From Amphiscolops sp. MND2022 (taxonomy: Eukaryota): a DNA stretch of 64,000 nucleotides. Numbering within the stretch: the first letter of the stretch is position 1; every line of letters starts with the position of its first letter. A program made the position numbers and the translations under genes. The notes below the pieces were generated by a model, which was not told the DNA's origin, made no database searches, and saw only the letters and a list, made by a program, of their open reading frames with translations. Where the stretch lies: contig OZ076415.1 in the NCBI GenBank assembly GCA_964187785.1, positions 67,146,001-67,210,000 of the forward strand, written 5' to 3'. Positions 1 to 64,000 of the stretch are shown piece after piece.

Positions 1-908
1 TCCTCAAGCAGCGGCGACGATCGGGATCCACTCTCTCTGGTGGTGTTAGTATATCAATTTGATATTGGAGGTGTAGGCATTTTCCCTCTAATTGAATTTC
101 TGACAAATTTTAACAGTTTTTCTGTAAGAGATAAGTTAGGCGGATTGCTTTTGGTCCGTTTGCAGAGGACCCGCTCTCTCTCTCTTCGTAGTTAGCTCAT
201 TAGCTCAAGACGAACGTTTTCCCAGAAAACATTAGGAGACTCCAGTCAGTCCCAAGCAAAAACGAAGCAGTCGCTTCTTTCAATTAAACGGTGTCCGTGA
301 CCTAGTAGCATTGGGTCGTAGCATTGAGCTACCGGAGAACTTTCAAAGTCTCTTGCAGGAAAAACAACCCGTTTGCATTGGGTTCGAGAGTTGTAATAAC
401 GTTGTAGCAAAACTAAGGTTGGGAAAGTCACTCTGGTCCGAAGGAACAAATTGAGTAAAAGCCCGCTTAGGTCTCCTCGGAGGCTGGTTGAAAGCCGTGA
501 GCCCAGTGGTAATCTTGGAACCTATGTAGCATACCGAGTGTGGAAACCTAGAAATCTAGTGAACCTAGAAATCTAGTGAAAGTACCCGAGTGTTTGCCTG
601 ATAGTGATCTGGGACCCACGCACTTCAATCCTAAGGACAAGAGTGACTCCCTCGGACGATTTAGTTAAAGTAATTTTCCGTCAACAGTCGCAAGAGCATT
701 TTTTCAAGTGGGTACAAAAACTCTGTGGACTGAGTGTATTCTCCATAGGTTTTCTCAGGGTAACTTCGGCGGATTCGTTTACCCCGAATTACTCTAGTAA
801 GCAACCTCTTATCACCAACGGGATTTGTGAGTATCCCAGAACTTTCGAGTCTGTAACCCTGCACCTGAGGAACGTACCTCTCCCCAGTTGATAGGTGTGA
901 ATTTTACA
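1..908 (+). repeat. 5' LTR of element 1 (truncated by window edge)
   Basis: Matches 11911-12838 except 4 substitutions (113, 427, 776, 848) and a 20-bp (CT)n length difference. Ends ...TTTTACA. Confidence 0.95.
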
Positions 909-909
909 G

Positions 910-927
910 TGGCGCTCCTGGGTGGGC
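910..927 (+). promoter_or_regulatory. Primer binding site of element 1
   Basis: TGGCGCTCCTGGGTGGGC starts 1 nt after the LTR end. TGGCGC resembles tRNA-Lys-type PBSs; the cognate tRNA is not established. Confidence 0.7.
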
Positions 928-984
928 TGTTGGTTCTTAACTCTTTTAACAGGTGCAGTTTCAGCAGCTTTTCTTTTTGACAAA

Positions 985-1974
985 ATGGACACTCCTATCA
1001 GACCAGAACGATTTTCGTCCAAAGAGTACAAGGATTTTCGAACATGGCGGCAACATTTCACAAGAGTAGCCACAGCCAACGGCTGGGACAATCAACAGCA
1101 GAGACGGATGATCCCTTGTAGCCTCGGCAGTGGCCCGCTGGAAGAATACGCCACCTTGCCAGAGAATCAGCGTGAAGGCAACGACGTTACGGGGGCACAA
1201 CTTCTAGATGCGCTTGCGACAAGACTAGTCCCATTCGCCACGCAAAGGGGCCTGCGACAAGACTTCAAACTGGCAGCCCAAGAAGATAGCGAGAGTCTGC
1301 GTGAGTGGGCCAGACGAGTCAGAACACTTGGTCAGAGGGCCTACGGTACTTTGGCTGCTATGGACAGGGAAGCACTCCAGCGTGACCAGTTCATTGATGG
1401 ACTCACGGATGCAGACATCCAAGAGTCACTTTGGAAAGAGGACATAGATGGTTTTGGGGAGACCATCGAGCGTGCTCTTCGACTGGACAGCATCAACAAA
1501 GCAAAACAAGCGAAACAAAAACGACGAGCAGGACCAGTGGTGAGGCATGCCTACTTTGAGGACGAATGTGACGTAGAGTGTGGACACCGAACAGGCGTGA
1601 ACGCACTGGTCGAGCAGGGATCTGGTTCTGGCCTACAGGCTAAATGGGAGCGACAAGCGAAGGAGACGCAGGATCTGGTGAAACAACAGAACGTCTTTTT
1701 GCAAATGCAAACGACTATGTTGAACGAAACCCTCACTCGTCTCGAAGACAGTCTGAGGACACTCGCTTCAGGCCCGAAAGGTCGCTACGGTAGTCAGACC
1801 AATCAGAAGTTGTTCGACCCGTACCCGGGAGAAAAAAATAGTTTCGGGAACTCCGGCGCATCCCCCAACCAGGCTGAGTGCTATCATTGTCACGAGACGG
1901 GGCATTGGGCGAGGGCTTGCCCAAATCGTGGGACACCCGACGAAACCTCAACCAGCGAGAACCATTTAAACTGA
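985..1974 (+). CDS. gag: Gag with CCHC zinc knuckle
   Basis: Open ORF from ATG 985. Capsid-like region (WRQHFTRVATANGW) and CYHCHETGHWARAC knuckle. Confidence 0.9.
   Translation: MDTPIRPERFSSKEYKDFRTWRQHFTRVATANGWDNQQQRRMIPCSLGSGPLEEYATLPENQREGNDVTGAQLLDALATRLVPFATQRGLRQDFKLAAQEDSESLREWARRVRTLGQRAYGTLAAMDREALQRDQFIDGLTDADIQESLWKEDIDGFGETIERALRLDSINKAKQAKQKRRAGPVVRHAYFEDECDVECGHRTGVNALVEQGSGSGLQAKWERQAKETQDLVKQQNVFLQMQTTMLNETLTRLEDSLRTLASGPKGRYGSQTNQKLFDPYPGEKNSFGNSGASPNQAECYHCHETGHWARACPNRGTPDETSTSENHLN
1965..1971 (+). promoter_or_regulatory. -1 ribosomal frameshift slippery site
   Basis: T TTA AAC directly before the gag stop TGA. The -1 frame is open (PFKLKTAGE...) into pol. Confidence 0.75.
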
Positions 1975-2060
1975 AAACGGCCGGGGAGGAAACAATACCC
2001 GCCCTGGCCATAAAACCAATTCATAGCTCACAGTCAGATAGCAATAGCATAATCGATTTT

Positions 2061-2470
2061 TCGTGGTTAGAAGTTCAAGGCGATTATTTTGAAAGTAGCA
2101 CCTCTTTGGCGTTTTTTGGTCCATGTGATTTTAAGGATGATCATTCTGAACAATTTTGGGAAAAATTCGGTCACCTCGAGACCTTGAACGGACATGAACG
2201 CGAAGTTGGCAGAATTTTGGTGTTTTTTGAAGCCTCTCTCAATCGGTACTTGTACTATATAATAACTCGAGAAAATCAAAACGAAAAAACTACTTTTGCA
2301 AACTTCCAAAAATGCTTGAAAATGCTCTCTAAAATCATTTGTAGTTATCAAATAAAAAAACTAAGTATCTCGAAACCGAACATTGAACTCAATGGAATGG
2401 TGTGGACAGCAGCGCAGTCAATGATGCAAGACGAATTGAGTGACACCCCTATCCAACTCCACGTGTACAG
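2061..2470 (+). CDS. TARG1/OARD1-like macrodomain within pol, between gag and protease
   Basis: Colinear by-eye match to TARG1 blocks: EVQGDYF, FWEKFG, RYLYYIITR, KTTFANFQKCLKML, IKKLSISK, WTAAQSMMQD, IQLHVY. Confidence 0.7.
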
Positions 2471-5400
2471 TGGCGACGACATAGTTCAAGGGATGACCAC
2501 TTGCGAATCCGGTCCACCGAAACCGTTGCAGTATGGCAAGGTAACATTGCTGCAACCGAAGGATGAACGTAGCACCGCAGAGCAGCAGAGATTGACATGC
2601 AAATTTGAAAGTGAGCGCCCCCTATCAGTATTGGTGGAAATTCAGCTAGCTGGACGGGGAATTGATGCGTTAGTGGACACTGGAGCATGTGTCAACGTCA
2701 TCAGTGGAAAACCATTGGACCAACTGGGGTTCAGACCGAAAATAGAACTCTACCAAGGGAAAGCACGCACAGTGGATGGCTCGCCGCTGGCAATCGAAGG
2801 AACGGTGAAACTGAGGACACAAGTTGGCAACGTGGACACGACAGTGAAGTACCTGGTGGCAGAAGCAATCGAAGTACCTGTCATTCTGGGCCTGGGTTTC
2901 ATGACTACTCACAATGCTCGGTGGATCTCCCTTTACACCAATTCTGGACGGGAACAGAGTCAAGTGCAACTCCGTTGAAGTTGAAAGGCAGCTGGCACAT
3001 GGATGCTTTGACAGTGGCAAAAACAGAAGTAGACTGGAAACCATTGAGCTCGAAGCACCAAACGGACGTGGGACCAGATGGGGCTGAGAAACGCTCAAGC
3101 AAGCAAGACGACGTGTCAGCCACACAAGAGCAGTCGGAAGAACCAGACGACATCACTCACATAGTGGAGCTAACGTCGGGTAACATTGCGGGTTCAGCGA
3201 GAGGAAACCTCGAAGACATCGTTCGAGAGTTCAGAGATGTCTTTGCAGTGAGGGACAGTGAATTTGGGGCGACGAATCAAGTGTATCATCACATTACCAC
3301 GGGGGACAGTCGGCCCATCAAACTACCACCACATAGAGTAGCACCGGGCAAACTCCCAGACGTGAAGGCAGAAGTGCAGGACATGCTTCAGCGAGGGATA
3401 ATCCAACCATCCAACAGTCCGTACAGTGCCCCAATTGTTATGGTGCGAAAAAAAGACGGGTCAAACAGATTCTGCGTGGACTACCGCCGACTCAATGAAG
3501 TTACACGGAAGGATGCACAGCCAATACCGAACATCGACAAGACGCTGGACACCTTGAAAGGTTCCAAGTGGTTCTCGAGTCTGGACTTGGCAAGCGGTTA
3601 CTGGCAAGTAGAAGTGGCCCCAGAAGACAGACACAAGACAGCCTTCATAACGCCGGATGGAGGGCTATACGAATACAAACGCATGCCTTTCGGCTTGAGC
3701 AATGCGCCTGGGACTTTCCAGCGACTGATGAACGAATTGTTTAAAGCAGAGCTTCATAAATATGTTCTGATATTTCTAGATGACATCCTCATTTACAGTC
3801 CCACGCTGGAGGAGCACGCTGACCACATTCGACGAGTCATGCTAACGCTGAGGGCAGCTAACTTGAAACTCAAGCCGAAGAAGTGCAAGCTTTTCCAACC
3901 ACAAGTGGAATACCTTGGGCACATAATCGATCAAAATGGTAGCCGACCAGACAATAAGAAAGTGGAAGCCGTCCAGACGTAGCCACGACCAACTACCGTC
4001 ACGGGGGTGAAATCGTTCTTGGGATTTTGCAATTACTACAGGAAATTTGTCAAGGACTTTGCACAGAAAGCTGAACCACTAACCAACTTGACAAAGAAGT
4101 ACCAGCGATTTTCTTGGGACACAAAATGTGAGACAGTCATTCAAACGCTCAAAGATGCACTGACGCGCGCGCCCCTTCTCGCTCATCCCGATTACAGTAG
4201 CCTCTTCATTGTGGACACAGACGCAAGCAACACGCAGCTGGGGGCTGTTTTGTCCAACGTCATCGATGGTGTGGAAAGACCGCTAGTATACGCCAGTCGC
4301 GTTCTTAGTAAAACTGAATGACAGTATGCCACTACAAAACGTGAAGCTCTAGCCGTAGTGCAGGCAGTAAAATGGTTCAAACCATACATTTGGGGTCTCA
4401 AATTCATCATTCGCACTGACCACGCTAGTTTGAAATGGCTTTTCAGGCAAAACGCTGACGGAATGACTTTTAGAATGTTACAGAAGCTACAGGAGTTCGA
4501 CTACGAGTTTGTGCATCGAGCAGGGGAAAAGCACGGAAACGCAGATGGACTCTCAAGGCAGATCCCAGATGAACAACTCCCGGGGTGGCTAGACGGGGAA
4601 CTCGAGCAACTGGTGCAACCTGAACCGGAACCCTGTAGTATGAAAGAAGCTATTCAGCGTGTGAAGCAAAGCCTGATTCGGCAGGTCTCAACGGATCCAA
4701 TGGGTACTCGAGAGGGCGAAGCCAACAGAAGTTCGTCGCTCAGAGAGGAACAACAGAAGGATTCGACCTTGGCTGTTTTCAGACGATGGACGGGAGCGGA
4801 AGACGACCCGAACCAAGCAGCACTCCCCGCAAGACAAATCACGAGGGAGGAGGCTAGCGAGCATGGGACAGAGATGCTTAGATTATGGTCCTCCTGAGAT
4901 CGATTCGCGTACAAAGACGGGGTCTTGCATTACAGATGGCAGACGGCAGGAAACGAAGCAGACAGGCTTTTACCAGTGATCCCCTGGGGTTTGCGAGCGG
5001 ATGCTTTGCAACAACTACACGACAGCCCAGTGAGTGGAGGGCATATGGCAGTGGAGAAAACACTGGATCGAATACGACAACGGTTCTGGTGGCCTGGAAT
5101 GAGACAAGACGTGGAAAGGTACATCGAAGTTTGCAAACCCTGTGCGGCACGCAGAACACAAGGTAAGAAACTAGTTGCAGAGTTGAAGCCTTTCATAGTG
5201 GGCACCAGGTTTCACAAGGTAGCAGCCGACATCCTCGGGCCTGTGACGCTGACGAAGGACACCTCATTCAAATACATCTTGGTGATGACCGACCTCTTTA
5301 CAAAGTATGTGGTGACGGTCCCCTTGGCTAGCCAAACGGCGTCGTCTGTGGCTGAGGCAATCATACAGAACTGGTTCTTACGTTTCGGCATGCCGGACAG

Positions 5401-6265
5401 CCTACACACAGATCAAGGAACGAACTTCTGCAGTCAACTTCTGAAGGACGTGTGCACTTTGCTGGGGGTTGACAAGACGAGGACATCAGCATTCCACCCA
5501 CAAGGAAACGGACAGGTAGAGAGACACAACCGGGTAGTAGCCGACATGCTGTCAAAATACTGCGCCAATAACCCTAGAATCTGGGACCGGCTTGTGCCCT
5601 ATCTCACATTCGTCTACAATACGACTGTACACAAGACGACTGGAGCAACGCCCTTCAGTCTGGTCTACGGCGCCGAGTGTCAATACCCAATAGACCTCTT
5701 CTATCCTGGGCAACCGGGTGCGGAGAGTTTGGACGATGGATTTGTGGACCACCTCGGACAGGTGTTCAGAGAAGCTCATCAGCAGGCGAGGGTTACACTG
5801 GGCACCAATCAACGACGTGTGAAGGACGCTTATCACAAAAAAGTGCACGGTGATCCCTACTGCGAAGGGATGCGAGTGTGGTTGTTCTGTAAGCACAAGG
5901 CCATCTCGAAGAAGTTCAACCTTCCATGGGAGGGGCCCTATTTAGTACTGGAACGGATCTCCGATGTTACGTACAAAATAGCGAAGGAACCTGTGAAAGA
6001 AGGCAGATGGCAAATTGTGCATTATAACCGACTGAAGCCCTACACAGCGGAGGCCGAAAGACCACGACGAGGGGTCAATCAATCAAAGCAGACAGTTTAC
6101 GAAGAAAATACCGATTCAGAGGCGACGGAAAGCGAAGATGACACCAAGCATGAGACTGGGGACCCACGTGGCACCTTAACCGGAAAACAGACATCAAAGG
6201 AAAACCCTAATTTCCAATCCCCTGCCAAGAAATTTTGTTTAGAAATACCTGCTAACCCGTTTGGT

Positions 6266-6790
6266 AGCCTCTGTTTAGGTGATTCAATAACCAAGCGACT
6301 GCGAGCACGTGAAGTAGCTGATGACTGCGTAGTCAGGGGTTTCAGTGGCATCACGATAGACGAACTACGGCGGTGACTCAAGAGGTCAGACGCAACGAGG
6401 ATACATGTGGTGGCGCTGTGCATTGGAACGAACGACATATTGTCAGGTTCAGCAACTCCGAAGACCATGTGGCGATCGTACGAAGAACTGCTGGATGACC
6501 TTGTGCTCAAGTTCCAGCCATCAAAACTCGTGGTCTGTACTCTGCCTCCCCTCGAAGGTTCGCTTGCTCACCACGACGACCTGGTGACAAAATTCAACAA
6601 CTGCTTAAAGAAGCAGTTGGAGACGTGGAGACAAAAGGCAGCCTCAACGCAGATAGAAGTTATTGACGTTTACAAGCAATTCGAAGGAAAAAACTTGATG
6701 TCTCGGGACGGCATTCATCCCAACAAAAGGGGGCTGACGACCATGGCACACTTGTATCGACGGGTATGCGAACTTGAAAATGTGGCAATG
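6266..6790 (+). CDS. SGNH/GDSL hydrolase domain C-terminal to integrase (in pol frame, one stop at 6374)
   Basis: Block I LGDS (6278-6286), block II GFSG, block III IGTND, block V DGIHP (6707-6718). Confidence 0.85.
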
Positions 6791-7428
6791 ACGGGGGACA
6801 GTGACAGTGAGGACGAGGAACAACAGTTCTGGATGCCCAACACTGCCACATTGGGACAGAGAGTATCTAATACCGATACCCAAGGTACTCCTGTGGCTGC
6901 AGACGAGACATTGACGCCGGGACCCCTTCTGAGCGCAGGGACACACGAAGGGACAGTACTGGAGACTCTGCAGCTGGGCACGCCAGCTGATCCAGCACGT
7001 ACTCCAGTTGAGGCAGAAACTCCAAGAGCCAGTGAGAGGAAATCTCTAATCCCCCGAAGAAGCTTCACCCTGTTCCCAACGACGCCGCAATTGGATCCCT
7101 GTAGCGCAGACACCGGACAATCGAGACCCCTTCGAAACCGCAGGGCCCCAGACCGCTTCGGTGTACCTGTAACCTACACATAATTCAAACTATTCTTGAT
7201 AGAGTATAATCGTTTTTATTTCATAAACAAAAACATATAGATACATATATAAGAAAGGTTTTTCTTAAATTTTCAAAAGTAGGATTCTGTTGATAAATAA
7301 CCCTCCATCATAAATATCTGATAGGGTAGGGTGATCATAGTACGGACGTATCCCTTTCTACTTTCAAGAGTCCATGGTAACTACGTGCGCAGTATAACAC
7401 CCATCCAAGAATATCTTTTTTAAAATTT

Positions 7429-8040
7429 GTGCCATTAACTTTAGACCATTACCGAGTGCTACAGAATGGAACTCCCTCACAGTTCGAGAGTCAATGCAAC
7501 AACCCTGGCTCAACCCTGGAAAAGACCAATCAACAGGCCGACTGTGGACAAACGCACGAGCTGAGCCGGCATTTTAACTTCCAAGGAATCAGCCCGTCGG
7601 ACGGCTCCTACGGAGGGTTTTGGGGAGAGCGGATGAGAATCAACGACGACCAGACGTTTAGTAATCCACCACCCCCACCCTTACAGACCGGGCACTACTG
7701 GGCGAGTGAGAGCGAGGGGAAATTGTACTACGTGGAGGACTGGTACTGGGCGTCGCCAACATCGAAAAGATTATACCTCCTAGAGTATAAACCCACCCAC
7801 AGGAAATGGCCGGTCACTACCAATACGATGACTTTGGTGCCCATGACGAAGGCTTGGGAGGAGTATTGGGAGGTATTCCTCCATTGGCTCCAGAGGAAGG
7901 CTAAAGCGCCAGAGCTAGTGGTGCAACAGGCCATCCAAACTTGCCTTCTCGCCACGCAGGAGGTTCGAGCACGAACCAACGAGAGAGAGCGCTCCAGGCG
8001 CAGGAGCCCATCGCAATGGAGCACCGAAGTGAACTTTTAA
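7429..8040 (+). CDS. Orphan accessory ORF between pol and env
   Basis: 203 open codons between AT-rich spacers. First in-frame ATG at 7633; possible splice acceptor TTTAG at 7444. Trp-rich core and RERSRRRSPS tail. Confidence 0.55.
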   Translation: MPLTLDHYRVLQNGTPSQFESQCNNPGSTLEKTNQQADCGQTHELSRHFNFQGISPSDGSYGGFWGERMRINDDQTFSNPPPPPLQTGHYWASESEGKLYYVEDWYWASPTSKRLYLLEYKPTHRKWPVTTNTMTLVPMTKAWEEYWEVFLHWLQRKAKAPELVVQQAIQTCLLATQEVRARTNERERSRRRSPSQWSTEVNF

Positions 8041-8254
8041 CAACTCATGAAGTTAACTGTTGAATACGGAACTAAATCAAAAATTTTGTATGGAGTACTA
8101 TAATCACGGTGGAATTGGAAATTCTTTTAAAGAATTATTGAAGCCAAGCTAGTACGAAACAGCAAAGTCTCTTTATAAAAAGAAACGTTACTGAAACGTC
8201 TCTCTAGTGCTTCTGTGCACTCCGCAAGAAAAAAATTGTAGTCAACACCGAAAC

Positions 8255-10420
8255 ATGTGTTTAGGCCTCATGCTGTCCTTCTTTCTTCTTTGCTCACTGT
8301 GGGGAATTACCTCTGCCTCACTGGTCAACACATCGATTGGTGCCATATTTGTGCCCCAGACACCAGTTGTACTCCGCACGACAGATGTCAAAACGTGGCT
8401 CTTTATACCTTTTCCCGAAGGCGTAACAATTAACAAAACCCAAGTTCAGGATATCTTCGAAGGGCATTGGAGCGAAATGGATGAGATCTGGTCCAAGTAC
8501 AGCACATCGAAATACGTCTGGGGCAGCGCCCACAGTCCTCCGGACCATCTTAGCCAGAGTATTTCAAGGCTCTGTGGTGACTATAAACTCACGGCCGGCT
8601 GGATTGATGCCCAGAGAAAGATGATGCAAGCACTGGAACACCAAATGACACTAACGAACGAAGTACGACAGAGACTAATAGAACGAGCCCAAATGATGGT
8701 CAACTCCACGGAACCTGTTTGGTCTCGACAACCAAGGTTTTGGGCACCGGTCGTTGCAGGTGCGGCAGTCGCTACAGTATTGGAACCCGCCCTACCAGAA
8801 GAAGGATGCAAAATACTTTCAGTCTTTGGCTTGTGTAAAGACCATAAAGCAAAAATGATAGAAAAATTGCATTCAGCGTTGGGGGCAAACAAGGAGAAAC
8901 TCAAACAACTGTCCGAAAACAGCCAAGACGCTATTTTTGCACTCGAAAGCAGAGTAGAAGCAACGAAAGAAAACCTCCGGCTACTCAGCACCGAGTCAGA
9001 CACAAACTTTGCTCAAATTCGGAGTGAGATGAGCCGAATGCTGGATTGGCAGAGGGAACTGGTCAAATGGAAGAACGACTGCCAAAAAGGGGGCTTCGCA
9101 CACAGCTTCTGAACAATTCTGGAATGGGCCAATGGGACAAACTACCTAACAGGGCTGATCAACGAAGTAAGTTCGTACCGCATGGGCCTTCTAACATACG
9201 AGCGTGAAATGAGCGACGCACTAGAGGTCTTGATTCACGGACGACTGCCAGTGAGTATGGTCCCACCAGACGACCTGGCCACAATCCTCAATCAAATTGA
9301 AAAGAACAAACTCCGAGAAGCAATACCACGTGAGTTTCTAATGTCCTACTATAGTTTCGAACTAGTAAATTCTGTGCATGCAACAGGACGAGGCCTCCAC
9401 ATCAAATGGAGGGTGCCATTACATCCACTAACGGACGGGTTGCATGCCACGTAAAGAGCAATAGCAACACTGCGGCCGATCGAAAACACCACCACGGGTT
9501 CTCGGTTCAAGTTGAAGAAGACCATTTTGTTGGTGTCGCAGCAGAAGACGACTTATGCCGAGGCAGATGATCTGGATATCATACATCACTGTGATGGGAA
9601 CAGCAAACTGAAGTTGTGTCAACGAAACTTCGCAACCACTTCTAGACCGCAGACAGGGTGCTTGTCGAGCTTATTCACCGGAATGGAAGGGCACGTCTTA
9701 GAACAATGTGAGCAGAAGGTAGAAACGCTACCGACACAACCTAGGACAGTCTCCTTGGGGCTATCAACGTTTTTGGTGGAAGCTCCCAACAATGCCTACA
9801 CTTGGATCAATATCAGCAGCGTAAGTGGTCATCGTTCCATCATTCCCGGTTGTATTAGTTGTGTCATAAGGCCCCCTTGTTCGGGCTATTTGGAGCATCC
9901 CAACGGCATTCAACTGGTCCCCAGTGGAGACGATTGTGAAGTGGAGGATCCAGGCGATGTTAAGGAAGTAGTCCAGCCCGGCCTCTGGCGCGACGTACTC
10001 GGTTTGATAGCAGAGATTGCTCCGAGAGATGATGATGGAATCCAGACGCAAAGTATCTTGGACGAAGTCACATCAGAATTACTAGGAGCTCCAAGAGGTG
10101 GAAATTTGTCAGAGAAACTGCGGACAGTGGCCACACCAATCATCCAACGGTGGGCGAAGGACACGCCACCGAAAAGTGCGAATACACATGGACAACAGGT
10201 AACGTGGATGGTTGGGTCAATCGTTCTCTTCTGCTGCTTTCTTCTAAGCATAACCATAATTGTGTTTGGTCTTGTGTGGTGGAACCCTCGAGGGCAACAT
10301 CAACAGCCTCAGACTGCACCACCTGGTGCACTGGCACCGCCCCCCAGCCCTGGACCAGATGATCGATTGTCCGATGTGGAGCCTAGGAACCCAAATACCA
10401 GCCGCTTTTCACCCGCATGA
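8255..10420 (+). pseudogene. env: Envelope-like class I fusion glycoprotein, two in-frame stops
   Basis: Signal peptide, furin-type RQPR (8726-8737) then hydrophobic FWAPVVAGAAVA, heptad region, Cys-rich ectodomain, N-glycosylation sequons, TM helix near the C-terminus. Stops at 9110 and 9452 in the same frame. Confidence 0.85.
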
Positions 10421-11095
10421 AAGCAACCCTAGCCAGGGACTGAAATGTCATTGTTGTGCAGTTTGTACTTGCTTTAATGGTTCATGTTTTTTTGGTGACA
10501 TTGGGAGACAATCATGGTGCTACATAACAACTTTAACCCTTCAACCTAGATTTCTGACCAGATAAAAGTAGAAAGAGAGAAGCCCCTACTAAGCATTTTT
10601 TGAAATAATTTCCGAATTGATGATCGGACAATTGTTCAAGTATTGATGGAGGGATTCTATTTGAAAAACTAATGAAACAAATGATTGACTTAATACATGA
10701 AAAAATTTCAAGTAAAGGTCCTGTTAACATCCTTTGTTTCAGCCACTACTCCAGCCGGTCTCGTCATAGGGACTGAACGATCAAATTGCACAACGAGAAG
10801 CAAATCCAATTAAAGTACCATCAGGGATCAGCGCTTATGATAAAGGAAGTCCCTACGACGGGCCAGCCCAACAAATCAAATCACAAACCCAGTGCTAACC
10901 TTGTAACTTATGCCACTTTGAGACGTGTCAATCGGTGCTAATATTGTAATCTTTTACTTAACCGCTATCTTGTAACTATCAATTGTATCTGGAAGCGATC
11001 GTCTTTGCTGAGCTTGAGGAAATCGTGTGGGATGGTGAGAGAGAGATTTGTGATAACCCACATTCTTGTTCTATTCAGGAGAATAGATATAATCT

Positions 11096-11107
11096 GGAAG
11101 AAGGGAG
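11096..11107 (+). promoter_or_regulatory. Polypurine tract of element 1
   Basis: GGAAGAAGGGAG immediately before TGTGAGATT. Confidence 0.75.
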
Positions 11108-11864
11108 TGTGAGATTGATAAAATAACCTAATTGCATGAATAATATAAGATGAAAATACTAACTAGATTTCGATGAAAGCGTTCTTAATAACGGCAAAAT
11201 GAATATCTTCGGAGACAATAACTCAAACTTATATCAAGAAAGAACGTCGCGATATACCAATTGCTTATGTACTGGACAAATTTGATCGTGACAAAATGTG
11301 CCGATTGTGTTAAGGTTCTCAAATTCAAACCATGAAAACTAACAAAAATTTATCTCAACTTACCAAATTTCTCGGCAACTGTATGAATTCAATCGAAGTG
11401 TCTTCTCTGCTTGATGAAAATTTCAAAAGTGATCCAAATAAGATGTGATGCCCAAAAATAGAGCATGCAGTTCAAAGTTAAAAGATACCAGGCGAAAACC
11501 GTCCGACTAGGCGGACATATTGAAGGATAGGTGTCAGCACATGCCGGGAATCAAAACCTTCCCAACTGATAAGTGTTTCAAAATATGTCTAGATACAGCC
11601 AATTATGGCAAGTTCATGTCGATTAATAAAGATTCGGGGACAAAAATAGTAAAATGGGCTGACGGCCGTCTGGGAAGCCGTCAAAGATATGCAAAACGCG
11701 ACTGATAACCGATCTAAAAATACGGCAAACGGAGTATAAATACCAGCAATTTTTGACCTGAAGATCACAAGAAAATCGGGAGCAGAAGCAGACGATACCC
11801 CCTTTCGAGAAGTCACGATACCGATACCCTCAAAGCGGATCCGAGACTCCCTAACTGTTTCCGT

Positions 11865-11900
<36 letters not shown>

Positions 11901-12081
11901 TTTCACCCGCTCCTCAAGCAGCGGCGACGATCGGGATCCACTCTCTCTGGTGGTGTTAGTATATCAATTTGATATTGGAGGTGTAGGCATTTTCCCTCTA
12001 ATTGAATTTCTGACAAATTTTACCAGTTTTTCTGTAAGAGATAAGTTAGGCGGATTGCTTTTGGTCCGTTTGCAGAGGACC

Positions 12082-12119
<38 letters not shown>

Positions 12120-12838
12120 AGTTAGCTCATTAGCTCAAGACGAACGTTTTCCCAGAAAACATTAGGAGACTCCAGTCAGTCCCAAGCAAAAACGAAGCAG
12201 TCGCTTCTTTCAATTAAACGGTGTCCGTGACCTAGTAGCATTGGGTCGTAGCATTGAGCTACCGGAGAACTTTCAAAGTCTCTTGCAGGAAAAACAACCC
12301 GTTTGCATTGGGTTCGAGAGTTGTAATAACGTTGTAGCAAAACTAAGGTTGGGAAACTCACTCTGGTCCGAAGGAACAAATTGAGTAAAAGCCCGCTTAG
12401 GTCTCCTCGGAGGCTGGTTGAAAGCCGTGAGCCCAGTGGTAATCTTGGAACCTATGTAGCATACCGAGTGTGGAAACCTAGAAATCTAGTGAACCTAGAA
12501 ATCTAGTGAAAGTACCCGAGTGTTTGCCTGATAGTGATCTGGGACCCACGCACTTCAATCCTAAGGACAAGAGTGACTCCCTCGGACGATTTAGTTAAAG
12601 TAATTTTCCGTCAACAGTCGCAAGAGCATTTTTTCAAGTGGGTACAAAAACTCTGTGGACTGAGTGTATTCTCCATAGGTTTTCTCAGGGTAACTTCGGC
12701 GGATTGGTTTACCCCGAATTACTCTAGTAAGCAACCTCTTATCACCAACGGGATTTGTGAGTATCCCAGAACTTTCGGGTCTGTAACCCTGCACCTGAGG
12801 AACGTACCTCTCCCCAGTTGATAGGTGTGAATTTTACA
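11108..12838 (+). repeat. 3' LTR of element 1 (~1731 bp)
   Basis: TGT...ACA ends with a 7/9 terminal inverted match. Contains two (CT)n tracts and a 17-bp tandem duplication. Start inferred from the PPT. Confidence 0.85.
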
Positions 12839-12869
12839 ACAGTATACTGCTAGGAATTTTCAAAAAACT

Positions 12870-12909
12870 TCAAAGTATTTGAAAAACTTGAGTTTTTCAA
12901 ATACTTTGA
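12870..12909. repeat. Perfect 19-bp hairpin, 2-nt loop
   Basis: TCAAAGTATTTGAAAAACT-TG-AGTTTTTCAAATACTTTGA. Confidence 0.9.
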
Positions 12910-13073
12910 GGCTTTCAAAATGCATGGATATGCTTCAAGGATTTTACAAACTGCTTAGAAGTTATACAAGTTTTTTACAAGCATGCTCCCTAAATTTTCC
13001 ATGCAGCATGTAAAAAGTTCAAGCAGTCTCGACTAGGGAATGAACCCAAACACAACTAAATCCATTTTTCCAG

Positions 13074-13329
13074 ACAGCTTTGGATAGCTCTGCGTAAACC
13101 CTTGTACGCCCCTATGCCTTACGAATTGCTTCTCAACTCTACTCTGAGAACGGAGATTGATGTGAATTTCGTGCACGAGGACAACATGTTTTACCCGAAC
13201 GAGTATAAAAAGTTCCTCAAATCCACGGAGGGCAAGAAGCTCAAAAGGAAAGTGGAAAAACTCATTGGAATGAAGGAGAACAAAAGTTACTCAGGTTACC
13301 AAACGCCATTCAACTGTGTTTTGAGTTGA
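13074..13329 (+). CDS. Candidate host exon, product unknown
   Basis: Acceptor TTTTTCCAG at 13073, then open frame QLWIALRKPLYAPMPYELLL... to stop 13329. Confidence 0.35.
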
Positions 13330-13883
13330 ATGATTTTTGTTTAAAACATTTATGGTAGGAAATTTCAAGTGATCTCACAATCCGAGCTAGACAGAAAAAG
13401 AGTTTTGGCTCTTTATGAATCCACGTAGTTGCAAGTACTAAAATTTCGAGAGCGCGACATTTTGAAACGGTGACATGGAAAGTAGTTGAAAAAACTGAGA
13501 GTCAAAAATTCTTTCAGTATTTTCTAGTTCGTTAAAAGGTTAGATTACTTCTTCGAAGTCGGACGCTTTTTTACCCGAAAGGGTTGACCGAAAGCATCAA
13601 TTCATTATTGCAGTTTGAATTTTCGTTGAATTTTTGGGCTGCAGAAATTTTTGTTCATTTTTTGGACGAATTGGATTTACAAATCATTACGCGTAATAAA
13701 ACTACATCAAACAACATGCAGACAACAACATCAAAAATTTGATTATAGATTTTAGATGCAATTCCCAGCCCCCTTTTTCTGTTCTCTCGTTATCAAAATT
13801 GGTTTCACATGCGATTTATGCGAAATTTTCAAATCCAATCGAATGTCATCTATGAAGTTTTTGTTATCCCTCCCATACAGAAA

Positions 13884-14038
13884 CAGGTTGATCATACTCT
13901 GGACCATAAAAGTCTATGGTTCCAGGCTGACCATACTCTGGACCATACATGATTCCAGATTGATCATCGTAAGATTATAGTAAAAAATGTTATGATTCGC
14001 ATGGTACCATATATGATGATCAGAGTATGATCAACCTG
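13884..14038. mobile_element. MITE-like element, 18-bp perfect TIR
   Basis: CAGGTTGATCATACTCTG ... CAGAGTATGATCAACCTG, with internal repeats of CATACTCTGGACCATA. No clear TSD. Confidence 0.6.
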
Positions 14039-14964
14039 GTCAAGAAACCCGGGATCAAATTACCACTGATGCCTATTGATTAACCCTTTGCAAGCAGTCG
14101 ATAACCTCCGTGGGGTAGCGATACCGATCTGTGATTTGCAGCGACGGGATCCAAGTACTAACTCGATTTTGCACACTAAAAGCCGGTTGTGATGCTCTAC
14201 TCCCCTGAGTAAGAAGTAGGCTATTGAATAAAAGGTGAATAACAGATAAATTCATTTATCGTATAGAACTTACTTAGCTGCTCTCGGATAAACTAATGAG
14301 TAAACTAAAATCCAGTACAAATGATGTTCATCATAATTCATAACGTACCGGTCAACTACTAAGTTTCTATAAATGTCTGTTGTCTATCTACACTAGCATT
14401 CTGAAATATTGCAACCTATTTTTTTCAAATAAAAATATTCTAAACAAAATATTGCGTAAACTTTCACAAATACAAAAATTCGTCAGCTACGAAAGTTTTT
14501 TTACAATTCAGCCCAAGTTGCAAAAAAATGTTAAAATTTCTACGACATATATTTAGAAAGTTGAAAATTGCAAATATTGGAGAAATTCAATAGGAAAATT
14601 GATTTTTAAAAAATTTGAGTGGTTTAAAATCAAAATTTTAATTTTCGCAAATGTTTTTCATTCGTAGGCGCTTTTTAATCTCTCATAATATTTTTGTTCA
14701 ACTTCTTGAAAATTGAAAAGTGCAAATTTGAATTAAATTGGTCAATTTTTACTATGCCCAAGTTTTGTTATCTTCTGCGCAGAAATTTTAAACAAAACTT
14801 TTGAGAAAGTCCCCCTAGCAAACAGTTTTCGGTAGCCGGGACATGTTTAAAGATATTTGGATTGGAATTTTGCTATTTTACGCAACGGAGTTGCGATATT
14901 TTAAAATGTTACTGTAATGTCCTCTTTGCCTCATGCGATAATGCAAATTATTATGTAATGTTAG

Positions 14965-15073
14965 CAGGGGCGCAAAGTAGCACCAAGGATAAGAAACTCG
15001 GTGGTGTGAGTGGAAGCAAAACTGATGGTAAACAGCAGGATGAAGATTCTAAAAAAGCTCTGGGAAAAAAACG
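14965..15073 (+). CDS. Candidate host exon (Lys/Gly-rich)
   Basis: TAGCAG tandem acceptor, open frame GAQSSTKDKKLGG...KKR, canonical donor GTAAGT at 15074. Confidence 0.45.
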
Positions 15074-15638
15074 GTAAGTCCTTTCCGAGCCCACAACCAG
15101 TGTTGAACAGACACTATTATTGTAAAAAATGATATTGCACTTCAAAAACAGACAAAATTTTTCTGTCGCTCGCACGAGGACCTGTAGTTTTTCATTTTTA
15201 TTAAATTAATTTTTTAATGCACGTTTTATGAAAAATCAACCTTCATAGGCCTAAGATGCGTGAATAAAAATTTGACGTTCATCAGAAGACAAATTCCTTC
15301 GAAATGAGTAAGTTCTTCTAATAGAATAAAATTTTTCTTCATGACAGTTAGTAAAACAACCCAGAACTTAAAAGTTCATAATGGATACCATAATTTTGAT
15401 AATTACCTCAGTCGAGAGTGCTGGAACTTTTTACATGATGCAGGTCTGCATACAAGGAAGTTTTTCGTAAAGCCTAGAATTACTCGACAACCTAGGAAAA
15501 TAAAACCGGGAAAACCCTACGCTCCTTTAATTTTGGAAGCCTTAACACGTGATATGAAAAAGTATGAAACGCGGAATTTATGAATGGAGCTGATAGCAAA
15601 GAGTGTGAACTCCCAGTGTGAATTCTCTTGAAAGTCGT

Positions 15639-15845
15639 GATAAAATTTTGGCATTTTCGCGAAACCTTTGGTAAGAATGATGGCAAGATTTTTATCAAGA
15701 ACATCCAGACTATGTGCGATCTTGCAAGATTTTGCTAGCAGTTTCAAGAGAAATGCCACCAACTGTGAAAGAAAATGGACAAAAACCGTCGCTAGTATTA
15801 CTACATCAGCCGTTCTCGCTACCTACAAAGCTTTCAAGTCCTGAA
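15639..15845 (-). pseudogene. Coding-like segment paralogous to 34329-34555
   Basis: Roughly 70% nt identity by eye. The minus frame is open in both copies (LLKLLAKSCKIAHSL vs LLKLLTRSCKVVHIL). Confidence 0.45.
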
Positions 15846-17461
15846 TTTCAATGGTTTTTCATGTCATATGAACAACAAAGAATGAAAAATGAAAATTTAG
15901 TCGGTATTGCGAACAAAAGTAAAATAATTGTAAGCACAACTGTTGCTTCTTTTGCTAGTTAAACTTCGCTAAGACTCCTATCGGAGTAAACGGAAACATG
16001 CAAGAGCATGGAAGATCTTGGCAAGAACTTCAAGATATTTTGCACTGAGCTATCACCTTACGCATTTGAACAAAATGATTGGTAAGAAGCGGACCTTAAT
16101 TTTAACCAAAGTTATGTATGACTTAATAAATATCTTACCCCAAGCTAAAGGGTTTTTGAACCTACTCATGTCCATGCAATCACAGCGCCGAAATAAACTA
16201 TCTGTGGATAATCACTTAGAATTAATGGACTCTTGTTGAAACTGCTTGATTTCTTTTTGCATGTACTTTAATGTTGCCAGTACCTTTTATTATGGTTTTC
16301 TAAAACTCTCCAAAACTTTCAAGCGAAAACATATCCCAGTTGTATTCGACTTTAATCAAGCTGCTTGAAAGAATAATCAAAGTTTTGGCGGCAATTTTAT
16401 ACCTTGAACTTTTCAAGATTAACTACGAAGTTCTAATTTTAAAAGTAATTAAATTGCTATCCAATTAGGTAATTGTTCAATGCAAAACAACTTCAGTAGC
16501 GTAACAAACTGCAACAGAGCATCATGTTCAGCGAACTATTTGAGAAGCTGTAATGAATTGTTGAGAAAACAAAGTGTGAACAAAACGTGACCGTGTCGGT
16601 GATGAAGAGGAATTCATTTTCAAATTTAATTGCAATATTGGAAAATGCAGTGTAATTCTACAAAAATTACCACCAGAACTTACTGCATTTTCTAGGTTTT
16701 ATAAAATTTACCCTGCATGCTGGCCTGCAGCATATAAAGATTTCAAGCAGTCTCAACTAAGGGAATCAACAATTTTACAAACTTAAGAACTCTTTATCCA
16801 GAAATTTTTTAGGTTTCAATATTAAAGATTGCTTAAACTTTCAGCACCTTGCAAGACATTGAGAAACCACGCAAGCTGTGGACTTCCGATATGCTGTCTC
16901 TTTTAACCAGGAATGACTTGAAACAAAGATGTAATGAAGACACCCACAGGCCTATCAGAACGCAGTTATAAACAGCGGCTTATCCGTACGCCGCGATGAA
17001 AATTGTGTTGAACGGTTGGGCTTTTGAACGCTTGACCTTTTAGTTTGAAAGCGCTAAAAAAATTCATCCGTATTTTACTTCAAAAACTTTTCGGCTGTCA
17101 CTAAATGGTTTTTTATATTATCTTTTGAAAATCTTGGTTTTCAGTGCACGAAGTTTACAATCAGAAAGTTTGCTTGCCAACGCCGAATTTTTCTCTTTGA
17201 TAAATTTCGGGAACTCGTCATTTAGTTAGCTGAAAAAGCAACCGACAAATGTCGCCATAGTGGGTTTACAGGGATTGGAACAATGACAAGGCTCTGGAGG
17301 CAAATCTAATAATCTGATGAAACTGTTTTGTGAGCATATGTTCTAGAATGGCCAGGAGTAAGCTTATAATAGCGATGGCCAAAGCATAGCCGTTTTCGAC
17401 AACTACACTGGGTTTTCATTTTAAAAACTAGTTGTAATAATAAGCAATAATATAGCTTGAT

Positions 17462-17746
17462 TGTAACGATAGATGGAGAAACTGGTATATAAAACGTTAG
17501 TGTCCGGGACTGACCGCTTCATATACTAGTTCATTTTTCTACATGGGAAAGCTGGTCCCGAGGGGGAACCGTCATCAGGAACGCTCTCTGCCCTGTATCC
17601 GGTCTGTTACTGTCTTAATATACGGGCATCTTGCTGAGCTTCGGGACCACCGCAGAAGTAGCCAATAAAAACTGGTATGGGCTTACTGAATTACGGAATT
17701 CACTCTATGAGTAGGAAATCTAAATAACATCAAATCAAGGGTTACA
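17462..17746 (+). repeat. Possible solo LTR
   Basis: TGTAAC...GTTACA termini with internal TATATAAAA and AATAAA. No TSD found. Confidence 0.3.
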
Positions 17747-18148
17747 AACAACAGCTCTCGAGCATATTAATCTAAATACGTTATAAACACAAATACAACA
17801 AATTGTCCATGTGGAAGGTAAGGTCGATCGTACACCCAGCGCGCAAGCTGGACACTCCATAGGGACACCGGCAAAGCTTTTAGGCTGAGATCATGGTCTT
17901 TGAGTTTTCACTACCAAAAATGGTGACAAGCTTCCTTTTTGTGGCAGTACACCGTGGTTGGGCACGTTTTTAGCTGTTACCGTGGTCTAGGTCGTTCGGT
18001 GTCTCGCGGGGCTGCTTCTATGCTTTTCTCACTGCGTTCACTAGCAGGTACTTTGACGAAACATGCTCGATCCGTCCACGTCATTTTTGAACAGTTTTTC
18101 AAGACATTCAAAAGTTTCGATGTGTCCAAAGTTGACGTGAAGTACTTG

Positions 18149-19773
18149 TGTGATAATCCTCCTCCTCGGAGTCTCCTTCTGATATTATGGTTTCGTCTAA
18201 GTTCGGTTCATTTTGACAAAGTGGTCTAGCAGGATTCCTTAATTCTCTCATGTCAGAGGCTCTGAGGGGATGATCATCCTCATTTTCAGTATCTGAGTTT
18301 TCTATGTTTGATGCGTGAACTCCATTAGACCTAATACTTTTGGATCCCGAAGGTTGAGAGTTTTGCATTTCATTAATTTCAGATCTGGGATTTGTTATTG
18401 TTGATGTTGTTTTGGTTGTTCTTATTTCTTTCAAAATTGCATCAAATTTGTTCTCCATCTCTTCTCTCATTTTCATTATCCTGTCATTGTTCTTTTGTTC
18501 AAAGTTCTCTGTCCAAACTTGGATTTCGTTACTGATTTGACTAGGTTCTATCAGACTAGATCTGTTCTCGTTTTCACCTAAAGGTTCCTGAATAACAGTA
18601 CTAACATTAGTTAAAGTTTCATTACCTTGCATTGGCGTTTCTACTTGTGTTTCACTCAATTCTCGCTCAGGTGAAGGTGTTTCATGCCTTCTAGATCTTC
18701 TGTTTCTCTTATTTCCCATTGTTCTCAAGTGAAAATGTGTTGGGTTTGCTGGGGAAGAATTTGAATTCAGCTGAGATTTTCGACAAAACAAATTGGAAAA
18801 TGAGACAACTGTTGATTATGAGAAACTGCTTTTACAACGGTTTGGAGTGTGGGTTTTATCAACTGTTTTCAGCGAGAGTTATTTCAAAGAATGATTGGGG
18901 TTTAAGGTCCTGAGCACAAGGAAAAAATGGTGGGGATTACACCCGTTTTTATGGGTGTCATGGTCTTCATATTCTATAAAAAAGATTACATCATGTGTCG
19001 TAATTCTATTTATAACTCTAAATATACGTTGCATGACAAGCAGAAACAAGTATTGTACAGCTACAGCAAAAACCCTGGAAAACTGCATAATGACGTATAT
19101 ACGGTCTTAAATTTCCGCATACCAACGAATAATCCCAATGCAATAATGATATAACACCGTATGATGGGAAACGCGGAAAACCGCATATTGACGTATAAGC
19201 GCCGGCGATTTTCCGCATAGTGACGTGTAAATATCACTGTGACAATGTATCAAGGAAATTACTGTTTTCCGCATGGTGCCGCATAAGCGGTGGTTAAAAT
19301 CCGCACATTGCAGTATATGCGTTAGAAATTTTCCGTATGATGGTGTATAATTGTTAATCACAAACAGCATGATGAAGTGTATTCATTTTCACATTTTCGT
19401 ACTGTGACGCATACTCATTGATTTGAAAAGTCACGTTTAGATTAATCATTGCTTCCATTCAGAGATTATGGCCTAAGTTCAACTAAACAACTCAATATTT
19501 CAAGCAAAATTAGGGTGAAAAGTTAGGAAAGCTTGGTCAACATGCCTTAATTCGCATCTGGCTTCCACAATTCCACCAAACAAACTATAAAATAAATATT
19601 TACATGACTTAATTCGTTGGTTAGGGTAAACAACGAGACAATAAAAGCAAAGAAATAAAGGGGGGAAGGCAGTTTATTGAGTCTCATCAAATTGAGTTTA
19701 TCTTTCAGGCTGCTTCTTTGTTTTCCTTTTTACTCTTGCAGAACAGGCCCAGAGCACCCATGAGGCTGCGACA
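18149..19773 (-). repeat. 3' LTR of element 2
   Basis: Matches 32658-34281 with about a dozen differences; TG...CA ends. Confidence 0.95.
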
Positions 19774-20788
19774 GTCCCGCACCTTTAAAGGAGAACAGTG
19801 CAGCCTCGAACCCATCTATAAAGGCACGGGATCTGACACCTCTGTCCCTGACTGTCTCCCCGTCATAAGCGGTTGCAATAAGGTACTCTCCCAGCGTCTC
19901 CAATGCTATCAAATCGTAGCATTTACCACACCAATCGCAAAATCCAGCGACGTTTGTCATCACGGGGGGCAGAAGTCGATACTGCAGTCTTTCTTGGAAG
20001 GGCAAGAGTAGTAGGTTTGTGCTATGTCCCGCTTGGAACGGAAAGTGAGGAGAGGGTCCAGCATTAGGTCCAGTAATCAATTGTGAAACATGAACGCTTC
20101 CTTCATGGGGAGGTATCTGGATCATTATTGGTGCATTACTATGTATAGGCAAACCATTAGGGTTAGCGGTGAGGGCTCCACTGTTACCCAATGTCCTTGG
20201 TTGGATACCACTGAGCGGGTGATCTGCTTGCTGATGTCTAGGGTCAGTGATTTGTTGGGGTTGATAAATTGGGTAAGTATTTGCAAAATTAGGCGGGTAA
20301 GTAGGAATGGGTCTATTAACCACTGTCGTCTCGTGGTTGTTGCTTCTTGGTGTAGGGAGGATCGCCGCAGCTGGCCTCCCGTAGCTGTTTACAGGTCGTG
20401 CCGAAGGTTCGACCGACTCCCATGGCGACATGAGTGAGTCTTCCAGTTCCGTATCAATGAATGAAGTTGATGAAGACCCTCTACTGAATTGATGCTCCTC
20501 GATGATTTCCATCATCTGCCGCTCAATTTGTGTCCCAGCAGTGTCAATTGTCTCAGCAATTGAGGGGTCTTCTGGTCCAGATGTGAAAAGGGTTGCCGAA
20601 GTCGCACCCACGAATGCCGTCAACATATCCGATCTAGGTCCACCAACTCTGAATCTTTCCTCTATGTCGGACAGATCATTCGGATGAACGACAAATTCTT
20701 CTCCTGAATCGCTTGATATATCTACAATCCCAGGAGATTGAATCGAGAGCAAAGGGCTATCTTCAAGGGTAAATTGCAGGTTATTCAT
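19730..20788 (-). CDS. Orphan sense-strand ORF (352 aa) in the env position of element 2
   Basis: Uninterrupted ORF: S/P-rich linker and a C-terminal block with FCDWCGKC. No TM helix. Overlaps the PPT region and runs ~40 nt into the LTR. Confidence 0.65.
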   Translation of the reverse strand: MNNLQFTLEDSPLLSIQSPGIVDISSDSGEEFVVHPNDLSDIEERFRVGGPRSDMLTAFVGATSATLFTSGPEDPSIAETIDTAGTQIERQMMEIIEEHQFSRGSSSTSFIDTELEDSLMSPWESVEPSARPVNSYGRPAAAILPTPRSNNHETTVVNRPIPTYPPNFANTYPIYQPQQITDPRHQQADHPLSGIQPRTLGNSGALTANPNGLPIHSNAPIMIQIPPHEGSVHVSQLITGPNAGPSPHFPFQAGHSTNLLLLPFQERLQYRLLPPVMTNVAGFCDWCGKCYDLIALETLGEYLIATAYDGETVRDRGVRSRAFIDGFEAALFSFKGAGLSQPHGCSGPVLQE

Positions 20789-22120
20789 GTTCTTTTCTTA
20801 TGTTGTAGGATGATTTCCTCAGGTAAGGTTTGAAGGTAGTTTTCGTTTTAGCTGGAGTTACTGCTTTTGGGCGAATCAAAAGACCATATGGTGATTGTCT
20901 TTTCCGTTTCTTTCGCTTATAACAAAACCCCGCGGAAAAACTGAGTGTCATAATTTCGGGGTTTTCGTTTTCCTTATAGGGTCTTTTCTGTGATAGAACT
21001 TGTTGAATCCGCGAAAATTATCAAGTTTCCTTTTAATTTGATATAAACATCTACCATTTAAGGTGTTTCTTCAGTTTTCAGGGAGAATCTCATCTTCACA
21101 CAAGACGCATGACAGTGTTGAACCATTTTAATGAGATATAAACAAAATCATAACTAAACTAACTTGAAAGGATTTCATGACTAATAACTCCCATTGATGG
21201 AGAAATGAAGTGGAAATTGATATACATATCTAGGTTTACATGACTGAGGTTTATATTTATGAATGAAGTTTTTCGAGACTGAAAATTTAAATTTTGTGAA
21301 ATATCACATTTATCCATAGTTCATCAAAGTTTTGTTTCGAGTCCCGCACTTGAAAAGTGCGTTATATCTCAAAAAGTAAAAGAGCTTCGGGTCTAGTTTA
21401 CCTTTCATTCCCTTCCGGTTTGTCCGAATTGGCTTGTATAAAAATGCATTCTGTTAATAGTTCATCATTTTCGCATATTCAATAGCTAGTGTTAGCTACT
21501 GAACATCATAACGTTGTAAGAAGTTGAAGTTAAGTCGTCTATGTGCTTTAAAACAAGCAGGCATAGCTTTCAACGTGGGATTGGTTATCTGTACTATGCC
21601 GCACATGCTGTTGCAACTATCCGTATGCTGCCGTATGTGTAGTGGTGATTTTCCGTATCGTAAGTCGTTTTCGCATACTGCCGCACAGGCAGTGGTGAAA
21701 TTCCTCTCCATGCCGCATGGGGGCCATTCATGAGATTTGCATCGTTGACCGGTTGCTAATTTTGATAATTACGTAATCGTCCATTCTGGCAGTAATGGAC
21801 GGTAATTAATTGACCAATCAGATTAGAGTATTTTCTGGATTAATGCGCAAATTTCAGCATTCATTTGCTTTTTGCCTTTCGTTTAACGCCACGCCTTCTA
21901 TTGAATTTCAGCGTCAACTTGTTAATTTGGTACATAATTGCAGTCTTTTGTGTTTCTAGTATTGTATTAATTTCAGTTGCAGTCTTTTTTAGTTTCAGCT
22001 AGAAAGTTTCATTCTTTCCTTCGGTCATCGATCTACTCTTCTTTCGTTTCACATTATTAAAGTTCCAATTGTAATTTTCCATTTGTATTCTCTGAGATTA
22101 TCGGCCGCATTAGCGATACC

Positions 22121-25100
22121 ATGGATTCTCCCGACCGGAGGAAGTCAAGACAACAACAAATTCCGCGGAAACAGCTCGCTTCTTGGGGTTACAAGTCACC
22201 TACTGCGATTACTCCACGTAAGTTCACTTCATAGTTTGTTTCAGATTTTCGAATTTTGATTTGGATTTTCTGATCAGAAAAAAGTTTTAATTGAATAGTT
22301 GGCCAGACTATTCAATAAAGTCGATCTTCTTCAGATCAAGTTTGAATTTTTGAAGCAACTAAGCTTCCGGTTTGATATCAATCACTTCCGCCCACATTAA
22401 TTTCCTTCCACCGCATCCGGTCTCAGTCTATTATTTAGCGGAAATTGTTGATCGTGGTTTGATTCGTGGTTCATCTTGATAATAAACCCATTTGTTTTAG
22501 TTGAACTTGGATCATCGCAAAAGTCTCCCGCCAGGTCCCCAACAAGGACCTATATTCCCCTTCAGGTCGCTGAACTCCCTGTTGCTGGACCATCCTCGCC
22601 GGTTCAACCCTCTAATAGTACGCCAATAAAGGCCAACGACGGGATTGAGCAAGTATTAGCTGACGGACTCAACACTTCCTTTTCACCTGGTCAACTCGTT
22701 ATCCATGATCCCGAAAAGTCCGATAGAGCAGAAAATGAAGAGGTCGAACCGTCAGTAATTGAGATCTCTCCGGCGTTACCGGATCTTTCATTGATGAGTG
22801 TTAGTGATCCAAAAATAATAGGTAATCCGGAGAACACCGTTACGCCACCCGTCTCTCAATCCAATTCACCCCGATTTGCTGCATTCCTCACACGCACCGA
22901 AACTGCTCCCGACCCAACTGGACCTCCCGAGGTTGTTTCTGGGGAAAATCTCCCCGAACATTCGGGTGAGCCTGAACAGAATGAGGCTCCAAATCCCAAA
23001 GTGGAAACATCAGGACCCTCTACTTCGGCACCACAAGAACTAGTTATCACACGGCAAGAGGCCTTCACCCTTTCAAGTGTATTAGGCAGAATTCCGCGGG
23101 AATTGATCAGTCAGACTGAGGTAAACGAGTCAGATAACATTACACTGAATGTGATTGAAGATCCCCCCCCAATCTCCGGATAAAGGTGTCGTTCAAAACA
23201 TTGAACCTATGGATACGGGGCCCAGCCAAGAAAATGTCAACACTTTATCTAGTTGCGATGAAGCCTTTACTGTCAGGACAAAGCGACAACGGCCAAAGTA
23301 CTCGTTGAGAGTCCACATGCTGCGTAAGCATCCTGTTTTGAAATTTTTTGCTACCGGGCCAATTGATCGGAACAAGACTCCCTATAAATGGTGGTGCCGT
23401 GTGTGCCGAGTGGAGCTGTCATTAATGAGCAGGGGTGTTCTTGAGTTATTATCACATTTTAAAACTGACTCCCATCTCATCAAAGAACATCGCATTAGAC
23501 TTGAAATTCCAGGAATGTCTCTGTACGACAAGTTTGAAAAAGAGCTGACAGGGAACGCTCTATTGGCCGCCAGAAGAACAGCAAAAGAGACCTACCCTAT
23601 CGCCCCCCAGTTAGATGTCTGTAGATTGATGGTCGGGCAGGACAAATTACCGGATTTTACCACTACGTCCAGCCCAAGCGAAGACGTTATTTCTCAGATC
23701 CGTATTCTAGAGCATGGGTTACGTCATGGTGGGCACATTGACAGTCTTATTGGGATGTGGAATGAGACGGTTCGCTTATTCCCTGGAAACTCTCAAGCTT
23801 CCTCCTTCAGTTGGGAACGACAACGGTTATTTGTAAGTAATTTCTATATTTTTGTTTTTTTTTCTTCGCTATAGTACATACTCCTGGTGTAAATAGTATT
23901 ATGTTCGCAGGCTATACTTGTCTTCATGTACCGCGAATTGTTGAGTTATGGGGTCACGTCCATTACAACTTCCGGGTCTTACTCCCTTTCTTTCCAGAGT
24001 GACCAGTTTACCACCCATGTTTTCGTCAACTTTTGGTCTGGTAATGTCTTTTACCAAATATGCCTCGGTACCGGACCGAGAGGAACCTTAATTCCCAAAA
24101 GGATTATCAACTTCATCGCATCATTTCGTAGTCTCTTCGAATCTTCCATTTCATGCGTCAGCCTTGTTAATTGTCCCGACAGGCTAAATTCCAGTCTCAA
24201 AACTTCTCTGCCCGGAAAATATCGAGTTACTTCGTCAATGGTTTTGGACAAAATGAGCTAGAGAGATGTCTTGCTCTCCCTACATCAAGAATTTTGGAAA
24301 GGCACGATTACCGTACGATCCTTGACTTCCGTCTAATGAAACTCCGCACAGCATTGGATCGCGATTGGCTACAGTCTCTCCCGACCTTACACAAGGTACT
24401 TGAACTATTTTCATTAATAAGTACTCTTTTAAAATAGATTATATGTTTGTCTTGAGGCTCGATTTGTTTTGTATTTCAGTGCGTCTTGGATCTCTCCTAT
24501 TCTCCTCGGGAAGCATCCATCTTGATTGAACTGTTATCCTGCCACTGGGATAAAGTCTTGGACCACCTTAATCGTGTGTCCCGATTGCCGTCCTATCGGT
24601 TTCATATGAGAGAGGTCAGTATCTACTCCACATAATCGGCATTGTTCAAGCATCTATTCATCTAAAACATCCTTTATGTTTCCAGCCCAGTACCCTCGAC
24701 GAGTGTTTTCGTCTTGATACCACTTATTTGGCACGGCTATTTATTATCAGATGTGTCCTCGATCACTGTTAGTACAGAGTCTAAAGTTGTTTTTCTATTC
24801 CGATCGTGATCTGGAGCTCTTTGTAATGAGACTTCTGTTTTCTTTTAATTAGAAGTGCTTGCAATTATTATCTCTAGGTAGATTTCCCAAAATCTTGGAT
24901 TTTTGTTCAGCATACCATTCTTTTTACCTTGTAGGATTGTAATTGTTGCCAGGATTCAGTATGATGTTGTATATTCACCATTGTAAATTCCGCATATTAA
25001 CGCTTGATTGTAGTCCAAAACCGAATGATGACTCATACTCGTTTTCAGAAATTCGCATAATGGTGAATGACTACACTGCAGAGTAGGCACGTGCTTTTAT

Positions 25101-26472
25101 TAATTGTAAATACCCCGTAGTGCAGCATGTGCATAAATCGAAAAACGTATAGTGTCGTATGATCGTTTGCTCAAATCCGCACAGAGACGCATAGTCACCA
25201 GCTGTAATCCGCATAGTTGTGTATAATCATTTGTTGAAATCCGCATAGTGACGCGTAGTCACCGGCTGGAATCCGCATAGTTATGTATAACCATTCAGGT
25301 AAAAGCGTAGTATGGTGAGGATTGTTTCATTTATTGGAGACTTTTGACCGACTTTCTCATGTGTTTCATATAACTCAGCCTTCACCGAGGTCCGTGATCA
25401 ATTTGGTGCTGGATTTCGATTGTATAATCAGTACGCCGTTTTTGTATATAGTCAATTACGAAACAATTTACCCGACAGTTTCCTCGGTAGCATTTCCGAT
25501 TGGGAGAAGTATTTGAGTATCGACCTGAGTCAACCCAATCTTCCCTTCAAGACTCCAGACGAGTTCATTCTGAATTCCGAATACCACAATCTCGTCAGTA
25601 CAAGCAAGCTTCCTAGGCCTGGTGTATTCGTTGAACAAACTATTTCGTTCTGCAAGGCATTCTGTGGGATATTGCTGTCCCACGAAATTATTAAATCCGA
25701 TCTAATTCGAGGGCTTGCATGTTTCGACTCTGCAGTTATGTTACATGGATCCGAGGACCAGTATGTTGCCGCCGTTGAGTGTCTCACTGGTCATTTCGTG
25801 GAGATTGGGTGGTTGAACCTCAGTGAGAAAACAAAATCGGTCAGCCAGTATCGATCACTTGTGTCAAAATTCCGGACTGTCAACATGGGACAAGTCGAGG
25901 ATTGGTTTCAATTCCTCGTCTCTCATTACGAATTGCAATGCCGGCCTGAGCTACATAAGCTATTCAAGCTATCTAGTTTGTGTCTTCCCCCGTTGGTAAA
26001 GATCCCAGCAGCCTTCGTAATCCCGATACCCGAGTTGGGTACTGTTGAGGAATCATTCCGATCTTGTATAGGGGCTATACAGCTTTCATACTCTACAGTG
26101 CCCAATGTCTCGAGCTTGTACCAGGATCCCCGCGCCATTTCAAGAGTCTTTCGTCTACTAGGAAGAGGGAAGGAGCTTCTGGAGGACCGAAAATTTTCCA
26201 TATGGAATTTTTTGAGAGGTAATGGAGCAAAAAGGTCAACTCTTTGCACCAAGTTTGAAAGTGCATACAAGCGTTCGGTTGTGGCTCCTGATGATAAGAA
26301 GCTACCAGATGACGGAGATATCACTTGTGGCAGTGGTCCCAGTACTAGTAACAATTCTCCATCTCCCCGCTCAGTTTTGGGAAAAGCTACTCTCTCTCTG
26401 ACTCGTTGTGCAGGTGACAATTCCGCTAACCAAAAAGCCAAGTCCAAAGGGACTAAAGGGAAGAAAGACTGA
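22121..26472 (+). pseudogene. Multi-exon antisense gene inside element 2: C2H2/BED-like zinc finger, hAT-transposase-like fold (tentative)
   Basis: Phase-consistent GT-AG joins: 22121-22217, 22501-23832, 23911-24395, 24480-24614, 24686-?; last long ORF ends 26472. ZnF CRVC-x16-H-x5-H. Frameshifts near 23163, 24250 and 25410. Confidence 0.75.
25173..25298 (+). repeat. 64-bp tandem duplication rich in ATCCGCATAG
   Basis: Units start at 25173 and 25237, each with two CCGCAYA motifs. Confidence 0.8.
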
Positions 26473-26666
26473 GAAATATTTCTTCTAGTTTCATTTTGAG
26501 TTCTCTTGTTTCGTGTTATATAGTTTTTCATCGTTGTATTTATTTGTCCATCCACTGTATTATTGGGATGAATGTTTTATGTTTATCAACAATCTGAATT
26601 GAACGAAAAGAAGCATAGTCGGCGAGTATAGACCGACAGAAGAATGATAACCTTCAATCTGTTTTT

Positions 26667-29600
26667 CTAGTATCTATAAGAGTCAGAAAAGTTTGGGTTG
26701 GGATTAGGTCGTAAGTTATATTTTTCACCACGAGTATTTATGGGTTCTTCTTGCAATGGGGTATTTTCTGAATTTTCTGGGGTTTTTTGGGTTTGCGTTT
26801 CTGGTGTATTTTCTTTTGAGGTTTTTTGGGAGATTTCTTATTCTTCATCTTGGATTTCTTGTAGATTTTCATCACAATTTTCTTCTCCGCGTTCAGTGGT
26901 CTGTTCCACTGGGCTCCCCCCACCATTTTTTGGAAATTTGGGGGAGGGAGGGTGGTTATTTTCAGGTACTTCAACGGGTACATATTCAATATCATCAGTA
27001 ATTTGTGTATAATCTGGAGGGCTTTCCTCAAATGGGTTAGGCCCAAAATTGGTGTTCCATGATTGGGCATATAAGTCATCATGTGCCACTGGCATTTGAT
27101 CATCTTTTTGCCAATCAGATTCTCGTACTAAAATATCGGCTAACGGTGCTTGCGGTGTGAATTTTCTCAACCTGATTCTATGTAAAAGTTGTGTTTTATT
27201 TGTTCCCAGTCTCCTAACTATATAATTGTTATTAGGAAGGACTTTTTCGACTTTGTAAGGACCCTGCCATCTGAATTCCCGAAATGGTATTTTTGTTGCT
27301 TGTGTGTCAGCTTTCGGGTTTAAAATATAGCAGTAGTCCGTTGTTTCTAACGGTGATGCTTTTGCTTTCCTATCATAATAGGCTTTGTATTTGAGATAGG
27401 ATTGCATTATGTTCTTTTTGGTCTGGTCTAAAAGTATTCTCATTCGTCGTTGTATTTCTTCTGCAACGTCAGTTTGGGGTTGGTATTTCGGATTAGGATT
27501 GTATCCTAACTTGTAATCCAGTATGTTGTGCGGGATGCGGCCATGAAAAACTCGTGAAGGCTCGCAACCAAGCGATGCATGATAGGTTGTGTTGTGGTTT
27601 AGTACTGCTAACGGGAGAAATTTATGCCAGTTATGTCGAAATTCTCCAGTTGCTGCTTTGAGTTGGGTTTTGACTGACGCATGTGTTCTTTCCAGAAGTC
27701 CTATTGTTTGAGCATGTTTCATTGTTGCATGTTTTAGCTCAACACCAAGGACAGCTGTAACATCATGGGTTACTTGAGCATTGAATTGTGTGCCAAGATC
27801 TGTGATGATTGTTGTTGGAAGGTATGTATGTTTGCATAATATGTCCATTATCACTCTGGCTACTGATGTTGCAGTGATGCGGGTCACTGGGTATGCAAAC
27901 AGGTATCGAGAGAAAACATCTATCGCTGTTATTATATGGTCATATCCACCACTGGGTGGTAGATTTGGTAGAATGTCCATTTGAAGAATGTCTTCAGTGC
28001 CGAGATCCCACTCTGGGCAATTAAGTAGTTCGGTCCTGAGGAGGTCATTATTGATCCTTTTGGTTTGTATGCAGGTTTGGCAATTACTCACCCATTTTTT
28101 AATGTATTTTGCAATACAAGGGTAGTAGTATTTCTGCCGTACTTCTTGTATCATCTTTGTGATACCCGGATGGTTTGAGTTATGACCGTGTAAGGCTTGA
28201 AGTAGTTCTTCTAGGAGCTGTGTTGGTAACAAAATCTGATAGTGCGAGGTGGTTCCTGTGTCGGTGTAGTACCTTCTCGTTAGAACCTCTTGCTTGATTT
28301 CGATTCTGGTTATGTTTTGGAGGTAATGCTGATATCTGTAATCAGATGCCAAGTCGTTTTCATCAAAGGGGTTTCCTTCTATTCTAGCTCTGAGGTTCCT
28401 AAGGACAATGTCATTGTTTTGTTCGAGTCTAATTCTGGCATTGTCTCGGAAATGCCCTTCAGAGCATGTGTTTAAGCCTGATGTCGGTTTGTGAAATTGT
28501 TGAAGTTCAGTGACATTGTTTTCTGGGTCATTGTGAGTCTCAGTTTGAGCTTGATTTCTCACGTTTTGCTTTTCTTCCCAAAGTTTGTTTTCGTCAAATT
28601 CATCATCGGGAAGGATGTAGATTTGTTCTTCTTCTACAATACCAGAAGATTGTATATTGACTTCTATCGCTTTGGTTTGGATATCGTTTCTTATGCTCAT
28701 TTCAAGTTTTTCAACTGGGTTGACTTCCGTTCTGGATAGGAAATCCGCCGCCGTATTCATTGAACCAGCAACATGGGCAATGACAAAATTGTATTGTAGG
28801 ACATAATCGCATGCGTTCCAAAGTGCTGGAGGAATGAGTTTTGCTTGAAAAAAGCGTGTTACAGATCTATTGTCGGTGAACACTATGACTGGAAAAGTGC
28901 TTCACCACATGAGGTGTCCAAATTCAACAAAAGCAAAGTATATGGAAAGGAATTCTTTCGCATAGATCGACAATTTTGTTTGTGTTGGGTTGAAGGTTTT
29001 CGAACCAAATGCTATGGGTGCATATGTTTTGCGTTTGGACTGGAGTTTTTGGCTGGGATCGTCTTCTATCATGATAGCATATCCTGCTGCTGTAAAGCTT
29101 GCATCAGACATGACTATGAGTTGTTTGTCTTTGAGAGGTTGTCTCAAGGCTAATTGGCAAGAGTTTTCGAGAAGTTTGTTTAGGTTGGAGAAGTCTTCCA
29201 CCAAGTTCGTGGGTACATAGAATTTGGAGGTTTCTTTGAGGAGTTTGAAGAACGGCAATAATCGTTCAGAAAGTCTCGGGATGTAATTGCGGTAATAGTT
29301 TAGGAATCCTATGTACCTTTGGAGTGCTTTTTTGGATTTGGGGAATCTCAATTTCGACAAAAAATCTTTGACTTTGTCGGCTTGAGGGGCCACGCCAACA
29401 GGTGTGATTGTGCGGCCTAGAAAATCTACTTGTTTGACACCGAAATGACATTTGGACATTGTGAGTTTTAGACCAGCATTTCGGATACATTCAAAGACCG
29501 TCCTGATGTTGGCGCATAACTGTTTTAAGTCATTTGCTGCTATACCAATGTCATCGACATACTGTGCACATTGGTCAGCTTTGATCGCCTTGTCAAGGTA

Positions 29601-31546
29601 CTCCCTCATGAAGCTAGAAAAAGCCGAGAGAGATCTGCTAAGGCCTTGAGCGAGTCGGCGATAAGCAAAGGTTCGGCTTGCAAAGTTGAAAGCAAGCATC
29701 TGAATGGATTGGTAGTCTGCCATTTGAAGGCAGTGGTAAGCTTGGGAGCAGTCTAATTTGCAGAAAAGTTTCTTGCCTGCCATGTGTTGTGCTGCATCCG
29801 ACAGTGTGCTTACCGGGTGGTTATTGTTGATGTAGTCTTCGGTGATTAAATTGTTGATTTTTCTGAGATCCACAAGTAGTCTGAGGCGTCCATTTGGTTT
29901 GCGTTGTGCAAAAATTGGACTAGCGTATTTTGAAAAAGGTAGGGTTGTTATGATTCCATATTTGTGTAGAAGTGCTAGTTCTACGGTAATGTCATCTTTG
30001 AGGTTGATTGGTGTTGGCAAACTTTGGCTGTAGGCTGGTCGATCATCGTTTGGTGTGAGTTTAACCTTGAATTCACGATTGGTGCCAATGTCGAATCGGT
30101 GTCTGGCAAAAATATCGTGAAATTCAATGAGGATTTCTTCAATTTGTTTCTGTTCTTCTTGGCTGAGCGTTGTGTCAGTCCAGTCGAAATTCGAGAGGAA
30201 AGCTTTTCTTGATTTTGCATCGTCTTGTGGGTTGAGTTGTTCAAGTTCTTTGAGCTCAAGGAGTTCATTGTATATTTGTTGTTGGATTGGGGTATACGTT
30301 GTAGGATCCCCTGGTTCTTCTGGTGTTGGGAACCAGTAAGATTCTTGTTCGGGGTTTTGTGAAGGAACTTTCAGTAGTTCATTTATGTAGATCTCGGTTG
30401 TTTCTTCATGTTGTATCATGAATGACAACATCGCTGGATCTACAGGTTGTATATGTTTGATTTGTTCTGGTGTGAGGATTTTGAAGTCTGCTAAATGGGT
30501 GTCATAAACTATTGTATATGGGAGTTCTGAAAAGTTGATTATTTGGTACCCGATGGCATTATTGTTGACCGTGCTAAGTGACGATGTGATGAAAATGCTG
30601 TCGTGGCTTTCGAATTGTGGTGAGGGTGTGACTATTCCTGTTGCATCGTGGTCTAACAGGTGGGGCATTCTGCTTGCTATGGCGAGGGTTTCACCTGGTT
30701 GAAGGGTGTATGTATTTTCAGCAAACAATGGTGTTGTTTGACGCATTGTTACTTGTGTGTCTGGTTTTAATTGCATTGAGAGGTATGGAAAAGTTAGGAT
30801 GCCTTGTGTGACATCAAAAACTGCATTGTTTCTGCGAAGGAAGCAGAGACCAATGAGTGGGTTTGGTAGGTTTTTCATGATGATGAAGTTTTCTCGTAAC
30901 ATGAAATCAGCCACTTCGAATTCAAGTAGTACTGTGCCGATTGGTACTTCTAGTTGACCATTGGCCACCATAATTTGGAAATTTGGCGGTGGGCCAGTAT
31001 CTTTTATTGCTTCATTTGCAATTAATTTGATTTTGTTAAGGTCCTGTTCGGAGATTGCACTAGTCAGGGCTCCTGTGTCAATGAGTCCGTCAAGTGTGAG
31101 TTTTTCGAAGTCCATTGGCATGTAGTACATGTGACGTTTTCGTTTCAATGTTAGCGAGGTTGACATAGGTAGGTATGACAGGTTGCGTTCCTGGTCAAAC
31201 TGGATGTGGTTTGTGAGATCTTCATCTAAAAGGGGTTGTTTTTGTTCATTGCAAGAGAAAGTACTCGGGTGATGAATTTCTGGTGAAATGTCTGTAGGTA
31301 CAGGGGGGTTTGAGTGTTGTCTGAAAAATACTTGTCAGGAGCATCTCTCATGAGTTCATAGTATGATTCCTGTGGGGGTTCATCGTTGTCGGGGTGATCG
31401 TGTGTTTGAGGTGTGTAGTCTGGTTCTGTAGTCAGTTGTTTAAGTTGTATGTTTATTGTATCCACTTGACGCTGCCAGTCGTCTTGTGGTTTGGTAGTTG
31501 TTATTTGGGCGTTTTGTTTGTTAAGGCGTGGCGTTTCTAGTTTAAA
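26667..31546 (-). pseudogene. pol: Pol of element 2 (PR-RT-RH-IN), nearly intact
   Basis: LIDTGA, LDCSQAY, YVDD, SDAS, HHCC, GPYKV. Entered by T TTA AAC at 31546-31540. 1-nt loss in a G6 run ~31303; stops at 28902 and 26838; terminal YNLRPNPNP motif. Confidence 0.93.
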
Positions 31547-33228
31547 TCCTTGGAAGAGGATTGTTGAGGTCGTTCTATTTTTGGTTTTATAGGTTTTCTA
31601 GCTTGTTTGTAAGCTTCGATAACCTTCTTTTGGGCTTCGGTGAGGTTCCACTTCGGTGGTCGGTTATCCATGTTGGCGCCGAAGTAGCCGTTTTCTTCCT
31701 CATGACCTGGTGTATTGCAGTTTTGGCATTTTTCTGCATCCGGGTCATCTTCAAGTTTACGCCGTTTTGCTAACTTGGGGCAGTCAGCCATCATATGACC
31801 TGTCTCCTTGCAGTAACGGCATTGGTCATTTTTAAGTGTCTTGTTGGGTACTGTTTTTGGAGTCTGAGCTTTAGACTTCTCATTTTGTTTTTTAGTTGGT
31901 TTTTCAGTATTTTGTTCTTTTTTGGTGACGGTCATTTGGGTCTTGACCGAGGTTTCGTCTGCTTCCAAACCATTTAGCTCCATCTCCCTCTCGAGATGTT
32001 TAACGATCTGGTCGTATGTGCCGTTCTCGAGATAGGCTTGGTTGATGGATTTTTTAAGGTGAGGGGGCATCTTTGCATAGAGTAGGTTCTCTATCATCTG
32101 GTGTGCGGTATCTCCGAAAGCTTTTTCAGCGCTTTCTTGGAGTTCTTCAAGGAAATCCGGTAATTTTTGGTTTTCGGGATCGAAGAAAAGTCTATTGAAT
32201 CGGTGCTTTGCTGAGGCACTGGATTCTGGTTTCACGTATTTTCTGCGAAAGACTTTTAGAATGTCTTCCAGTGTGGTAGATGGCGTTCTTTGTATGTTTT
32301 TGAATGTTTTTAATGCCAAACCTCTGAGGTGTGCGTGAAAGTGGTTAATTTTCATTTCCTCTGTTAGATTCGGCTGCATGCGAAGTGTTGTATGAAACAG
32401 GTCTTCAAAGTATTCAAATTTCTCGTTTTTCTCGTTTTTTCCATTGAATGTCAGTGTGTTTTTCGGGTGAAAAAGTGATTGTTGTGAGTTTTTATTGGCC
32501 AGTTTCTCGATTGCTTGTGCAATTTGATTAACTGGGTCAAGGGGTTTATTTGTCAATGTTGACGTTGTTTGATCTGCGTGGGATCCAACTGTATCATTTA
32601 AAGACTGAGGATTTTGGGAGCTTTGTCTATGGAGTTGTCTGTTGGTTCCTGTCACCATGTGATAATCCTCCTCCTCGGAGTCTCCTTCTGATATTATGGT
32701 TTCGTCTAAGTTCGGTTCATTTTGACAAAGTGGTCTAGCAGGATTCCTTAATTCTCTCATGTCAGAGGCTCTGAGGGGATGATCGTCCTCATTTTCAGTA
32801 TCTGATTTTTCTATGTTTGATGCGTGAACTCCATTAGACCTAATACTTTTGGATCCCGAAGGTTGAGAGTTTTGCATTTCATTAATTTCAGATCTGGGAT
32901 TTGTTATTGTTGATGTTGTTTTGGTTGTTCTTATTTCTTTCAAAATTGCATCAAATTTGTTCTCCATCTCTTCTCTCATTTTCATTATCCTGTCATTGTT
33001 CTTTTGTTCAAAGTTCTCTGTCCAAACTTGGATTTCGTTACTGATTTGACTAGGTTCTATCAGACTAGATCTGTTCTCGTTTTCACCTAAAGGTTCCTGA
33101 ATAACAGTACTAACATTAGTTAAAGTTTCATTACCTTGCATTGGCGTTTCTACTTGTGTTTCACTCAATTCTCGCTCAGGTGAAGGTGTTTCATGCCTTC
33201 TAGATCTTCTGTTTCTCTTATTTCCCAT
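31537..33228 (-). CDS. gag: Gag of element 2, starting inside the 5' LTR
   Basis: ATG 33228, open to stop 31537. Capsid-like region, CRYCKETGHMMADC knuckle and a second degenerate knuckle. Confidence 0.88.
   Translation of the reverse strand: MGNKRNRRSRRHETPSPERELSETQVETPMQGNETLTNVSTVIQEPLGENENRSSLIEPSQISNEIQVWTENFEQKNNDRIMKMREEMENKFDAILKEIRTTKTTSTITNPRSEINEMQNSQPSGSKSIRSNGVHASNIEKSDTENEDDHPLRASDMRELRNPARPLCQNEPNLDETIISEGDSEEEDYHMVTGTNRQLHRQSSQNPQSLNDTVGSHADQTTSTLTNKPLDPVNQIAQAIEKLANKNSQQSLFHPKNTLTFNGKNEKNEKFEYFEDLFHTTLRMQPNLTEEMKINHFHAHLRGLALKTFKNIQRTPSTTLEDILKVFRRKYVKPESSASAKHRFNRLFFDPENQKLPDFLEELQESAEKAFGDTAHQMIENLLYAKMPPHLKKSINQAYLENGTYDQIVKHLEREMELNGLEADETSVKTQMTVTKKEQNTEKPTKKQNEKSKAQTPKTVPNKTLKNDQCRYCKETGHMMADCPKLAKRRKLEDDPDAEKCQNCNTPGHEEENGYFGANMDNRPPKWNLTEAQKKVIEAYKQARKPIKPKIERPQQSSSKDLN
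32640..32657 (-). promoter_or_regulatory. Primer binding site of element 2 (inside gag coding sequence)
   Basis: TGGTGACAGGAACCAAC abuts the LTR end TCACA. tRNA not identified. Confidence 0.65.
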
Positions 33229-34281
33229 GGTTCTCAAGTGAAAATGTGTTGGGTTTGCTGGGGAAGAATTTGAATTCAGCTGAGATTTTCGACAAAACAA
33301 ATTGGAAAATGAGACAACTGTTGAATATGAGAAACTGCTTTTACAACGGTTTGGAGTGTGGGTTTTATCAACTGTTTTCAGCGAGAGTTATTTCAAAGAA
33401 TGATTGGGGTTTAAGGTCCTGAGCACAAGGAAAAAATGGTGGGGATTACACCCGTTTTTATGGGTGTCATGGTCTTCATATTCTATAAAAAGGATTACAT
33501 CATGTGTCGTAATTCTATTTATAACTCTAAATATACGTTGCATGACAAGCAGAAACAAGTATTGTACAGCTACAGCAAAAACCCTGGAAAACTGCATAAT
33601 GACGTATATACGGTCTTAAATTTCCGCATACCAACGAATAATCACAATGCAATAATGATATAACACCGTATGATGGGAAACGCGGAAAACCGCATATTGA
33701 CGTATAAGCGCCGGCGATTTTCCGCATAGTGACGTGTAAATATCACTGTGACAATGTATCAAGGAAATTACTGTTTTCCGCATGGTGCCGCATAAGCGGT
33801 GGTTAAAATCCGCACATTGCAGTATATGCGTTAGAAATTTTCCGTATGATGGTGTATAATTGTTAATCACAAACAGCATGATGAAGTGTATTCATTTTCA
33901 CATTTCCGTACTGTGACGCATACTCATTGATTTGAAAAGTCACGTTTAGATTAATCATTGCTTCCATTCAGAGATTATGGCCTAAGTTCAACTAAACAAC
34001 TCAATATTTCAAGCAAAATTAGGGTGAAAAGTTAAGAAAGCTTGGTCAACATGCCTTAATTCGCATCTGGCTTCCACAATTCCACCAAAGAAACTATAAA
34101 ATAAATATTTACATGACTTAATTCGTTGGTTAGGGTAAACAACGAGACAATAAAAGCAAAGAAATAAAGGGGGAAGGCAGTTTATTGAGTTTCATCAAAT
34201 TGAGTTTGTCTTTCAGGCTGCTTCTCTGTTTTCCTTTTTACTCTTGCAGAACAGGCCCAGAGCACCCATGAGGCTGCGACA
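32658..34281 (-). repeat. 5' LTR of element 2
   Basis: Copy of 18149-19773, followed by the PBS and flanked by the TSD. Confidence 0.95.
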
Positions 34282-34858
34282 ACTTGTTTTGAAATTGGAA
34301 ATACATTGTGATATCTTTTGGATTTCTTGATAAAAATTTGGCGTTTTCGTGGAACACTTGGTGAGAACATTGGCGAGTTTCTTAACAAGAGCGCAAAGAA
34401 TATGTACGACCTTGCAAGATCTTGTCAAGAGTTTTAACAGAGAAGCTGACGAATGTGAATGAAAATGAACAACAACAGTCAACTGTGGCTAGATCAGCGT
34501 ACATATAACCTCGCAGCCGTTTACGCTACCAACCAAGCAATCACGTCCTAAAATTAAACATTTAGGCAACTTTCCGCTTCCAAAATGATAGATTTCAAAC
34601 GGAAATCATTTTAATTTTAGGAAGATTGCACGAAGAAATGAGACTAATTGGGAAGTTTAAGGCCAACAACTCAATTACGTGATTGGTGAGCTAGAAGGAA
34701 AACGCATAATTTATTGTAGACAGAAATTGGATATAAAATGCCTAACATTTCTGTAGAAAATTGAGAAATTTCTTTCATAATACCTTAAGAAAAAACTTTT
34801 TCAAGTTCTCACAGACTTTTTTCTTCCAAGTCATCAGGAAAACAATTCGGTCTAAATA

Positions 34859-34938
34859 CACTATTGTTCACTAAAGCTGTTGACAAATGCAATCTCAAGT
34901 GCTTGTCAACTTGTCAACAGCTTTAGTGAACAATAGTG
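34859..34938. mobile_element. 80-bp Tc1/mariner-type MITE
   Basis: Perfect inverted arms CACTATTGTTCACTAAAGCTGTTGACAA around a 24-nt spacer, flanked by TA on both sides. Confidence 0.7.
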
Positions 34939-35599
34939 TATATATTTGATGGATTTGATTTCCATATTTGCAACTCTTCAAGAGTCATTCCTGGGGGTGA
35001 TCAGAAACTGGGGGAAAGATTCTCAGGGATACCCGGTTGAAGATGACGACAACTTCCCGGAAAATGTGAGCGACATGCAACTGCTGAAAGTGCTCAAAAT
35101 GAATTACATTGCTTGCGACGAGGAATGCCAAACTATCTCGTATTTGCGTGTGCAGTCTGAAATTCGGACACTTCGATAAAGTTTCGTGAACCAAATAACA
35201 CGTTGTCGAGATACGTTTGCTGAACAATTTAGCTGAAAGTCATCAATCGTAATTTGAAGTCGTCTTTTATATGATTTCAATGACATTGTTCTGTAAAGTA
35301 ACGCCTACTGTTGACGCAGCAGATACTGAAAGACGTTTTATATTCAAAAATTCTAATATTGAGTTCACTGATTATGATATCGCACCAATTAAAGACACGT
35401 GCTTCTCATTGATGTTGTAAATTTGTTCACTCATGTAATCTGAATCATTCCTTTCTTCTTTCTTCACACTGTTCAGGCGCTGTAACTCTACTAAAAATAA
35501 AAGTCATCAGACTAATCACTTTTGCTCTCCCAAAAACGAAGACAATCACGACATTAATTGGTGCCACTGCACCCCGGGAAGAACCGAATCAGCAACAAA

Positions 35600-38500
35600 A
35601 TGACTTCCTATGAAGGGAAAACGCTTCAGCAACTCAAGCGCTTTCGTTCAGCGATCACAGGCGTGATAACCAAGACGCTGACAAAGACGCAACCAATTCT
35701 TGCCAAGGACAAAAACGACGTGACACCAGATGAGATTGCTGATTTGGAAGTCAGGCAAGCACTCTTCGAGCAGAAACTAAGTGAAGCTGAGCTTCTCAAC
35801 GCAGCAATTTTGGAGCAAACCCCAGACGCAGACGACGAGGTACAGGAAGAACTCATCAATGCCAGTGAGTTTCATTGTAACATATCTTTTGAGCTTAAAA
35901 GGATAGTGAAATTTCTCGAGCAATTCGTTGAACCTGGTCCCAGTCTTGAAAATGCTCCTGCTGCGGCAAGTGCGTCAGCCAATTGTGCAAGTAGTCTCAA
36001 AATGCCAAAATTCAGCTTGCCAAATTTTGACGGACAATATCAAAACTGGACGCCATTCTATGAACAATTCATGGCTTCGGTGGATAGTTCCAAAACTCTG
36101 CCAGACATTCAGAAATTCAACTACCTCAAATCTTCTCTTGTGGGCGAAGCTTCACAACTCATTTCATACCTACCTTTGTCAAATACAAATTACAAGATAG
36201 CGCTGAAAATTTTGATTGACCACTACGATAATCAGCGACTCATTGTGAACACCCATTTGGCAACCATTTTCAATTTGAAACCTCTACAAAGCGAATCAGC
36301 ATCACAATTACGAAAGCTCATAGTTGCATTCGAAGAAAATTTGATGGCCATTCAGGCTTTAAAGCTGGACGTTACTTCAAGTGATTTTGTTTGGGTTCAC
36401 GTTTTGACCAAAAAACTAGATCCAGAATCCAGGTGGCAATTTGAACTGGATCATCCAGGAAAGGAACTCCAGACGCTACAGCAACTAACGGACTTCATAA
36501 ATAGGCGAGTTCAAGCTTTGGAAGTCTCAGATACACGCAATTATTGAGTGAAAAATGATAAAATCAGTGCTATAACAGAACGCACTTCAAAGCAGAATTT
36601 CCAGAATTCAATCACACAGAATTATAAAGCCAAGTTTGAAAAATGCTCCGTATGTTCGGCAGATCACAAAATTTTCAAGTGTGAAAAATTCAAAACGTTG
36701 GATTTCAAGGCAAAGAAAGCTCTTGTTTTCAATTCCAAATTGTATTTCAATTGCCTCCAAGCAGGTCATCTTACAAAGGATTGTGAATCCAAAAGCACTT
36801 GCAAGGTTTGCAATGGTAAACATAATTCCTTGCTTCACAATGAAAATGCTGGTACACACATTGAAAGTACTAGCACACTTGTCTCCGGACAAGCATTGAT
36901 TCCATCTAATATTGGCATCTTACCAACAGCTATGGTTTCTATAGAAGATGACTCAAGCAATGTCATCAAATGTCGTGCTCTTCTAGACAGTGGCTCTCAA
37001 ATGAGTCTCATATCGGAAGAAGCAGTGCAACGAATGAAGTTGAAGCGTCAAAAACAATCACTCACTGTCAATGGGATTGGCAATGTTCACAGGACATACA
37101 ACTCTGGAAAGGTTCTGTTGAAACTGAAATCTAAAACAGGAAAACCGTTAGAAGTCCAGGCTTTCATTCTTCCAAATTTGACTCAGCATTTACCAAATAG
37201 GTCTTTCAAAACTACAGGCTGGCTGCAAATGAAAACAGTTGAGCTAGCGGATCCTCATTTCAATGAGAGGAAACCAATTGATTCAATTCTCGGAGCAGAC
37301 GTATTCGCGGAAATTATTTTGGATGGTTCTTTCAAAGAAGGAAATGGACTACACTTCCGTAATTCCATTTTTGGATGGATCGCATCGGGCAACCAACCCA
37401 ATCAAGAATCGTCTAGTGTTACAACTTCACTTTGCATAAATGAAACTTTCGATTTAAAAAAGTTTTAGGGAATAGAAGAAATTCCGAAAGCAAATCAATG
37501 GACAAATGAAGAACTTGCCTGTGAAAAACATTTCCAGGAAACAACTCAAATTGTTGAAAATCGATTTCAAGTATCAATGCCTTTCAAACCAGACGCTCGA
37601 CCTTTGGGGGATACATATGTCCAAGCCAAACGCCGTTTTCTCAGTTTGGAAAAAAGGTTAGAAGGTAACTCTAGCCTGAAACAACGTTATACAGACTTCA
37701 TTAACGAGTTCATTTCACTACAACATCTGGAACCTGTTCCAGATGCCGAAATTGACAAGACAGACCGTCAAGTGAACTTTCTACCACATCACTGTGTTCA
37801 CAAGGAGGATTCAACAACAACGAAACTGAGAGTTGTCTTTGATGGATCTGCAAAATCAACATCTGGTAATTCTCTCAACAGTTCCTTGATGATCGGGCCG
37901 ACGGTCCAAGAAGACATTTTCTCGATTCTCATAAGATTCAGATTCCATAAAATTGCTCTTTCTGCGGATATTGCAAAAATGTATAGGCAAGTCTCATTGG
38001 ATAAGGCCGGGAAAGATTTCCATCGGACTACTTGGGCGGGATTCCGCAACAAAACCGATCCAGCAGTATCGTATGACACGATGTATCTATGGAATAGCAT
38101 CTTCAGCCTTTCATTGTACTCGTGCAGTGAAGGAAATTGGAGATTCATGTGCTGACAAAGAACTCGGACACTCCATCAAGACAGATTTCTACGTTGATGA
38201 CTACCTGTCTGGAGCCAATTCCATCACAGAAGCTAGAACGAAGATAACAAAGGTTTGTGATGAACTCCAGAAGTATGGAATGCAGCTTCGTAAATGGGCC
38301 TCAAGTCATCACGAAATTACCACAGAACTGCCTGCGGAGCTCCGCGAAAACGTGGACATTGCAATAGTAATGCATGAAGACTACAAAATCGAAACGTTGG
38401 GAATTTCGTGGAAACCCAACACAGACAAATTCTACTTCAATACAGATTTTGCAGAGCGAAACAAGCTGACAAAGCGAGAGCTCCTCTCAATAACGACGAG

Positions 38501-40757
38501 ACTCTTCGATCCAATTGGTTTGTTTGGACCCATTGTAATTAGATTCAAGATACTACTGCAGAAAATTTGGGTTCTTGGGATCAGTTGGGATAAAACTTTG
38601 CCATCGGAGATCCAAGTGCAATGGAATCAGATGAAAACGGACTTGAAAAGTTTTAGAGATTTCTCGTTGAATCGATGCATAGTTCCCCCAACGAAAATTC
38701 AAACCGTACAACTGCATTTGTTCTCAGATGCATCGGAGCAGGCATACGCAGCTGTAATCTATGCGAGGATGGAGGAAACGAATGGTTTCGTCACTATGAA
38801 CCTCATGACAGGAAAGAATAGAGTGGCACCCATCAAAACAGTATCTCTTCCGCGTTTGGAATTGTGTGGTGCTCATTTGGGAGTCAAACTTTTGTCCAGG
38901 GTTGAAAAAATTCTCAAACTGACAAGTCTACCACACCAAGAAGTCTTTGGTTGGACCGATTCCACGATTGTGCTTCAATGGCTGGCACAACTTCCACGAA
39001 CTTGGACAACATTCGTAGCTAATCGAGTGTCTGAAGTGCAACAAATATTGCCGAGAGCAAATTGGAATCACGTTTCTTCATCGAGCAACCCCGCTGATTG
39101 TTCATCACGAGGAGCAAGGCTGGAAGTTCTTCAATCCTCCAGTCTGTGGTGGAATGGACCCGAATGGCTAAAAAAATCGCAAGATTCTTGGCCAAAATCC
39201 AAATTACAATTAGCTGAACCAATTGAAGTGAGACTCAAAAATGCAAAAATCACTGCATCATCAATTTCACTCACAGTCACACAATCGACATTGCTTTTCC
39301 GACATGATCGATACTCGAGTTTTTCCAAACTTATTCGGGTAGTCGCAACAGTTTTCATCGCCATGGAGAAGCTCAAGAGAGTCAACCGTTCATCTGATGT
39401 AACTGCGGCAGACATAACATCTGCAAAACGGAAAATACTAAAAGAGCATCAGATCGACTACTATGCAACTGAGTATCACACACTGGAAGCAGGGAAAGAG
39501 CTGTCAAAACAAAGTAAAATTCTCAATCTGAATCCATTCTTTGATGACGAAAGCAAGATCATCAGAGTGGGTGGACGCTTGTCTCAAGGCCAATTCAGAG
39601 AGCTGAAGAAATTTCCACTGTTAGTCAGTCAAGATTCAAAACTTGCGGTTCTCATTCTTCAACATTTTCATGAAGCTACGCTTCATGGTGGGGCGGAGCT
39701 GACTGTGAACTCCAGTCGAGAAGAATTTTGGTATCCAAATTCCAAGGTCCTGGTGAAAAAAGTGATCAAAGAATGCGTCAAGTGCAGTCGCTTCGAAAAC
39801 AAAATACCCTATCAACTCATGGCCGACTTGCCGTCTGAAAGGATAACACCGGCAAAACCCTTCGAAATATGTGGTTTGGATTTGGCAGGGCCAATATATA
39901 CTAAACCAGGAGTAAAAACGTACATAGCTATTTTTGTTTGCTTCGTAATCAAAGCAGTTCACATTGAATTAGTAACAGATCTAACGAAGGATTCATGTGT
40001 TTTGGCTATTCGGAGATTTATTTCCAGACGCGGCATACCTAGAAAAATTCTCAGTGACAATGGAAAGAACTTCATTGGAGCTAGCAATGATATCATGAAA
40101 ATACAAGAAATTCTCGCAAGGGAGAACAACAAAAATTCAGTTAGAAGTTTCATGGCGCAAGAAACAATTAAATGGGAAATGATTCCGCCCAGGTCACCGC
40201 ATTTTGGAGGATTATGGGAAGCTTCAGTGAAAAGTATGAAGCGTCACCTCCGCAGAGTCGTAGGTCTTCAAGTCCTTTCATTTGAAGAGCTGAATACATT
40301 GGTAATTGAAATAGAAGGAATTCTAAATTCCCGACCTTTGTCTGCAATGTCCAGTGACCCAAACGACCTTCAGCTGATTACCCCAGCACATTTTCTTCTA
40401 GGTAAACCGGCAAAAGATATACCTACAGTTCGTGAATGTGATGCGAAAATCAACTTTGGACAGAGATTCAAGTTACTCGAAGCATCTAAGCGATCATTTT
40501 GGACGTCAGGGTATCGAGATTACGTGGTAACCCTTCAGATACGCAAAAGATGGCTTCAATCGGGCCCTAGCTTCCAACAAGGTGATCTTGTCTTAGTGGC
40601 AGAAGACAACATGCCCCCCTTGCGATGGAAAATGGCAAGAATTGAGCAGTTGTACTCTGGCAACGATAACATAAACAGAGTTGCGAAACTCAAAACTGCA
40701 GTTGGTCAAATAATAAGACCTGTAGTCAAGCTCAGGAAGCTTCCTATTGAATCCTGA
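35600..40757 (+). pseudogene. pol: BEL/Pao gag-pol polyprotein, disrupted
   Basis: FDGQYQNW gag motif, three Cys/His knuckles, LLDSGS, YVDDYLSG, FSDASEQAY, integrase with SPHFGGLWE. Stops at 36545 and 37466; frameshift ~38025. Confidence 0.93.
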
Positions 40758-41425
40758 TATGGTTTCTTGAAGCAAATCGTACCTTGAAACACTTTAATAA
40801 TCGTATTTGTTGGCATTTGTCGTTCTACCGACAAAAAGTTGACCGAAGTTCTTCGCATCCCCTTTTGAGATTATCCATAGCAGCGCTCTGGGACTTACTT
40901 TAAACTGTACAGGAGACTCTCTGCTACAACTTCTAGGAACCCGAATTTTTAATTTCGGATTTTATCTTATTTTCTGAACCCTCAAAGTTATCACCTATTA
41001 CCCTATCTTCAGTACTATTGAGTAGCTACAAAATTATTTTCATGTTTAAAAGTTATTGAAGAGGTCATATAAACGAACAAACGTAACAGAAATCAACCTG
41101 AAACAGAATGGAGCGTGACTAACACTGTGAATGACTCGGCAGCAAAAAGATTGGATCAATTGATAAACCGCAACGTACTGGTTCGAATGAATCAGGTAGT
41201 TCATGCGTCGACAGCGTACTATTCCATTAAGGTTTTGTTCAATTTCTGAATACCTTACTACAATTCACTCAGTCATTCGATTTATTCACGTGAGCTGGCA
41301 CACTGTTGACTGCTATGGTCATCAAAAAATCAAACGTTATTCAATGAACGAAAGTAATTTCTGAAGATCAAATTTTCCTTGATTATTACAAAAAAAAGTT
41401 CCGGTAAAATGAAATTATCATTTGG

Positions 41426-42711
41426 TTAGTCGCTGGTGGCATTCCAAATTTCTACCCAAGCAGCAACAGGGAGTTCTTCATCATCAGAATCGAGATCAGT
41501 CAACGTTGGACAATCTTGACGTCCGCTTTCTGATACTGATTGACCAAAGTTAGCCAATCGTCGATTCTTCAAGGACTTTCTTTTCAAGCGTTTGATCGAA
41601 CTCAAACTCTCTTTCAAGTTATATTCATAGCGATGGAAGGCTTCAAGGTGCTCCACCATCTCTTTTCTAACAAGGAATGCCCTGACAGTCTTGGATTCCG
41701 AACAGACTGCAGACGTTTCGGACGATTTTTCCTGCACATTTTTCTTCCAATCAGACAACGCTTTTCTCCAGTACTTTATTCTGAGAAGCTTAATTAGACG
41801 ACCCAAGGACATCTGCTCAAGCCACTGCAGGAAAAAGCCCCGTTTGACGCCGCTGGAAAACCGATCTATTACCAAACTTCCACGAAGATGGTCAGACACA
41901 TTCAAACCCTCCCAGCCGTGCACAAGAGACCAACTAGTGCTTCCATCGGCAGCCGATGTGCGACCAGTCAGAACACAATGTGCAAAACAAGGAGGTTGAA
42001 TCAGAAGGTCACCAGGTTTCGCCAAATGATAACCGAGACCACGACAGAGCTTTTCATCATTACCATACTTTGCTCGGTCCATCAATAAATGATGAAAGTC
42101 TTTGAATGTTGTATCCCATATAGAAAACGAGAAAATTCAATATTGGAAGCAATGAGCCAGAGTTTTCGCCCGGACTCCAGCTTAGCAACACTTTCGGCCC
42201 CTGCGCTTTCTATATGGCCACTGGTGAACCAAGGATCCTTTATTGCTAAAAGAGCCTTGGAATCAACTGAAATGTAAGAAGGCGCGTCGACGCGTACACA
42301 GTCATCACTAAGTTCGAACGAGACTGTTCGACTACCTTCAAAACCTTTGTTATCCAAACATGAACTGGTAGCGTGGACAACAGCATCAAATCTATTTTTG
42401 ACTGATTCGAACAAAACATGGCCATGATTCCAGAAAGCTTTCGCTTGAGGACTCAAGTCGCACAGAGTGTCAGCAAGAGGTCCACGGAAGACAGTTGGAA
42501 TGCTTGGAAAATTACTCACCCAATTCAGAGCATTAAAAAGCACCAAAACAGGAAGTATTCCCCGAGCCTTCCAATTTCTGCCATCATTTTCCTCAGCCTC
42601 GAAGAAAATGTCTTCTACATCATTTTCAGCGGCAACAAATTGCGACGCAGACTGACCGTCAACACTTTCCCCAGCAAGAAGACTCATGGCAGTTTCTGAA
42701 AAAAAATTCAT
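41426..42711 (-). CDS. Antisense JmjC-like Fe(II)/2-OG dioxygenase inside the BEL element (one frameshift at 42082-42085)
   Basis: WFTSGHIESAG...GRKLWLI and KPGDLLIQPPCFAHCVLT. H-x-E...H triad (His at 42214-42216 and 41978-41980), Thr at -3 and Lys at +17 from the first His, as in KDM2/7-type JmjC. Confidence 0.75.
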
Positions 42712-43003
42712 TGAAGCCACTTGCTTCAAGGGGAGCGGAATGTTGACGGTCAGTCTGATACTGAAAGACGTTTTATATTCAAAAATTCTAATATTGAGTT
42801 CATTGATTATGATATCGCACCAATTAAAGACACGTGCTTCTCATTGATGTTGTAAATTTGTTCACTCATGTAAACTGAATCATTCCTTTCTTCTTTCTTC
42901 ACACTGTTCAGTTGCTGTAACTCTACTAAAAATAAAAGTCATCAGACTAATCACTTTTGCTCTCCCAAAAACAAAGACAATCACGACACCTACTAACTGG
43001 TGT

Positions 43004-43285
43004 CATGTCAAAATCTCCTAGACGAAAATCTTCGTTAAAATTTTTTCAAATTAGGGTATCGTGGTTGTTTTCGTTCACATACGGATAGTGCCCTAACTGC
43101 AGGAGCGCAGCGAAGCGGAGCGACGTGCATTACTGGTCCAGTGGCTGGTTCTGACGAAGGCTAACTTAGAGAGGCAAGATGCGCCATAGAAACAGGAATG
43201 TCGAGTCATACAACCCAGGATAGATTTTAACCTAGGATATTCTGGTCTGGGAGATTTTAACTTTAGCCTAGGATTTTTTGACATG
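43004..43285. mobile_element. MITE-like element
   Basis: Imperfect 18-bp TIR CATGTCAAAATCTCCTAG / CTAGGATTTTTTGACATG. Confidence 0.45.
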
Positions 43286-43501
43286 TAACCCTACTCACTG
43301 ACTTCAGTTTACAAGACAACGTTTCGAAAAAAACTTCAAAGAAAAACAAATGACTTCCAATCTCAAATTAGTGAAATAAACAACTTTCAAACATAAAGCT
43401 TGTACATCAAAATATGTCTATTTTTTCTCAAAGCGGAGCAAAATTAACTCAGTGAGTTATGACATGACAGCAACGAATAATATTCTTCATTGAGTCAGAA
43501 A

Positions 43502-43850
43502 AACAAGCCTGGAACGGCTTAAGTCGGCGCCATATCTAAGGCTCAAAAATAGCAAAAGGACTTCAAAGGACTGTATTTTTTTACAGTACCCGAAAAACCC
43601 AAAAATTGGACCGAATTGACGCGCTGAAAAGGGGGCACTCTTGGATTTTCAACAATTCTGTCGCAAAACATCAAAAAATTGAAGGGGAGACCCTTTGAAG
43701 TCTCTAAAAATTTTTCGAAAAAAAATCTCACAATGCCGAAAAAATTCAAAGGGGACCTTTTAGTCTTGCCCGATATTGTATGTTGCGCTGAAAAAAAGGA
43801 ATAACTCTTTTGATTAGGTTCCTTGGACCAAATGGTCCAATTTGACACCT
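43502..43850 (-). repeat. Dispersed repeat family with AAAGGGTCCCCC-type subrepeats
   Basis: Terminal motif GAGCCTTAGATATGGCGCCGACTT shared with copies ending ~57213 and ~57800; related GCGCCGACTTGGGCCG at ~52095 and ~56057. Confidence 0.7.
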
Positions 43851-46395
43851 TAAAGTTTCGTAGAAATTTTACGAACTATTTTAGTCAGTTCGTGTGGATT
43901 GAAAAAAAAAGTCACTAGTATAATCGCGTTTCACTACATGAAGCGCCGACTAAAAACAAAAGGCTTCTGTATTTGGCATTCCCATTGTTGCCAGTTCCTG
44001 GATTGCTCTCCTGAAATAAAAACCAGTCTTATTGCACAGAGGAGAAAGAGGAAACTGTCGCTTCTGGACGAAATGCGCCAAGAGAAGAACTCTATTTTTT
44101 TGAAGCTCATGAAAGACAGAATGGGGGGATTTCAAGTAAGTGACTCCTATCATGTATGGTTTCACATGGTTATCGTTCTTCATGATACGTTGCAAATATA
44201 ATTTCAAAACCTCGTGGATCTAAAATCAGTGGATTACGGATTACGATGTCGAAAATTATTAAGCCGTTGAACAGTTAATTTCATTGGATAACATCACAAA
44301 TAACATAGAAGTATTCAATATCTGTATAAAAACTAATCCAATGAGCACCTTAGTTGGAGAAAATGCTGTAGAGTTCCTGGTTATCTACAATGTATACCGA
44401 AACTACATTTATGAGATATTGCTCCACTTGTTTTCTGATTAACTCTTTTAGATCTATGGGTATTAGATTGGACTCCTGTAATCAGTTATAGATTTTAACT
44501 AAGGAATTGGATACAGTGACTATAGTGACTATAGTGACCTACACTTAACAGCAGTCCTACTGTATTTGATATTGGTCAAGTCGTTTTGAGTCAATTACCT
44601 TAGATGTAATGTCGGTTTCGAAGATTTGCAACGGCGATTCCTTTTGAATTTGCCGAAACAACTAGTGTAATGGTTTTGAACAAAACGACGCAAAAACCAA
44701 ATGGATTTTATTTTCACTTTAAAACTTTTTTTTAAAAATATTGAAAAACAGTGAGGATTGTTCAAAACTGACCATTGATTTTATTCAAAAAGCTAACTCT
44801 AATATTTTTGAAACTAATGTTTTTGAGTTTCATCTGAATATTGTCAATCAAAACCGCAAAAATTTATCCCTCAGTTAAAAAAAGTATATACCATTAGACG
44901 TGGCTGGTGTTGAAAAAATTCCAACTTACTTTCTCGTAGTTTTTGATCTCTCCGGTTTCAAAGAACCGTAAAGTTTCAAACGAGTAAACAGTTGACAAGC
45001 ATCAATGTTATGGGTCCTTGTACACAATTGCATGCAACCGAGTTTGTTTTATAGTTCCGCATGTGGTTGTTTCATGAATTCAGATCCGGGTTACATTAGT
45101 GTCACTTATGAATCAATTTTGTATAATTCCTGCTTTTTTAGGTCGAAGGGTTTGTTCCGTCCCCCGTGACAGAGATGAGTGAAGTTGGAGGCAATGGTTC
45201 GTCGAAGTGAGCAAAATCAAGTTCTGAAACCTGCTCATCAATGAGACAACAGCTTTATCACCTAAAAACTATATACAATTTACAGTTCCTCATTCTCTCA
45301 AAACACTGGTCAGCTTCATAATATACAGTTGTTTTCTAGGATAAAACGTTGAATTCAATTCGCTGGAAAAACTGCAGTAAATGATTTGAAACAACGGTAC
45401 AAAAACAAGAGAATTTCTCGGCTAAATATGATGCTAATTTTGTGAAATTTCTGTCAAGTTTTCCTTCTTGGCCGAATATCCACTCGGCCGAATTATTAAA
45501 TTCAATCATCGTGTTCATATATATGAAATGTTTGATGCAAAATAAAGCGTTATTTTAGAAAATTGACCGATAGGAAAACGCCATCGCTAAGCGGTCGCTA
45601 AATAATATGTATTACGCTAGCTAATTTCCGCTAATGTAAGTAATCCTTCGCTAACGCTAAAGCGGCGCTATTAGCGATTAGCGTCAAATCTCTGCTTCAT
45701 TACCGACTCGATCACTTTGTATTCACATTTTTCTCAACTGATCCTCTGATGTGATCACCGCTTCTCAAATATGTCTTGCTGATTCCTTGAGCGAAAGCAG
45801 CGACTTCGAGCATGCAACAACCTTGGCTCTACAGACCAAATTTAATTTGATTTGAACTGCCACAGGGAGCAAGAGAGAAATAGTCACATAATCAGCTCTG
45901 TATAAACGAATTGAGATCACGGAAGACTAGAAACTTCCTTATTGACAGTGGCACTCATTATCCTGAAAGAACTATGTCCTGATATTTCTCCATCTTGATT
46001 CATTAGGAACAATTAACGTGCTGCATAAACGCAACAAAAACTAGTTCACCATCACAATAGACTCACGACAGTGAACAAGCTTGATTTGAGAAACTTTTAC
46101 CAGAAAAACCCCCGAGTTTGTTTTTGCCACCTTTTTAGTCGGAGCTTTTCTGTAGAAAAGAGCGACAATAATGGCTTTTCGGCAGTTTTTTCGAAACACC
46201 TAACTGTCCAAAATAGTTCTACCAAAAGTTCAGTTTTGCAGTCAGTCACTTGGCGTAATAGTTAACGTGGAACTCCCGCGGTCTAAGAGGCAGGGGTACG
46301 TATGTCCGAGTCTCTGAAACAAATTTTTTATGTTTGCAAAAGTACAGGGGAGATCAAAGGGCCTTTAGAATTTTTTCAGCACTATGCTTTTAAGA

Positions 46396-49300
46396 TATAT
46401 AGAATTCATAGCTGTTTCGAAGCTAGAAACAAGTTTCTCAATATGTATGAACGACTTCTCCAGTCAGAAGAATATGAACGACTTCTCCAGTCTTTTTTTG
46501 TATTCCAACGGGAGAAAATCATTAACTTCTGATGTTTTTGTAAATCACTTTTGTGTTTACTTCTCTGAATACGGTTGAATTGATACTACCAACTCTTCGT
46601 CTCACTCAGCCTCAAAAGTCAAGAGGTTATGCGGCCTTAACCAATCATCTGAAACTAAGGTTGCTGTCAACTTTCGATGAGAAGTCACTTGTAAAAGATT
46701 AACTGAAAAATGAAGTGAATGATGGCAAGCAGAAGCGAGAAGTAAGAACTCAAGCAGAAAAATCTTTTTTTGCCAGTGAACCGCTACTCCATGCAGTCAG
46801 AAATCAACTTTCAGAGATGAGAAGCTAGTGTTTATTCAAAACTCAGACTCAAACTTTATTGATGCCTTTGTAAATTTTCTTGCTGTTTTTCCTAGGCTGA
46901 GTAGAGTTGAGTTTGATGTTGAGCGAGAGTACACATAGATAAGACAACTTTTTGAAATTTCTCGGAAGATTCCAAAAACACTTTGAAGATATATCCAGGC
47001 TTGACAAAAAATCTCAGAGACAATTTTTCTGGCAGACGTTTCGATAGCATTTCTTTGTTTTGGTTGATGTCCAAAGTGCACGTCGCTATGCACTGCATAG
47101 CATGACAAGAAATAGGGAATTTTCTGAGCTTAGTTTTGCTTCAAAACGCCTGTCATTCATGTTTTTTGTAAATACGTTGTTTTTACGATCCAGAGATACG
47201 CCGTTTTATGTGAAACGATCGAAGCAACATTCTCGCAAGTTCAAGAAGCACAAGCTCAGGTTCCAAAGGCTTGGAAATTTCAGTGTCTTTTACAAAACTC
47301 AGACATAAAATGACTAATTCTACTGTACAGTCTAGGTTAGAAACCTCGTTGTTTTCGAGACAAGACGAGGACTTTGAATACTTTGCTGAACGTTTTTAAG
47401 CTAAGCTTCATTTATTAAAATTGAGCACAGTCCTTCTTGGTCAGGAGAATTTACATGAGGAAACATGCGAATTTCACTACTGAGCAAAACAAGTTGAAAG
47501 AAAAACGGTTCGAAGTTTGGTGTGAACTGCTGCATTGTCTAGATAGGAAGTCATTGAGTTTAGTGAAAACAGCGAAACCTAACGGCATACAGGCTTTGGA
47601 AACTTTGGCAAGACTGTTTTAAAACTCGTGAACCTTCTCGTATCCATCAAACTTCAACTAAGTTGACGAACCTTAGAATGAACTCACAAGAAATTATGCG
47701 CGATTATTTGATGAGAGCTGAAGAACTTCAGCTCAATCTATCCGATGTTCGAGAAAACGTTAGTAATCAAATACTATGTTCGGTAGTCTTAGAAGGTTTG
47801 CCCAACAGTTTTGCAAGTTTCGTAACTGTTTTCAATTTTTTGCATTTAAGTTAAAACATTTGCTAACCTAACACGTGGTCTTTAGAAATTCGATAGTATT
47901 AGTTGCCAAGGTCAAACTGACCAAGGAACAAGTTCACATTTCACTAAAGACGTGAAGTGCTTCAAGTTCGGTAAAATTGGCCACCGACAAATATGAACGC
48001 AGAGCAAAAGTGTCTGCCATAGTGTGTTACGAATGTGGTGGAAAAGGCCCTAAAGCGAATGAGTGCCCCAAAAAGACAAATAGATCGAAAACAAGAGAAG
48101 CGCGTGAGACAAACGCTTTTACACGAAGCGAAACGAGATTGATCTAACAGCTGAAAAACAATTTTTTTCGTTTCATACTAGCCAAGCACATTTGACGTGT
48201 AAGAACATAGAACGTTTGTTAGACAACGGCTGTAGGAGTCACATGATAAAGGACGCTGAATTGTTCCGCGACTCGGACGTTTCGCGAATGGATAAAGTTC
48301 AATGTGAGAACGGAACTGAATCCAGTCCAGTATTGAGGTAGAGGATCCGTTCAATTTTTGGCAAAAGACAACCAAGGGGCCAAGATCAAATCTTGGAACT
48401 TGACGAATCGTTGTATGTTCCCCAATACACAAAAAAACTTAGTTTCGATCAAGAAACTGAACGAACAAAATGAGAGCGTTCATTTTGATGCAAACCGTCG
48501 CATAGTTCAGGATGATAGATGTTTTCCGTTAAAGTGCGAACATAACCTGTTTTGTTTGCAAGTTCATTGTTTGCATGGGCAAAGCAATGCCCCGACTGCA
48601 AGTCTTCAACTATGGCATGAAAGACTTGCTCACAATAACAAAATTGATGTTCGAAATTTGGCAAAGGCTGTAGTCGCTATGAAGTTAGTAGTTGAAGGAA
48701 ACGAATCTTGCGATGTGTGTAACACAGAAAAAGCCAAACGGTTACCGATACCCCGTCAAATAGCAGCTCGAGCTAAAAAACAATCAGACATATTTCACGT
48801 AGATTTACCGCCAGTGAACACGACGTCGATAAACATTTTTAAGCACGCTCTAGGATTCGTTGGTAGCTTCAGCAGACTCGGTGCTGTTTATCTACTAAGA
48901 ACAAGAGCCGAAGTCGGAACGAAGCTTTTGAGGTTCGAAGCTGAGATTGGAAATGATGCTAAAGAGTTCAAATTTGGAAATTTCGTCGACATTTGTACAA
49001 AGCAAAAAATTCATCAGGAATTTATTTGTGAATACAAACCAGAACAAAACAATACAATAAAACGTGTTTGGGGAACCATCGGGACGATGGCTAGTTGCCT
49101 GTTGAAAACGGCAGGCTTACCTGATTTTTTTTGTTTGCTTACCGAGCAGTTTTTCATATAAAAAACCGATGCTGTCACTCTGCTCATGGCACAATACTGT
49201 TTGAGAAGTTTTTTAAAAAGACACCAGATGTGACGCATTTTTGGGTATCAAGTTTTCATGTACTTAGAAAAACCAAAGCGAAGCAAGTCTGAACAACACT

Positions 49301-51553
49301 AAATAATATAGCAACAACTCTAAATAATGTTTGATCGGATTTTTTGATGGCGCAGAGCTCATCACGAAAAGTAGCCGCAATATTAAATTCAACGAGACTA
49401 GTTATCCAGGTAAAACAAATTCTGCAAACACTGAAAGTGACAGTGATATTTTCATTGAACTCAACGAAAGGGGGAGTGAAAGAGAGTTGCGAAACATGGA
49501 ATCAGTCGCCGATACAAACTTGATCAGCTATGTGAATGAGTTGTAAAACGGTGACTCAGGCGGTAATCCATAAAAATTGGTCACAGAAAGATCAGACGAG
49601 CGTAAAACACAAAATCCACCGCATAGGTTGCCTAAGCATACTACGACTTGATACGCACGAAAAAATAAGGCGCCTAACAGATACATCCCAGGTTTCAGCA
49701 GCAATTTGTCTTACAATTTATGTTCGTCTGAGTTCGATGAAATTGAAACGCTCGCATGCCATAGTGACTATGTTGATCATGAGTTACCGGAAAGCGTAGA
49801 AGAAGCGCTTTCTTCTCCAGAATGGTATCGTGCGATGAAAGCGGAATACAAATCTTTACAAAAAAATGAAGTGTGGCAACTTGTTGAAATGCCCGAAAGA
49901 AAAGACCTCGTAACCGGTAAATGACATTTTGCACCTAAGCGAAACAGTGAAGGAGAAATTATTAATCACAAAGCAAGATACGTAGCTAGAGGATTCGAAC
50001 AAAAACAAGGTGTTGACTACAATCAAACTTATATTCCGATTGTGAGAATAGTAACACTTCGAGTTTTGCCGAGTTTGGCAATTCAGAAAGAAATGAAGTT
50101 GAATCAGTTAGACATAAAAACCGCTTACTTGAACGCAGGTATAGGGGCCATCAGATATTAGATAAGCCACCAGGATTCGTTGAGAAAACTACCAACATCA
50201 AAACTATGTTTCTAGAAAGATGAAATCACTTTTTTGATTGAAACAATGGGGTCGCAATTGGTTCAATACACTTAGAGATTTTTTGCTTGAGGGATCGAAT
50301 TGGTCATAATGACTGAATGATGCTCTAGCAAGTTGGATGGATTATAAATTCTACTGTAGTGACAAAGACAAATTTTACGAAACGTTTGAGAAAACACTGA
50401 GCCAAAAGTTTTTGATCAGTGAAGTAGATGACTTGAACTAGTTCTTAGAAATGCAAATAAAACGTGAAAAAGGCAGCCTAGAAATTTCCCTAGAAATCTA
50501 CATCGAAAAATTACTTGAAAATTTTGGAATGAAAGATGCCAAAGGACATTTCACGCCTGTTGCTGAACAGCAACAAATCAGTAAGTCAGACTGTCCTGAC
50601 GAAGGCAGCCAAGAACAAAAGGAGATGAAAAATTGTAATTTTCAGGGAAAAATTGATTGCTTGAATTACATAGCGAACACGACAAGACCTTATTTAACTT
50701 TCGCTATGAAAGCCCCACACCGTTATGTTAAAAATCCGGGCCGTAAACATTACAAGGAAATCAGGTTACAAGGAACACTTATCTTGATGTATCTGAAGGC
50801 AACAAAGTGTATGAAACTGACATAGATAAAATCCGAAAAACTCGAGCTCACAGGTTTCAGTGATGCCGATTGAGCAGGAAAGTTAGATGATAGGAAGTCC
50901 ATCAGTGGCTTTTACTTCTTTTTAAACTCAGCGTCAGGAGCAATTAGTTGGAGTTCTAAGTTAGAGACAACGGTAGCGACTTCAACAGCTGAGGCAGGAG
51001 CAATGTCGTTATTTGCAGCTTCTCAAAAACTTGAGTTTCTACGAGGACTACCAAACGAGATAGGAATAGATACGGAAAAGTCTACTAAGATACACGTAGG
51101 CAATCAGGCTTGTATCGGATAACCAAAAATACAGTGAACTCTCAGAAAATGAAGCATTTTGCAATAAAGTTGGGCTTCATTCAAGAAAAAATAGAATTGC
51201 GACGTTTGGAAATTGAGTTTGGTCCAAACAGTGAATTGATTGTTGACTTGCTAACTAAACCGTTGGAAAAGTTACGGTTGAAATCTTCATCAAAAGACTC
51301 TCCAGAGAAAATAACTTGTAATCGAGCTCCGAATATAAAGAAGTCATAGCATGTTTCGAAGCTAGAAACAAGTTTCTCAATTTGTATGAACAACTCCAGT
51401 TAGAACAAGTCACGCTTTTTCATATTCCAGCGGAAGATAATCAATAACTTCTGATGTTTATTTTGTAAATCCCTTTTGTGTTAACGTCTCTGAATTCAGT
51501 TGAATTGATACCACCAACTATTCGTCTCACTCAGCCTCAAAGATCAAAAGTCA
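46396..51553 (+). mobile_element. Degenerate Ty1/Copia element (element 4)
   Basis: Diverged ~220-bp LTRs (~46396-46621, ~51334-51553), GGTTATGCGGCC PBS-like site. Gag, knuckles, LWHERLAH, IN, RT (KARYVARGF), RH (FSDAD) in Copia order with many stops and frameshifts. Confidence 0.88.
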
Positions 51554-54050
51554 AGATATGCGACATTTTAAATATTTTTTTTCCAAACATAAATTCCCTC
51601 CCTCGATATTCAGCAGAAACCAGAAACAACAACGTTCTGCGAGCATAGATTTTCAATTTTAGTTTTTTTGGCATTGTGCGACTGACCAATGTTTGGAAAA
51701 AAATTTGGAAAACCTTCACAATTTTTTGTTTTTCGGTGTTTCCGGTAAAGGGAACTAGATTCTAGAGTCTTGAGGGTCACCTTTTTGTTACCTTTCGATC
51801 CTGTGGAATAGATGAGTTTTCTTAATGAATATGGAAAGTACCTTTTTCAGCCTTTCTCGACTCTCTGCGTATATTTTCCCGAAACTTTCATTCGGTCAAA
51901 GAGTACCCACCTCACTTTCATAGCTGATTTCCGGAAAAAGGACAAAACAATAACTTTCAAAATTGATTTTTTTGTTTCCAGTTGGGGAAAATGGTTTCCA
52001 AATCTTATGCGTATCCCTCGGGATATTTTCCGGCACCGAGAAATTGGTAAAAGTTCGAAAATAGTGCCCTCTGCATGTTCAAGAAACTTGGGTGGTGCGC
52101 CGACTTGGGCCGGTCTCGGCTTGTTTCTACTTGTCTCTTATGCCTGATTCTTATTTTGAGAACATTTTCAAGACAATAGTGAGACTTTTTGATGAACCAG
52201 ACTCTAACGAAAAACAATGTTTGAGAAGCAGATGAACATTTAGCGTAGTTCCAATTGACGTAGGTTGGAAAACCGCCAGGAGAAAACGCATTTAAACTGG
52301 CACATCAAAAAGAAGCTCAGCAATGAAACCTCACCAAAATGAAGATCACCAAAAAAACTCCTCGAAAAGAAGCCAAACAAAAAGTTCTAAATGCTGCAAA
52401 CTCATATGCAGAATAAAAATTGCAGGAATCTTTCGATATTCAAAATGATTTCTTGAAAAAAAACGTTGGTAAGTTATGAGCATACTAACTATATTCAATA
52501 TTCACTATTTTCAAACTTTACAAATTTATTCTATGGTATATTTGATGCCAATGTCCTAACTCCATCTGATGGTCGCATCTTGCTTTGCCAATTTCTGGTC
52601 TTCTGAAGACTACAAATAGTATGAATGAAAGGATTAAATTAGTTTAATGTAATACGATCTGCATTTTCCATTAAAATTTAACCAAAGCACAATTGAAAAG
52701 TAGGCAAACAATGTTTAATAAATCTCTTTGTTCGAAAAACTCTTAAAAAGCCAGCCTGCAGGTACAGTCCTGTGATAAAGAATGGAACACCTAATTTTTC
52801 TCTCGAAAACTAATGGAAACTAATAATATTCAAGAGAAAAAAGTTGATAAAAGTTTCTCGAAAATTAATTTAGCTTACATTCGTGTTTGTTTGAAACTTC
52901 TATGACAAATATTGGGGAAATTAGCTCTCTTGATGGCAGCATGAACAATATGAAAAAGTAAGTAATGACCAGCTTCCGCTCTTAATTTAGTCTCTGCAAC
53001 GGAATTTCCAAAGTTCTTTATGTAAAAATATTTTTTAAAAACTTGTCTCATCTTAGTTTTAAGGCTTTTAAAATTAGAGGAATGTAAACTAGACAAAAAT
53101 TCAATAAACTTTTGTTTCTATCAAATATATATATTTTTAAAAAAATTGACAGTTTTTGAGAAATTCGCAAACTCAAGAGGCGTTCCAAACTTAATTACCA
53201 AACAGGGGTTTCATACTTTTATCACAGGACTGTAGTGATAGTAATACATTGACGTAGACTGTGCCCAATTGTTGTTCGTTGTTTGTTCACACCCGTGTTG
53301 ATGCAGGAGTGAACAAAACAAGCGTAATAAACTATTAGTTAGTGCTAGTGATTGGCAGCCACATGTCCTCATTCCAGACATCCGGAAAAGGAAATGAGCC
53401 GGACTACGGTAGAGGGATACCTTGCGCCCATTGGAGGTACGGAATTGACTATATACAGTGTTTTGAACTTGCAAGTTGCATACACAGTGTTTGAGTGGAC
53501 TTGTAGGTTTTTGAATGCTTCAAAAATGTATTTCCAATGAAAAATCTTTTTTTACAAAGGCTTTTTAAATGTTTGGGAGAGATGTTTTCTTGAGAAACTC
53601 ATGCGAAAACGTTGGTTGCCTTTGAACTAAAACTTCGGTGTGTTGGTGAAATTGGAATATCGAGAAACGAGCTTAAACTAAGAACAATTTTATTAAACAT
53701 ATTATTTTTTTGAAACCTATGCCATTCAAAAATGGTGAAAGTTTCAATTATAGAGGATATTCGAAAAATTCGTATAAGTTCAAAAGAAAAAAGGTATCCC
53801 TCTAGTGGTCAAAATTGAGTCACAAATGTCCGAGTTTGCATCAATGGTAAAAAAAGGGGATTAGGGAACAGTTTGCATTTGTAGGGAATTTGGATTGTGT
53901 CAGTTTTGATGAAGTCAATTTCTGATTTTATTATGTTTGTTTTTTTCTTTGTTTGTTTGTTTGTGGTCAACTAAGGAGATGAATATTTCGCCATTAAGGC
54001 CATCTCGTTTGTTGGAAGGTGAGAATTGACTCGACGTTTCCTAATTCATG

Positions 54051-54136
54051 ATTGGCAGCTGAACAGACTGTCTGTGATGACGTCACTGAGCATGACGTCA
54101 TTCCTTCTACCGCCCTCCTTTCTTGCTAGGGGGCGC
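54051..54136. promoter_or_regulatory. Promoter-like motif cluster
   Basis: ATTGG (CCAAT) at 54051, two TGACGTCA palindromes (54078, 54093), CTAGGGGGCGC (CTCF-like) at 54126, locally GC-rich. Confidence 0.4.
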
Positions 54137-55494
54137 TGGGGTACCGTTGGCGAACACACTGCCATTCAGAAGACTGCCGGTTGGAGCTGAAACGAATCAA
54201 CCGATCATAAATCACAAAATATATTTTAAAGTTTCAACAAATTTGAATTAAATCTTAGAATGAGTTTTTAGACTGAAAAACTTGCAAATGTGAGAATTCA
54301 AAATTTCGAATTCGAATATCATGTAAAAACTCCAGAAGTAATTTGCGGAAACATATTGACCCTCGATTCTTTTCATTGTTTTCGGTCCAGAACAAAAGGC
54401 TAAAATTTTCAACATTCGTTTTTCTCTGGTTTAGAAATGTAAAAACTAACGAAGCAAATAGCGTTTAATCTATCGCAGAAAAATCGGTATAAAAATTTGA
54501 AATCAATCTTTTGAACTTCAACCATTAAAAACTTCCGATTTCAAGAGTTCGATTTCAAGTGCAATCCTTTATATTAACAATTATGAGAAGTCTTGTTTCG
54601 GAAAATTCATGATCATGCTCAAAAATAACTTTGATGTCAGAAGGAACTTTTGAAGCGTGGATTATTGACCAAAGGACACCTTTAAAAGGCAAAAATGACA
54701 GAATAATCAGCGAATTTTACAACCGATACGGTATGCGGAAAGTGGTCGAAAATATTGCGCCGAATACAAGTTGTCAAAAAAAGAGTGGAAAACTGGCAAA
54801 AGCTAAATCGACTATTAATTAGGAGCGAACTCTTCGATTAGGTAGATTTCCAATGAGATGTTGGCGATTTCCTAGATTCCTGTGTAACTTCATCGATGAT
54901 TTTTGGGGTAGCGTCGTTGATTAGTTTCGAGTACGCCGGACTGTGGAGGCCTTCTGCCTGCAATAGGTCCAGTGAACAAACAGCTCGTGAAAAACAGTCA
55001 AAATCATTCCACAAAACCGGATTCTACGATACTTATCTAAGATATCTAAGATACTTACACGCAGCTGGGTATGAAGGAACAGAACTCTTGATAGTGACAA
55101 GTTGACACCAAAATATATGACGGATTTTCACTCAATTTAACATGTCTTTATCCCCTTAAACTTGAAAAGACCCTTTTTCATTTGCACTGACCTTTTTTCG
55201 AACACTGTGTAAATACAATACTGAGTTCACAGCGTTTGTACTGATTTACCGAAAAGACAACGTGATGATTTTACGTGGCAGCGGCATGATGCTTGCTTTT
55301 CCGCGGTTTTGGTAACCTAACGTTATGATGAAACACGACAATTTCAGCATTCAGGCAACGTCTCAAAACAGTACAAGTTGGTCATACTATACACGTTTTT
55401 TAGTCGGCGCTTTTCGTAGGCTATAATAGCACATTGGCTTTTTTAAGACCAACGAAGAGACAGATTTTACAAGCTTTATAAGCTGTAACGTATA

Positions 55495-55733
55495 CCGGAT
55501 ATAACGTTCTTTGGAGAATTTTCAAAGCTAAAAAATTGCTAAGGAGTCCCTGTCGACAACATCGAAACCCATGCCGGATTTACCGCAAACCGGATATAAC
55601 GAATTCCGGATATAACGTATACCGGATATAACGTTTTAGATTTTTTTAAATGTTACAAAAGGGTCGCCCTTTGGATTTTTTGGAGCAAACCCGATTTAAC
55701 GCAAACCGGACATAACGGATTCTGGATATAACA
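55495..55733 (+). repeat. Cluster of CCGGATATAACG 12-mers
   Basis: Exact copies at 55495, 55590, 55606, 55622 plus variants near 55707-55731. Confidence 0.8.
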
Positions 55734-56799
55734 TTTCTTCGTGTAATTTTTGGCACTGTGAAAAAGATGAAAATTTAACAAGACGCCCGCGGACCAGCGG
55801 GATATTTTCCGCCCCAAATCATTTGAGCAACAAAATCGTTTTAAGTCCAAAAATCTTTAAAATACATATCGCATGGAACTAAATTTATGTCAGTTGAATT
55901 CTGTGAATGTACTTCTTCATATTACGTAAACAATAATTCTTGGCAAATTTTGTAAAAAAACCGTTTGATTTAAATATTTCCCTTTCCTATATGAAATAGG
56001 GGCGGAAAATAACAATTTTGCATTTAAATAACTTTACCCTTTTGACCCTTGAGCGGGGCGCCGACTTGGGCCGTTCCCAGCTTGTTCAATATTTATTACA
56101 ATCAGATGATTTACGAATATCACGAAAACGACCAATCATAGAGTTAATTTAGAACTGCTGATGCCATGTTGCTTGGAAACTTGTAGAAATACGTTGTTGC
56201 TAATTTGGTCTTTCCATGGTAGTGACGGCATTGTGCATGATGAAGGTAAACATGGCATATCGTCTCAAGTCGGCGCTTAAAGCTCACGAAAAAGTGTCGA
56301 AACTCTCAAACGCTGGCTTTCGTGCTCGCAAAGCGCTCCAAAAGTTCAAATATAGCGTACTGGGCCACATGGGAGAGTTGTTTTTCGAACATTGGCATTC
56401 TCCTTAGTAAAGCGCAATTTGCTTGGTTATAACATCAAAATTCCGATATAGCGCAGTAAAACGCAACTTTTTTGGATAACATCAAAAAATCAGAAAGTAC
56501 TGAAAATTATTATTGATGTATATATTGAGAAACCCTAATATCAGACAAAAATAAAAATTTTGAAAACTGCTGCCGAAAATGTAAAATGGGCCATTTGGGC
56601 TTTTTAACATCGATTTTCTTGCAGAATATTAAAAAACTGAATGGAGGACCCTTTGAGACATTTGAAAACTTTCGAAAAAAGTCTCAGTGCCAGAAACTGA
56701 AAAAGATGACCCTTTCGTCTAGCTCTTTTTTTAGTCAGCGCTTTTCTTAAGTCACTCGTTTTTTTTAAATTTTTTTTTATTTAAGACAGACTCGAAGCG

Positions 56800-57800
56800 A
56801 CGAACGTTAACGTTCAGTATCTTCAACTAAACGAATACCCCGGAAACGCATCTAAGTTATTCCGAAGGGTCCCCCCTTTGGTTTTTTACTTTTTATTTAC
56901 TTTTTCAAGGAAACCCACAAAACCGGACGTGCCTAAAGGGTCCCCCTTTGGATTTTTTTCGGCACTGTGCGACTTTTTTTCGAAAATTTTTTAATGTCTC
57001 CAAAGGGTCCCCCCTTCGAGGTTTTTGATATTTTGCAACGGATTGTATGTTAATAAATCCAGAAGGGTCCCCCTTTTACATTTTTCGGCACTATGCGACT
57101 TTTTTTTGAAAGAAAAATTTTTTTCAAAAATTTCAAGTTTTTTTTCCAAAAAATTGTTTTGCGCTTTTTGAGCCTTAGATATGGCGCTGACTTTAGACGT
57201 TCTCGTCTTGTTGTATGTTGCGTTAAAAAAGGAAAAAAAACGAGAGACCTTTTGCACCAGTTTAGATGCGTTTCCTAGGCGTTTGTTTGAATGAACAAAC
57301 TGAACAAAAAAGTGTTTACTTCAGAGTATCTTGGGGAAAAAACTGGGCACTGCAATAGCAGCCGTGCACTTTTCTCCTTACGGAAAACGCCGACTAAAAA
57401 AGATTATAATCTTATCTTCGAAAATCTGCAAAAGTGGAATGTCTTTTCCAATTGTAAATCTTTTTAGTCGGCGCTTTTATTAATAGAAAAGCCCGACTAT
57501 TACAGTCACTCGATTTTTTTCTTTGAGACAGACTCGAAATTAACGTTCAACTACTAATTCCAGTACTACTAAAATACTGGCAGCGCATTTAAGATACTGC
57601 AAAGGGCCCCCCCTTTCAGTTAGTCCATTTTTATCGTAACCTACAAAACCCGCCGAGACTAAAGGGTCCCTTTTGATTTTTTCGGCACTGTGCGCCTTTT
57701 TTTCGAAAATTTTTTAATGTCTCAAAGGGTCCAAAAAAAATGTTTTGCGCTTTTTGAGCCTTAGATATAGCGCCGACTTTAGACGTTCTCGTCTTGTTCT
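56800..57800 (+). repeat. Two tandem copies of the AAAGGGTCCCCC repeat family
   Basis: Repeated AAAGGGTCCCC and TTTTTCGGCACTGTGCGAC blocks, each copy ending in the shared terminal motif. Confidence 0.7.
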
Positions 57801-57910
57801 AGCTTCCTGTTAATTACTTTCTTACTAAGAGAATGTAAAAATACTTATATGCTTACTTAAACCAGAGCCGCATGTGCGGTAAAGGAGTCGGCTTAGGTCT
57901 TTTTTTCTGA

Positions 57911-58420
57911 AGTCGAAAAATGGCCCTTTTTTGACCATTTTTGGGCTAATTTTGGCTATGTTTCTCACATCCCAGCCATACGATTTTGATGCCATTGCAC
58001 ATATAGGACTCTAATATGGTGTAGAATATCTGTAGAAAATTTCGTTCGAATCGTATGGACAGTTTTTGAGAAAATCGAAAAAAGTCGAAAAATGGCTGTT
58101 TTTTGGCCATTTTTGGGCTAATTTTGGCATTGTTTCTCACATCCCAGCCATACGATTTTGATGCCATTGCACATATAGGACTCTAATAAGGTGTAGAATA
58201 ACTGTAGAAAATTTCGTTCGAATCGTATGGACAGTTTTTGAGAAAATCGAAAAAAGTCGAAAAATGGCTGTTTTTTGGCCATTTTTGGGCTAATTTTGGC
58301 TATGTTTCTCACATCCCAGCCATACGATTTTGATGCCTTTGCACACGCAGGGGCCCCTTTGGGTGTAGAATGACTGTGCAAAATTTCGTGAAAATCGTAT
58401 GGACAGTTTTTGAGAAATTT
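57911..58420 (+). repeat. 172-bp tandem repeat, ~3 copies
   Basis: Units start at 57911, 58083 and 58255 (AGTCGAAAAATGG...). Confidence 0.9.
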
Positions 58421-61400
58421 GAAATTTTCATGAAAAGGTCGGGAGAAAAAAAAAACAACACGATTGCATAAGTAGTCGAAAATTTTTTCCGACTCCTAAA
58501 AAATGTAAAATGTAAAAAAAACAGACAAAAAAGAGAGTTGAATGTGTCGAGATCAAAGTCCACGGATCTTCTAACAGATAGAACAACCAGCCTAGGAGGT
58601 AACGTGCATCAAATCCGGAAAGCGCAAGTTTTAACAAAATTCATGATAATTCTGTCCAATCCTTCAAGAAAGACACACTAGACAACATTACTGAATGGAT
58701 GGTTGTAGGCATCTTATCACACATACAGTAAAGATCATTGCGAACCCACAAGTACTAGCGTTTCAAATCATTCAGCTGCAAAAAATGGGAACAGCATAAA
58801 TTGGCACCCAGATTAAAACTCAACAAGTTTTTATGACACTACTCGCCTAGCCAGTAGTCTCTTGAAGATACTAAGAGGCCTAACTTTTAGACAATAGCTA
58901 CGAACCTCGCAGTTCCGAACAACCAGAAAGAGACAATCAACGTCAAAAACTCTTCTCTAAGTGAAAACATCAAAACGATAAACGGGGGACATTAGCAAAC
59001 TGTTCGAAAAAATTGTTCCAAAAAAGCTGTAAGTTGTTGCAAAACACAAACGGGGCCTATTGATTCAGCCCGTTTTTTGTGTAATTCAGCCCGTTTTTAG
59101 TCAGCGCTTTTCGGAAGAAAAAGTGCCCGGATCTTACAGTGAGATCTTCCCACTTGAAGTTTTTTGCAGGATGACATTAATCACTGAAAAAGGTCTCTCA
59201 AGTCCAAAGGACGTTCTTTTCATTTTTCAGAATTTTCATGAAATCAACTTTTTGGCATATTTTAAAGGCTGCGTTTTTGAGCTGTAAGCAAGGCGCCGAC
59301 TTGTGAAACCTTCGTATCTGGTGCAGTGCATCAATCCTTTATTTGGTCGTTATTTTGAAAAGGTACAATTTTGTACCCTTAATTATTCAAAGTTACAGTT
59401 GTTTCATTTGCCGTTTCAACCGAAACAAAGATTGGAACGAAAAAGTAGAAAATTCTCAACTAAACTTTGATCTAGTGCACCAAGATACCGTGAGTCAATC
59501 TTTGACTCAAACTGTCATGTTATTGCTTTATAATTACCACGAGTATCTGGTAAAATTTCTTGATCATATTATAACTCTAGTTCACACATTTTAGAGTAAC
59601 TTTCATTCAACAGAATACTGGGCTTAACATTTCAGTTTCAAATGCATAGTTTATTGACATTATCCGCCAACTGGGCATCTTGATAGCTTAGCCCTTAGAA
59701 ATTCACCGTCTTCTTATGTTCATCACTTGGCTTTTAGCTGACGTAATTAAGGTTATAACCAAAATTATGAGCAAATATTTAGATTTCTGGATTGATATTG
59801 AGATTGGAGTCTTCAAAACCAGTTCCGCCATTTAAGGGCTTTTTCAAACGACATTAAAGCAGAGTTTGATTTTCGAGTTCTCAACTTATTCAACGTGTGT
59901 GTGGATGCTTTTGTCTCCCAACTTACCATGTTACAAGGTTAATAAAATAGCATTATTGCAAACTCTTTGTACAAATAGAATCCACTGTCCGAAAATTTGG
60001 TTTCAACTAAACAGTTCTGCGCGTCAACTCAAACTTTCCAAATTATACGGTTTGGGTAAAATAAAAACGTGTTGCACTTTTTAAAACTTATCAAGTCATC
60101 GAGAGAAATTTAGTGACATGATTTTTCAGTCCACGGTTTTTGCAAGAAAGTGTCCGTTTCTTACAGCGTCAACAACTTTGTCAGATGACAGACCCCGACG
60201 ATTGGTCTAATTGCAGATTTTACCACCAACAGCTAAAGTGTACCTGAAAAGACCAGAAGTCCCTCTCGAATAGTTTAAACTTTCTCTTCAAAGTCGGAAC
60301 TACGAGACTAACGGATCCCCTTTGAATAATTCTTGGCACTGTATTACCTCCCGGAAATTACTCACTTCAACAAAGGCTTCATCGTTTTCGTTTTTTTTTC
60401 ACGTTTTCAGGTGAAGGTTTTTGAGCCCAAATGATTCCTCTTTGGATACTTTTGACCCTCATAAACTTGTCTTTAGTGTATTTGAAGCGCTTTTTGGGCC
60501 TTGAACGAGGCACGGACTTAATTTCATTTTCCATAGCTTCGTTCGAAATTTCGGGGTGTCCTCAGCATGTACCTGAAACATGCGGAGGACAACATTGCGT
60601 TGCAACAACGAAAGAACCGCATTGCAACATTTGAATTATTGTCTTCAAACTCGTCTCCAGTTCAGCTTAGTTGTTCATTCAGTAGGTGAACTTTCCAGTT
60701 AGCCTGACACTTTAGTTTATGGAGTTTGTCAGTTGATTAGAACAAGATATGAACTAGAGGATATTAAGGAATTTGTTTGAATCAGTTTAACCCATGCTTG
60801 TTCGATTCAGCAAGCGTTCTTGATTGCCATGCTTTTGGAAATTAGGAGACAAATACACGGTTGGTCGGTTGGTTAGTTTCAATTCACGAAGAAGAACATA
60901 CATGTTTTATAGCTGGATTTTGAATGAGTCACACAAAGCATGCGTAGTTCATTTCCCGCTTCTCAAACTAGTTTCCGGTCAAATAAAGGTTTCATAGTTG
61001 CCTTTATCGGTTGTTTTGAGATCTAACGTACGCTCAGACATTAATAAAAGCGGCGTTTTTGATGGTCTCGTTGGTAAACCTTTTCATTCATCTTAGAATA
61101 GATTTCCTGGTTCCTGATTTTATTGGTTTATGCTTTAATTAATGCTTTCAAGTAACTGTTAGATTCCCTAAAAATTAAGGTCGGGAAAAACTTAAGGTCA
61201 GGTTGTATAACTAGGAATTTAATGTCAATCTTGGATACGTGAAGGTCAAGGATACCTCAATGTAAATGAGCTTTGTTTATGAGCTCAATGTTTATGAGCT
61301 TTGACCGGAGTTTCATAATTTGAATTACTCACACGAAAAACTTTTCACAATGAAAACACGCATGCTCAAAATTTTACGCTTTTCTCTCCGTTGCACAGGC

Positions 61401-63049
61401 CAAGAGGCGATGAGTTAATCCAATTTCAACAATATTTTTTGAGACACCCGCAGATCATCTGGATATTTTCCAGCACCAATATTTTCAAGACTGGAGAGAG
61501 TAGCCAATAAATTCATGCCAACAGGAACGCCGGTCGAGATCATTTCTCCACTACCATATGAAACAATTTCAAGTTTTGGAATTTCAAGAAAAATATTAGA
61601 TTAGGCCTGCAATTGAGAAAGTCCGATGTAAGCGTCCGATGTAGTTCTAGATTTTGCACATCCAATTGAATTTTCCAAAACCTGTTGTGTTGAATTTCAA
61701 AATCATTCATCGAATTGAAAGGTTATTTTGAAAGTTTTCACAGCCATTTCACTTCGTAACCTCGCGTAACTATTGCGAACTATGCGAAACTACGATCCCG
61801 TTATTTCCCGTTTCTTGGGTTATTTTTTAGTTTCAGCTGACTCACGTGCATTGCCCACTCTGGTAAATTATATGATTGGTTGGTAGATTAAAAGGTGAAA
61901 TTAGGAAAAACTGAATTATAATATATAAATCAATCTCCATACGCAGAACAGAAAGGAGTAGAGTAGGAGCAAGATAAAGGAGCAACAGGATAAATACAAT
62001 ACGATACAAGTACAAGTTATGATTCTTCTCCTCCTGAATTATAATAACTTCTAGCCTTCTCACTTACAAACTTATCAAAAACACAATCAAATCATTTCTT
62101 ATGGCGTAATTCGAACTCAAAACTATCCACTCATCATATTTTTCAAAAACAGTGGTCTAATATTTCAAACCTTGAAGCTTGGATTTTTAACTCTTTTTGG
62201 AGGTAGACCATAAGCATGGTTGCAAATATTTCACTAAGAATTTGTAGATTTGAGTAGAGCTAGAAATACAAGGGCGCATTGTTCTGATTCTGCTGACTGA
62301 CCCGATTCGGCGAGGTCAGACCACCACATCATTTGAGGTCAAAGAATCCGATGTCACATTATGATGATGAATGAAAGATACCAAACAGTGAAATTGACAC
62401 TTGGATGCTCAACATTTTACAAATTGAGTTTTCAGTGAAATAGATAAATTTTCTTTATCTGCGGCTATTTCTTCAAATATTCTTTCATTTCTCGAAATAA
62501 GCAGGAGTGTAAGAAATGGCACAATATATTTCCGCACTTTGCGAAAAACAAAATTGAAGTAAATTGGAACTATGATCTCAAAAACTTGGACACAATTGAA
62601 ACATGATTTTCTCACACACCCTGTTTATCTCAATTTGATAATGCAAAAGGCTGCTTATTCATAATTTATAACGCACTTGACGAAATTGGACACAATGACT
62701 TCAAATGGAACTATCCCCTGTCACGTGAAACGCGACAAAATCGTAGAATAAACCTTACAAAACAGCGCCCAGGAATTTGAAACGAAATTTGCCCCGCTAA
62801 GCACTGGCATATTTTTCACCTTGAACTATTTCAGGAACAGGCTCAAAAATTTACCAAAAAAGTCTAGAAATTGAAATTTCATTTGGCAATTTTTAATATT
62901 TTTGCCCATTTTTTTGTTTTTAAACTCTGAATATACTTATTCTGTCCTATTAGTTTGGCAAAAATCGCGGATGAAAATGATTCTCCGCTATTCCTTATAT
63001 AAAATATGGGCCAAAATGATTGTTCTCAATTTCATCACCTGTTCTTCAG

Positions 63050-63180
63050 TCGGCGGGGGGGGGGAGTCCATGAATATTAGAGATGGTTATGACGTCATTG
63101 CATCAGCAGAAGAAGCAAAGGCAAGGGTGCTAAATACCATTAGACTGATACCATCAGACTCAACTGCTCAAGCAACTAAA
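63050..63180 (+). CDS. Candidate host exon, product unknown
   Basis: Acceptor TTCTTCAG, open GC-richer frame GESMNIRDGYDVIASAEEAKARVLNTIRLIP, donor GTATT followed by a T-rich intron. Confidence 0.4.
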
Positions 63181-63596
63181 GTATTATTTTTTTATTTTTT
63201 CAACTTTTTGAAAATCGAGAAAAAGTGCACATTTGATGAAATTTCGTCATAATTTACAATTTCTAACTTTCGTAATTTTTTCGCCAAAAATTCTTAACAT
63301 TTTTGAAAACTATAAAAAAAATCGAAGAAACTTTCCGAGCTGACAATTTACAATTTTTTGTTTTCCCTGCAGTTTTCAAGATATTTGGATTTGAAAATGA
63401 CAATTTTCAGCAACGGAGTTGCGATATTTTAGCACGCTACTGTACAGTAGAGTGATATCAGTCCAACAGTGAAGATATAGTCAAATAGAAGACAATAGTC
63501 GTCGTGATAAATGAATGATTTCATCACAAATAGAATTTATAAATGTAACAAGTTATTCACAATAAATTAAGTCCACTTGTAGGTAAGTTGCCATCA

Positions 63597-63960
63597 CAGT
63601 TTTGACACCGCTAATTAGCGAAATAGCGGTCGCGCAGCAATTTTCAGCGATTTTATTAGCGATTAAAAATAGCGGCATTTAAGAGAATGTCCAAAATGAA
63701 AATTTCCTCAGAATCGTACAAGGGGTTTCAAATTGAATTTCAAAAATTCCAACTCTTACCCTTGTATAACACACACAGTATGAAAAACTCCGGCATTTTT
63801 TCATGCGAAAACTAAATTTTATGTTTTCATTTAATTCAAAATATACTTGAAGTCGAACATTTGATAGTTTGGAGGAAAACTTTTTGAGCGAAATAGCGAG
63901 CTAGTAATTAGAAGCGGTTTAGCAATTAGCGAAAAAATTGGCGGCGATGTCAAAACCCTG
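63597..63960. mobile_element. MITE-like element with TTAGCG subterminal repeats
   Basis: CAGTTTTGACACCGC ... GCGATGTCAAAACCCTG. A related TTAGCG/CGCTAA cluster is at 45587-45685. Confidence 0.55.
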
Positions 63961-64000
63961 ACCAAAAACCACCATCTGCACTTTACTCATAAAAATTCTG

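Follow-up and report, generated by a model that had tools for sequence, protein, structure and literature searches.

LTR retrotransposons in the genome studied here appear to keep and exchange antisense accessory genes, and the most widespread of those examined is a JmjC gene whose product would, on comparative sequence and model evidence, erase repressive histone methylation. This reading is tentative, falling a little short of an even call, and counter-silencing by the cargo is likewise a plausible but putative function. The analysis is centred on three neighbouring elements within a stretch of 64,000 nucleotides (the window).

Three neighbouring LTR elements and their layout

The first-pass annotation of the window described three adjacent LTR elements with non-standard cargo, an assignment borne out by the LTRs and the 5-bp target duplication flanking each element. 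Elements 1 and 2, with the PR-RT-RH-IN order and Integrase_p58_C in addition to LTRs and target duplications (ACAGT and ACTTG), are Ty3/Gypsy elements; element 3, with a DUF1759 gag, Peptidase_A17, DUF5641, LTRs and the duplication CCTAC, is a BEL/Pao element. The LTRs of element 1 (-788..908 and 11108-12838) share 1689 identities with 8 mismatches, and those of element 2 are 99.2% identical. All three window copies are disrupted by stops or frameshifts. The extras named in that annotation (macrodomain, SGNH domain, orphan ORF and env in element 1, antisense zinc-finger gene, motif arrays and orphan ORF in element 2, antisense JmjC gene in element 3) are all present, and their recurrence in further copies marks them as family traits and not accidents of single copies. 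The trio itself is unremarkable, because such cargo-bearing elements are common in the genome.

Element 1 (Gypsy, + strand)
1..908, +, 5' LTR, starting 788 nt ahead of the window
901..1974, +, gag with zinc knuckle
1878..7183, +, pol (protease, RT, RNase H, integrase) with stops and a frameshift
2070..2480, +, TARG1/OARD1-like macrodomain where pol begins, ahead of the protease (E 2.5e-9)
6270..6760, +, SGNH/GDSL esterase fused behind the integrase; a stop splits the window copy
7633..8040, +, orphan ORF with Arg-rich end
8255..10420, +, env-like ORF, interrupted by stops
11108..12838, +, 3' LTR
Element 2 (Gypsy, - strand)
18149..19773, -, 3' LTR, containing a CCGCATA cluster near 19115-19310
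19730..20788, -, sense orphan ORF of 352 aa, CxxC near the C-terminus, stop inside the LTR
21590..21830, +, cluster of motifs, with a CCAATCAG box, ahead of the antisense gene; box in 11 of 11 aligned copies
22121..26472, +, six-exon antisense gene with BED-like zinc finger, possibly hAT-derived
24990..25295, +, CCGCATA array, a 32/64-bp tandem repeat in intron 5
26838..31334, -, pol, disrupted
31537..33228, -, gag, its reading frame beginning about 190 codons within the 5' LTR
32658..34281, -, 5' LTR
Element 3 (BEL/Pao, + strand)
35309..35553, +, 5' LTR
35558..40757, +, gag-pol (DUF1759, Peptidase_A17, DUF5641), disrupted
41426..42684, -, antisense JmjC gene, intronless, H-x-E...K...H, AATAAA 142 nt beyond the stop
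42741..42988, +, 3' LTR and probable antisense promoter for the JmjC gene

The antisense genes of elements 2 and 3 do converge on the end of pol, terminating 366 and 669 nt from its stop. This shared backwards layout can probably be attributed to intron retention and the avoidance of premature polyadenylation, and replication constraints would by themselves predict antisense orientation.

The antisense JmjC gene of element 3

The gene of element 3 encodes a JmjC-fold protein, a putative enzyme whose activity is predicted from its ligands and fold. The window copy is frameshifted near 42100, with both metal/2OG motifs still present; the model of a sister ORF from another locus (L021) is a predicted double-stranded beta-helix of the JmjC type (pLDDT 89.6), for which the best Foldseek match is KDM7A (E 8.6e-8). 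Of 69 sequences, at least 90% conserve H158, E160, K175 and H237, and the catalytic ligands are retained across 20% identity. In a PDB profile search the only JmjC rows are PHF8 and KDM7, ungapped between the first His and the Lys, at E 0.15-6.1. The element 3 clade falls below the cut-off of Pfam PF02373, with 9 of the 69 members at E<=1 (best 2.8e-4); an HxD-type JmjC found in three other loci (L223, L224 and L286) reaches it. By sequence, these small stand-alone predicted enzymes are a divergent branch of the family overlooked by Pfam.

The preferred reading is that transcription of the JmjC gene would begin at a promoter within the 3' LTR (in all eight BEL copies checked, 49-68 nt separate the ORF start from the LTR edge), that the protein would enter the nucleus via a basic tail, and that it would act on H3K9 or H3K27 methyl marks in the manner of KDM2/KDM7. 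Erasure of repressive histone methylation would then leave the element transcribed. The CpG observed/expected ratio is 1.01 in window positions 43000-64000, and no DNMT1/3-like match was found among 11 candidates in an exon-by-exon search that could miss genes; together these suggest that the relevant marks are on histones and not on DNA.

It is also possible, if somewhat unlikely, that the JmjC protein hydroxylates or demethylates something other than histones (a host defence protein, a translation factor, the tRNA primer or the proteins of the element) and aids replication by a route other than chromatin. In the VIA comparison of the model, the best row is JMJD5 (Z 14.6, rmsd 3.3, 191 aligned), followed by the demethylases PHF2 (Z 14.3, rmsd 5.9, 256 aligned) and KDM2A (Z 13.7, rmsd 5.1, 253 aligned); JMJD5, TYW5, JMJD6 and FIH lie within about 1 Z of the demethylases, a tie with protein and tRNA hydroxylases. 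However, the longest structural alignments, of 250-266 residues, are those with KDM2/7 and JMJD6, and the sequence profile selects PHF8/KDM7 only. No PHD or CXXC targeting domain is detected by Pfam scan or in the model, nor any other reader or DNA-binding domain in the element 3 protein, which would suit a target outside chromatin, as would the 2OG oxygenase of orchid Gypsy elements, which acts on RNA (PMC9289625). A JmjC type internal to LTRs has a weakly basic tail (4-5 of 12 residues), but the majority are basic, with runs of 6-8 K/R per 12 residues in 13 of 15. Elements with SET and JmjC genes are present in the same genome, which again argues for chromatin.

Exchange of accessory genes among elements

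The JmjC clade of element 3 extends to BEL/Pao elements, Gypsy elements, the LTRs of an env-Gypsy element and a large DNA element; among 42 stretches examined, the gene is on the strand opposite pol in all 34 that have a pol match. When 20 BEL ends were drawn without regard to their cargo, 4 had a second JmjC type and the other 16 had no JmjC match; at least two types have been taken up by LTR elements. The BEL-borne copies do not form one clade (p-AU 6e-5). A relative of element 3 and another BEL element (L109) have 80% gag-pol DNA in common, yet a sister relationship of their JmjC genes is rejected (p-AU 1e-8), which shows that the gene has been swapped between BEL backbones. Other mobile elements of the genome carry KDM2/7-like JmjC genes (E 2e-18) and SET genes, and some large DNA elements have SET genes besides JmjC; in trees, the element 3 clade stays separate from the KDM2/7-like genes that DNA elements carry. 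One Gypsy element (L040) that seemed to combine the zinc-finger gene with a JmjC gene was rejected, as the JmjC gene there belongs to a separate inserted large element.

Element 2 would have reached a similar end by another route, with a putatively non-cutting, possibly hAT-derived zinc-finger protein. Its antisense gene has exons at 22121-22217, 22501-23832, 23911-24395, 24480-24614, 24686-24767 and 25370-26472. In the window copy, exons 2 and 3 are damaged, as is the last splice acceptor; the exon 5 donor is GT in 9 of 11 aligned rows, and all splice phases agree with that donor. In the candidate CxxC...H...H finger of BED type, C366, H386 and H392 are invariant in eight of eight rows and the second Cys is present in seven, with no match to Pfam BED.

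The gene is possibly a dead hAT transposase, although hAT ancestry is weakly indicated. The model of the last exon aligns with Hermes (Z 5.0, rmsd 7.8, 159 aligned; model residues 1-225 on chain residues 368-589), a match that ties for first with an unrelated helical protein. The antisense exons return nothing significant against Pfam, PDB sequences or Foldseek, profiles of the gene do not match hAT transposase loci of the same genome, and a search for a longer homologue found none. In exon 3, inspection by eye at the expected strand ends of the DDE triad (unaligned positions) reveals no conserved acidic residue, and terminal inverted repeats of at least 40 nt are absent around the gene in the window.

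The zinc-finger protein is predicted to bind the CCGCATA arrays in the element's own LTR, promoter and intron. CGCAT is counted 8, 4 and 6 times in the arrays against shuffle means of 2.0, 1.7 and 1.2, the upstream array alone not exceeding the shuffle maximum of 6 in the window copy. The CCGCATA motif is conserved across families; no dense arrays were seen in a distant clade bearing a homologous zinc-finger gene. The complete element 2 layout is found in 10 of 10 fetched loci. Its sense orphan ORF has a dN/dS of 0.19-0.26 and is not matched by any orphan ORF of that distant clade (best E 0.013). Backbones with 92-98% identity on either side differ across 21903-26660, and on this sequence comparison the zinc-finger gene is exchanged among backbones as a cassette.

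More speculatively, and with rather less confidence than is given to the JmjC reading itself, animal LTR retrotransposons may operate antisense histone demethylases of their own, with a transposon-specific JmjC lineage passing between BEL/Pao, Gypsy, env-Gypsy and large DNA elements as a module against heterochromatin that any of them can take up. With tamed transposases as sequence-specific activators, it would form a genome-wide counter-silencing pool in an animal whose DNA is little methylated.

Element 1, other readings and known systems

The macrodomain and SGNH esterase of element 1 do not indicate a chromatin role. The macrodomain matches TARG1/OARD1 over the domain, more strongly in a sister lineage (E 3e-18), where the GCGLD catalytic loop of TARG1 is largely retained, than in element 1, where it is divergent; ADP-ribose handling is its likely role. 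The SGNH domain (Pfam E 7e-11) lies in the pol frame, with the S, G, N and H blocks of SGNH hydrolases visible as GDS, G, GTND and DGIH. The env-like ORF has an N-terminal hydrophobic stretch, an RQPR site and a C-terminal hydrophobic stretch, and matches no family or structure in Pfam and PDB; it and the esterase likely have roles in particle or membrane steps.

The cargoes may instead be accessory genes that selection maintains for unrelated functions, with a transcription factor, an esterase, a fusion protein and an ADP-ribose binder among them, the JmjC protein being a scaffold or regulator and the layout a matter of replication constraints only. The placement of the macrodomain would fit, as it precedes the protease in element 1 and lies before or after the integrase in sister lineages (in the L092 lineage it is absent from the element 1 position and located before the integrase), as would the SGNH cargo of rotifer LTR elements, tied to membranes or RNP assembly (PMC5408684), and the plant Retand antisense ORFs and tandem arrays, described as having an unknown regulatory role (PMC11963269). 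Such a lack of any common counter-silencing theme is nevertheless improbable given that the JmjC ligands persist at the sequence divergence noted above and that LTR elements acquired more than one JmjC type. Passive transduction of copy-specific or neutral host DNA is very improbable: every window copy is disrupted and the element 1 orphan ORF has a dN/dS of 0.29-1.43, near 1 in several close pairs, but close pairs show window pol decaying at rates similar to the cargo, which is present family-wide with third-position bias, zinc-finger exon lengths of 486 and 135 are fixed amid variable introns, the CCAAT box is invariant, and for elements 2 and 3 dN/dS of 0.12-0.45 between subfamilies indicates purifying selection, which refutes this explanation for those two.

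The suggestion in the first-pass annotation that counter-silencing genes are repeatedly acquired in the 3' region holds in part. The refuting condition named there, that the cargo be copy-specific and neutral, fails for elements 2 and 3, and JmjC genes do turn up repeatedly, in BEL and Gypsy as well as large DNA elements, but the extras of element 1 are not 3' chromatin genes, its macrodomain being inside pol, and the trees show elements exchanging genes from a common pool, not capturing a host gene afresh each time.

If the preferred reading is true, a histone-mark eraser kept by several animal retrotransposon lineages would be a direct counter-attack on heterochromatin. Known element-encoded anti-silencing factors are mostly from plants and fungi, and their targets are DNA or RNA methylation. 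The existence of JmjC-positive and JmjC-negative BEL families, and of near-identical backbones with different cargo, makes the question testable by comparison. Among cellular enzymes, KDM2/KDM7 (PHF8, KDM7A, KDM2A) share the JmjC fold, the His-acid-His ligands, the ungapped His-to-Lys spacing and a Gly-Gly after the acid residue, whereas the element proteins have HxE in place of HxD, lack PHD/CXXC and are 10-16% identical.

Chromatin domains fused to transposons, and DNMT/MBD capture by retrotransposons, also involve mobile elements recruiting chromatin readers and modifiers (bioRxiv 2021.11.30.470311); the JmjC gene here is a separate antisense unit and not a fusion, and the main text of that preprint has no occurrence of the term JmjC. 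Titles and abstract openings revealed no LTR retrotransposon described as carrying a JmjC gene, a scope outside which lie subscription papers, Repbase and supplements (including Supplementary Table 6 of the preprint, which could list cases), and term searches of PMC6431247, PMC4695847 and PMC10515909 gave nothing further. In rotifers, a GDSL/SGNH or DEDDy ORF3 is common to several retroelement types (PMC5408684), resembling the present elements in the SGNH cargo and in a pool of extra ORFs common to unrelated elements; here the SGNH domain is in the pol frame behind the integrase, and the shared gene is JmjC, under purifying selection. Plant Retand/Tat elements have antisense TRP28 ORFs, predicted to bind DNA, between pol and the 3' LTR, together with tandem arrays (PMC11963269), whereas the element 2 gene has five introns, a BED-like finger, no TRP28 match and an animal host. 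VANC, an anti-silencing protein of DNA transposons that removes DNA methylation (PMC5735166), and TnpA, a transposase-derived regulator of a DNA transposon (10.64898/2026.08.24.746577), offer parallels in an element-encoded protein with short non-coding motif arrays and in the loss of catalysis that turns a transposase into a regulator. Motif arrays exist in element 2 too, with binding to them predicted only, but VANC targets diverge fast whereas CCGCATA is conserved. In orchids, Ty3/Gypsy LTR elements encode an AlkB m6A demethylase, likewise a 2OG/Fe oxygenase fixed as an additional ORF and proposed to counter host surveillance (PMC9289625); the predicted enzyme described here differs in being a JmjC protein, encoded antisense, common to BEL and Gypsy lineages, and found in an animal.

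Three LTR elements and their accessory genes

The window lies in a 1.07-Gb genome, and the first-pass annotation had claimed for it three neighbouring LTR elements, each with non-standard cargo. This claim holds, as LTRs and a target duplication were found for each.

LTR elements of the window, each with a 5-bp target duplication (self-alignment and flanks)
Element 1: to 12838, plus strand, Gypsy
Element 2: 18149-34281, minus strand, Gypsy
Element 3: 35309-42988, plus strand, BEL/Pao

Stops or frameshifts interrupt all three window copies. The dN/dS check proposed there was also run: the element 3 cargo, an antisense JmjC gene, gives 0.12-0.45 between subfamilies, with third positions leading, and the accessory genes of these elements are real and selected. 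In close pairs including the decayed window copy, JmjC dN/dS is 0.41-1.0, and the pol of that copy gives 0.55-0.72.

The macrodomain of element 1 is TARG1-like with a divergent catalytic loop, and all four SGNH blocks are present. Against the most distant copy (L283, itself decayed), the macrodomain has a dN/dS of 0.22, SGNH 0.31 and part of env 0.18; values for the orphan ORF spread over 0.29-1.43 across the pairs compared. Sister lineages have macrodomains elsewhere in pol, and Gypsy pol genes show three positions in all: before the protease, before the integrase and after the integrase (loci L096, L097 and L093), with a weak dUTPase match as well in L096. SGNH cargo is already known from rotifer LTR elements (PMC5408684).

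Elsewhere in the window, an ORF at 48337-49161 with a weak GAG-pre-integrase match is probably a Copia remnant, and a 172-bp repeat occurs three times at 57910-58424, close to dispersed repeats that are also found inverted at 43502-43806.

The antisense zinc-finger gene of element 2

A common layout of gag, pol, antisense gene and orphan ORF recurs in 10/10 fetched loci (110 listed); the last exon gave 6450 first-look candidates, a figure that should not be taken as a copy number. Splice sites are kept in 9-11 of 11 aligned rows and exon phases agree. Exon 3 is 486 nt in 9/11 rows and exon 4 is 135 nt in 10/11, while introns vary. With dN at 0.17-0.41, synonymous sites have reached saturation. 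Upstream of the gene, CCAATCAG occurs in 11/11, and in 11/11 the three non-coding regions, taken jointly, have CGCATA or ATGCGG as their leading 6-mer.

The gene is exchanged between elements. Two loci (L043, L045) are 92-98% identical to the window in both flanks but differ across 21903-26660, and L053 and L057 are sisters by cargo and not by integrase (p-AU 8e-6). Three parts can be told apart in the protein: a CxxC...H...H finger, an alpha/beta middle and a helical end. The model of the helical end (pLDDT 70.2) aligns weakly and collinearly with Hermes. Profiles of this genome's hAT genes gave no match to the protein; hAT ancestry is somewhat favoured.

In element 2, the gag frame (33228-32658, minus strand) opens some 190 codons within the LTR and continues across the primer-binding site; its LTR part is 62-70% conserved in protein across families. 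A distant Gypsy clade (L040, L229-L232; 7894 first-look candidates) has an antisense zinc-finger gene 21-27% identical, lacks dense CCGCATA arrays and carries a different orphan ORF.

The JmjC gene and its carriers

A Pfam search did not recognise the antisense gene of element 3. Genome searches gave 103 matches, or 136 with a distant member as query, and a library of cluster representatives gave 178 hits; H158, E160, K175 and H237 are retained in at least 90% of 69 aligned sequences. The unbroken sister ORF at L021 (93-96% identical) was modelled at pLDDT 89.6. Foldseek ranked KDM7A, TYW5 and FIH highest, and VIA gave JMJD5 14.6, PHF2 14.3, KDM2A 13.7, TYW5 13.7 and JMJD6 13.4. The predicted structure therefore identifies a JmjC protein without separating demethylase from hydroxylase. 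In the sequence profile search, PHF8 and KDM7 were the sole JmjC chains matched, weakly.

In 18 of the 20 loci fetched in a first search, BEL pol lies on the strand opposite the gene; one further locus lacks pol and one is a nested insertion. In a second search, pol lies opposite in 13 of 18 loci (two BEL, nine Gypsy from the broad group of element 2, and two env-Gypsy in which both LTRs contain the gene); the remaining five are three LTR-only matches and two from a large element without pol. A uniform recount among 42 stretches places JmjC opposite pol in 34/34, although these copies, all picked by cargo and including one nested case, represent roughly a dozen families and so are not independent. 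In a cargo-blind sample (20 of 150 BEL ends among the matches listed, from 6214 candidates), 4/20, or about 4/12 families, carry a JmjC gene in antisense that belongs to a second type, HxD. In 8/8 BEL copies, 49-68 nt separate the start of the JmjC ORF from the 3' LTR, and AATAAA follows the ORF on the antisense strand in 7/7 BEL copies and 0/2 Gypsy copies checked.

Element 3 and L109 are sister branches by pol (80% DNA identity), yet the L109 JmjC groups with Gypsy-borne genes. A tree that keeps the two JmjC genes together is rejected (p-AU 1e-8), and so is one that unites all six BEL-borne HxE genes in a single clade (p-AU 6e-5), both values being weakened by the naming of these groups only after the first JmjC tree had been inspected. 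Proteins of other datasets fall in the element 3 clade. Neither the host KDM5 nor a JMJD4-like gene is a clear donor; both have long branches.

Other arrangements were also seen. In an env-bearing Gypsy of the element 1 lineage (L092:2557-6234, L094/L095), an LTR of about 3.7 kb encloses the whole antisense JmjC gene, which is thus in both LTRs. L223 and L224 are Gypsy elements in which an antisense JmjC of the HxD type is flanked by pol and an additional sense ORF (753 aa) that had no family match. An RT and PHD-finger ORF between JmjC and pol (L097:3216-5960) is probably a nested non-LTR element, and the LTR-like matches L104-L106 lack pol within 10 kb.

Orientation, host chromatin and precedents

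The backwards orientation shared by the cargoes of elements 2 and 3 had been noted alongside a suggested arms race. Introns can persist only when antisense to the genomic RNA, and that RNA would be truncated by a poly(A) site in sense orientation; the orientation would therefore be explicable without an arms race. Counter-silencing is a putative function of the cargo, to be entertained at slightly under even chances.

CpG observed/expected is 1.01 at window 43000-64000 and 0.79-0.83 in the elements. A genome search for methyltransferases gave five matches, three of which we take by motif to be DNMT2-like; two are on small contigs of odd composition. These last (L307, L309) have DNA methyltransferase-like frames and CpG observed/expected of 0.6, and are possibly symbiont or contaminant DNA. 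Host KDM5 is present, as presumably are KDM4- and KDM6-like exons, judged by motifs, and KDM2/7-like JmjC genes and SET genes occur in large DNA elements. This context is compatible with a conflict over histone marks without demonstrating one. Multi-copy elements of more than 15 kb (L215-L222, L226-L228) have tandem arrays and numerous orphan ORFs in both orientations; KDM2/7-like JmjC, BRCT and SET matches were seen in one type, and an element-3-type JmjC with a weak SET match in another.

The new part is the antisense JmjC pool common to several element classes. Literature searches, judged by the titles and abstract openings of open-access papers, turned up no LTR element with a JmjC gene. 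The nearest precedents are an orchid Gypsy with AlkB (PMC9289625), TET/JBP reported in fungal DNA transposons (PMC12730594), Retand (PMC11963269) and VANC (PMC5735166).

Follow-up and report, generated by a model that had tools for sequence, protein, structure and literature searches.

The retroelement and its surroundings

The window, that is, the whole stretch of 64,000 nucleotides analysed here from contig OZ076415.1 of Amphiscolops sp. MND2022, opens with a single LTR retroelement which occupies its positions 1-12838 and whose features are collected in Table 1. LTRs with TG...CA ends, a target-site duplication, and gag followed by protease (PR), reverse transcriptase (RT), RNase H (RH) and integrase (IN) in that order are all found, and from this domain order the element is filed under Ty3/Gypsy. 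The genome around it is that of an animal and holds a macroH2A-like gene and 32 PARP-domain matches. The LTRs, 1697 and 1731 bp long, differ by 8 mismatches and by 2 gaps that add up to 34 bases, and since ACAGT stands on both flanks as well, the insertion is young. The copy itself is broken: pol is interrupted by four in-frame stops and changes frame once, and the env-like ORF has two stops. The stretch at 910-926 is presumably the primer-binding site.

Table 1. Features of the LTR retroelement at the start of the window (window coordinates)
Feature	Position	Strand	Basis and remarks
5' LTR, part inside the window	1-908	+	whole LTR 1697 bp, beginning 789 bp before the window; TG...CA ends
PBS-like stretch, begins with TGG	910-926	+	sequence
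gag, with PNMA-like capsid region and CCHC knuckle	985-1974	+	ORF, Pfam
Predicted -1 ribosomal frameshift signal	1965-2009	+	T TTA AAC heptamer, 7-nt spacer, hairpin
TARG1/OARD1-type macrodomain, altered ADP-ribose pocket	2061-2471	+	sequence match, fold, alignments
Aspartic protease	2616-2918	+	gag-asp_proteas E 3e-10; frame change near its end in this copy
Reverse transcriptase and RNase H	3218-4537	+	ORF, Pfam; in-frame stops at 3980 and 4319
Integrase (H2C2, rve, C-terminal domain)	4898-6043	+	Pfam; in-frame stop at 4895 ahead of it
SGNH/GDSL hydrolase at the end of Pol	6266-6772	+	Lipase_GDSL E 7e-11; in-frame stop at 6374
Extra ORF between pol and the env-like ORF	7381-8040	+	also in other copies of the family
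Env-like ORF	8195-10420	+	sequence hallmarks, label inferred; stops at 9110 and 9452
Polypurine tract	11094-11107	+	sequence
3' LTR	11108-12838	+	followed by 5-bp target-site duplication ACAGT, also before the 5' LTR

The TTTAAAC heptamer lies in the gag frame at 1965-1971, and the hairpin 7 nt downstream (1979-2009) is calculated to have -20.1 kcal/mol (z -2.9), a value that only one of 200 shuffled sequences equalled. Between this signal and the protease the macrodomain is located, so that it opens Pol. At the other end of Pol, the GDS, GTND and DGIH blocks of the SGNH/GDSL domain are still readable, and the same domain is present in the database proteins P0015 and P0207; the latter is a Pol like that of the window family, with an RT 96% identical, which NCBI labels as a protein of a bacterial metagenome-assembled genome and which probably represents eukaryotic DNA in a bacterial bin. 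The extra ORF has no Pfam match. The third ORF matches neither Pfam nor PDB entries and may be called env-like from hallmarks seen by eye, namely a hydrophobic N-terminus, an RxxR-type site followed by a hydrophobic stretch, and a transmembrane-like stretch near the C-terminus; it also resembles the third ORFs of other families.

A second Gypsy-type element lies on the minus strand at 18108-34281; its repeats are separated by about 14.5 kb, it has additional ORFs, and tblastn found no macrodomain in it. Another element at 35322-42988 has repeats of 232 nt at a distance of 7435 bp, and its gag-pol ORFs appear to be BEL/Pao-like. Minus-strand ORFs at 41426-42840 of the window and in the loci L051 (910-2058), L031 (8799-9809) and L070 (8104-8898) share a wording that we assume to be JmjC-like; some of them adjoin Gypsy elements, and that of L051 has no Pfam match. 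A 172-nt unit is repeated in three tandem copies at 57910-58425, and no tRNA gene was found in the window.

A TARG1-type macrodomain at the head of Pol

A preliminary description of this DNA had proposed a TARG1/OARD1-like macrodomain ahead of the protease, and all the sequence blocks on which that proposal was built are indeed found there in the pol frame. When the segment is compared with PDB sequences by phmmer, five matches appear at E<=10, all of them human TARG1 (C6orf130), with E 2.3e-9 to 3e-9; the alignment spans query residues 32-147 and passes the second loop without a gap. Aligned locally to P0032, a TARG1-like protein, the segment scores 140, while the best of 1000 shuffled sequences reaches 60. 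An Atlas feature search returned macro-domain clusters at 0.93. A Pfam scan of the segment gave no Macro match at E<=1 and only weak unrelated ones (E 0.14-0.21).

The predicted structure agrees with this assignment. AlphaFold2 supplied with a 26-row alignment gave a macro fold with pLDDT 86.6 and pTM 0.82, whose weakest internal part is the region of the second loop (pLDDT 75-77); a model from the single sequence was discarded because of its pLDDT of only 44.9. In Foldseek, TARG1 chains occupy ranks 1-7 (best E 1.4e-11, TM 0.76/0.81) and DarG comes next, although this is no independent confirmation of the sequence match, the model having been built with a macrodomain alignment. The segment is also kept in the family: the host genome (G000) contains 26 DNA matches from 22 candidates, and the database proteins P0015 and P0002 are 82% identical to it. 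In P0015 the macrodomain lies in frame within an uninterrupted Pol of 1756 aa. Neither a missing fold nor a missing conservation, which would have spoken against the proposal, was observed. Judged from matches and model, then, 2061-2471 encodes a macrodomain of the ALC1-like/TARG1-like class, with a minimal alpha/beta/alpha macro fold nearest to TARG1.

It is hard to see how this could be chance resemblance or a neutral relic. Such a reading could appeal to the silence of Pfam Macro, to the broken state of the window copy and to the weak constraint described below, but the match to TARG1 with its shuffle control, the fold, the open frame of P0015 and a dN/dS well under the singleton baseline all oppose it, and we give it hardly any credence.

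The ADP-ribose pocket

Can such a domain still handle ADP-ribose? For the roles of residues we follow the relevant parts of PMC6397177 and PMC7050489. In TARG1, Asp20 and loop 1 hold the adenosine, the GxG loop holds the diphosphate, Lys84 and Asp125 carry out catalysis, and active hydrolases share the pattern TKx(30,35)Px[IL]GxGxD (PMC6397177, relevant part). As far as the mutants described in the relevant part of PMC5928194 are concerned, G123E, G43E and I44E each abolish both ADP-ribose binding and activity, and G123E is more stable than the wild type.

In the window copy the second loop reads S-K-P-N-I-E-L-N and, being aligned to TARG1 without a gap, puts Asn, Glu and Asn in the places of Gly121, Gly123 and Asp125, respectively; the position of Pro118 is Ser and that of Lys84 is Arg. 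The preliminary description had read Arg for the catalytic Lys and IELN for the GCGLD loop, and the phmmer alignment reads the same (Arg and NIELN). Loop 1 is glycine-free and 1-2 residues shorter than in TARG1, its exact register depending on the aligner. Thus, neither the catalytic pair and hydrolase pattern nor the GxG diphosphate loop and a glycine-containing loop 1 are found. The positions of Asp20, Asp37 and Thr83 are retained in the window copy. At the Asp20 site, Asp is shared with P0015 while P0002 and one recent copy have Asn, and it is to be noted that Asn or His is frequent there in pattern-intact macrodomains as well. Among 11 TARG1 sites taken from PMC6397177, the window protein matches three and P0002 two; 19 pattern-intact rows of the same genome match 9-11.

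These changes are not confined to the window. In 17 other copies, three of which form one tandem cluster, the Gly123 site is Glu in 15, Val in one and Gln in one; the Asp125 site is Asn in 16 and Lys in one; and the Lys84 site is Arg in 11 and Gly in three, with three unreadable (no Lys in 14 readable copies). No copy has Gly at the former or Asp at the latter of the two loop sites. Since no readable copy has Lys84, Gly123 or Asp125, the change of the pocket is a trait of the family rather than decay of a single copy. P0015, P0002 and P0198 likewise all have Arg, Glu and Asn at the three sites, with a loop 1 varying in length and letters. The hydrolase pattern is absent from P0001 and P0002 and present in 128 of 149 representative matches. 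The net charge of the macrodomain is -9 in the window (pI 4.8), -3 in P0015 and -2 in P0002, and +1 to +14 in the 19 pattern-intact rows.

It had been suggested that the domain binds ADP-ribose rather than hydrolysing it. This is against the sequence: the Glu inside IELN stands at Gly123, as in the binding-dead mutant G123E, loop 1 has no glycine, and no readable copy of the family has Lys84, Gly123 or Asp125, so that binding of ADP-ribose is unlikely. The further suggestion of an anti-PARP module or decoy finds little to stand on for the same reason, Gly121 having become Asn and Pro118 Ser beside the short glycine-free loop 1. The idea of an ADP-ribose eraser suits the pattern-intact macrodomains of other families much better than the window family.

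Macrodomains in other retroelements

By RT, the sister of the window family is family D (L100, L101; support 81/85). No macrodomain or SGNH match was found in the two family D loci examined, many family D matches lie within open frames of 1420 aa, and the absence of the domain from this sister means that it is optional for the clade. Elsewhere in the genome macrodomains are found at three Pol positions besides the one before the protease. In family B the domain stands between RNase H and integrase (all of the 150 scored matches, many in frames of 1610 aa) and retains Lys84 and Asp125, with Val at Gly123. A third query likewise gave 150 of 150 scored matches, and among 20 that were fetched the domain mostly follows the integrase; L066 and L069 have it between RNase H and integrase, L067 has it between protease and RT, and in L068 it closes a Gag-protease ORF. 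Among the aligned macrodomain rows from outside the window family, 19 of 23 carry the TARG1 pattern, in a sample biased to intact domains because it was picked with an intact query. Relatives with the domain before the protease were found only within the window family, by word-seeded searches of weak sensitivity.

Where did the window family obtain its domain? Relocation from the sister family B, with its RNase H-integrase position, is not supported over fresh capture, nor fresh capture over relocation: family B ranks only 9th-10th by score for two window-family proteins and falls outside the top 14 for P0002, and a macrodomain tree from a quick search places families A (window) and B on long branches in an open fork.

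The pocket was closed more than once. In L054, L057 and L070, where the domain follows the integrase, Lys84 and Gly43 are absent and the Gly123 column has Glu; L054 and L057 lie in open frames of more than 1900 aa. By RT, L054 and L057 fall into the post-integrase clade, a long way from the window family, and closure must therefore have occurred at least twice.

Several further elements are worth recording. L068 and L102 (G000:C1:97.80 Mb and many other matches) belong to a high-copy family with an 834-aa Gag-protease-macrodomain ORF and a pattern-intact pocket; no RT match was found in about 7 kb downstream, and the family is likely, as far as its sequence tells, to be non-autonomous yet to retain the eraser. 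Outside this genome, the domain is found in Pol proteins including the RefSeq entries XP_048515211.1 (the sawfly Athalia rosae) and XP_045479182.1 (the ladybird Harmonia axyridis). Gypsy Pols of these two insects (P0066, P0170) have tandem macrodomains before the integrase, one clear and one degenerate. A Gypsy-type Pol from JGI (P0180) has a post-integrase macrodomain and then a Tpt1/KptA-like stretch (E 3e-6 when the whole protein is compared with Pfam), possibly an ADP-ribose writer beside an eraser.

Selection on the domain

Nucleotide changes were counted among the 17 loci and the window, those shared between lineages being taken to date from the time when the family was active and singletons to reflect decay. 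For changes shared by at least two lineages, dN/dS of the macrodomain is 0.32-0.34; singletons give 1.08-1.33, and the difference has a Fisher p of 0.0016-0.0019 whether CpG sites are counted or left out. With a stricter cut of at least three lineages, which leaves few shared changes (7 synonymous and 8 nonsynonymous), it is 0.32-0.35, and p is 0.054 with CpG sites in and 0.021 otherwise. At the same cut, linkers give 0.38-0.50, PR 0.11-0.13, gag 0.02-0.03, and RT, which the loci cover only in part, 0.08-0.14. Thus, the macrodomain is under moderate purifying selection, only slightly tighter than that on linkers and weaker than that on the core enzymes. Identity to P0015 ranks the segments as dN/dS does: RT 96%, PR 90%, macrodomain 82%, and five of six linker or tail segments 69-77%, the RH-IN linker having 86%. 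Pattern-intact macrodomains of other families, in six measurable pairs, have dN/dS of 0.13-0.25 by a different, pairwise method, and the lineage of L054, L057 and L070 about 0.17 with dS near saturation. In the macrodomain tree, the window family shows a long branch (2.0 changes per site) followed by short tips.

What may the domain do?

The explanation that we favour, with a probability of about one half, makes this TARG1-type macrodomain in a Ty3/Gypsy Pol a pseudo-enzyme: it would have lost both the binding and the hydrolysis of ADP-ribose, and the element would keep it as a folded but dispensable module with a structural or docking role. What makes a pseudo-enzyme likely is that the catalytic pair and both phosphate-binding loops have been replaced throughout the family. 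The ancestor of the domain would have been an active eraser of ADP-ribose, of the kind that other families of the genome seem to retain; the pocket would then have been lost, and the fold retained as a spacer or docking module. The domain would be translated only when -1 frameshifting yields the minor Gag-Pol product, it would enter the particle with that product, and the protease would probably liberate it. After the loss, selection would probably act mainly on folding, so that Gag-Pol assembly and the timing of the protease are left undisturbed; the transframe region of retroviruses offers an analogy for such a role, and dUTPase in retroviruses is another domain that shifts its position in Pol.

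What stands against the pseudo-enzyme also feeds the other readings. Loss of Lys and Asp is no proof of inactivity by itself, because mechanisms vary among ALC1-class hydrolases: in the part of PMC7050489 that treats them, DarG retains the Lys alone and SCO6735 has neither residue, yet is called a hydrolase. With the fold intact, Asp20, Asp37 and Thr83 kept in the window copy and Arg a conservative substitute at Lys84, the domain might bind ADP-ribose or ADP-ribosylated targets, or hydrolyse in a non-canonical way, and counter PARPs as a reader, sponge or decoy. We consider this improbable, for the N-I-E loop carries the change of the binding-dead mutant G123E, loop 1 is a short stretch of variable sequence that lacks glycine, the Asp20 site is Asn in P0002 and one recent copy, and a net charge of -9 disfavours a diphosphate ligand. 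The same charge makes it very improbable that the domain serves as an RNA-binding chaperone in the particle: its place directly after the nucleocapsid knuckle in Gag-Pol would suit that task, and TARG1 G123E and G43E still bind RNA independently of the pocket, but the part of PMC5928194 on this activity ascribes it to positive surface patches.

A long branch with short tips, together with Glu123 in an unrelated lineage, could also mean a new, selected function, and here a rather unlikely alternative is that the closed-pocket fold has become an antagonist which binds a putative host protein (for example a helicase-PARP or another ADP-ribosylation factor) or a protein of the element, and blocks it without ADP-ribose. 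Stasis after the long stem branch, a second loop nearly fixed across subfamilies 18% apart, and the recurrence of Glu123 with loss of Gly43 and Lys84 in L054, L057 and L070, of a different RT clade, would all fit. So would the long helicase-PARP ORFs of the host. In four of six PARP loci examined (L105, L106, L107 and L109 on G000:C4, C13 and C8), a ZNFX1/UPF1-like helicase is joined in one frame to tandem PARP domains, in single frames of 1700-2000 aa, and from this sequence the proteins might possibly be ADP-ribose writers on retroelement or viral RNA particles. Against an antagonist, Gly can become Glu by one base change, which makes convergence cheap; eight invariant residues at 82% identity are not significant (about 0.2); constraint is near the level of linkers; and family D lives without the domain. 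The wider picture that could be drawn, an arms race over ADP-ribosylation between Gypsy elements and host helicase-PARP genes, in which most families would have a working TARG1-like eraser at one or another position in Pol and at least two lineages, the window family among them, would independently have closed the pocket by changing Gly123 to Glu and made the fold an antagonist that binds proteins, is unlikely as a whole.

Whichever holds, one genome offers many Gypsy families, TARG1-like domains at four Pol positions ranging from pattern-intact to pocket-dead, and helicase-PARP genes, a ready-made panel on which a restriction of retroelements by ADP-ribosylation could be examined. As a natural mimic of the binding-dead TARG1 mutant, the window domain is the best negative control built into this panel.

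Comparison with known systems

With human TARG1/OARD1/C6orf130 (PDB 4J5S, 4J5R, 4J5Q, 2L8R) the window domain shares the minimal macro fold (TM 0.76-0.81, 27% identity). It differs in lacking Lys84, Asp125, the GxG loop and the glycines of loop 1, in being acidic, and in lying inside a retroelement polyprotein whereas TARG1 is a stand-alone enzyme. The macrodomains of other Ty3/Gypsy Pols (the other families of this genome, XP_048515211.1 and XP_045479182.1) are of the same domain class within Pol, but they are placed between PR and RT, between RNase H and integrase or after the integrase and mostly keep the catalytic pattern, while the pre-protease position is seen only in the window family.

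Viral macrodomains, such as those of alphavirus nsP3 and the TARG1-like ones of invertebrate RNA viruses, resemble it in having a macro fold within a replication polyprotein, and Kadipiro virus VP8 and polyproteins of virga-like or flavi-like viruses are among the matches in BFVD. The nsP3 macrodomain binds and removes ADP-ribose, as stated in the relevant part of PMC7018654; the pocket of the window domain, in contrast, is predicted to be closed. Counter-defence by macrodomains is established for RNA viruses, whereas macrodomains of LTR retrotransposons are apparently unreported within the literature searched: no published report was found among the matches listed, subscription journals, Repbase reports and supplements lying outside the search. 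The word 'macro' does not occur in the main text of PMC9289625 or PMC5408684, and a word search finds no mention of macrodomains in an accessory-domain review (PMC6338049) or a survey of LINE ORF1 (PMC4120745). Annotations in RefSeq or CDD may already mark such retroelement domains. A link between ADP-ribosylation and retroelements is provided by SIRT6, whose ADP-ribosylation of KAP1 silences LINE-1 (PMC4695847, relevant part).

Capture of enzymes by LTR elements has precedents. In the parts of the two papers that concern us, an AlkB demethylase was captured by an orchid Gypsy element (PMC9289625), and GDSL, DEDDy and dUTPase domains by LTR elements of rotifers, among which catalytically dead derivatives of GDSL were noted (PMC5408684). 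The window macrodomain may be another case of a captured enzyme turned pseudo-enzyme. Like the orchid AlkB and the rotifer GDSL, it is an optional captured enzyme module, and SGNH/GDSL is also present in the window element; but the orchid and rotifer modules are separate ORFs, while here the macrodomain and the SGNH/GDSL domain are both fused in Pol.

Follow-up and report, generated by a model that had tools for sequence, protein, structure and literature searches.

The question raised by this locus is whether an LTR retrotransposon can carry, on the strand opposite to gag and pol, a gene for a JmjC-like dioxygenase of its own. In the window (the whole stretch of DNA that was analysed, 64,000 nt) two minus-strand ORFs, 42729..42082 (215 aa) and 42085..41426 (219 aa), lie past the integrase stop of a BEL/Pao element and ahead of its polypurine tract. 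The initial annotation had placed these abutting ORFs inside the LTRs and the target-site duplication and had attributed them to a KDM2/KDM7-like lysine demethylase or hydroxylase, plausibly transcribed antisense from the 3' LTR and possibly able to erase silencing marks. The positions of the ORFs and the affiliation of the element with BEL/Pao, the latter supported by Pfam domains, were both confirmed. Altogether, the JmjC-like cargo is real and under selection, and every element of the earlier reading that could be tested has held; the reading we favour, a selected, TE-borne dioxygenase with a JmjC fold, is likely (probability of about 0.8), its catalysis being inferred. The features of the element are listed below.

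35304..35308, unstranded: target-site duplication CCTAC, 5' copy (read from sequence)
35309..35553, plus strand: 5' LTR with TG...CA ends (blastn self-match; repeat search)
35558..36547, plus strand: gag (DUF1759), closing at an in-frame stop ahead of the protease (Pfam, E 4e-34)
35559..35578, plus strand: PBS-like site that begins TGG, 5 nt past the LTR, tRNA partner unidentified (read from sequence)
36548..37468, plus strand: aspartyl protease segment, closing at a second in-frame stop (Pfam Asp_protease_2, RVP, DUF1758; frame check)
37469..40757, plus strand: reverse transcriptase, RNase H and integrase of BEL/Pao type (Pfam Peptidase_A17, Integrase_H2C2, rve, DUF5641)
40758..41425, unstranded: non-coding spacer from the integrase stop to the stop of the antisense gene
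41426..42133, minus strand: 3' piece of the antisense JmjC-like gene, stop at 41428-41426 (94% identical to P0153 residues 194-420)
42082..42729, minus strand: 5' piece of the antisense JmjC-like gene (91% identical to P0153 residues 1-198)
42100..42110, minus strand: single frame break of the antisense gene (length difference against L003/L004 at ~42108)
42728..42740, plus strand: polypurine tract adjoining the 3' LTR, its complement lying in the 5' leader of the antisense gene (read from sequence)
42741..42988, plus strand: 3' LTR (blastn self-match; repeat search; sequence)
42771..42777, minus strand: TATAAAA in antisense orientation within the 3' LTR, ~85-90 nt before the likely ATG (motif scan; consensus match only)
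42989..42993, unstranded: target-site duplication CCTAC, 3' copy (read from sequence)

The LTRs of 245 and 248 bp (35309-35553 and 42741-42988) have TG...CA ends, are flanked by the CCTAC duplication and, in the blastn self-match, are 96.4% identical over 248 columns (~3.6% divergence). Pfam domains follow on the plus strand in the order DUF1759, aspartyl protease, Peptidase_A17 and Integrase_H2C2/rve/DUF5641. The test for BEL/Pao membership was met both by the polyprotein domains (DUF1759, 4e-34; Peptidase_A17, 1.5e-50; DUF5641, 1.7e-24) and by the ends of the element (LTRs, CCTAC duplication, TGG-initiated PBS-like site and purine tract). The pol frame changes within 37935-38155, where the frames 37469-38152 and 37935-40754 overlap. 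With two in-frame stops and this frameshift in gag-pol, and with ~3.6% divergence between its LTRs, the element in the window is dead. In its sister copy L005 the called ORFs that jointly match gag and protease abut without a gap. No tRNA or Rfam matches were found in the 64,000-nt window.

The two antisense ORFs represent a single gene of ~420 residues that was frameshifted once. Their frames overlap by ~50 nt because the second frame is open upstream to 42133. Relative to the sister copies L003 and L004, the position ~42108 is the sole frame-changing length difference in the gene, and the break point is uninterrupted in the intact relatives P0004, P0007 and P0153. With its reading frame broken once, at this site, the copy in the window is a pseudogene. 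The earlier claim that one extra nucleotide at 42082-42085 joins the ORFs into ~430 aa therefore held in part: the break is indeed single, but comparison with L003, L004 and P0153 moved it to ~42108 and set the gene at ~420 aa. P0153 is an intact natural sibling of the window gene (420 aa), and the likely start ATG of the latter (42687-42685, minus strand) is the same as the start of P0153. The 5' piece contains the key codons for Thr (42225-42223), His (42216-42214), Glu (42210-42208) and Lys (42165-42163). The 3' piece contributes the codon for the distal His (41980-41978), a predicted Fe ligand, together with a helical C-terminal region and a basic KNRRLAN motif at 41569-41549. A search with all 152 family proteins revealed no further family copies in the window. 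A 374-aa antisense ORF beside a neighbouring Ty3/gypsy element (25348-26469) was considered as a second family member and rejected (hhalign probability 0.1).

What kind of protein did this gene encode? The motifs quoted in the initial annotation are present, FTSGHIESAG...SGRKLWLI in the first piece and KPGDLLIQPPCFAHCVLT in the second. The facial triad His-x-Asp/Glu...His is in place, with H-I-E at codons 42216-42208 and the distal His ~79 residues further on in P0153, as are the Thr at -3 and the Lys at +17 from the first His, both of which align to the corresponding positions of PHF8; these assignments, proposed earlier, are supported by the PHF8 alignment and by conservation across the family. 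The identity of the residues that contact 2OG in PHF8 is general background. The predicted ligand positions in P0153 are Thr155, His158, Glu160, Lys175 and His237. In an alignment of 71 diverse members, the Thr is T in 50/59 (plus S in 7), the first His is kept in 56/59, the Glu in 55/60 (plus D in 2), the Lys in 57/62 and the distal His in 66/67.

Searching 177,635 PDB sequences with the family profile A3 (hmmsearch) recovered PHF8, KDM7 and PHF2 as sole matches, with a best E of 7e-4. This similarity is marginal and depends on the alignment used (7e-4 with A3, 0.04 with A5). In the alignment with the PHF8 group, T-x-x-H-x-E stands opposite T-x-x-H-x-D, Lys opposite Lys, and H-A-V-L-T opposite H-A-V-L-T. 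Pfam JmjC and Cupin_8 models gave no match for the two window pieces at E<=1, for four junction-spanning relatives at E<=10, or for ten full-length relatives at E<=1; the only Pfam trace was 2OG-FeII_Oxy_5 in P0022 (E 0.19). Neither PHD, chromo, Tudor, CXXC or F-box/LRR modules nor any other Pfam domain whatever were detected in ten full-length members. In the absence of a Pfam JmjC/cupin match, the assignment therefore rests on the profile-to-PDB search and on the fold.

To address the fold, AF2 models were made for two intact relatives, P0153 (pLDDT 89.4, pTM 0.88) and the 50%-identical P0010 (pLDDT 87.7, pTM 0.86), and not for the broken window protein. The models consist of a barrel, an N-terminal alpha/beta region and C-terminal helices, and nothing else. 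For both proteins the top 50 Foldseek matches in PDB were exclusively JmjC enzymes, including KDM7A, PHF2, ceKDM7A, TYW5, FIH, JMJD5, JMJD6, KDM4 and KDM5B, with best E values of 3e-8 to 6e-8 and a probability of 1.00; TM-scores were modest (0.3-0.55). The product of the family adopts the JmjC (double-stranded beta-helix) fold, as predicted by the models of intact relatives. The initial annotation would have been refuted by the lack of any cupin or JmjC match; Pfam gave neither and the structure search returned JmjC enzymes throughout, so the reading is not refuted. We consider it likely that the product belongs to the JmjC Fe(II)/2-oxoglutarate dioxygenases as a highly divergent member, its dependence on Fe and 2OG being inferred.

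The matches mix demethylases and hydroxylases, and the substrate class is for this reason left open. Of the earlier claims about function, the JmjC fold held, KDM7/PHF8/PHF2 proved closest in sequence at marginal E values, and the choice between lysine demethylase and hydroxylase is undecided by the structure search. It remains possible that the same TE-borne JmjC-fold dioxygenase is not a histone demethylase but hydroxylates a non-histone protein or RNA in the manner of FIH, JMJD5, JMJD6 or TYW5, the target being a host factor, the element's own Gag/Pol, or a tRNA. This is supported by the best structural matches of P0153, TYW5 and FIH (E 3e-8 to 2e-7), which are ahead of or level with KDM7, and by the absence of a histone-reader domain. 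Against it, the sole sequence-level matches among solved structures are KDM7/PHF8/PHF2, and these include the H-A-V-L-T strand typical of that group. Furthermore, H-x-E, rather than H-x-D, is generally known to be common among lysine demethylases, and the conserved basic tail suggests, by inference, a nuclear location.

The reading of a selected JmjC-fold dioxygenase, whichever its substrate, further depends on how the gene has evolved. Relatives were drawn from ENA, Logan and JGI assemblies; 112 clusters at 50% identity match the family profile at E<=1e-3, and relatives of the window gene were found with E values down to 1e-136, far beyond chance. Intact ORFs of 358-432 aa occur in many lineages. 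In L002, L003, L004 and L005 the antisense gene occupies the 3' end of BEL/Pao elements, and a divergent BEL/Pao lineage with pol only ~57% identical has it in the same place. In L009 and L011 it lies inside 99.7%-identical LTR pairs of Ty3/gypsy elements, both young and intact, where a sense ORF3, with which it shares a gap of ~900 bp, separates it from the 3' LTR; in L007 it adjoins a related gypsy pol. The test for a conserved antisense ORF between pol and the 3' LTR was met in the window, L002-L005, L009 and L011. Some members (L008, L010) were found outside recognisable LTR elements. A 21-nt motif comprising the LTR edge and the polypurine tract is kept upstream of the gene in L001, L002, L003, L005, L006 and L012. 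A 756-bp repeat in L002 had suggested that the N-terminal part of the gene is located within the LTR; the same motif resolved it into a 256-bp LTR and a truncated upstream copy, and this possibility was rejected. The gene is an accessory gene of LTR retrotransposons in antisense orientation, in a layout that recurs in two BEL/Pao lineages and one Ty3/gypsy lineage. Its presence in related Ty3/gypsy elements means that this cargo is not confined to BEL/Pao.

Against sister copies, the antisense gene gave dN/dS values of 0.27-0.57; in the same copies, gag, PR and pol gave 0.29-0.71. Against the divergent L002 the value for the antisense gene was ~0.2. Purifying selection on the antisense gene is comparable to that on gag and pol. 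The second outcome that would have refuted the initial annotation, an ORF missing from sister copies or evolving neutrally, was not observed: the ORF is present in sister copies as well as in distant ones, and its evolution is constrained. One could argue that the ORF stems from a single capture of part of a host JmjC gene, or is open merely by chance, and is decaying neutrally. In favour of this are the frame breaks that the window copy and its close sisters L003-L005 each carry, and the context of L008, where a host gene is neither ruled in nor out. Against it stand the intact sibling P0153, the same placement in BEL/Pao elements with ~57%-identical pol and the presence in Ty3/gypsy elements with 99.7%-identical LTRs, a dN/dS that is much lower than 1 and the same as for pol, and the 112 clusters at 50% identity; we regard this explanation as practically excluded.

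Another alternative is that the JmjC fold has been retained for a non-catalytic action, e.g. as a chromatin-binding anti-silencing scaffold, as proposed for Epe1. Non-enzymatic anti-silencing functions have been reported for this JmjC protein of fission yeast (PMC7192584, PMC6624913), and the activity of the family studied here has not been demonstrated. However, the five ligand positions are each kept in 85-99% of diverse members, a pattern expected from selection on catalysis, and we consider the scaffold hypothesis unlikely.

For the favoured reading, a JmjC-fold dioxygenase with inferred catalysis, expression can be discussed from motifs only. The TATAAAA at 42777-42771 is a possible antisense promoter element, on the strength of a consensus match and without functional evidence. 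An AATAAA found by motif scan on the minus strand at 41286-41281, 142 nt beyond the stop of the antisense gene, may act as a poly(A) signal, which is again only inferred. Antisense transcription from the 3' LTR, as claimed initially, is thus backed by motif-level hints and by no transcript evidence. Two short contigs were examined as candidate transcripts, L006 (2.4 kb, intact P0010) and L012 (1.4 kb, intact P0121). L006 starts about one LTR length upstream of the gene, and L012 starts within the LTR, exactly at the TATA-like motif, and lacks a poly(A) tail; since both resemble genomic assembly breaks at the LTR, they were rejected as evidence of expression. A promoter in the LTR cannot be the general rule, because in the Ty3/gypsy carriers a sense ORF3 intervenes between the gene and the 3' LTR.

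In the proposed mechanism, the antisense mRNA would begin within the 3' LTR or at its edge and end at the AATAAA 142 nt past the stop. Entry of the protein into the nucleus is inferred from the basic K/R-K-N-R-R-L-A-N tail, which is conserved in the family. The protein would then oxidise histone methyl-lysine, like its nearest sequence relatives KDM7/PHF8, and repressive marks would be removed from the chromatin of the element, which would counter host silencing. The erasure of silencing marks stays a proposal, inferred only; taken alone, the histone-demethylase and anti-silencing step is one we lean slightly against. A bolder reading, which cannot be dismissed and for which we claim no more than that, is that a private, highly divergent JmjC histone demethylase is carried by LTR retrotransposons of two superfamilies or more (BEL/Pao and Ty3/gypsy) and apparently passed between them, and that it is expressed antisense and strips marks of the H3K9/H3K27 type from their own chromatin. 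If true, this would amount to an enzymatic counter-defence against piRNA- or heterochromatin-based silencing, one that would have escaped annotation because no sequence model detects the family.

Transposons are usually seen as passive targets of chromatin silencing, and enzymes or other factors directed at epigenetic marks are known from only a handful of them (DNMTs, TET/JBP, AlkB, VANC). With a JmjC enzyme under selection in BEL/Pao and Ty3/gypsy elements, this repertoire would be extended to the oxidation of histones or proteins. The family comprises more than 100 sequence clusters, is missed by Pfam and has no name in public sources, yet is recognised by structure prediction. As a candidate enzymatic anti-silencing factor it could be tested directly, and natural sequences for expression and assay are available from the young intact carriers L009 and L011 and from P0153, the sibling of the window gene.

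Comparison with known systems places the family between several of them. With KDM7/PHF8/PHF2 (KDM2/7 group) it has in common the JmjC fold and the helical domain after the barrel, and Thr(-3), His-x-acid, Lys(+17) and the distal His in H-A-V-L-T align residue for residue. However, the family is only 10-15% identical to these proteins, lacks a Pfam JmjC match and has H-x-E where they have H-x-D. KDM7/PHF8 find histones by a reader domain (PHD, chromo or Tudor), which the antisense family, with ~420 aa in total, does not possess; moreover, KDM7/PHF8/PHF2 are host genes, whereas the family is encoded by a mobile element. Structural similarity to TYW5, FIH, JMJD5 and JMJD6 is equal and, for P0153, slightly stronger, and these are likewise small single-domain enzymes without reader modules. 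Nevertheless, they gave no sequence-profile match to the family (A3 and A5 against PDB sequences), and their substrates (tRNA wybutosine; protein Asn/Arg/Lys) are not known to be connected with retrotransposons. In Schizosaccharomyces pombe, the JmjC protein Epe1 opposes H3K9me heterochromatin, which is the role proposed for the antisense gene, but it is a host gene recruited by HP1/Swi6.

In layout, the closest parallel is provided by the aORFs of plant LTR retroelements, which, as here, lie antisense in the interval from pol to the 3' LTR (PMC7264820). HBZ of HTLV-1 is known to be transcribed from the 3' LTR. The products of plant aORFs and HBZ are non-enzymatic or unknown, and none has been reported as a JmjC enzyme; unlike in both, the gene in Ty3/gypsy carriers is internal and divergent from sense ORF3. 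The initial annotation knew of no JmjC cargo in BEL/Pao, and in the literature searched (Repbase and most subscription journals were outside its scope) we came across no report of a JmjC gene in LTR retrotransposons, whether BEL/Pao or other, nor any mention of JmjC in PMC5890265 or in the accessory-domain review PMC6338049. Among transposon-borne epigenetic enzymes, DNMTs are carried by dinoflagellate and charophyte retrotransposons (PMC5890265) and an AlkB m6A-demethylase domain by orchid Ty3/gypsy elements (PMC9289625). TET/JBP in fungal KDZ elements and VANC of VANDAL are further well-known cases. AlkB and TET/JBP of transposons are Fe/2OG dioxygenases too, but all these carriers (DNMT, AlkB, TET/JBP, VANC) represent another enzyme class, whereas the family described here is JmjC; and instead of being fused to pol as a domain, it has a separate antisense gene, in both BEL/Pao and Ty3/gypsy.

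A complete BEL/Pao LTR retrotransposon was identified, with LTRs ~96% identical to each other and plus-strand Pfam matches to DUF1759 (gag), aspartyl protease models, Peptidase_A17, Integrase_H2C2, rve and DUF5641. The copy itself is dead, carrying two in-frame stops and one frame change. Two minus-strand ORFs lie between its integrase stop and the purine tract, as the initial annotation, which called them an antisense JmjC-like gene, had stated; their coordinates were confirmed.

Layout of the BEL/Pao element in the window
35304-35308 and 42989-42993: target-site duplication CCTAC, 5 bp, on the outer flanks of the LTRs
35309-35553: 5' LTR, 245 bp, TG...CA ends
downstream of the 5' LTR: TGG-initiated primer-binding-like site
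36545-36547 and 37466-37468, plus strand: in-frame stops
within 37935-38155, plus strand: frame change
40757, plus strand: end of the integrase stop
42729..42082, minus strand: first ORF of the antisense gene
42085..41426, minus strand: second ORF of the antisense gene
42728-42740: purine tract, directly ahead of the 3' LTR
42741-42988: 3' LTR, 248 bp, TG...CA ends

The two ORFs are one gene with one frame break. DNA alignment with the sister copies L003 and L004, both outside the window, revealed a sole frame-changing length difference, at ~42108; the second minus-strand frame stays open back to 42133. Joining of the ORFs, as initially proposed, thus held, but the break placed at 42082-42085 did not, being located ~25 nt upstream. 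The junction-spanning natural relatives P0004 and P0007 and the intact 420-aa sibling P0153 cross this position uninterrupted. P0153 is 91% identical to the first ORF and 94% to the second, and its start coincides with the window ATG at 42687. In an ORF scan, plus-strand ORFs did not exceed 102 aa between the integrase stop and the purine tract. L003-L005 have several indels each, the window copy being the least damaged among the fetched genomic copies of its subfamily. The broken gene was searched as two separate pieces, without any consensus, restored or joined sequence, and natural intact relatives, not the window protein, were folded.

Neither piece, nor any of 14 relatives, matched Pfam. 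Searching 1.84 billion representative proteins with a profile built from the first relatives recovered 112 clusters at E<=1e-3, among them full-length ORFs of 358-500 aa. All members derive from ENA, Logan or JGI assemblies; no source provided a functional name for any of them, one being labelled just 'hypothetical protein'. Against all PDB sequences, the matches of a 71-member profile were confined to JmjC domains from PHF8, KDM7 and PHF2 (best E 7e-4); these again came out on top with another alignment, of 80 members, at E 0.04, a signal that is consistent but marginal. In the profile alignment to PHF8, the family T-x-x-H-x-E stands opposite T-x-x-H-x-D, the G-x-K lysine is paired 17 residues after the first His, and the distal H-A-V-L-T strand is paired as well. 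Conservation of these residues in the 71-member alignment is 50/59 for Thr (Ser in 7 more), 56/59 for the first His, 55/60 for Glu, 57/62 for Lys and 66/67 for the distal His. A non-catalytic role of the protein is less likely than the catalytic readings, as the active-site ligands are conserved.

AlphaFold2 models built with family alignments reached pLDDT 87.7 and pTM 0.86 for P0010, a relative sharing ~50% identity with the window gene, and 89.4 and 0.88 for P0153. For each, all top 50 Foldseek matches in PDB were JmjC enzymes, including KDM7A, PHF2, ceKDM7A, PHF8, KDM4, KDM5B, JMJ13, TYW5, FIH, JMJD5 and JMJD6 (E down to 3e-8, probability 1.00, TM-scores 0.3-0.55); structural matches to viral proteins were weaker, all of them giant-virus proteins of cupin or JmjC type. 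Fold and ligand conservation support the initial dioxygenase call, and the family likely represents divergent Fe(II)/2OG dioxygenases of JmjC fold whose active site appears competent, the fold being model-predicted and catalysis inferred. As curated sequence models fail and the KDM2/7 reader modules are absent (no reader domain is present in the family protein), we treat it as a divergent family with a JmjC fold and not as a KDM2/7 member. Whether it is a lysine demethylase or a hydroxylase, both initially suggested, was not settled by the structural search; the sequence search leans to the KDM7/PHF8 group.

The dN/dS of the antisense gene against L003-L005 is 0.27-0.57 (Nei-Gojobori, tblastn-anchored codons), in the same range as that of gag, PR and pol in the same copies (0.29-0.71); against the more distant locus L002 it is ~0.2 with saturated dS. 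Broken stretches were left out by construction, and post-insertion decay raises all values equally. An ORF missing from sister copies or evolving neutrally would have refuted the initial claim; this refutation failed, the ORF being found in L002-L005. Long intact ORFs in lineages just 20-50% identical, together with ligand conservation, exclude a neutral, one-off capture.

The nearest relatives come from assembly ERZ25074608. In L003, L004 and L005 (85-94% identical) the gene is antisense between the BEL/Pao pol and 3' LTR, and likewise in L002 (42% identical; pol just ~57% identical). A 21-nt motif, composed of the LTR terminus and the purine-tract complement, lies just upstream of the antisense gene and starts its leader.

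Positions of the 21-nt motif
window 42721-42741, minus strand: exact
L001 9619-9639: one mismatch
L002 9339-9359: exact
L003 2657-2677: exact
L005 10045-10065: exact
L006 246-266: exact
L012 10-30: exact

It is kept across BEL/Pao lineages with antisense proteins merely 42-55% identical, and its presence shows that L001 is no host locus but a truncated element. In L002, a 756-bp direct repeat (9088-9843 and 16675-17400) takes in the 256-bp LTR along with the purine tract and ~500 bp from the start of the antisense gene; therefore a truncated upstream copy shares an LTR with the full element in a partial tandem arrangement. Satellite arrays adjoin element remnants in L001 (13462-20452, 748-bp unit, with called genes giving stray Ribosomal_S5_C matches) and L004 (1-8020, unit ~1,457 bp).

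The placement as BEL/Pao cargo held, but the family is wider. Relatives P0062 and P0095 reside in Ty3/gypsy elements (L009 and L011, LTR pairs 99.7% identical), antisense between pol and a sense ORF3 that precedes the 3' LTR.

Sense ORF3 between the JmjC-like gene and the 3' LTR
L009 6986-9091, minus strand: 701 aa
L011 6556-9168, minus strand: 870 aa

The two ORF3 proteins are 49% identical to each other and have no Pfam match. ORF3 and the JmjC-like gene are divergently oriented, and the ~0.8-0.9 kb gap could hold a bidirectional internal promoter. P0017 (L007, another sample) adjoins a related gypsy pol. In L008, the intact member P0015 is flanked by a pair of 99%-identical direct repeats of 5,068 bp (2264-7331 and 11807-16864) that contain a PIF1-helicase fragment; the interval also includes short tandem repeats and a GIY-YIG/T5orf172 ORF. 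In L010, P0044 (82-1074) lies directly next to an ORF of 1446 aa that includes a C2H2 finger and a segment resembling endonuclease VII; an adenovirus-type protease (Peptidase_C5) 7.6 kb from P0044, at 8682-9128, suggests that the setting is Polinton/Maverick-like or viral and not an LTR element. In the maximum-likelihood tree BEL/Pao-tied members form one clade (support 100/99), and those linked to gypsy split into two positions, even though their pols share ~53% identity with each other. This hints at module exchange; labelled tips are few, the root is midpoint and no direction is drawn.

Retroelement copies make up much of what is annotated in the window.

Other frames and elements in the window
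901-10417, plus strand: Ty3/gypsy-like element, GC-richer (0.47-0.51), several sense ORFs beyond integrase
25348-26469, plus strand: 374-codon open frame, antisense to and just 3' of a Ty3/gypsy element (26841-33387, minus strand)
48337-49158, plus strand: open frame with a weak gag_pre-integrs match, likely a Ty1/copia-type fragment

No JmjC-like gene was found in the first element; its ORFs 8195-9109 and 9455-10417 are distant homologues (22-30% identical) of the L009/L011 ORF3. The 374-codon frame has no Pfam match, is absent from the fetched loci and was rejected as a family member (hhalign probability 0.1); it could be another antisense accessory ORF of a different kind.

Fold, ligands, constraint and position in the element are shown. 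Antisense transcription, initially proposed to start from the 3' LTR, is inferred from consensus matches only, and expression is unproven: TATAAAA at 42777-42771 in the 3' LTR, ~85-90 nt upstream of the likely ATG, and AATAAA 142 nt beyond the stop. A CACGTG palindrome (E-box) is present in the LTRs of two BEL/Pao lineages (window ~42830-42835, L006 ~163-168), with ACGTG at a similar place in L002, and might serve a promoter of either strand. In gypsy carriers the promoter of the antisense gene would have to be internal. A nuclear role may be inferred from two features that recur in distant members, an acidic C-terminus and a conserved basic tail (K/R-K-N-R-R-L-A-N). We favour, speculatively, that the enzyme oxidatively strips repressive methyl-lysine marks from the chromatin of the element itself, both activity and substrate being inferred; hydroxylation of a non-histone target is almost as likely. 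Overall, the initial observation is confirmed and its interpretation supported, with amendments on break position, dead copy, wider family, substrate and expression.

In our full-text literature search, a JmjC gene was not described for BEL/Pao or any other LTR retrotransposon; coverage was incomplete, and a prior description, e.g. in Repbase entries, is not excluded. KDM2/7 enzymes possess reader modules, which the present family, JmjC by fold and active-site pattern, lacks. In architecture, the gene is comparable to HBZ of HTLV-1 and to the antisense additional ORFs known from plant LTR retrotransposons (PMC7264820). Transposon-borne enzymes acting on epigenetic marks include DNMTs (PMC5890265) and AlkB (PMC9289625). 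TET/JBP and VANC are also transposon-borne and act on such marks. The JmjC-like gene resembles all of these in concept.
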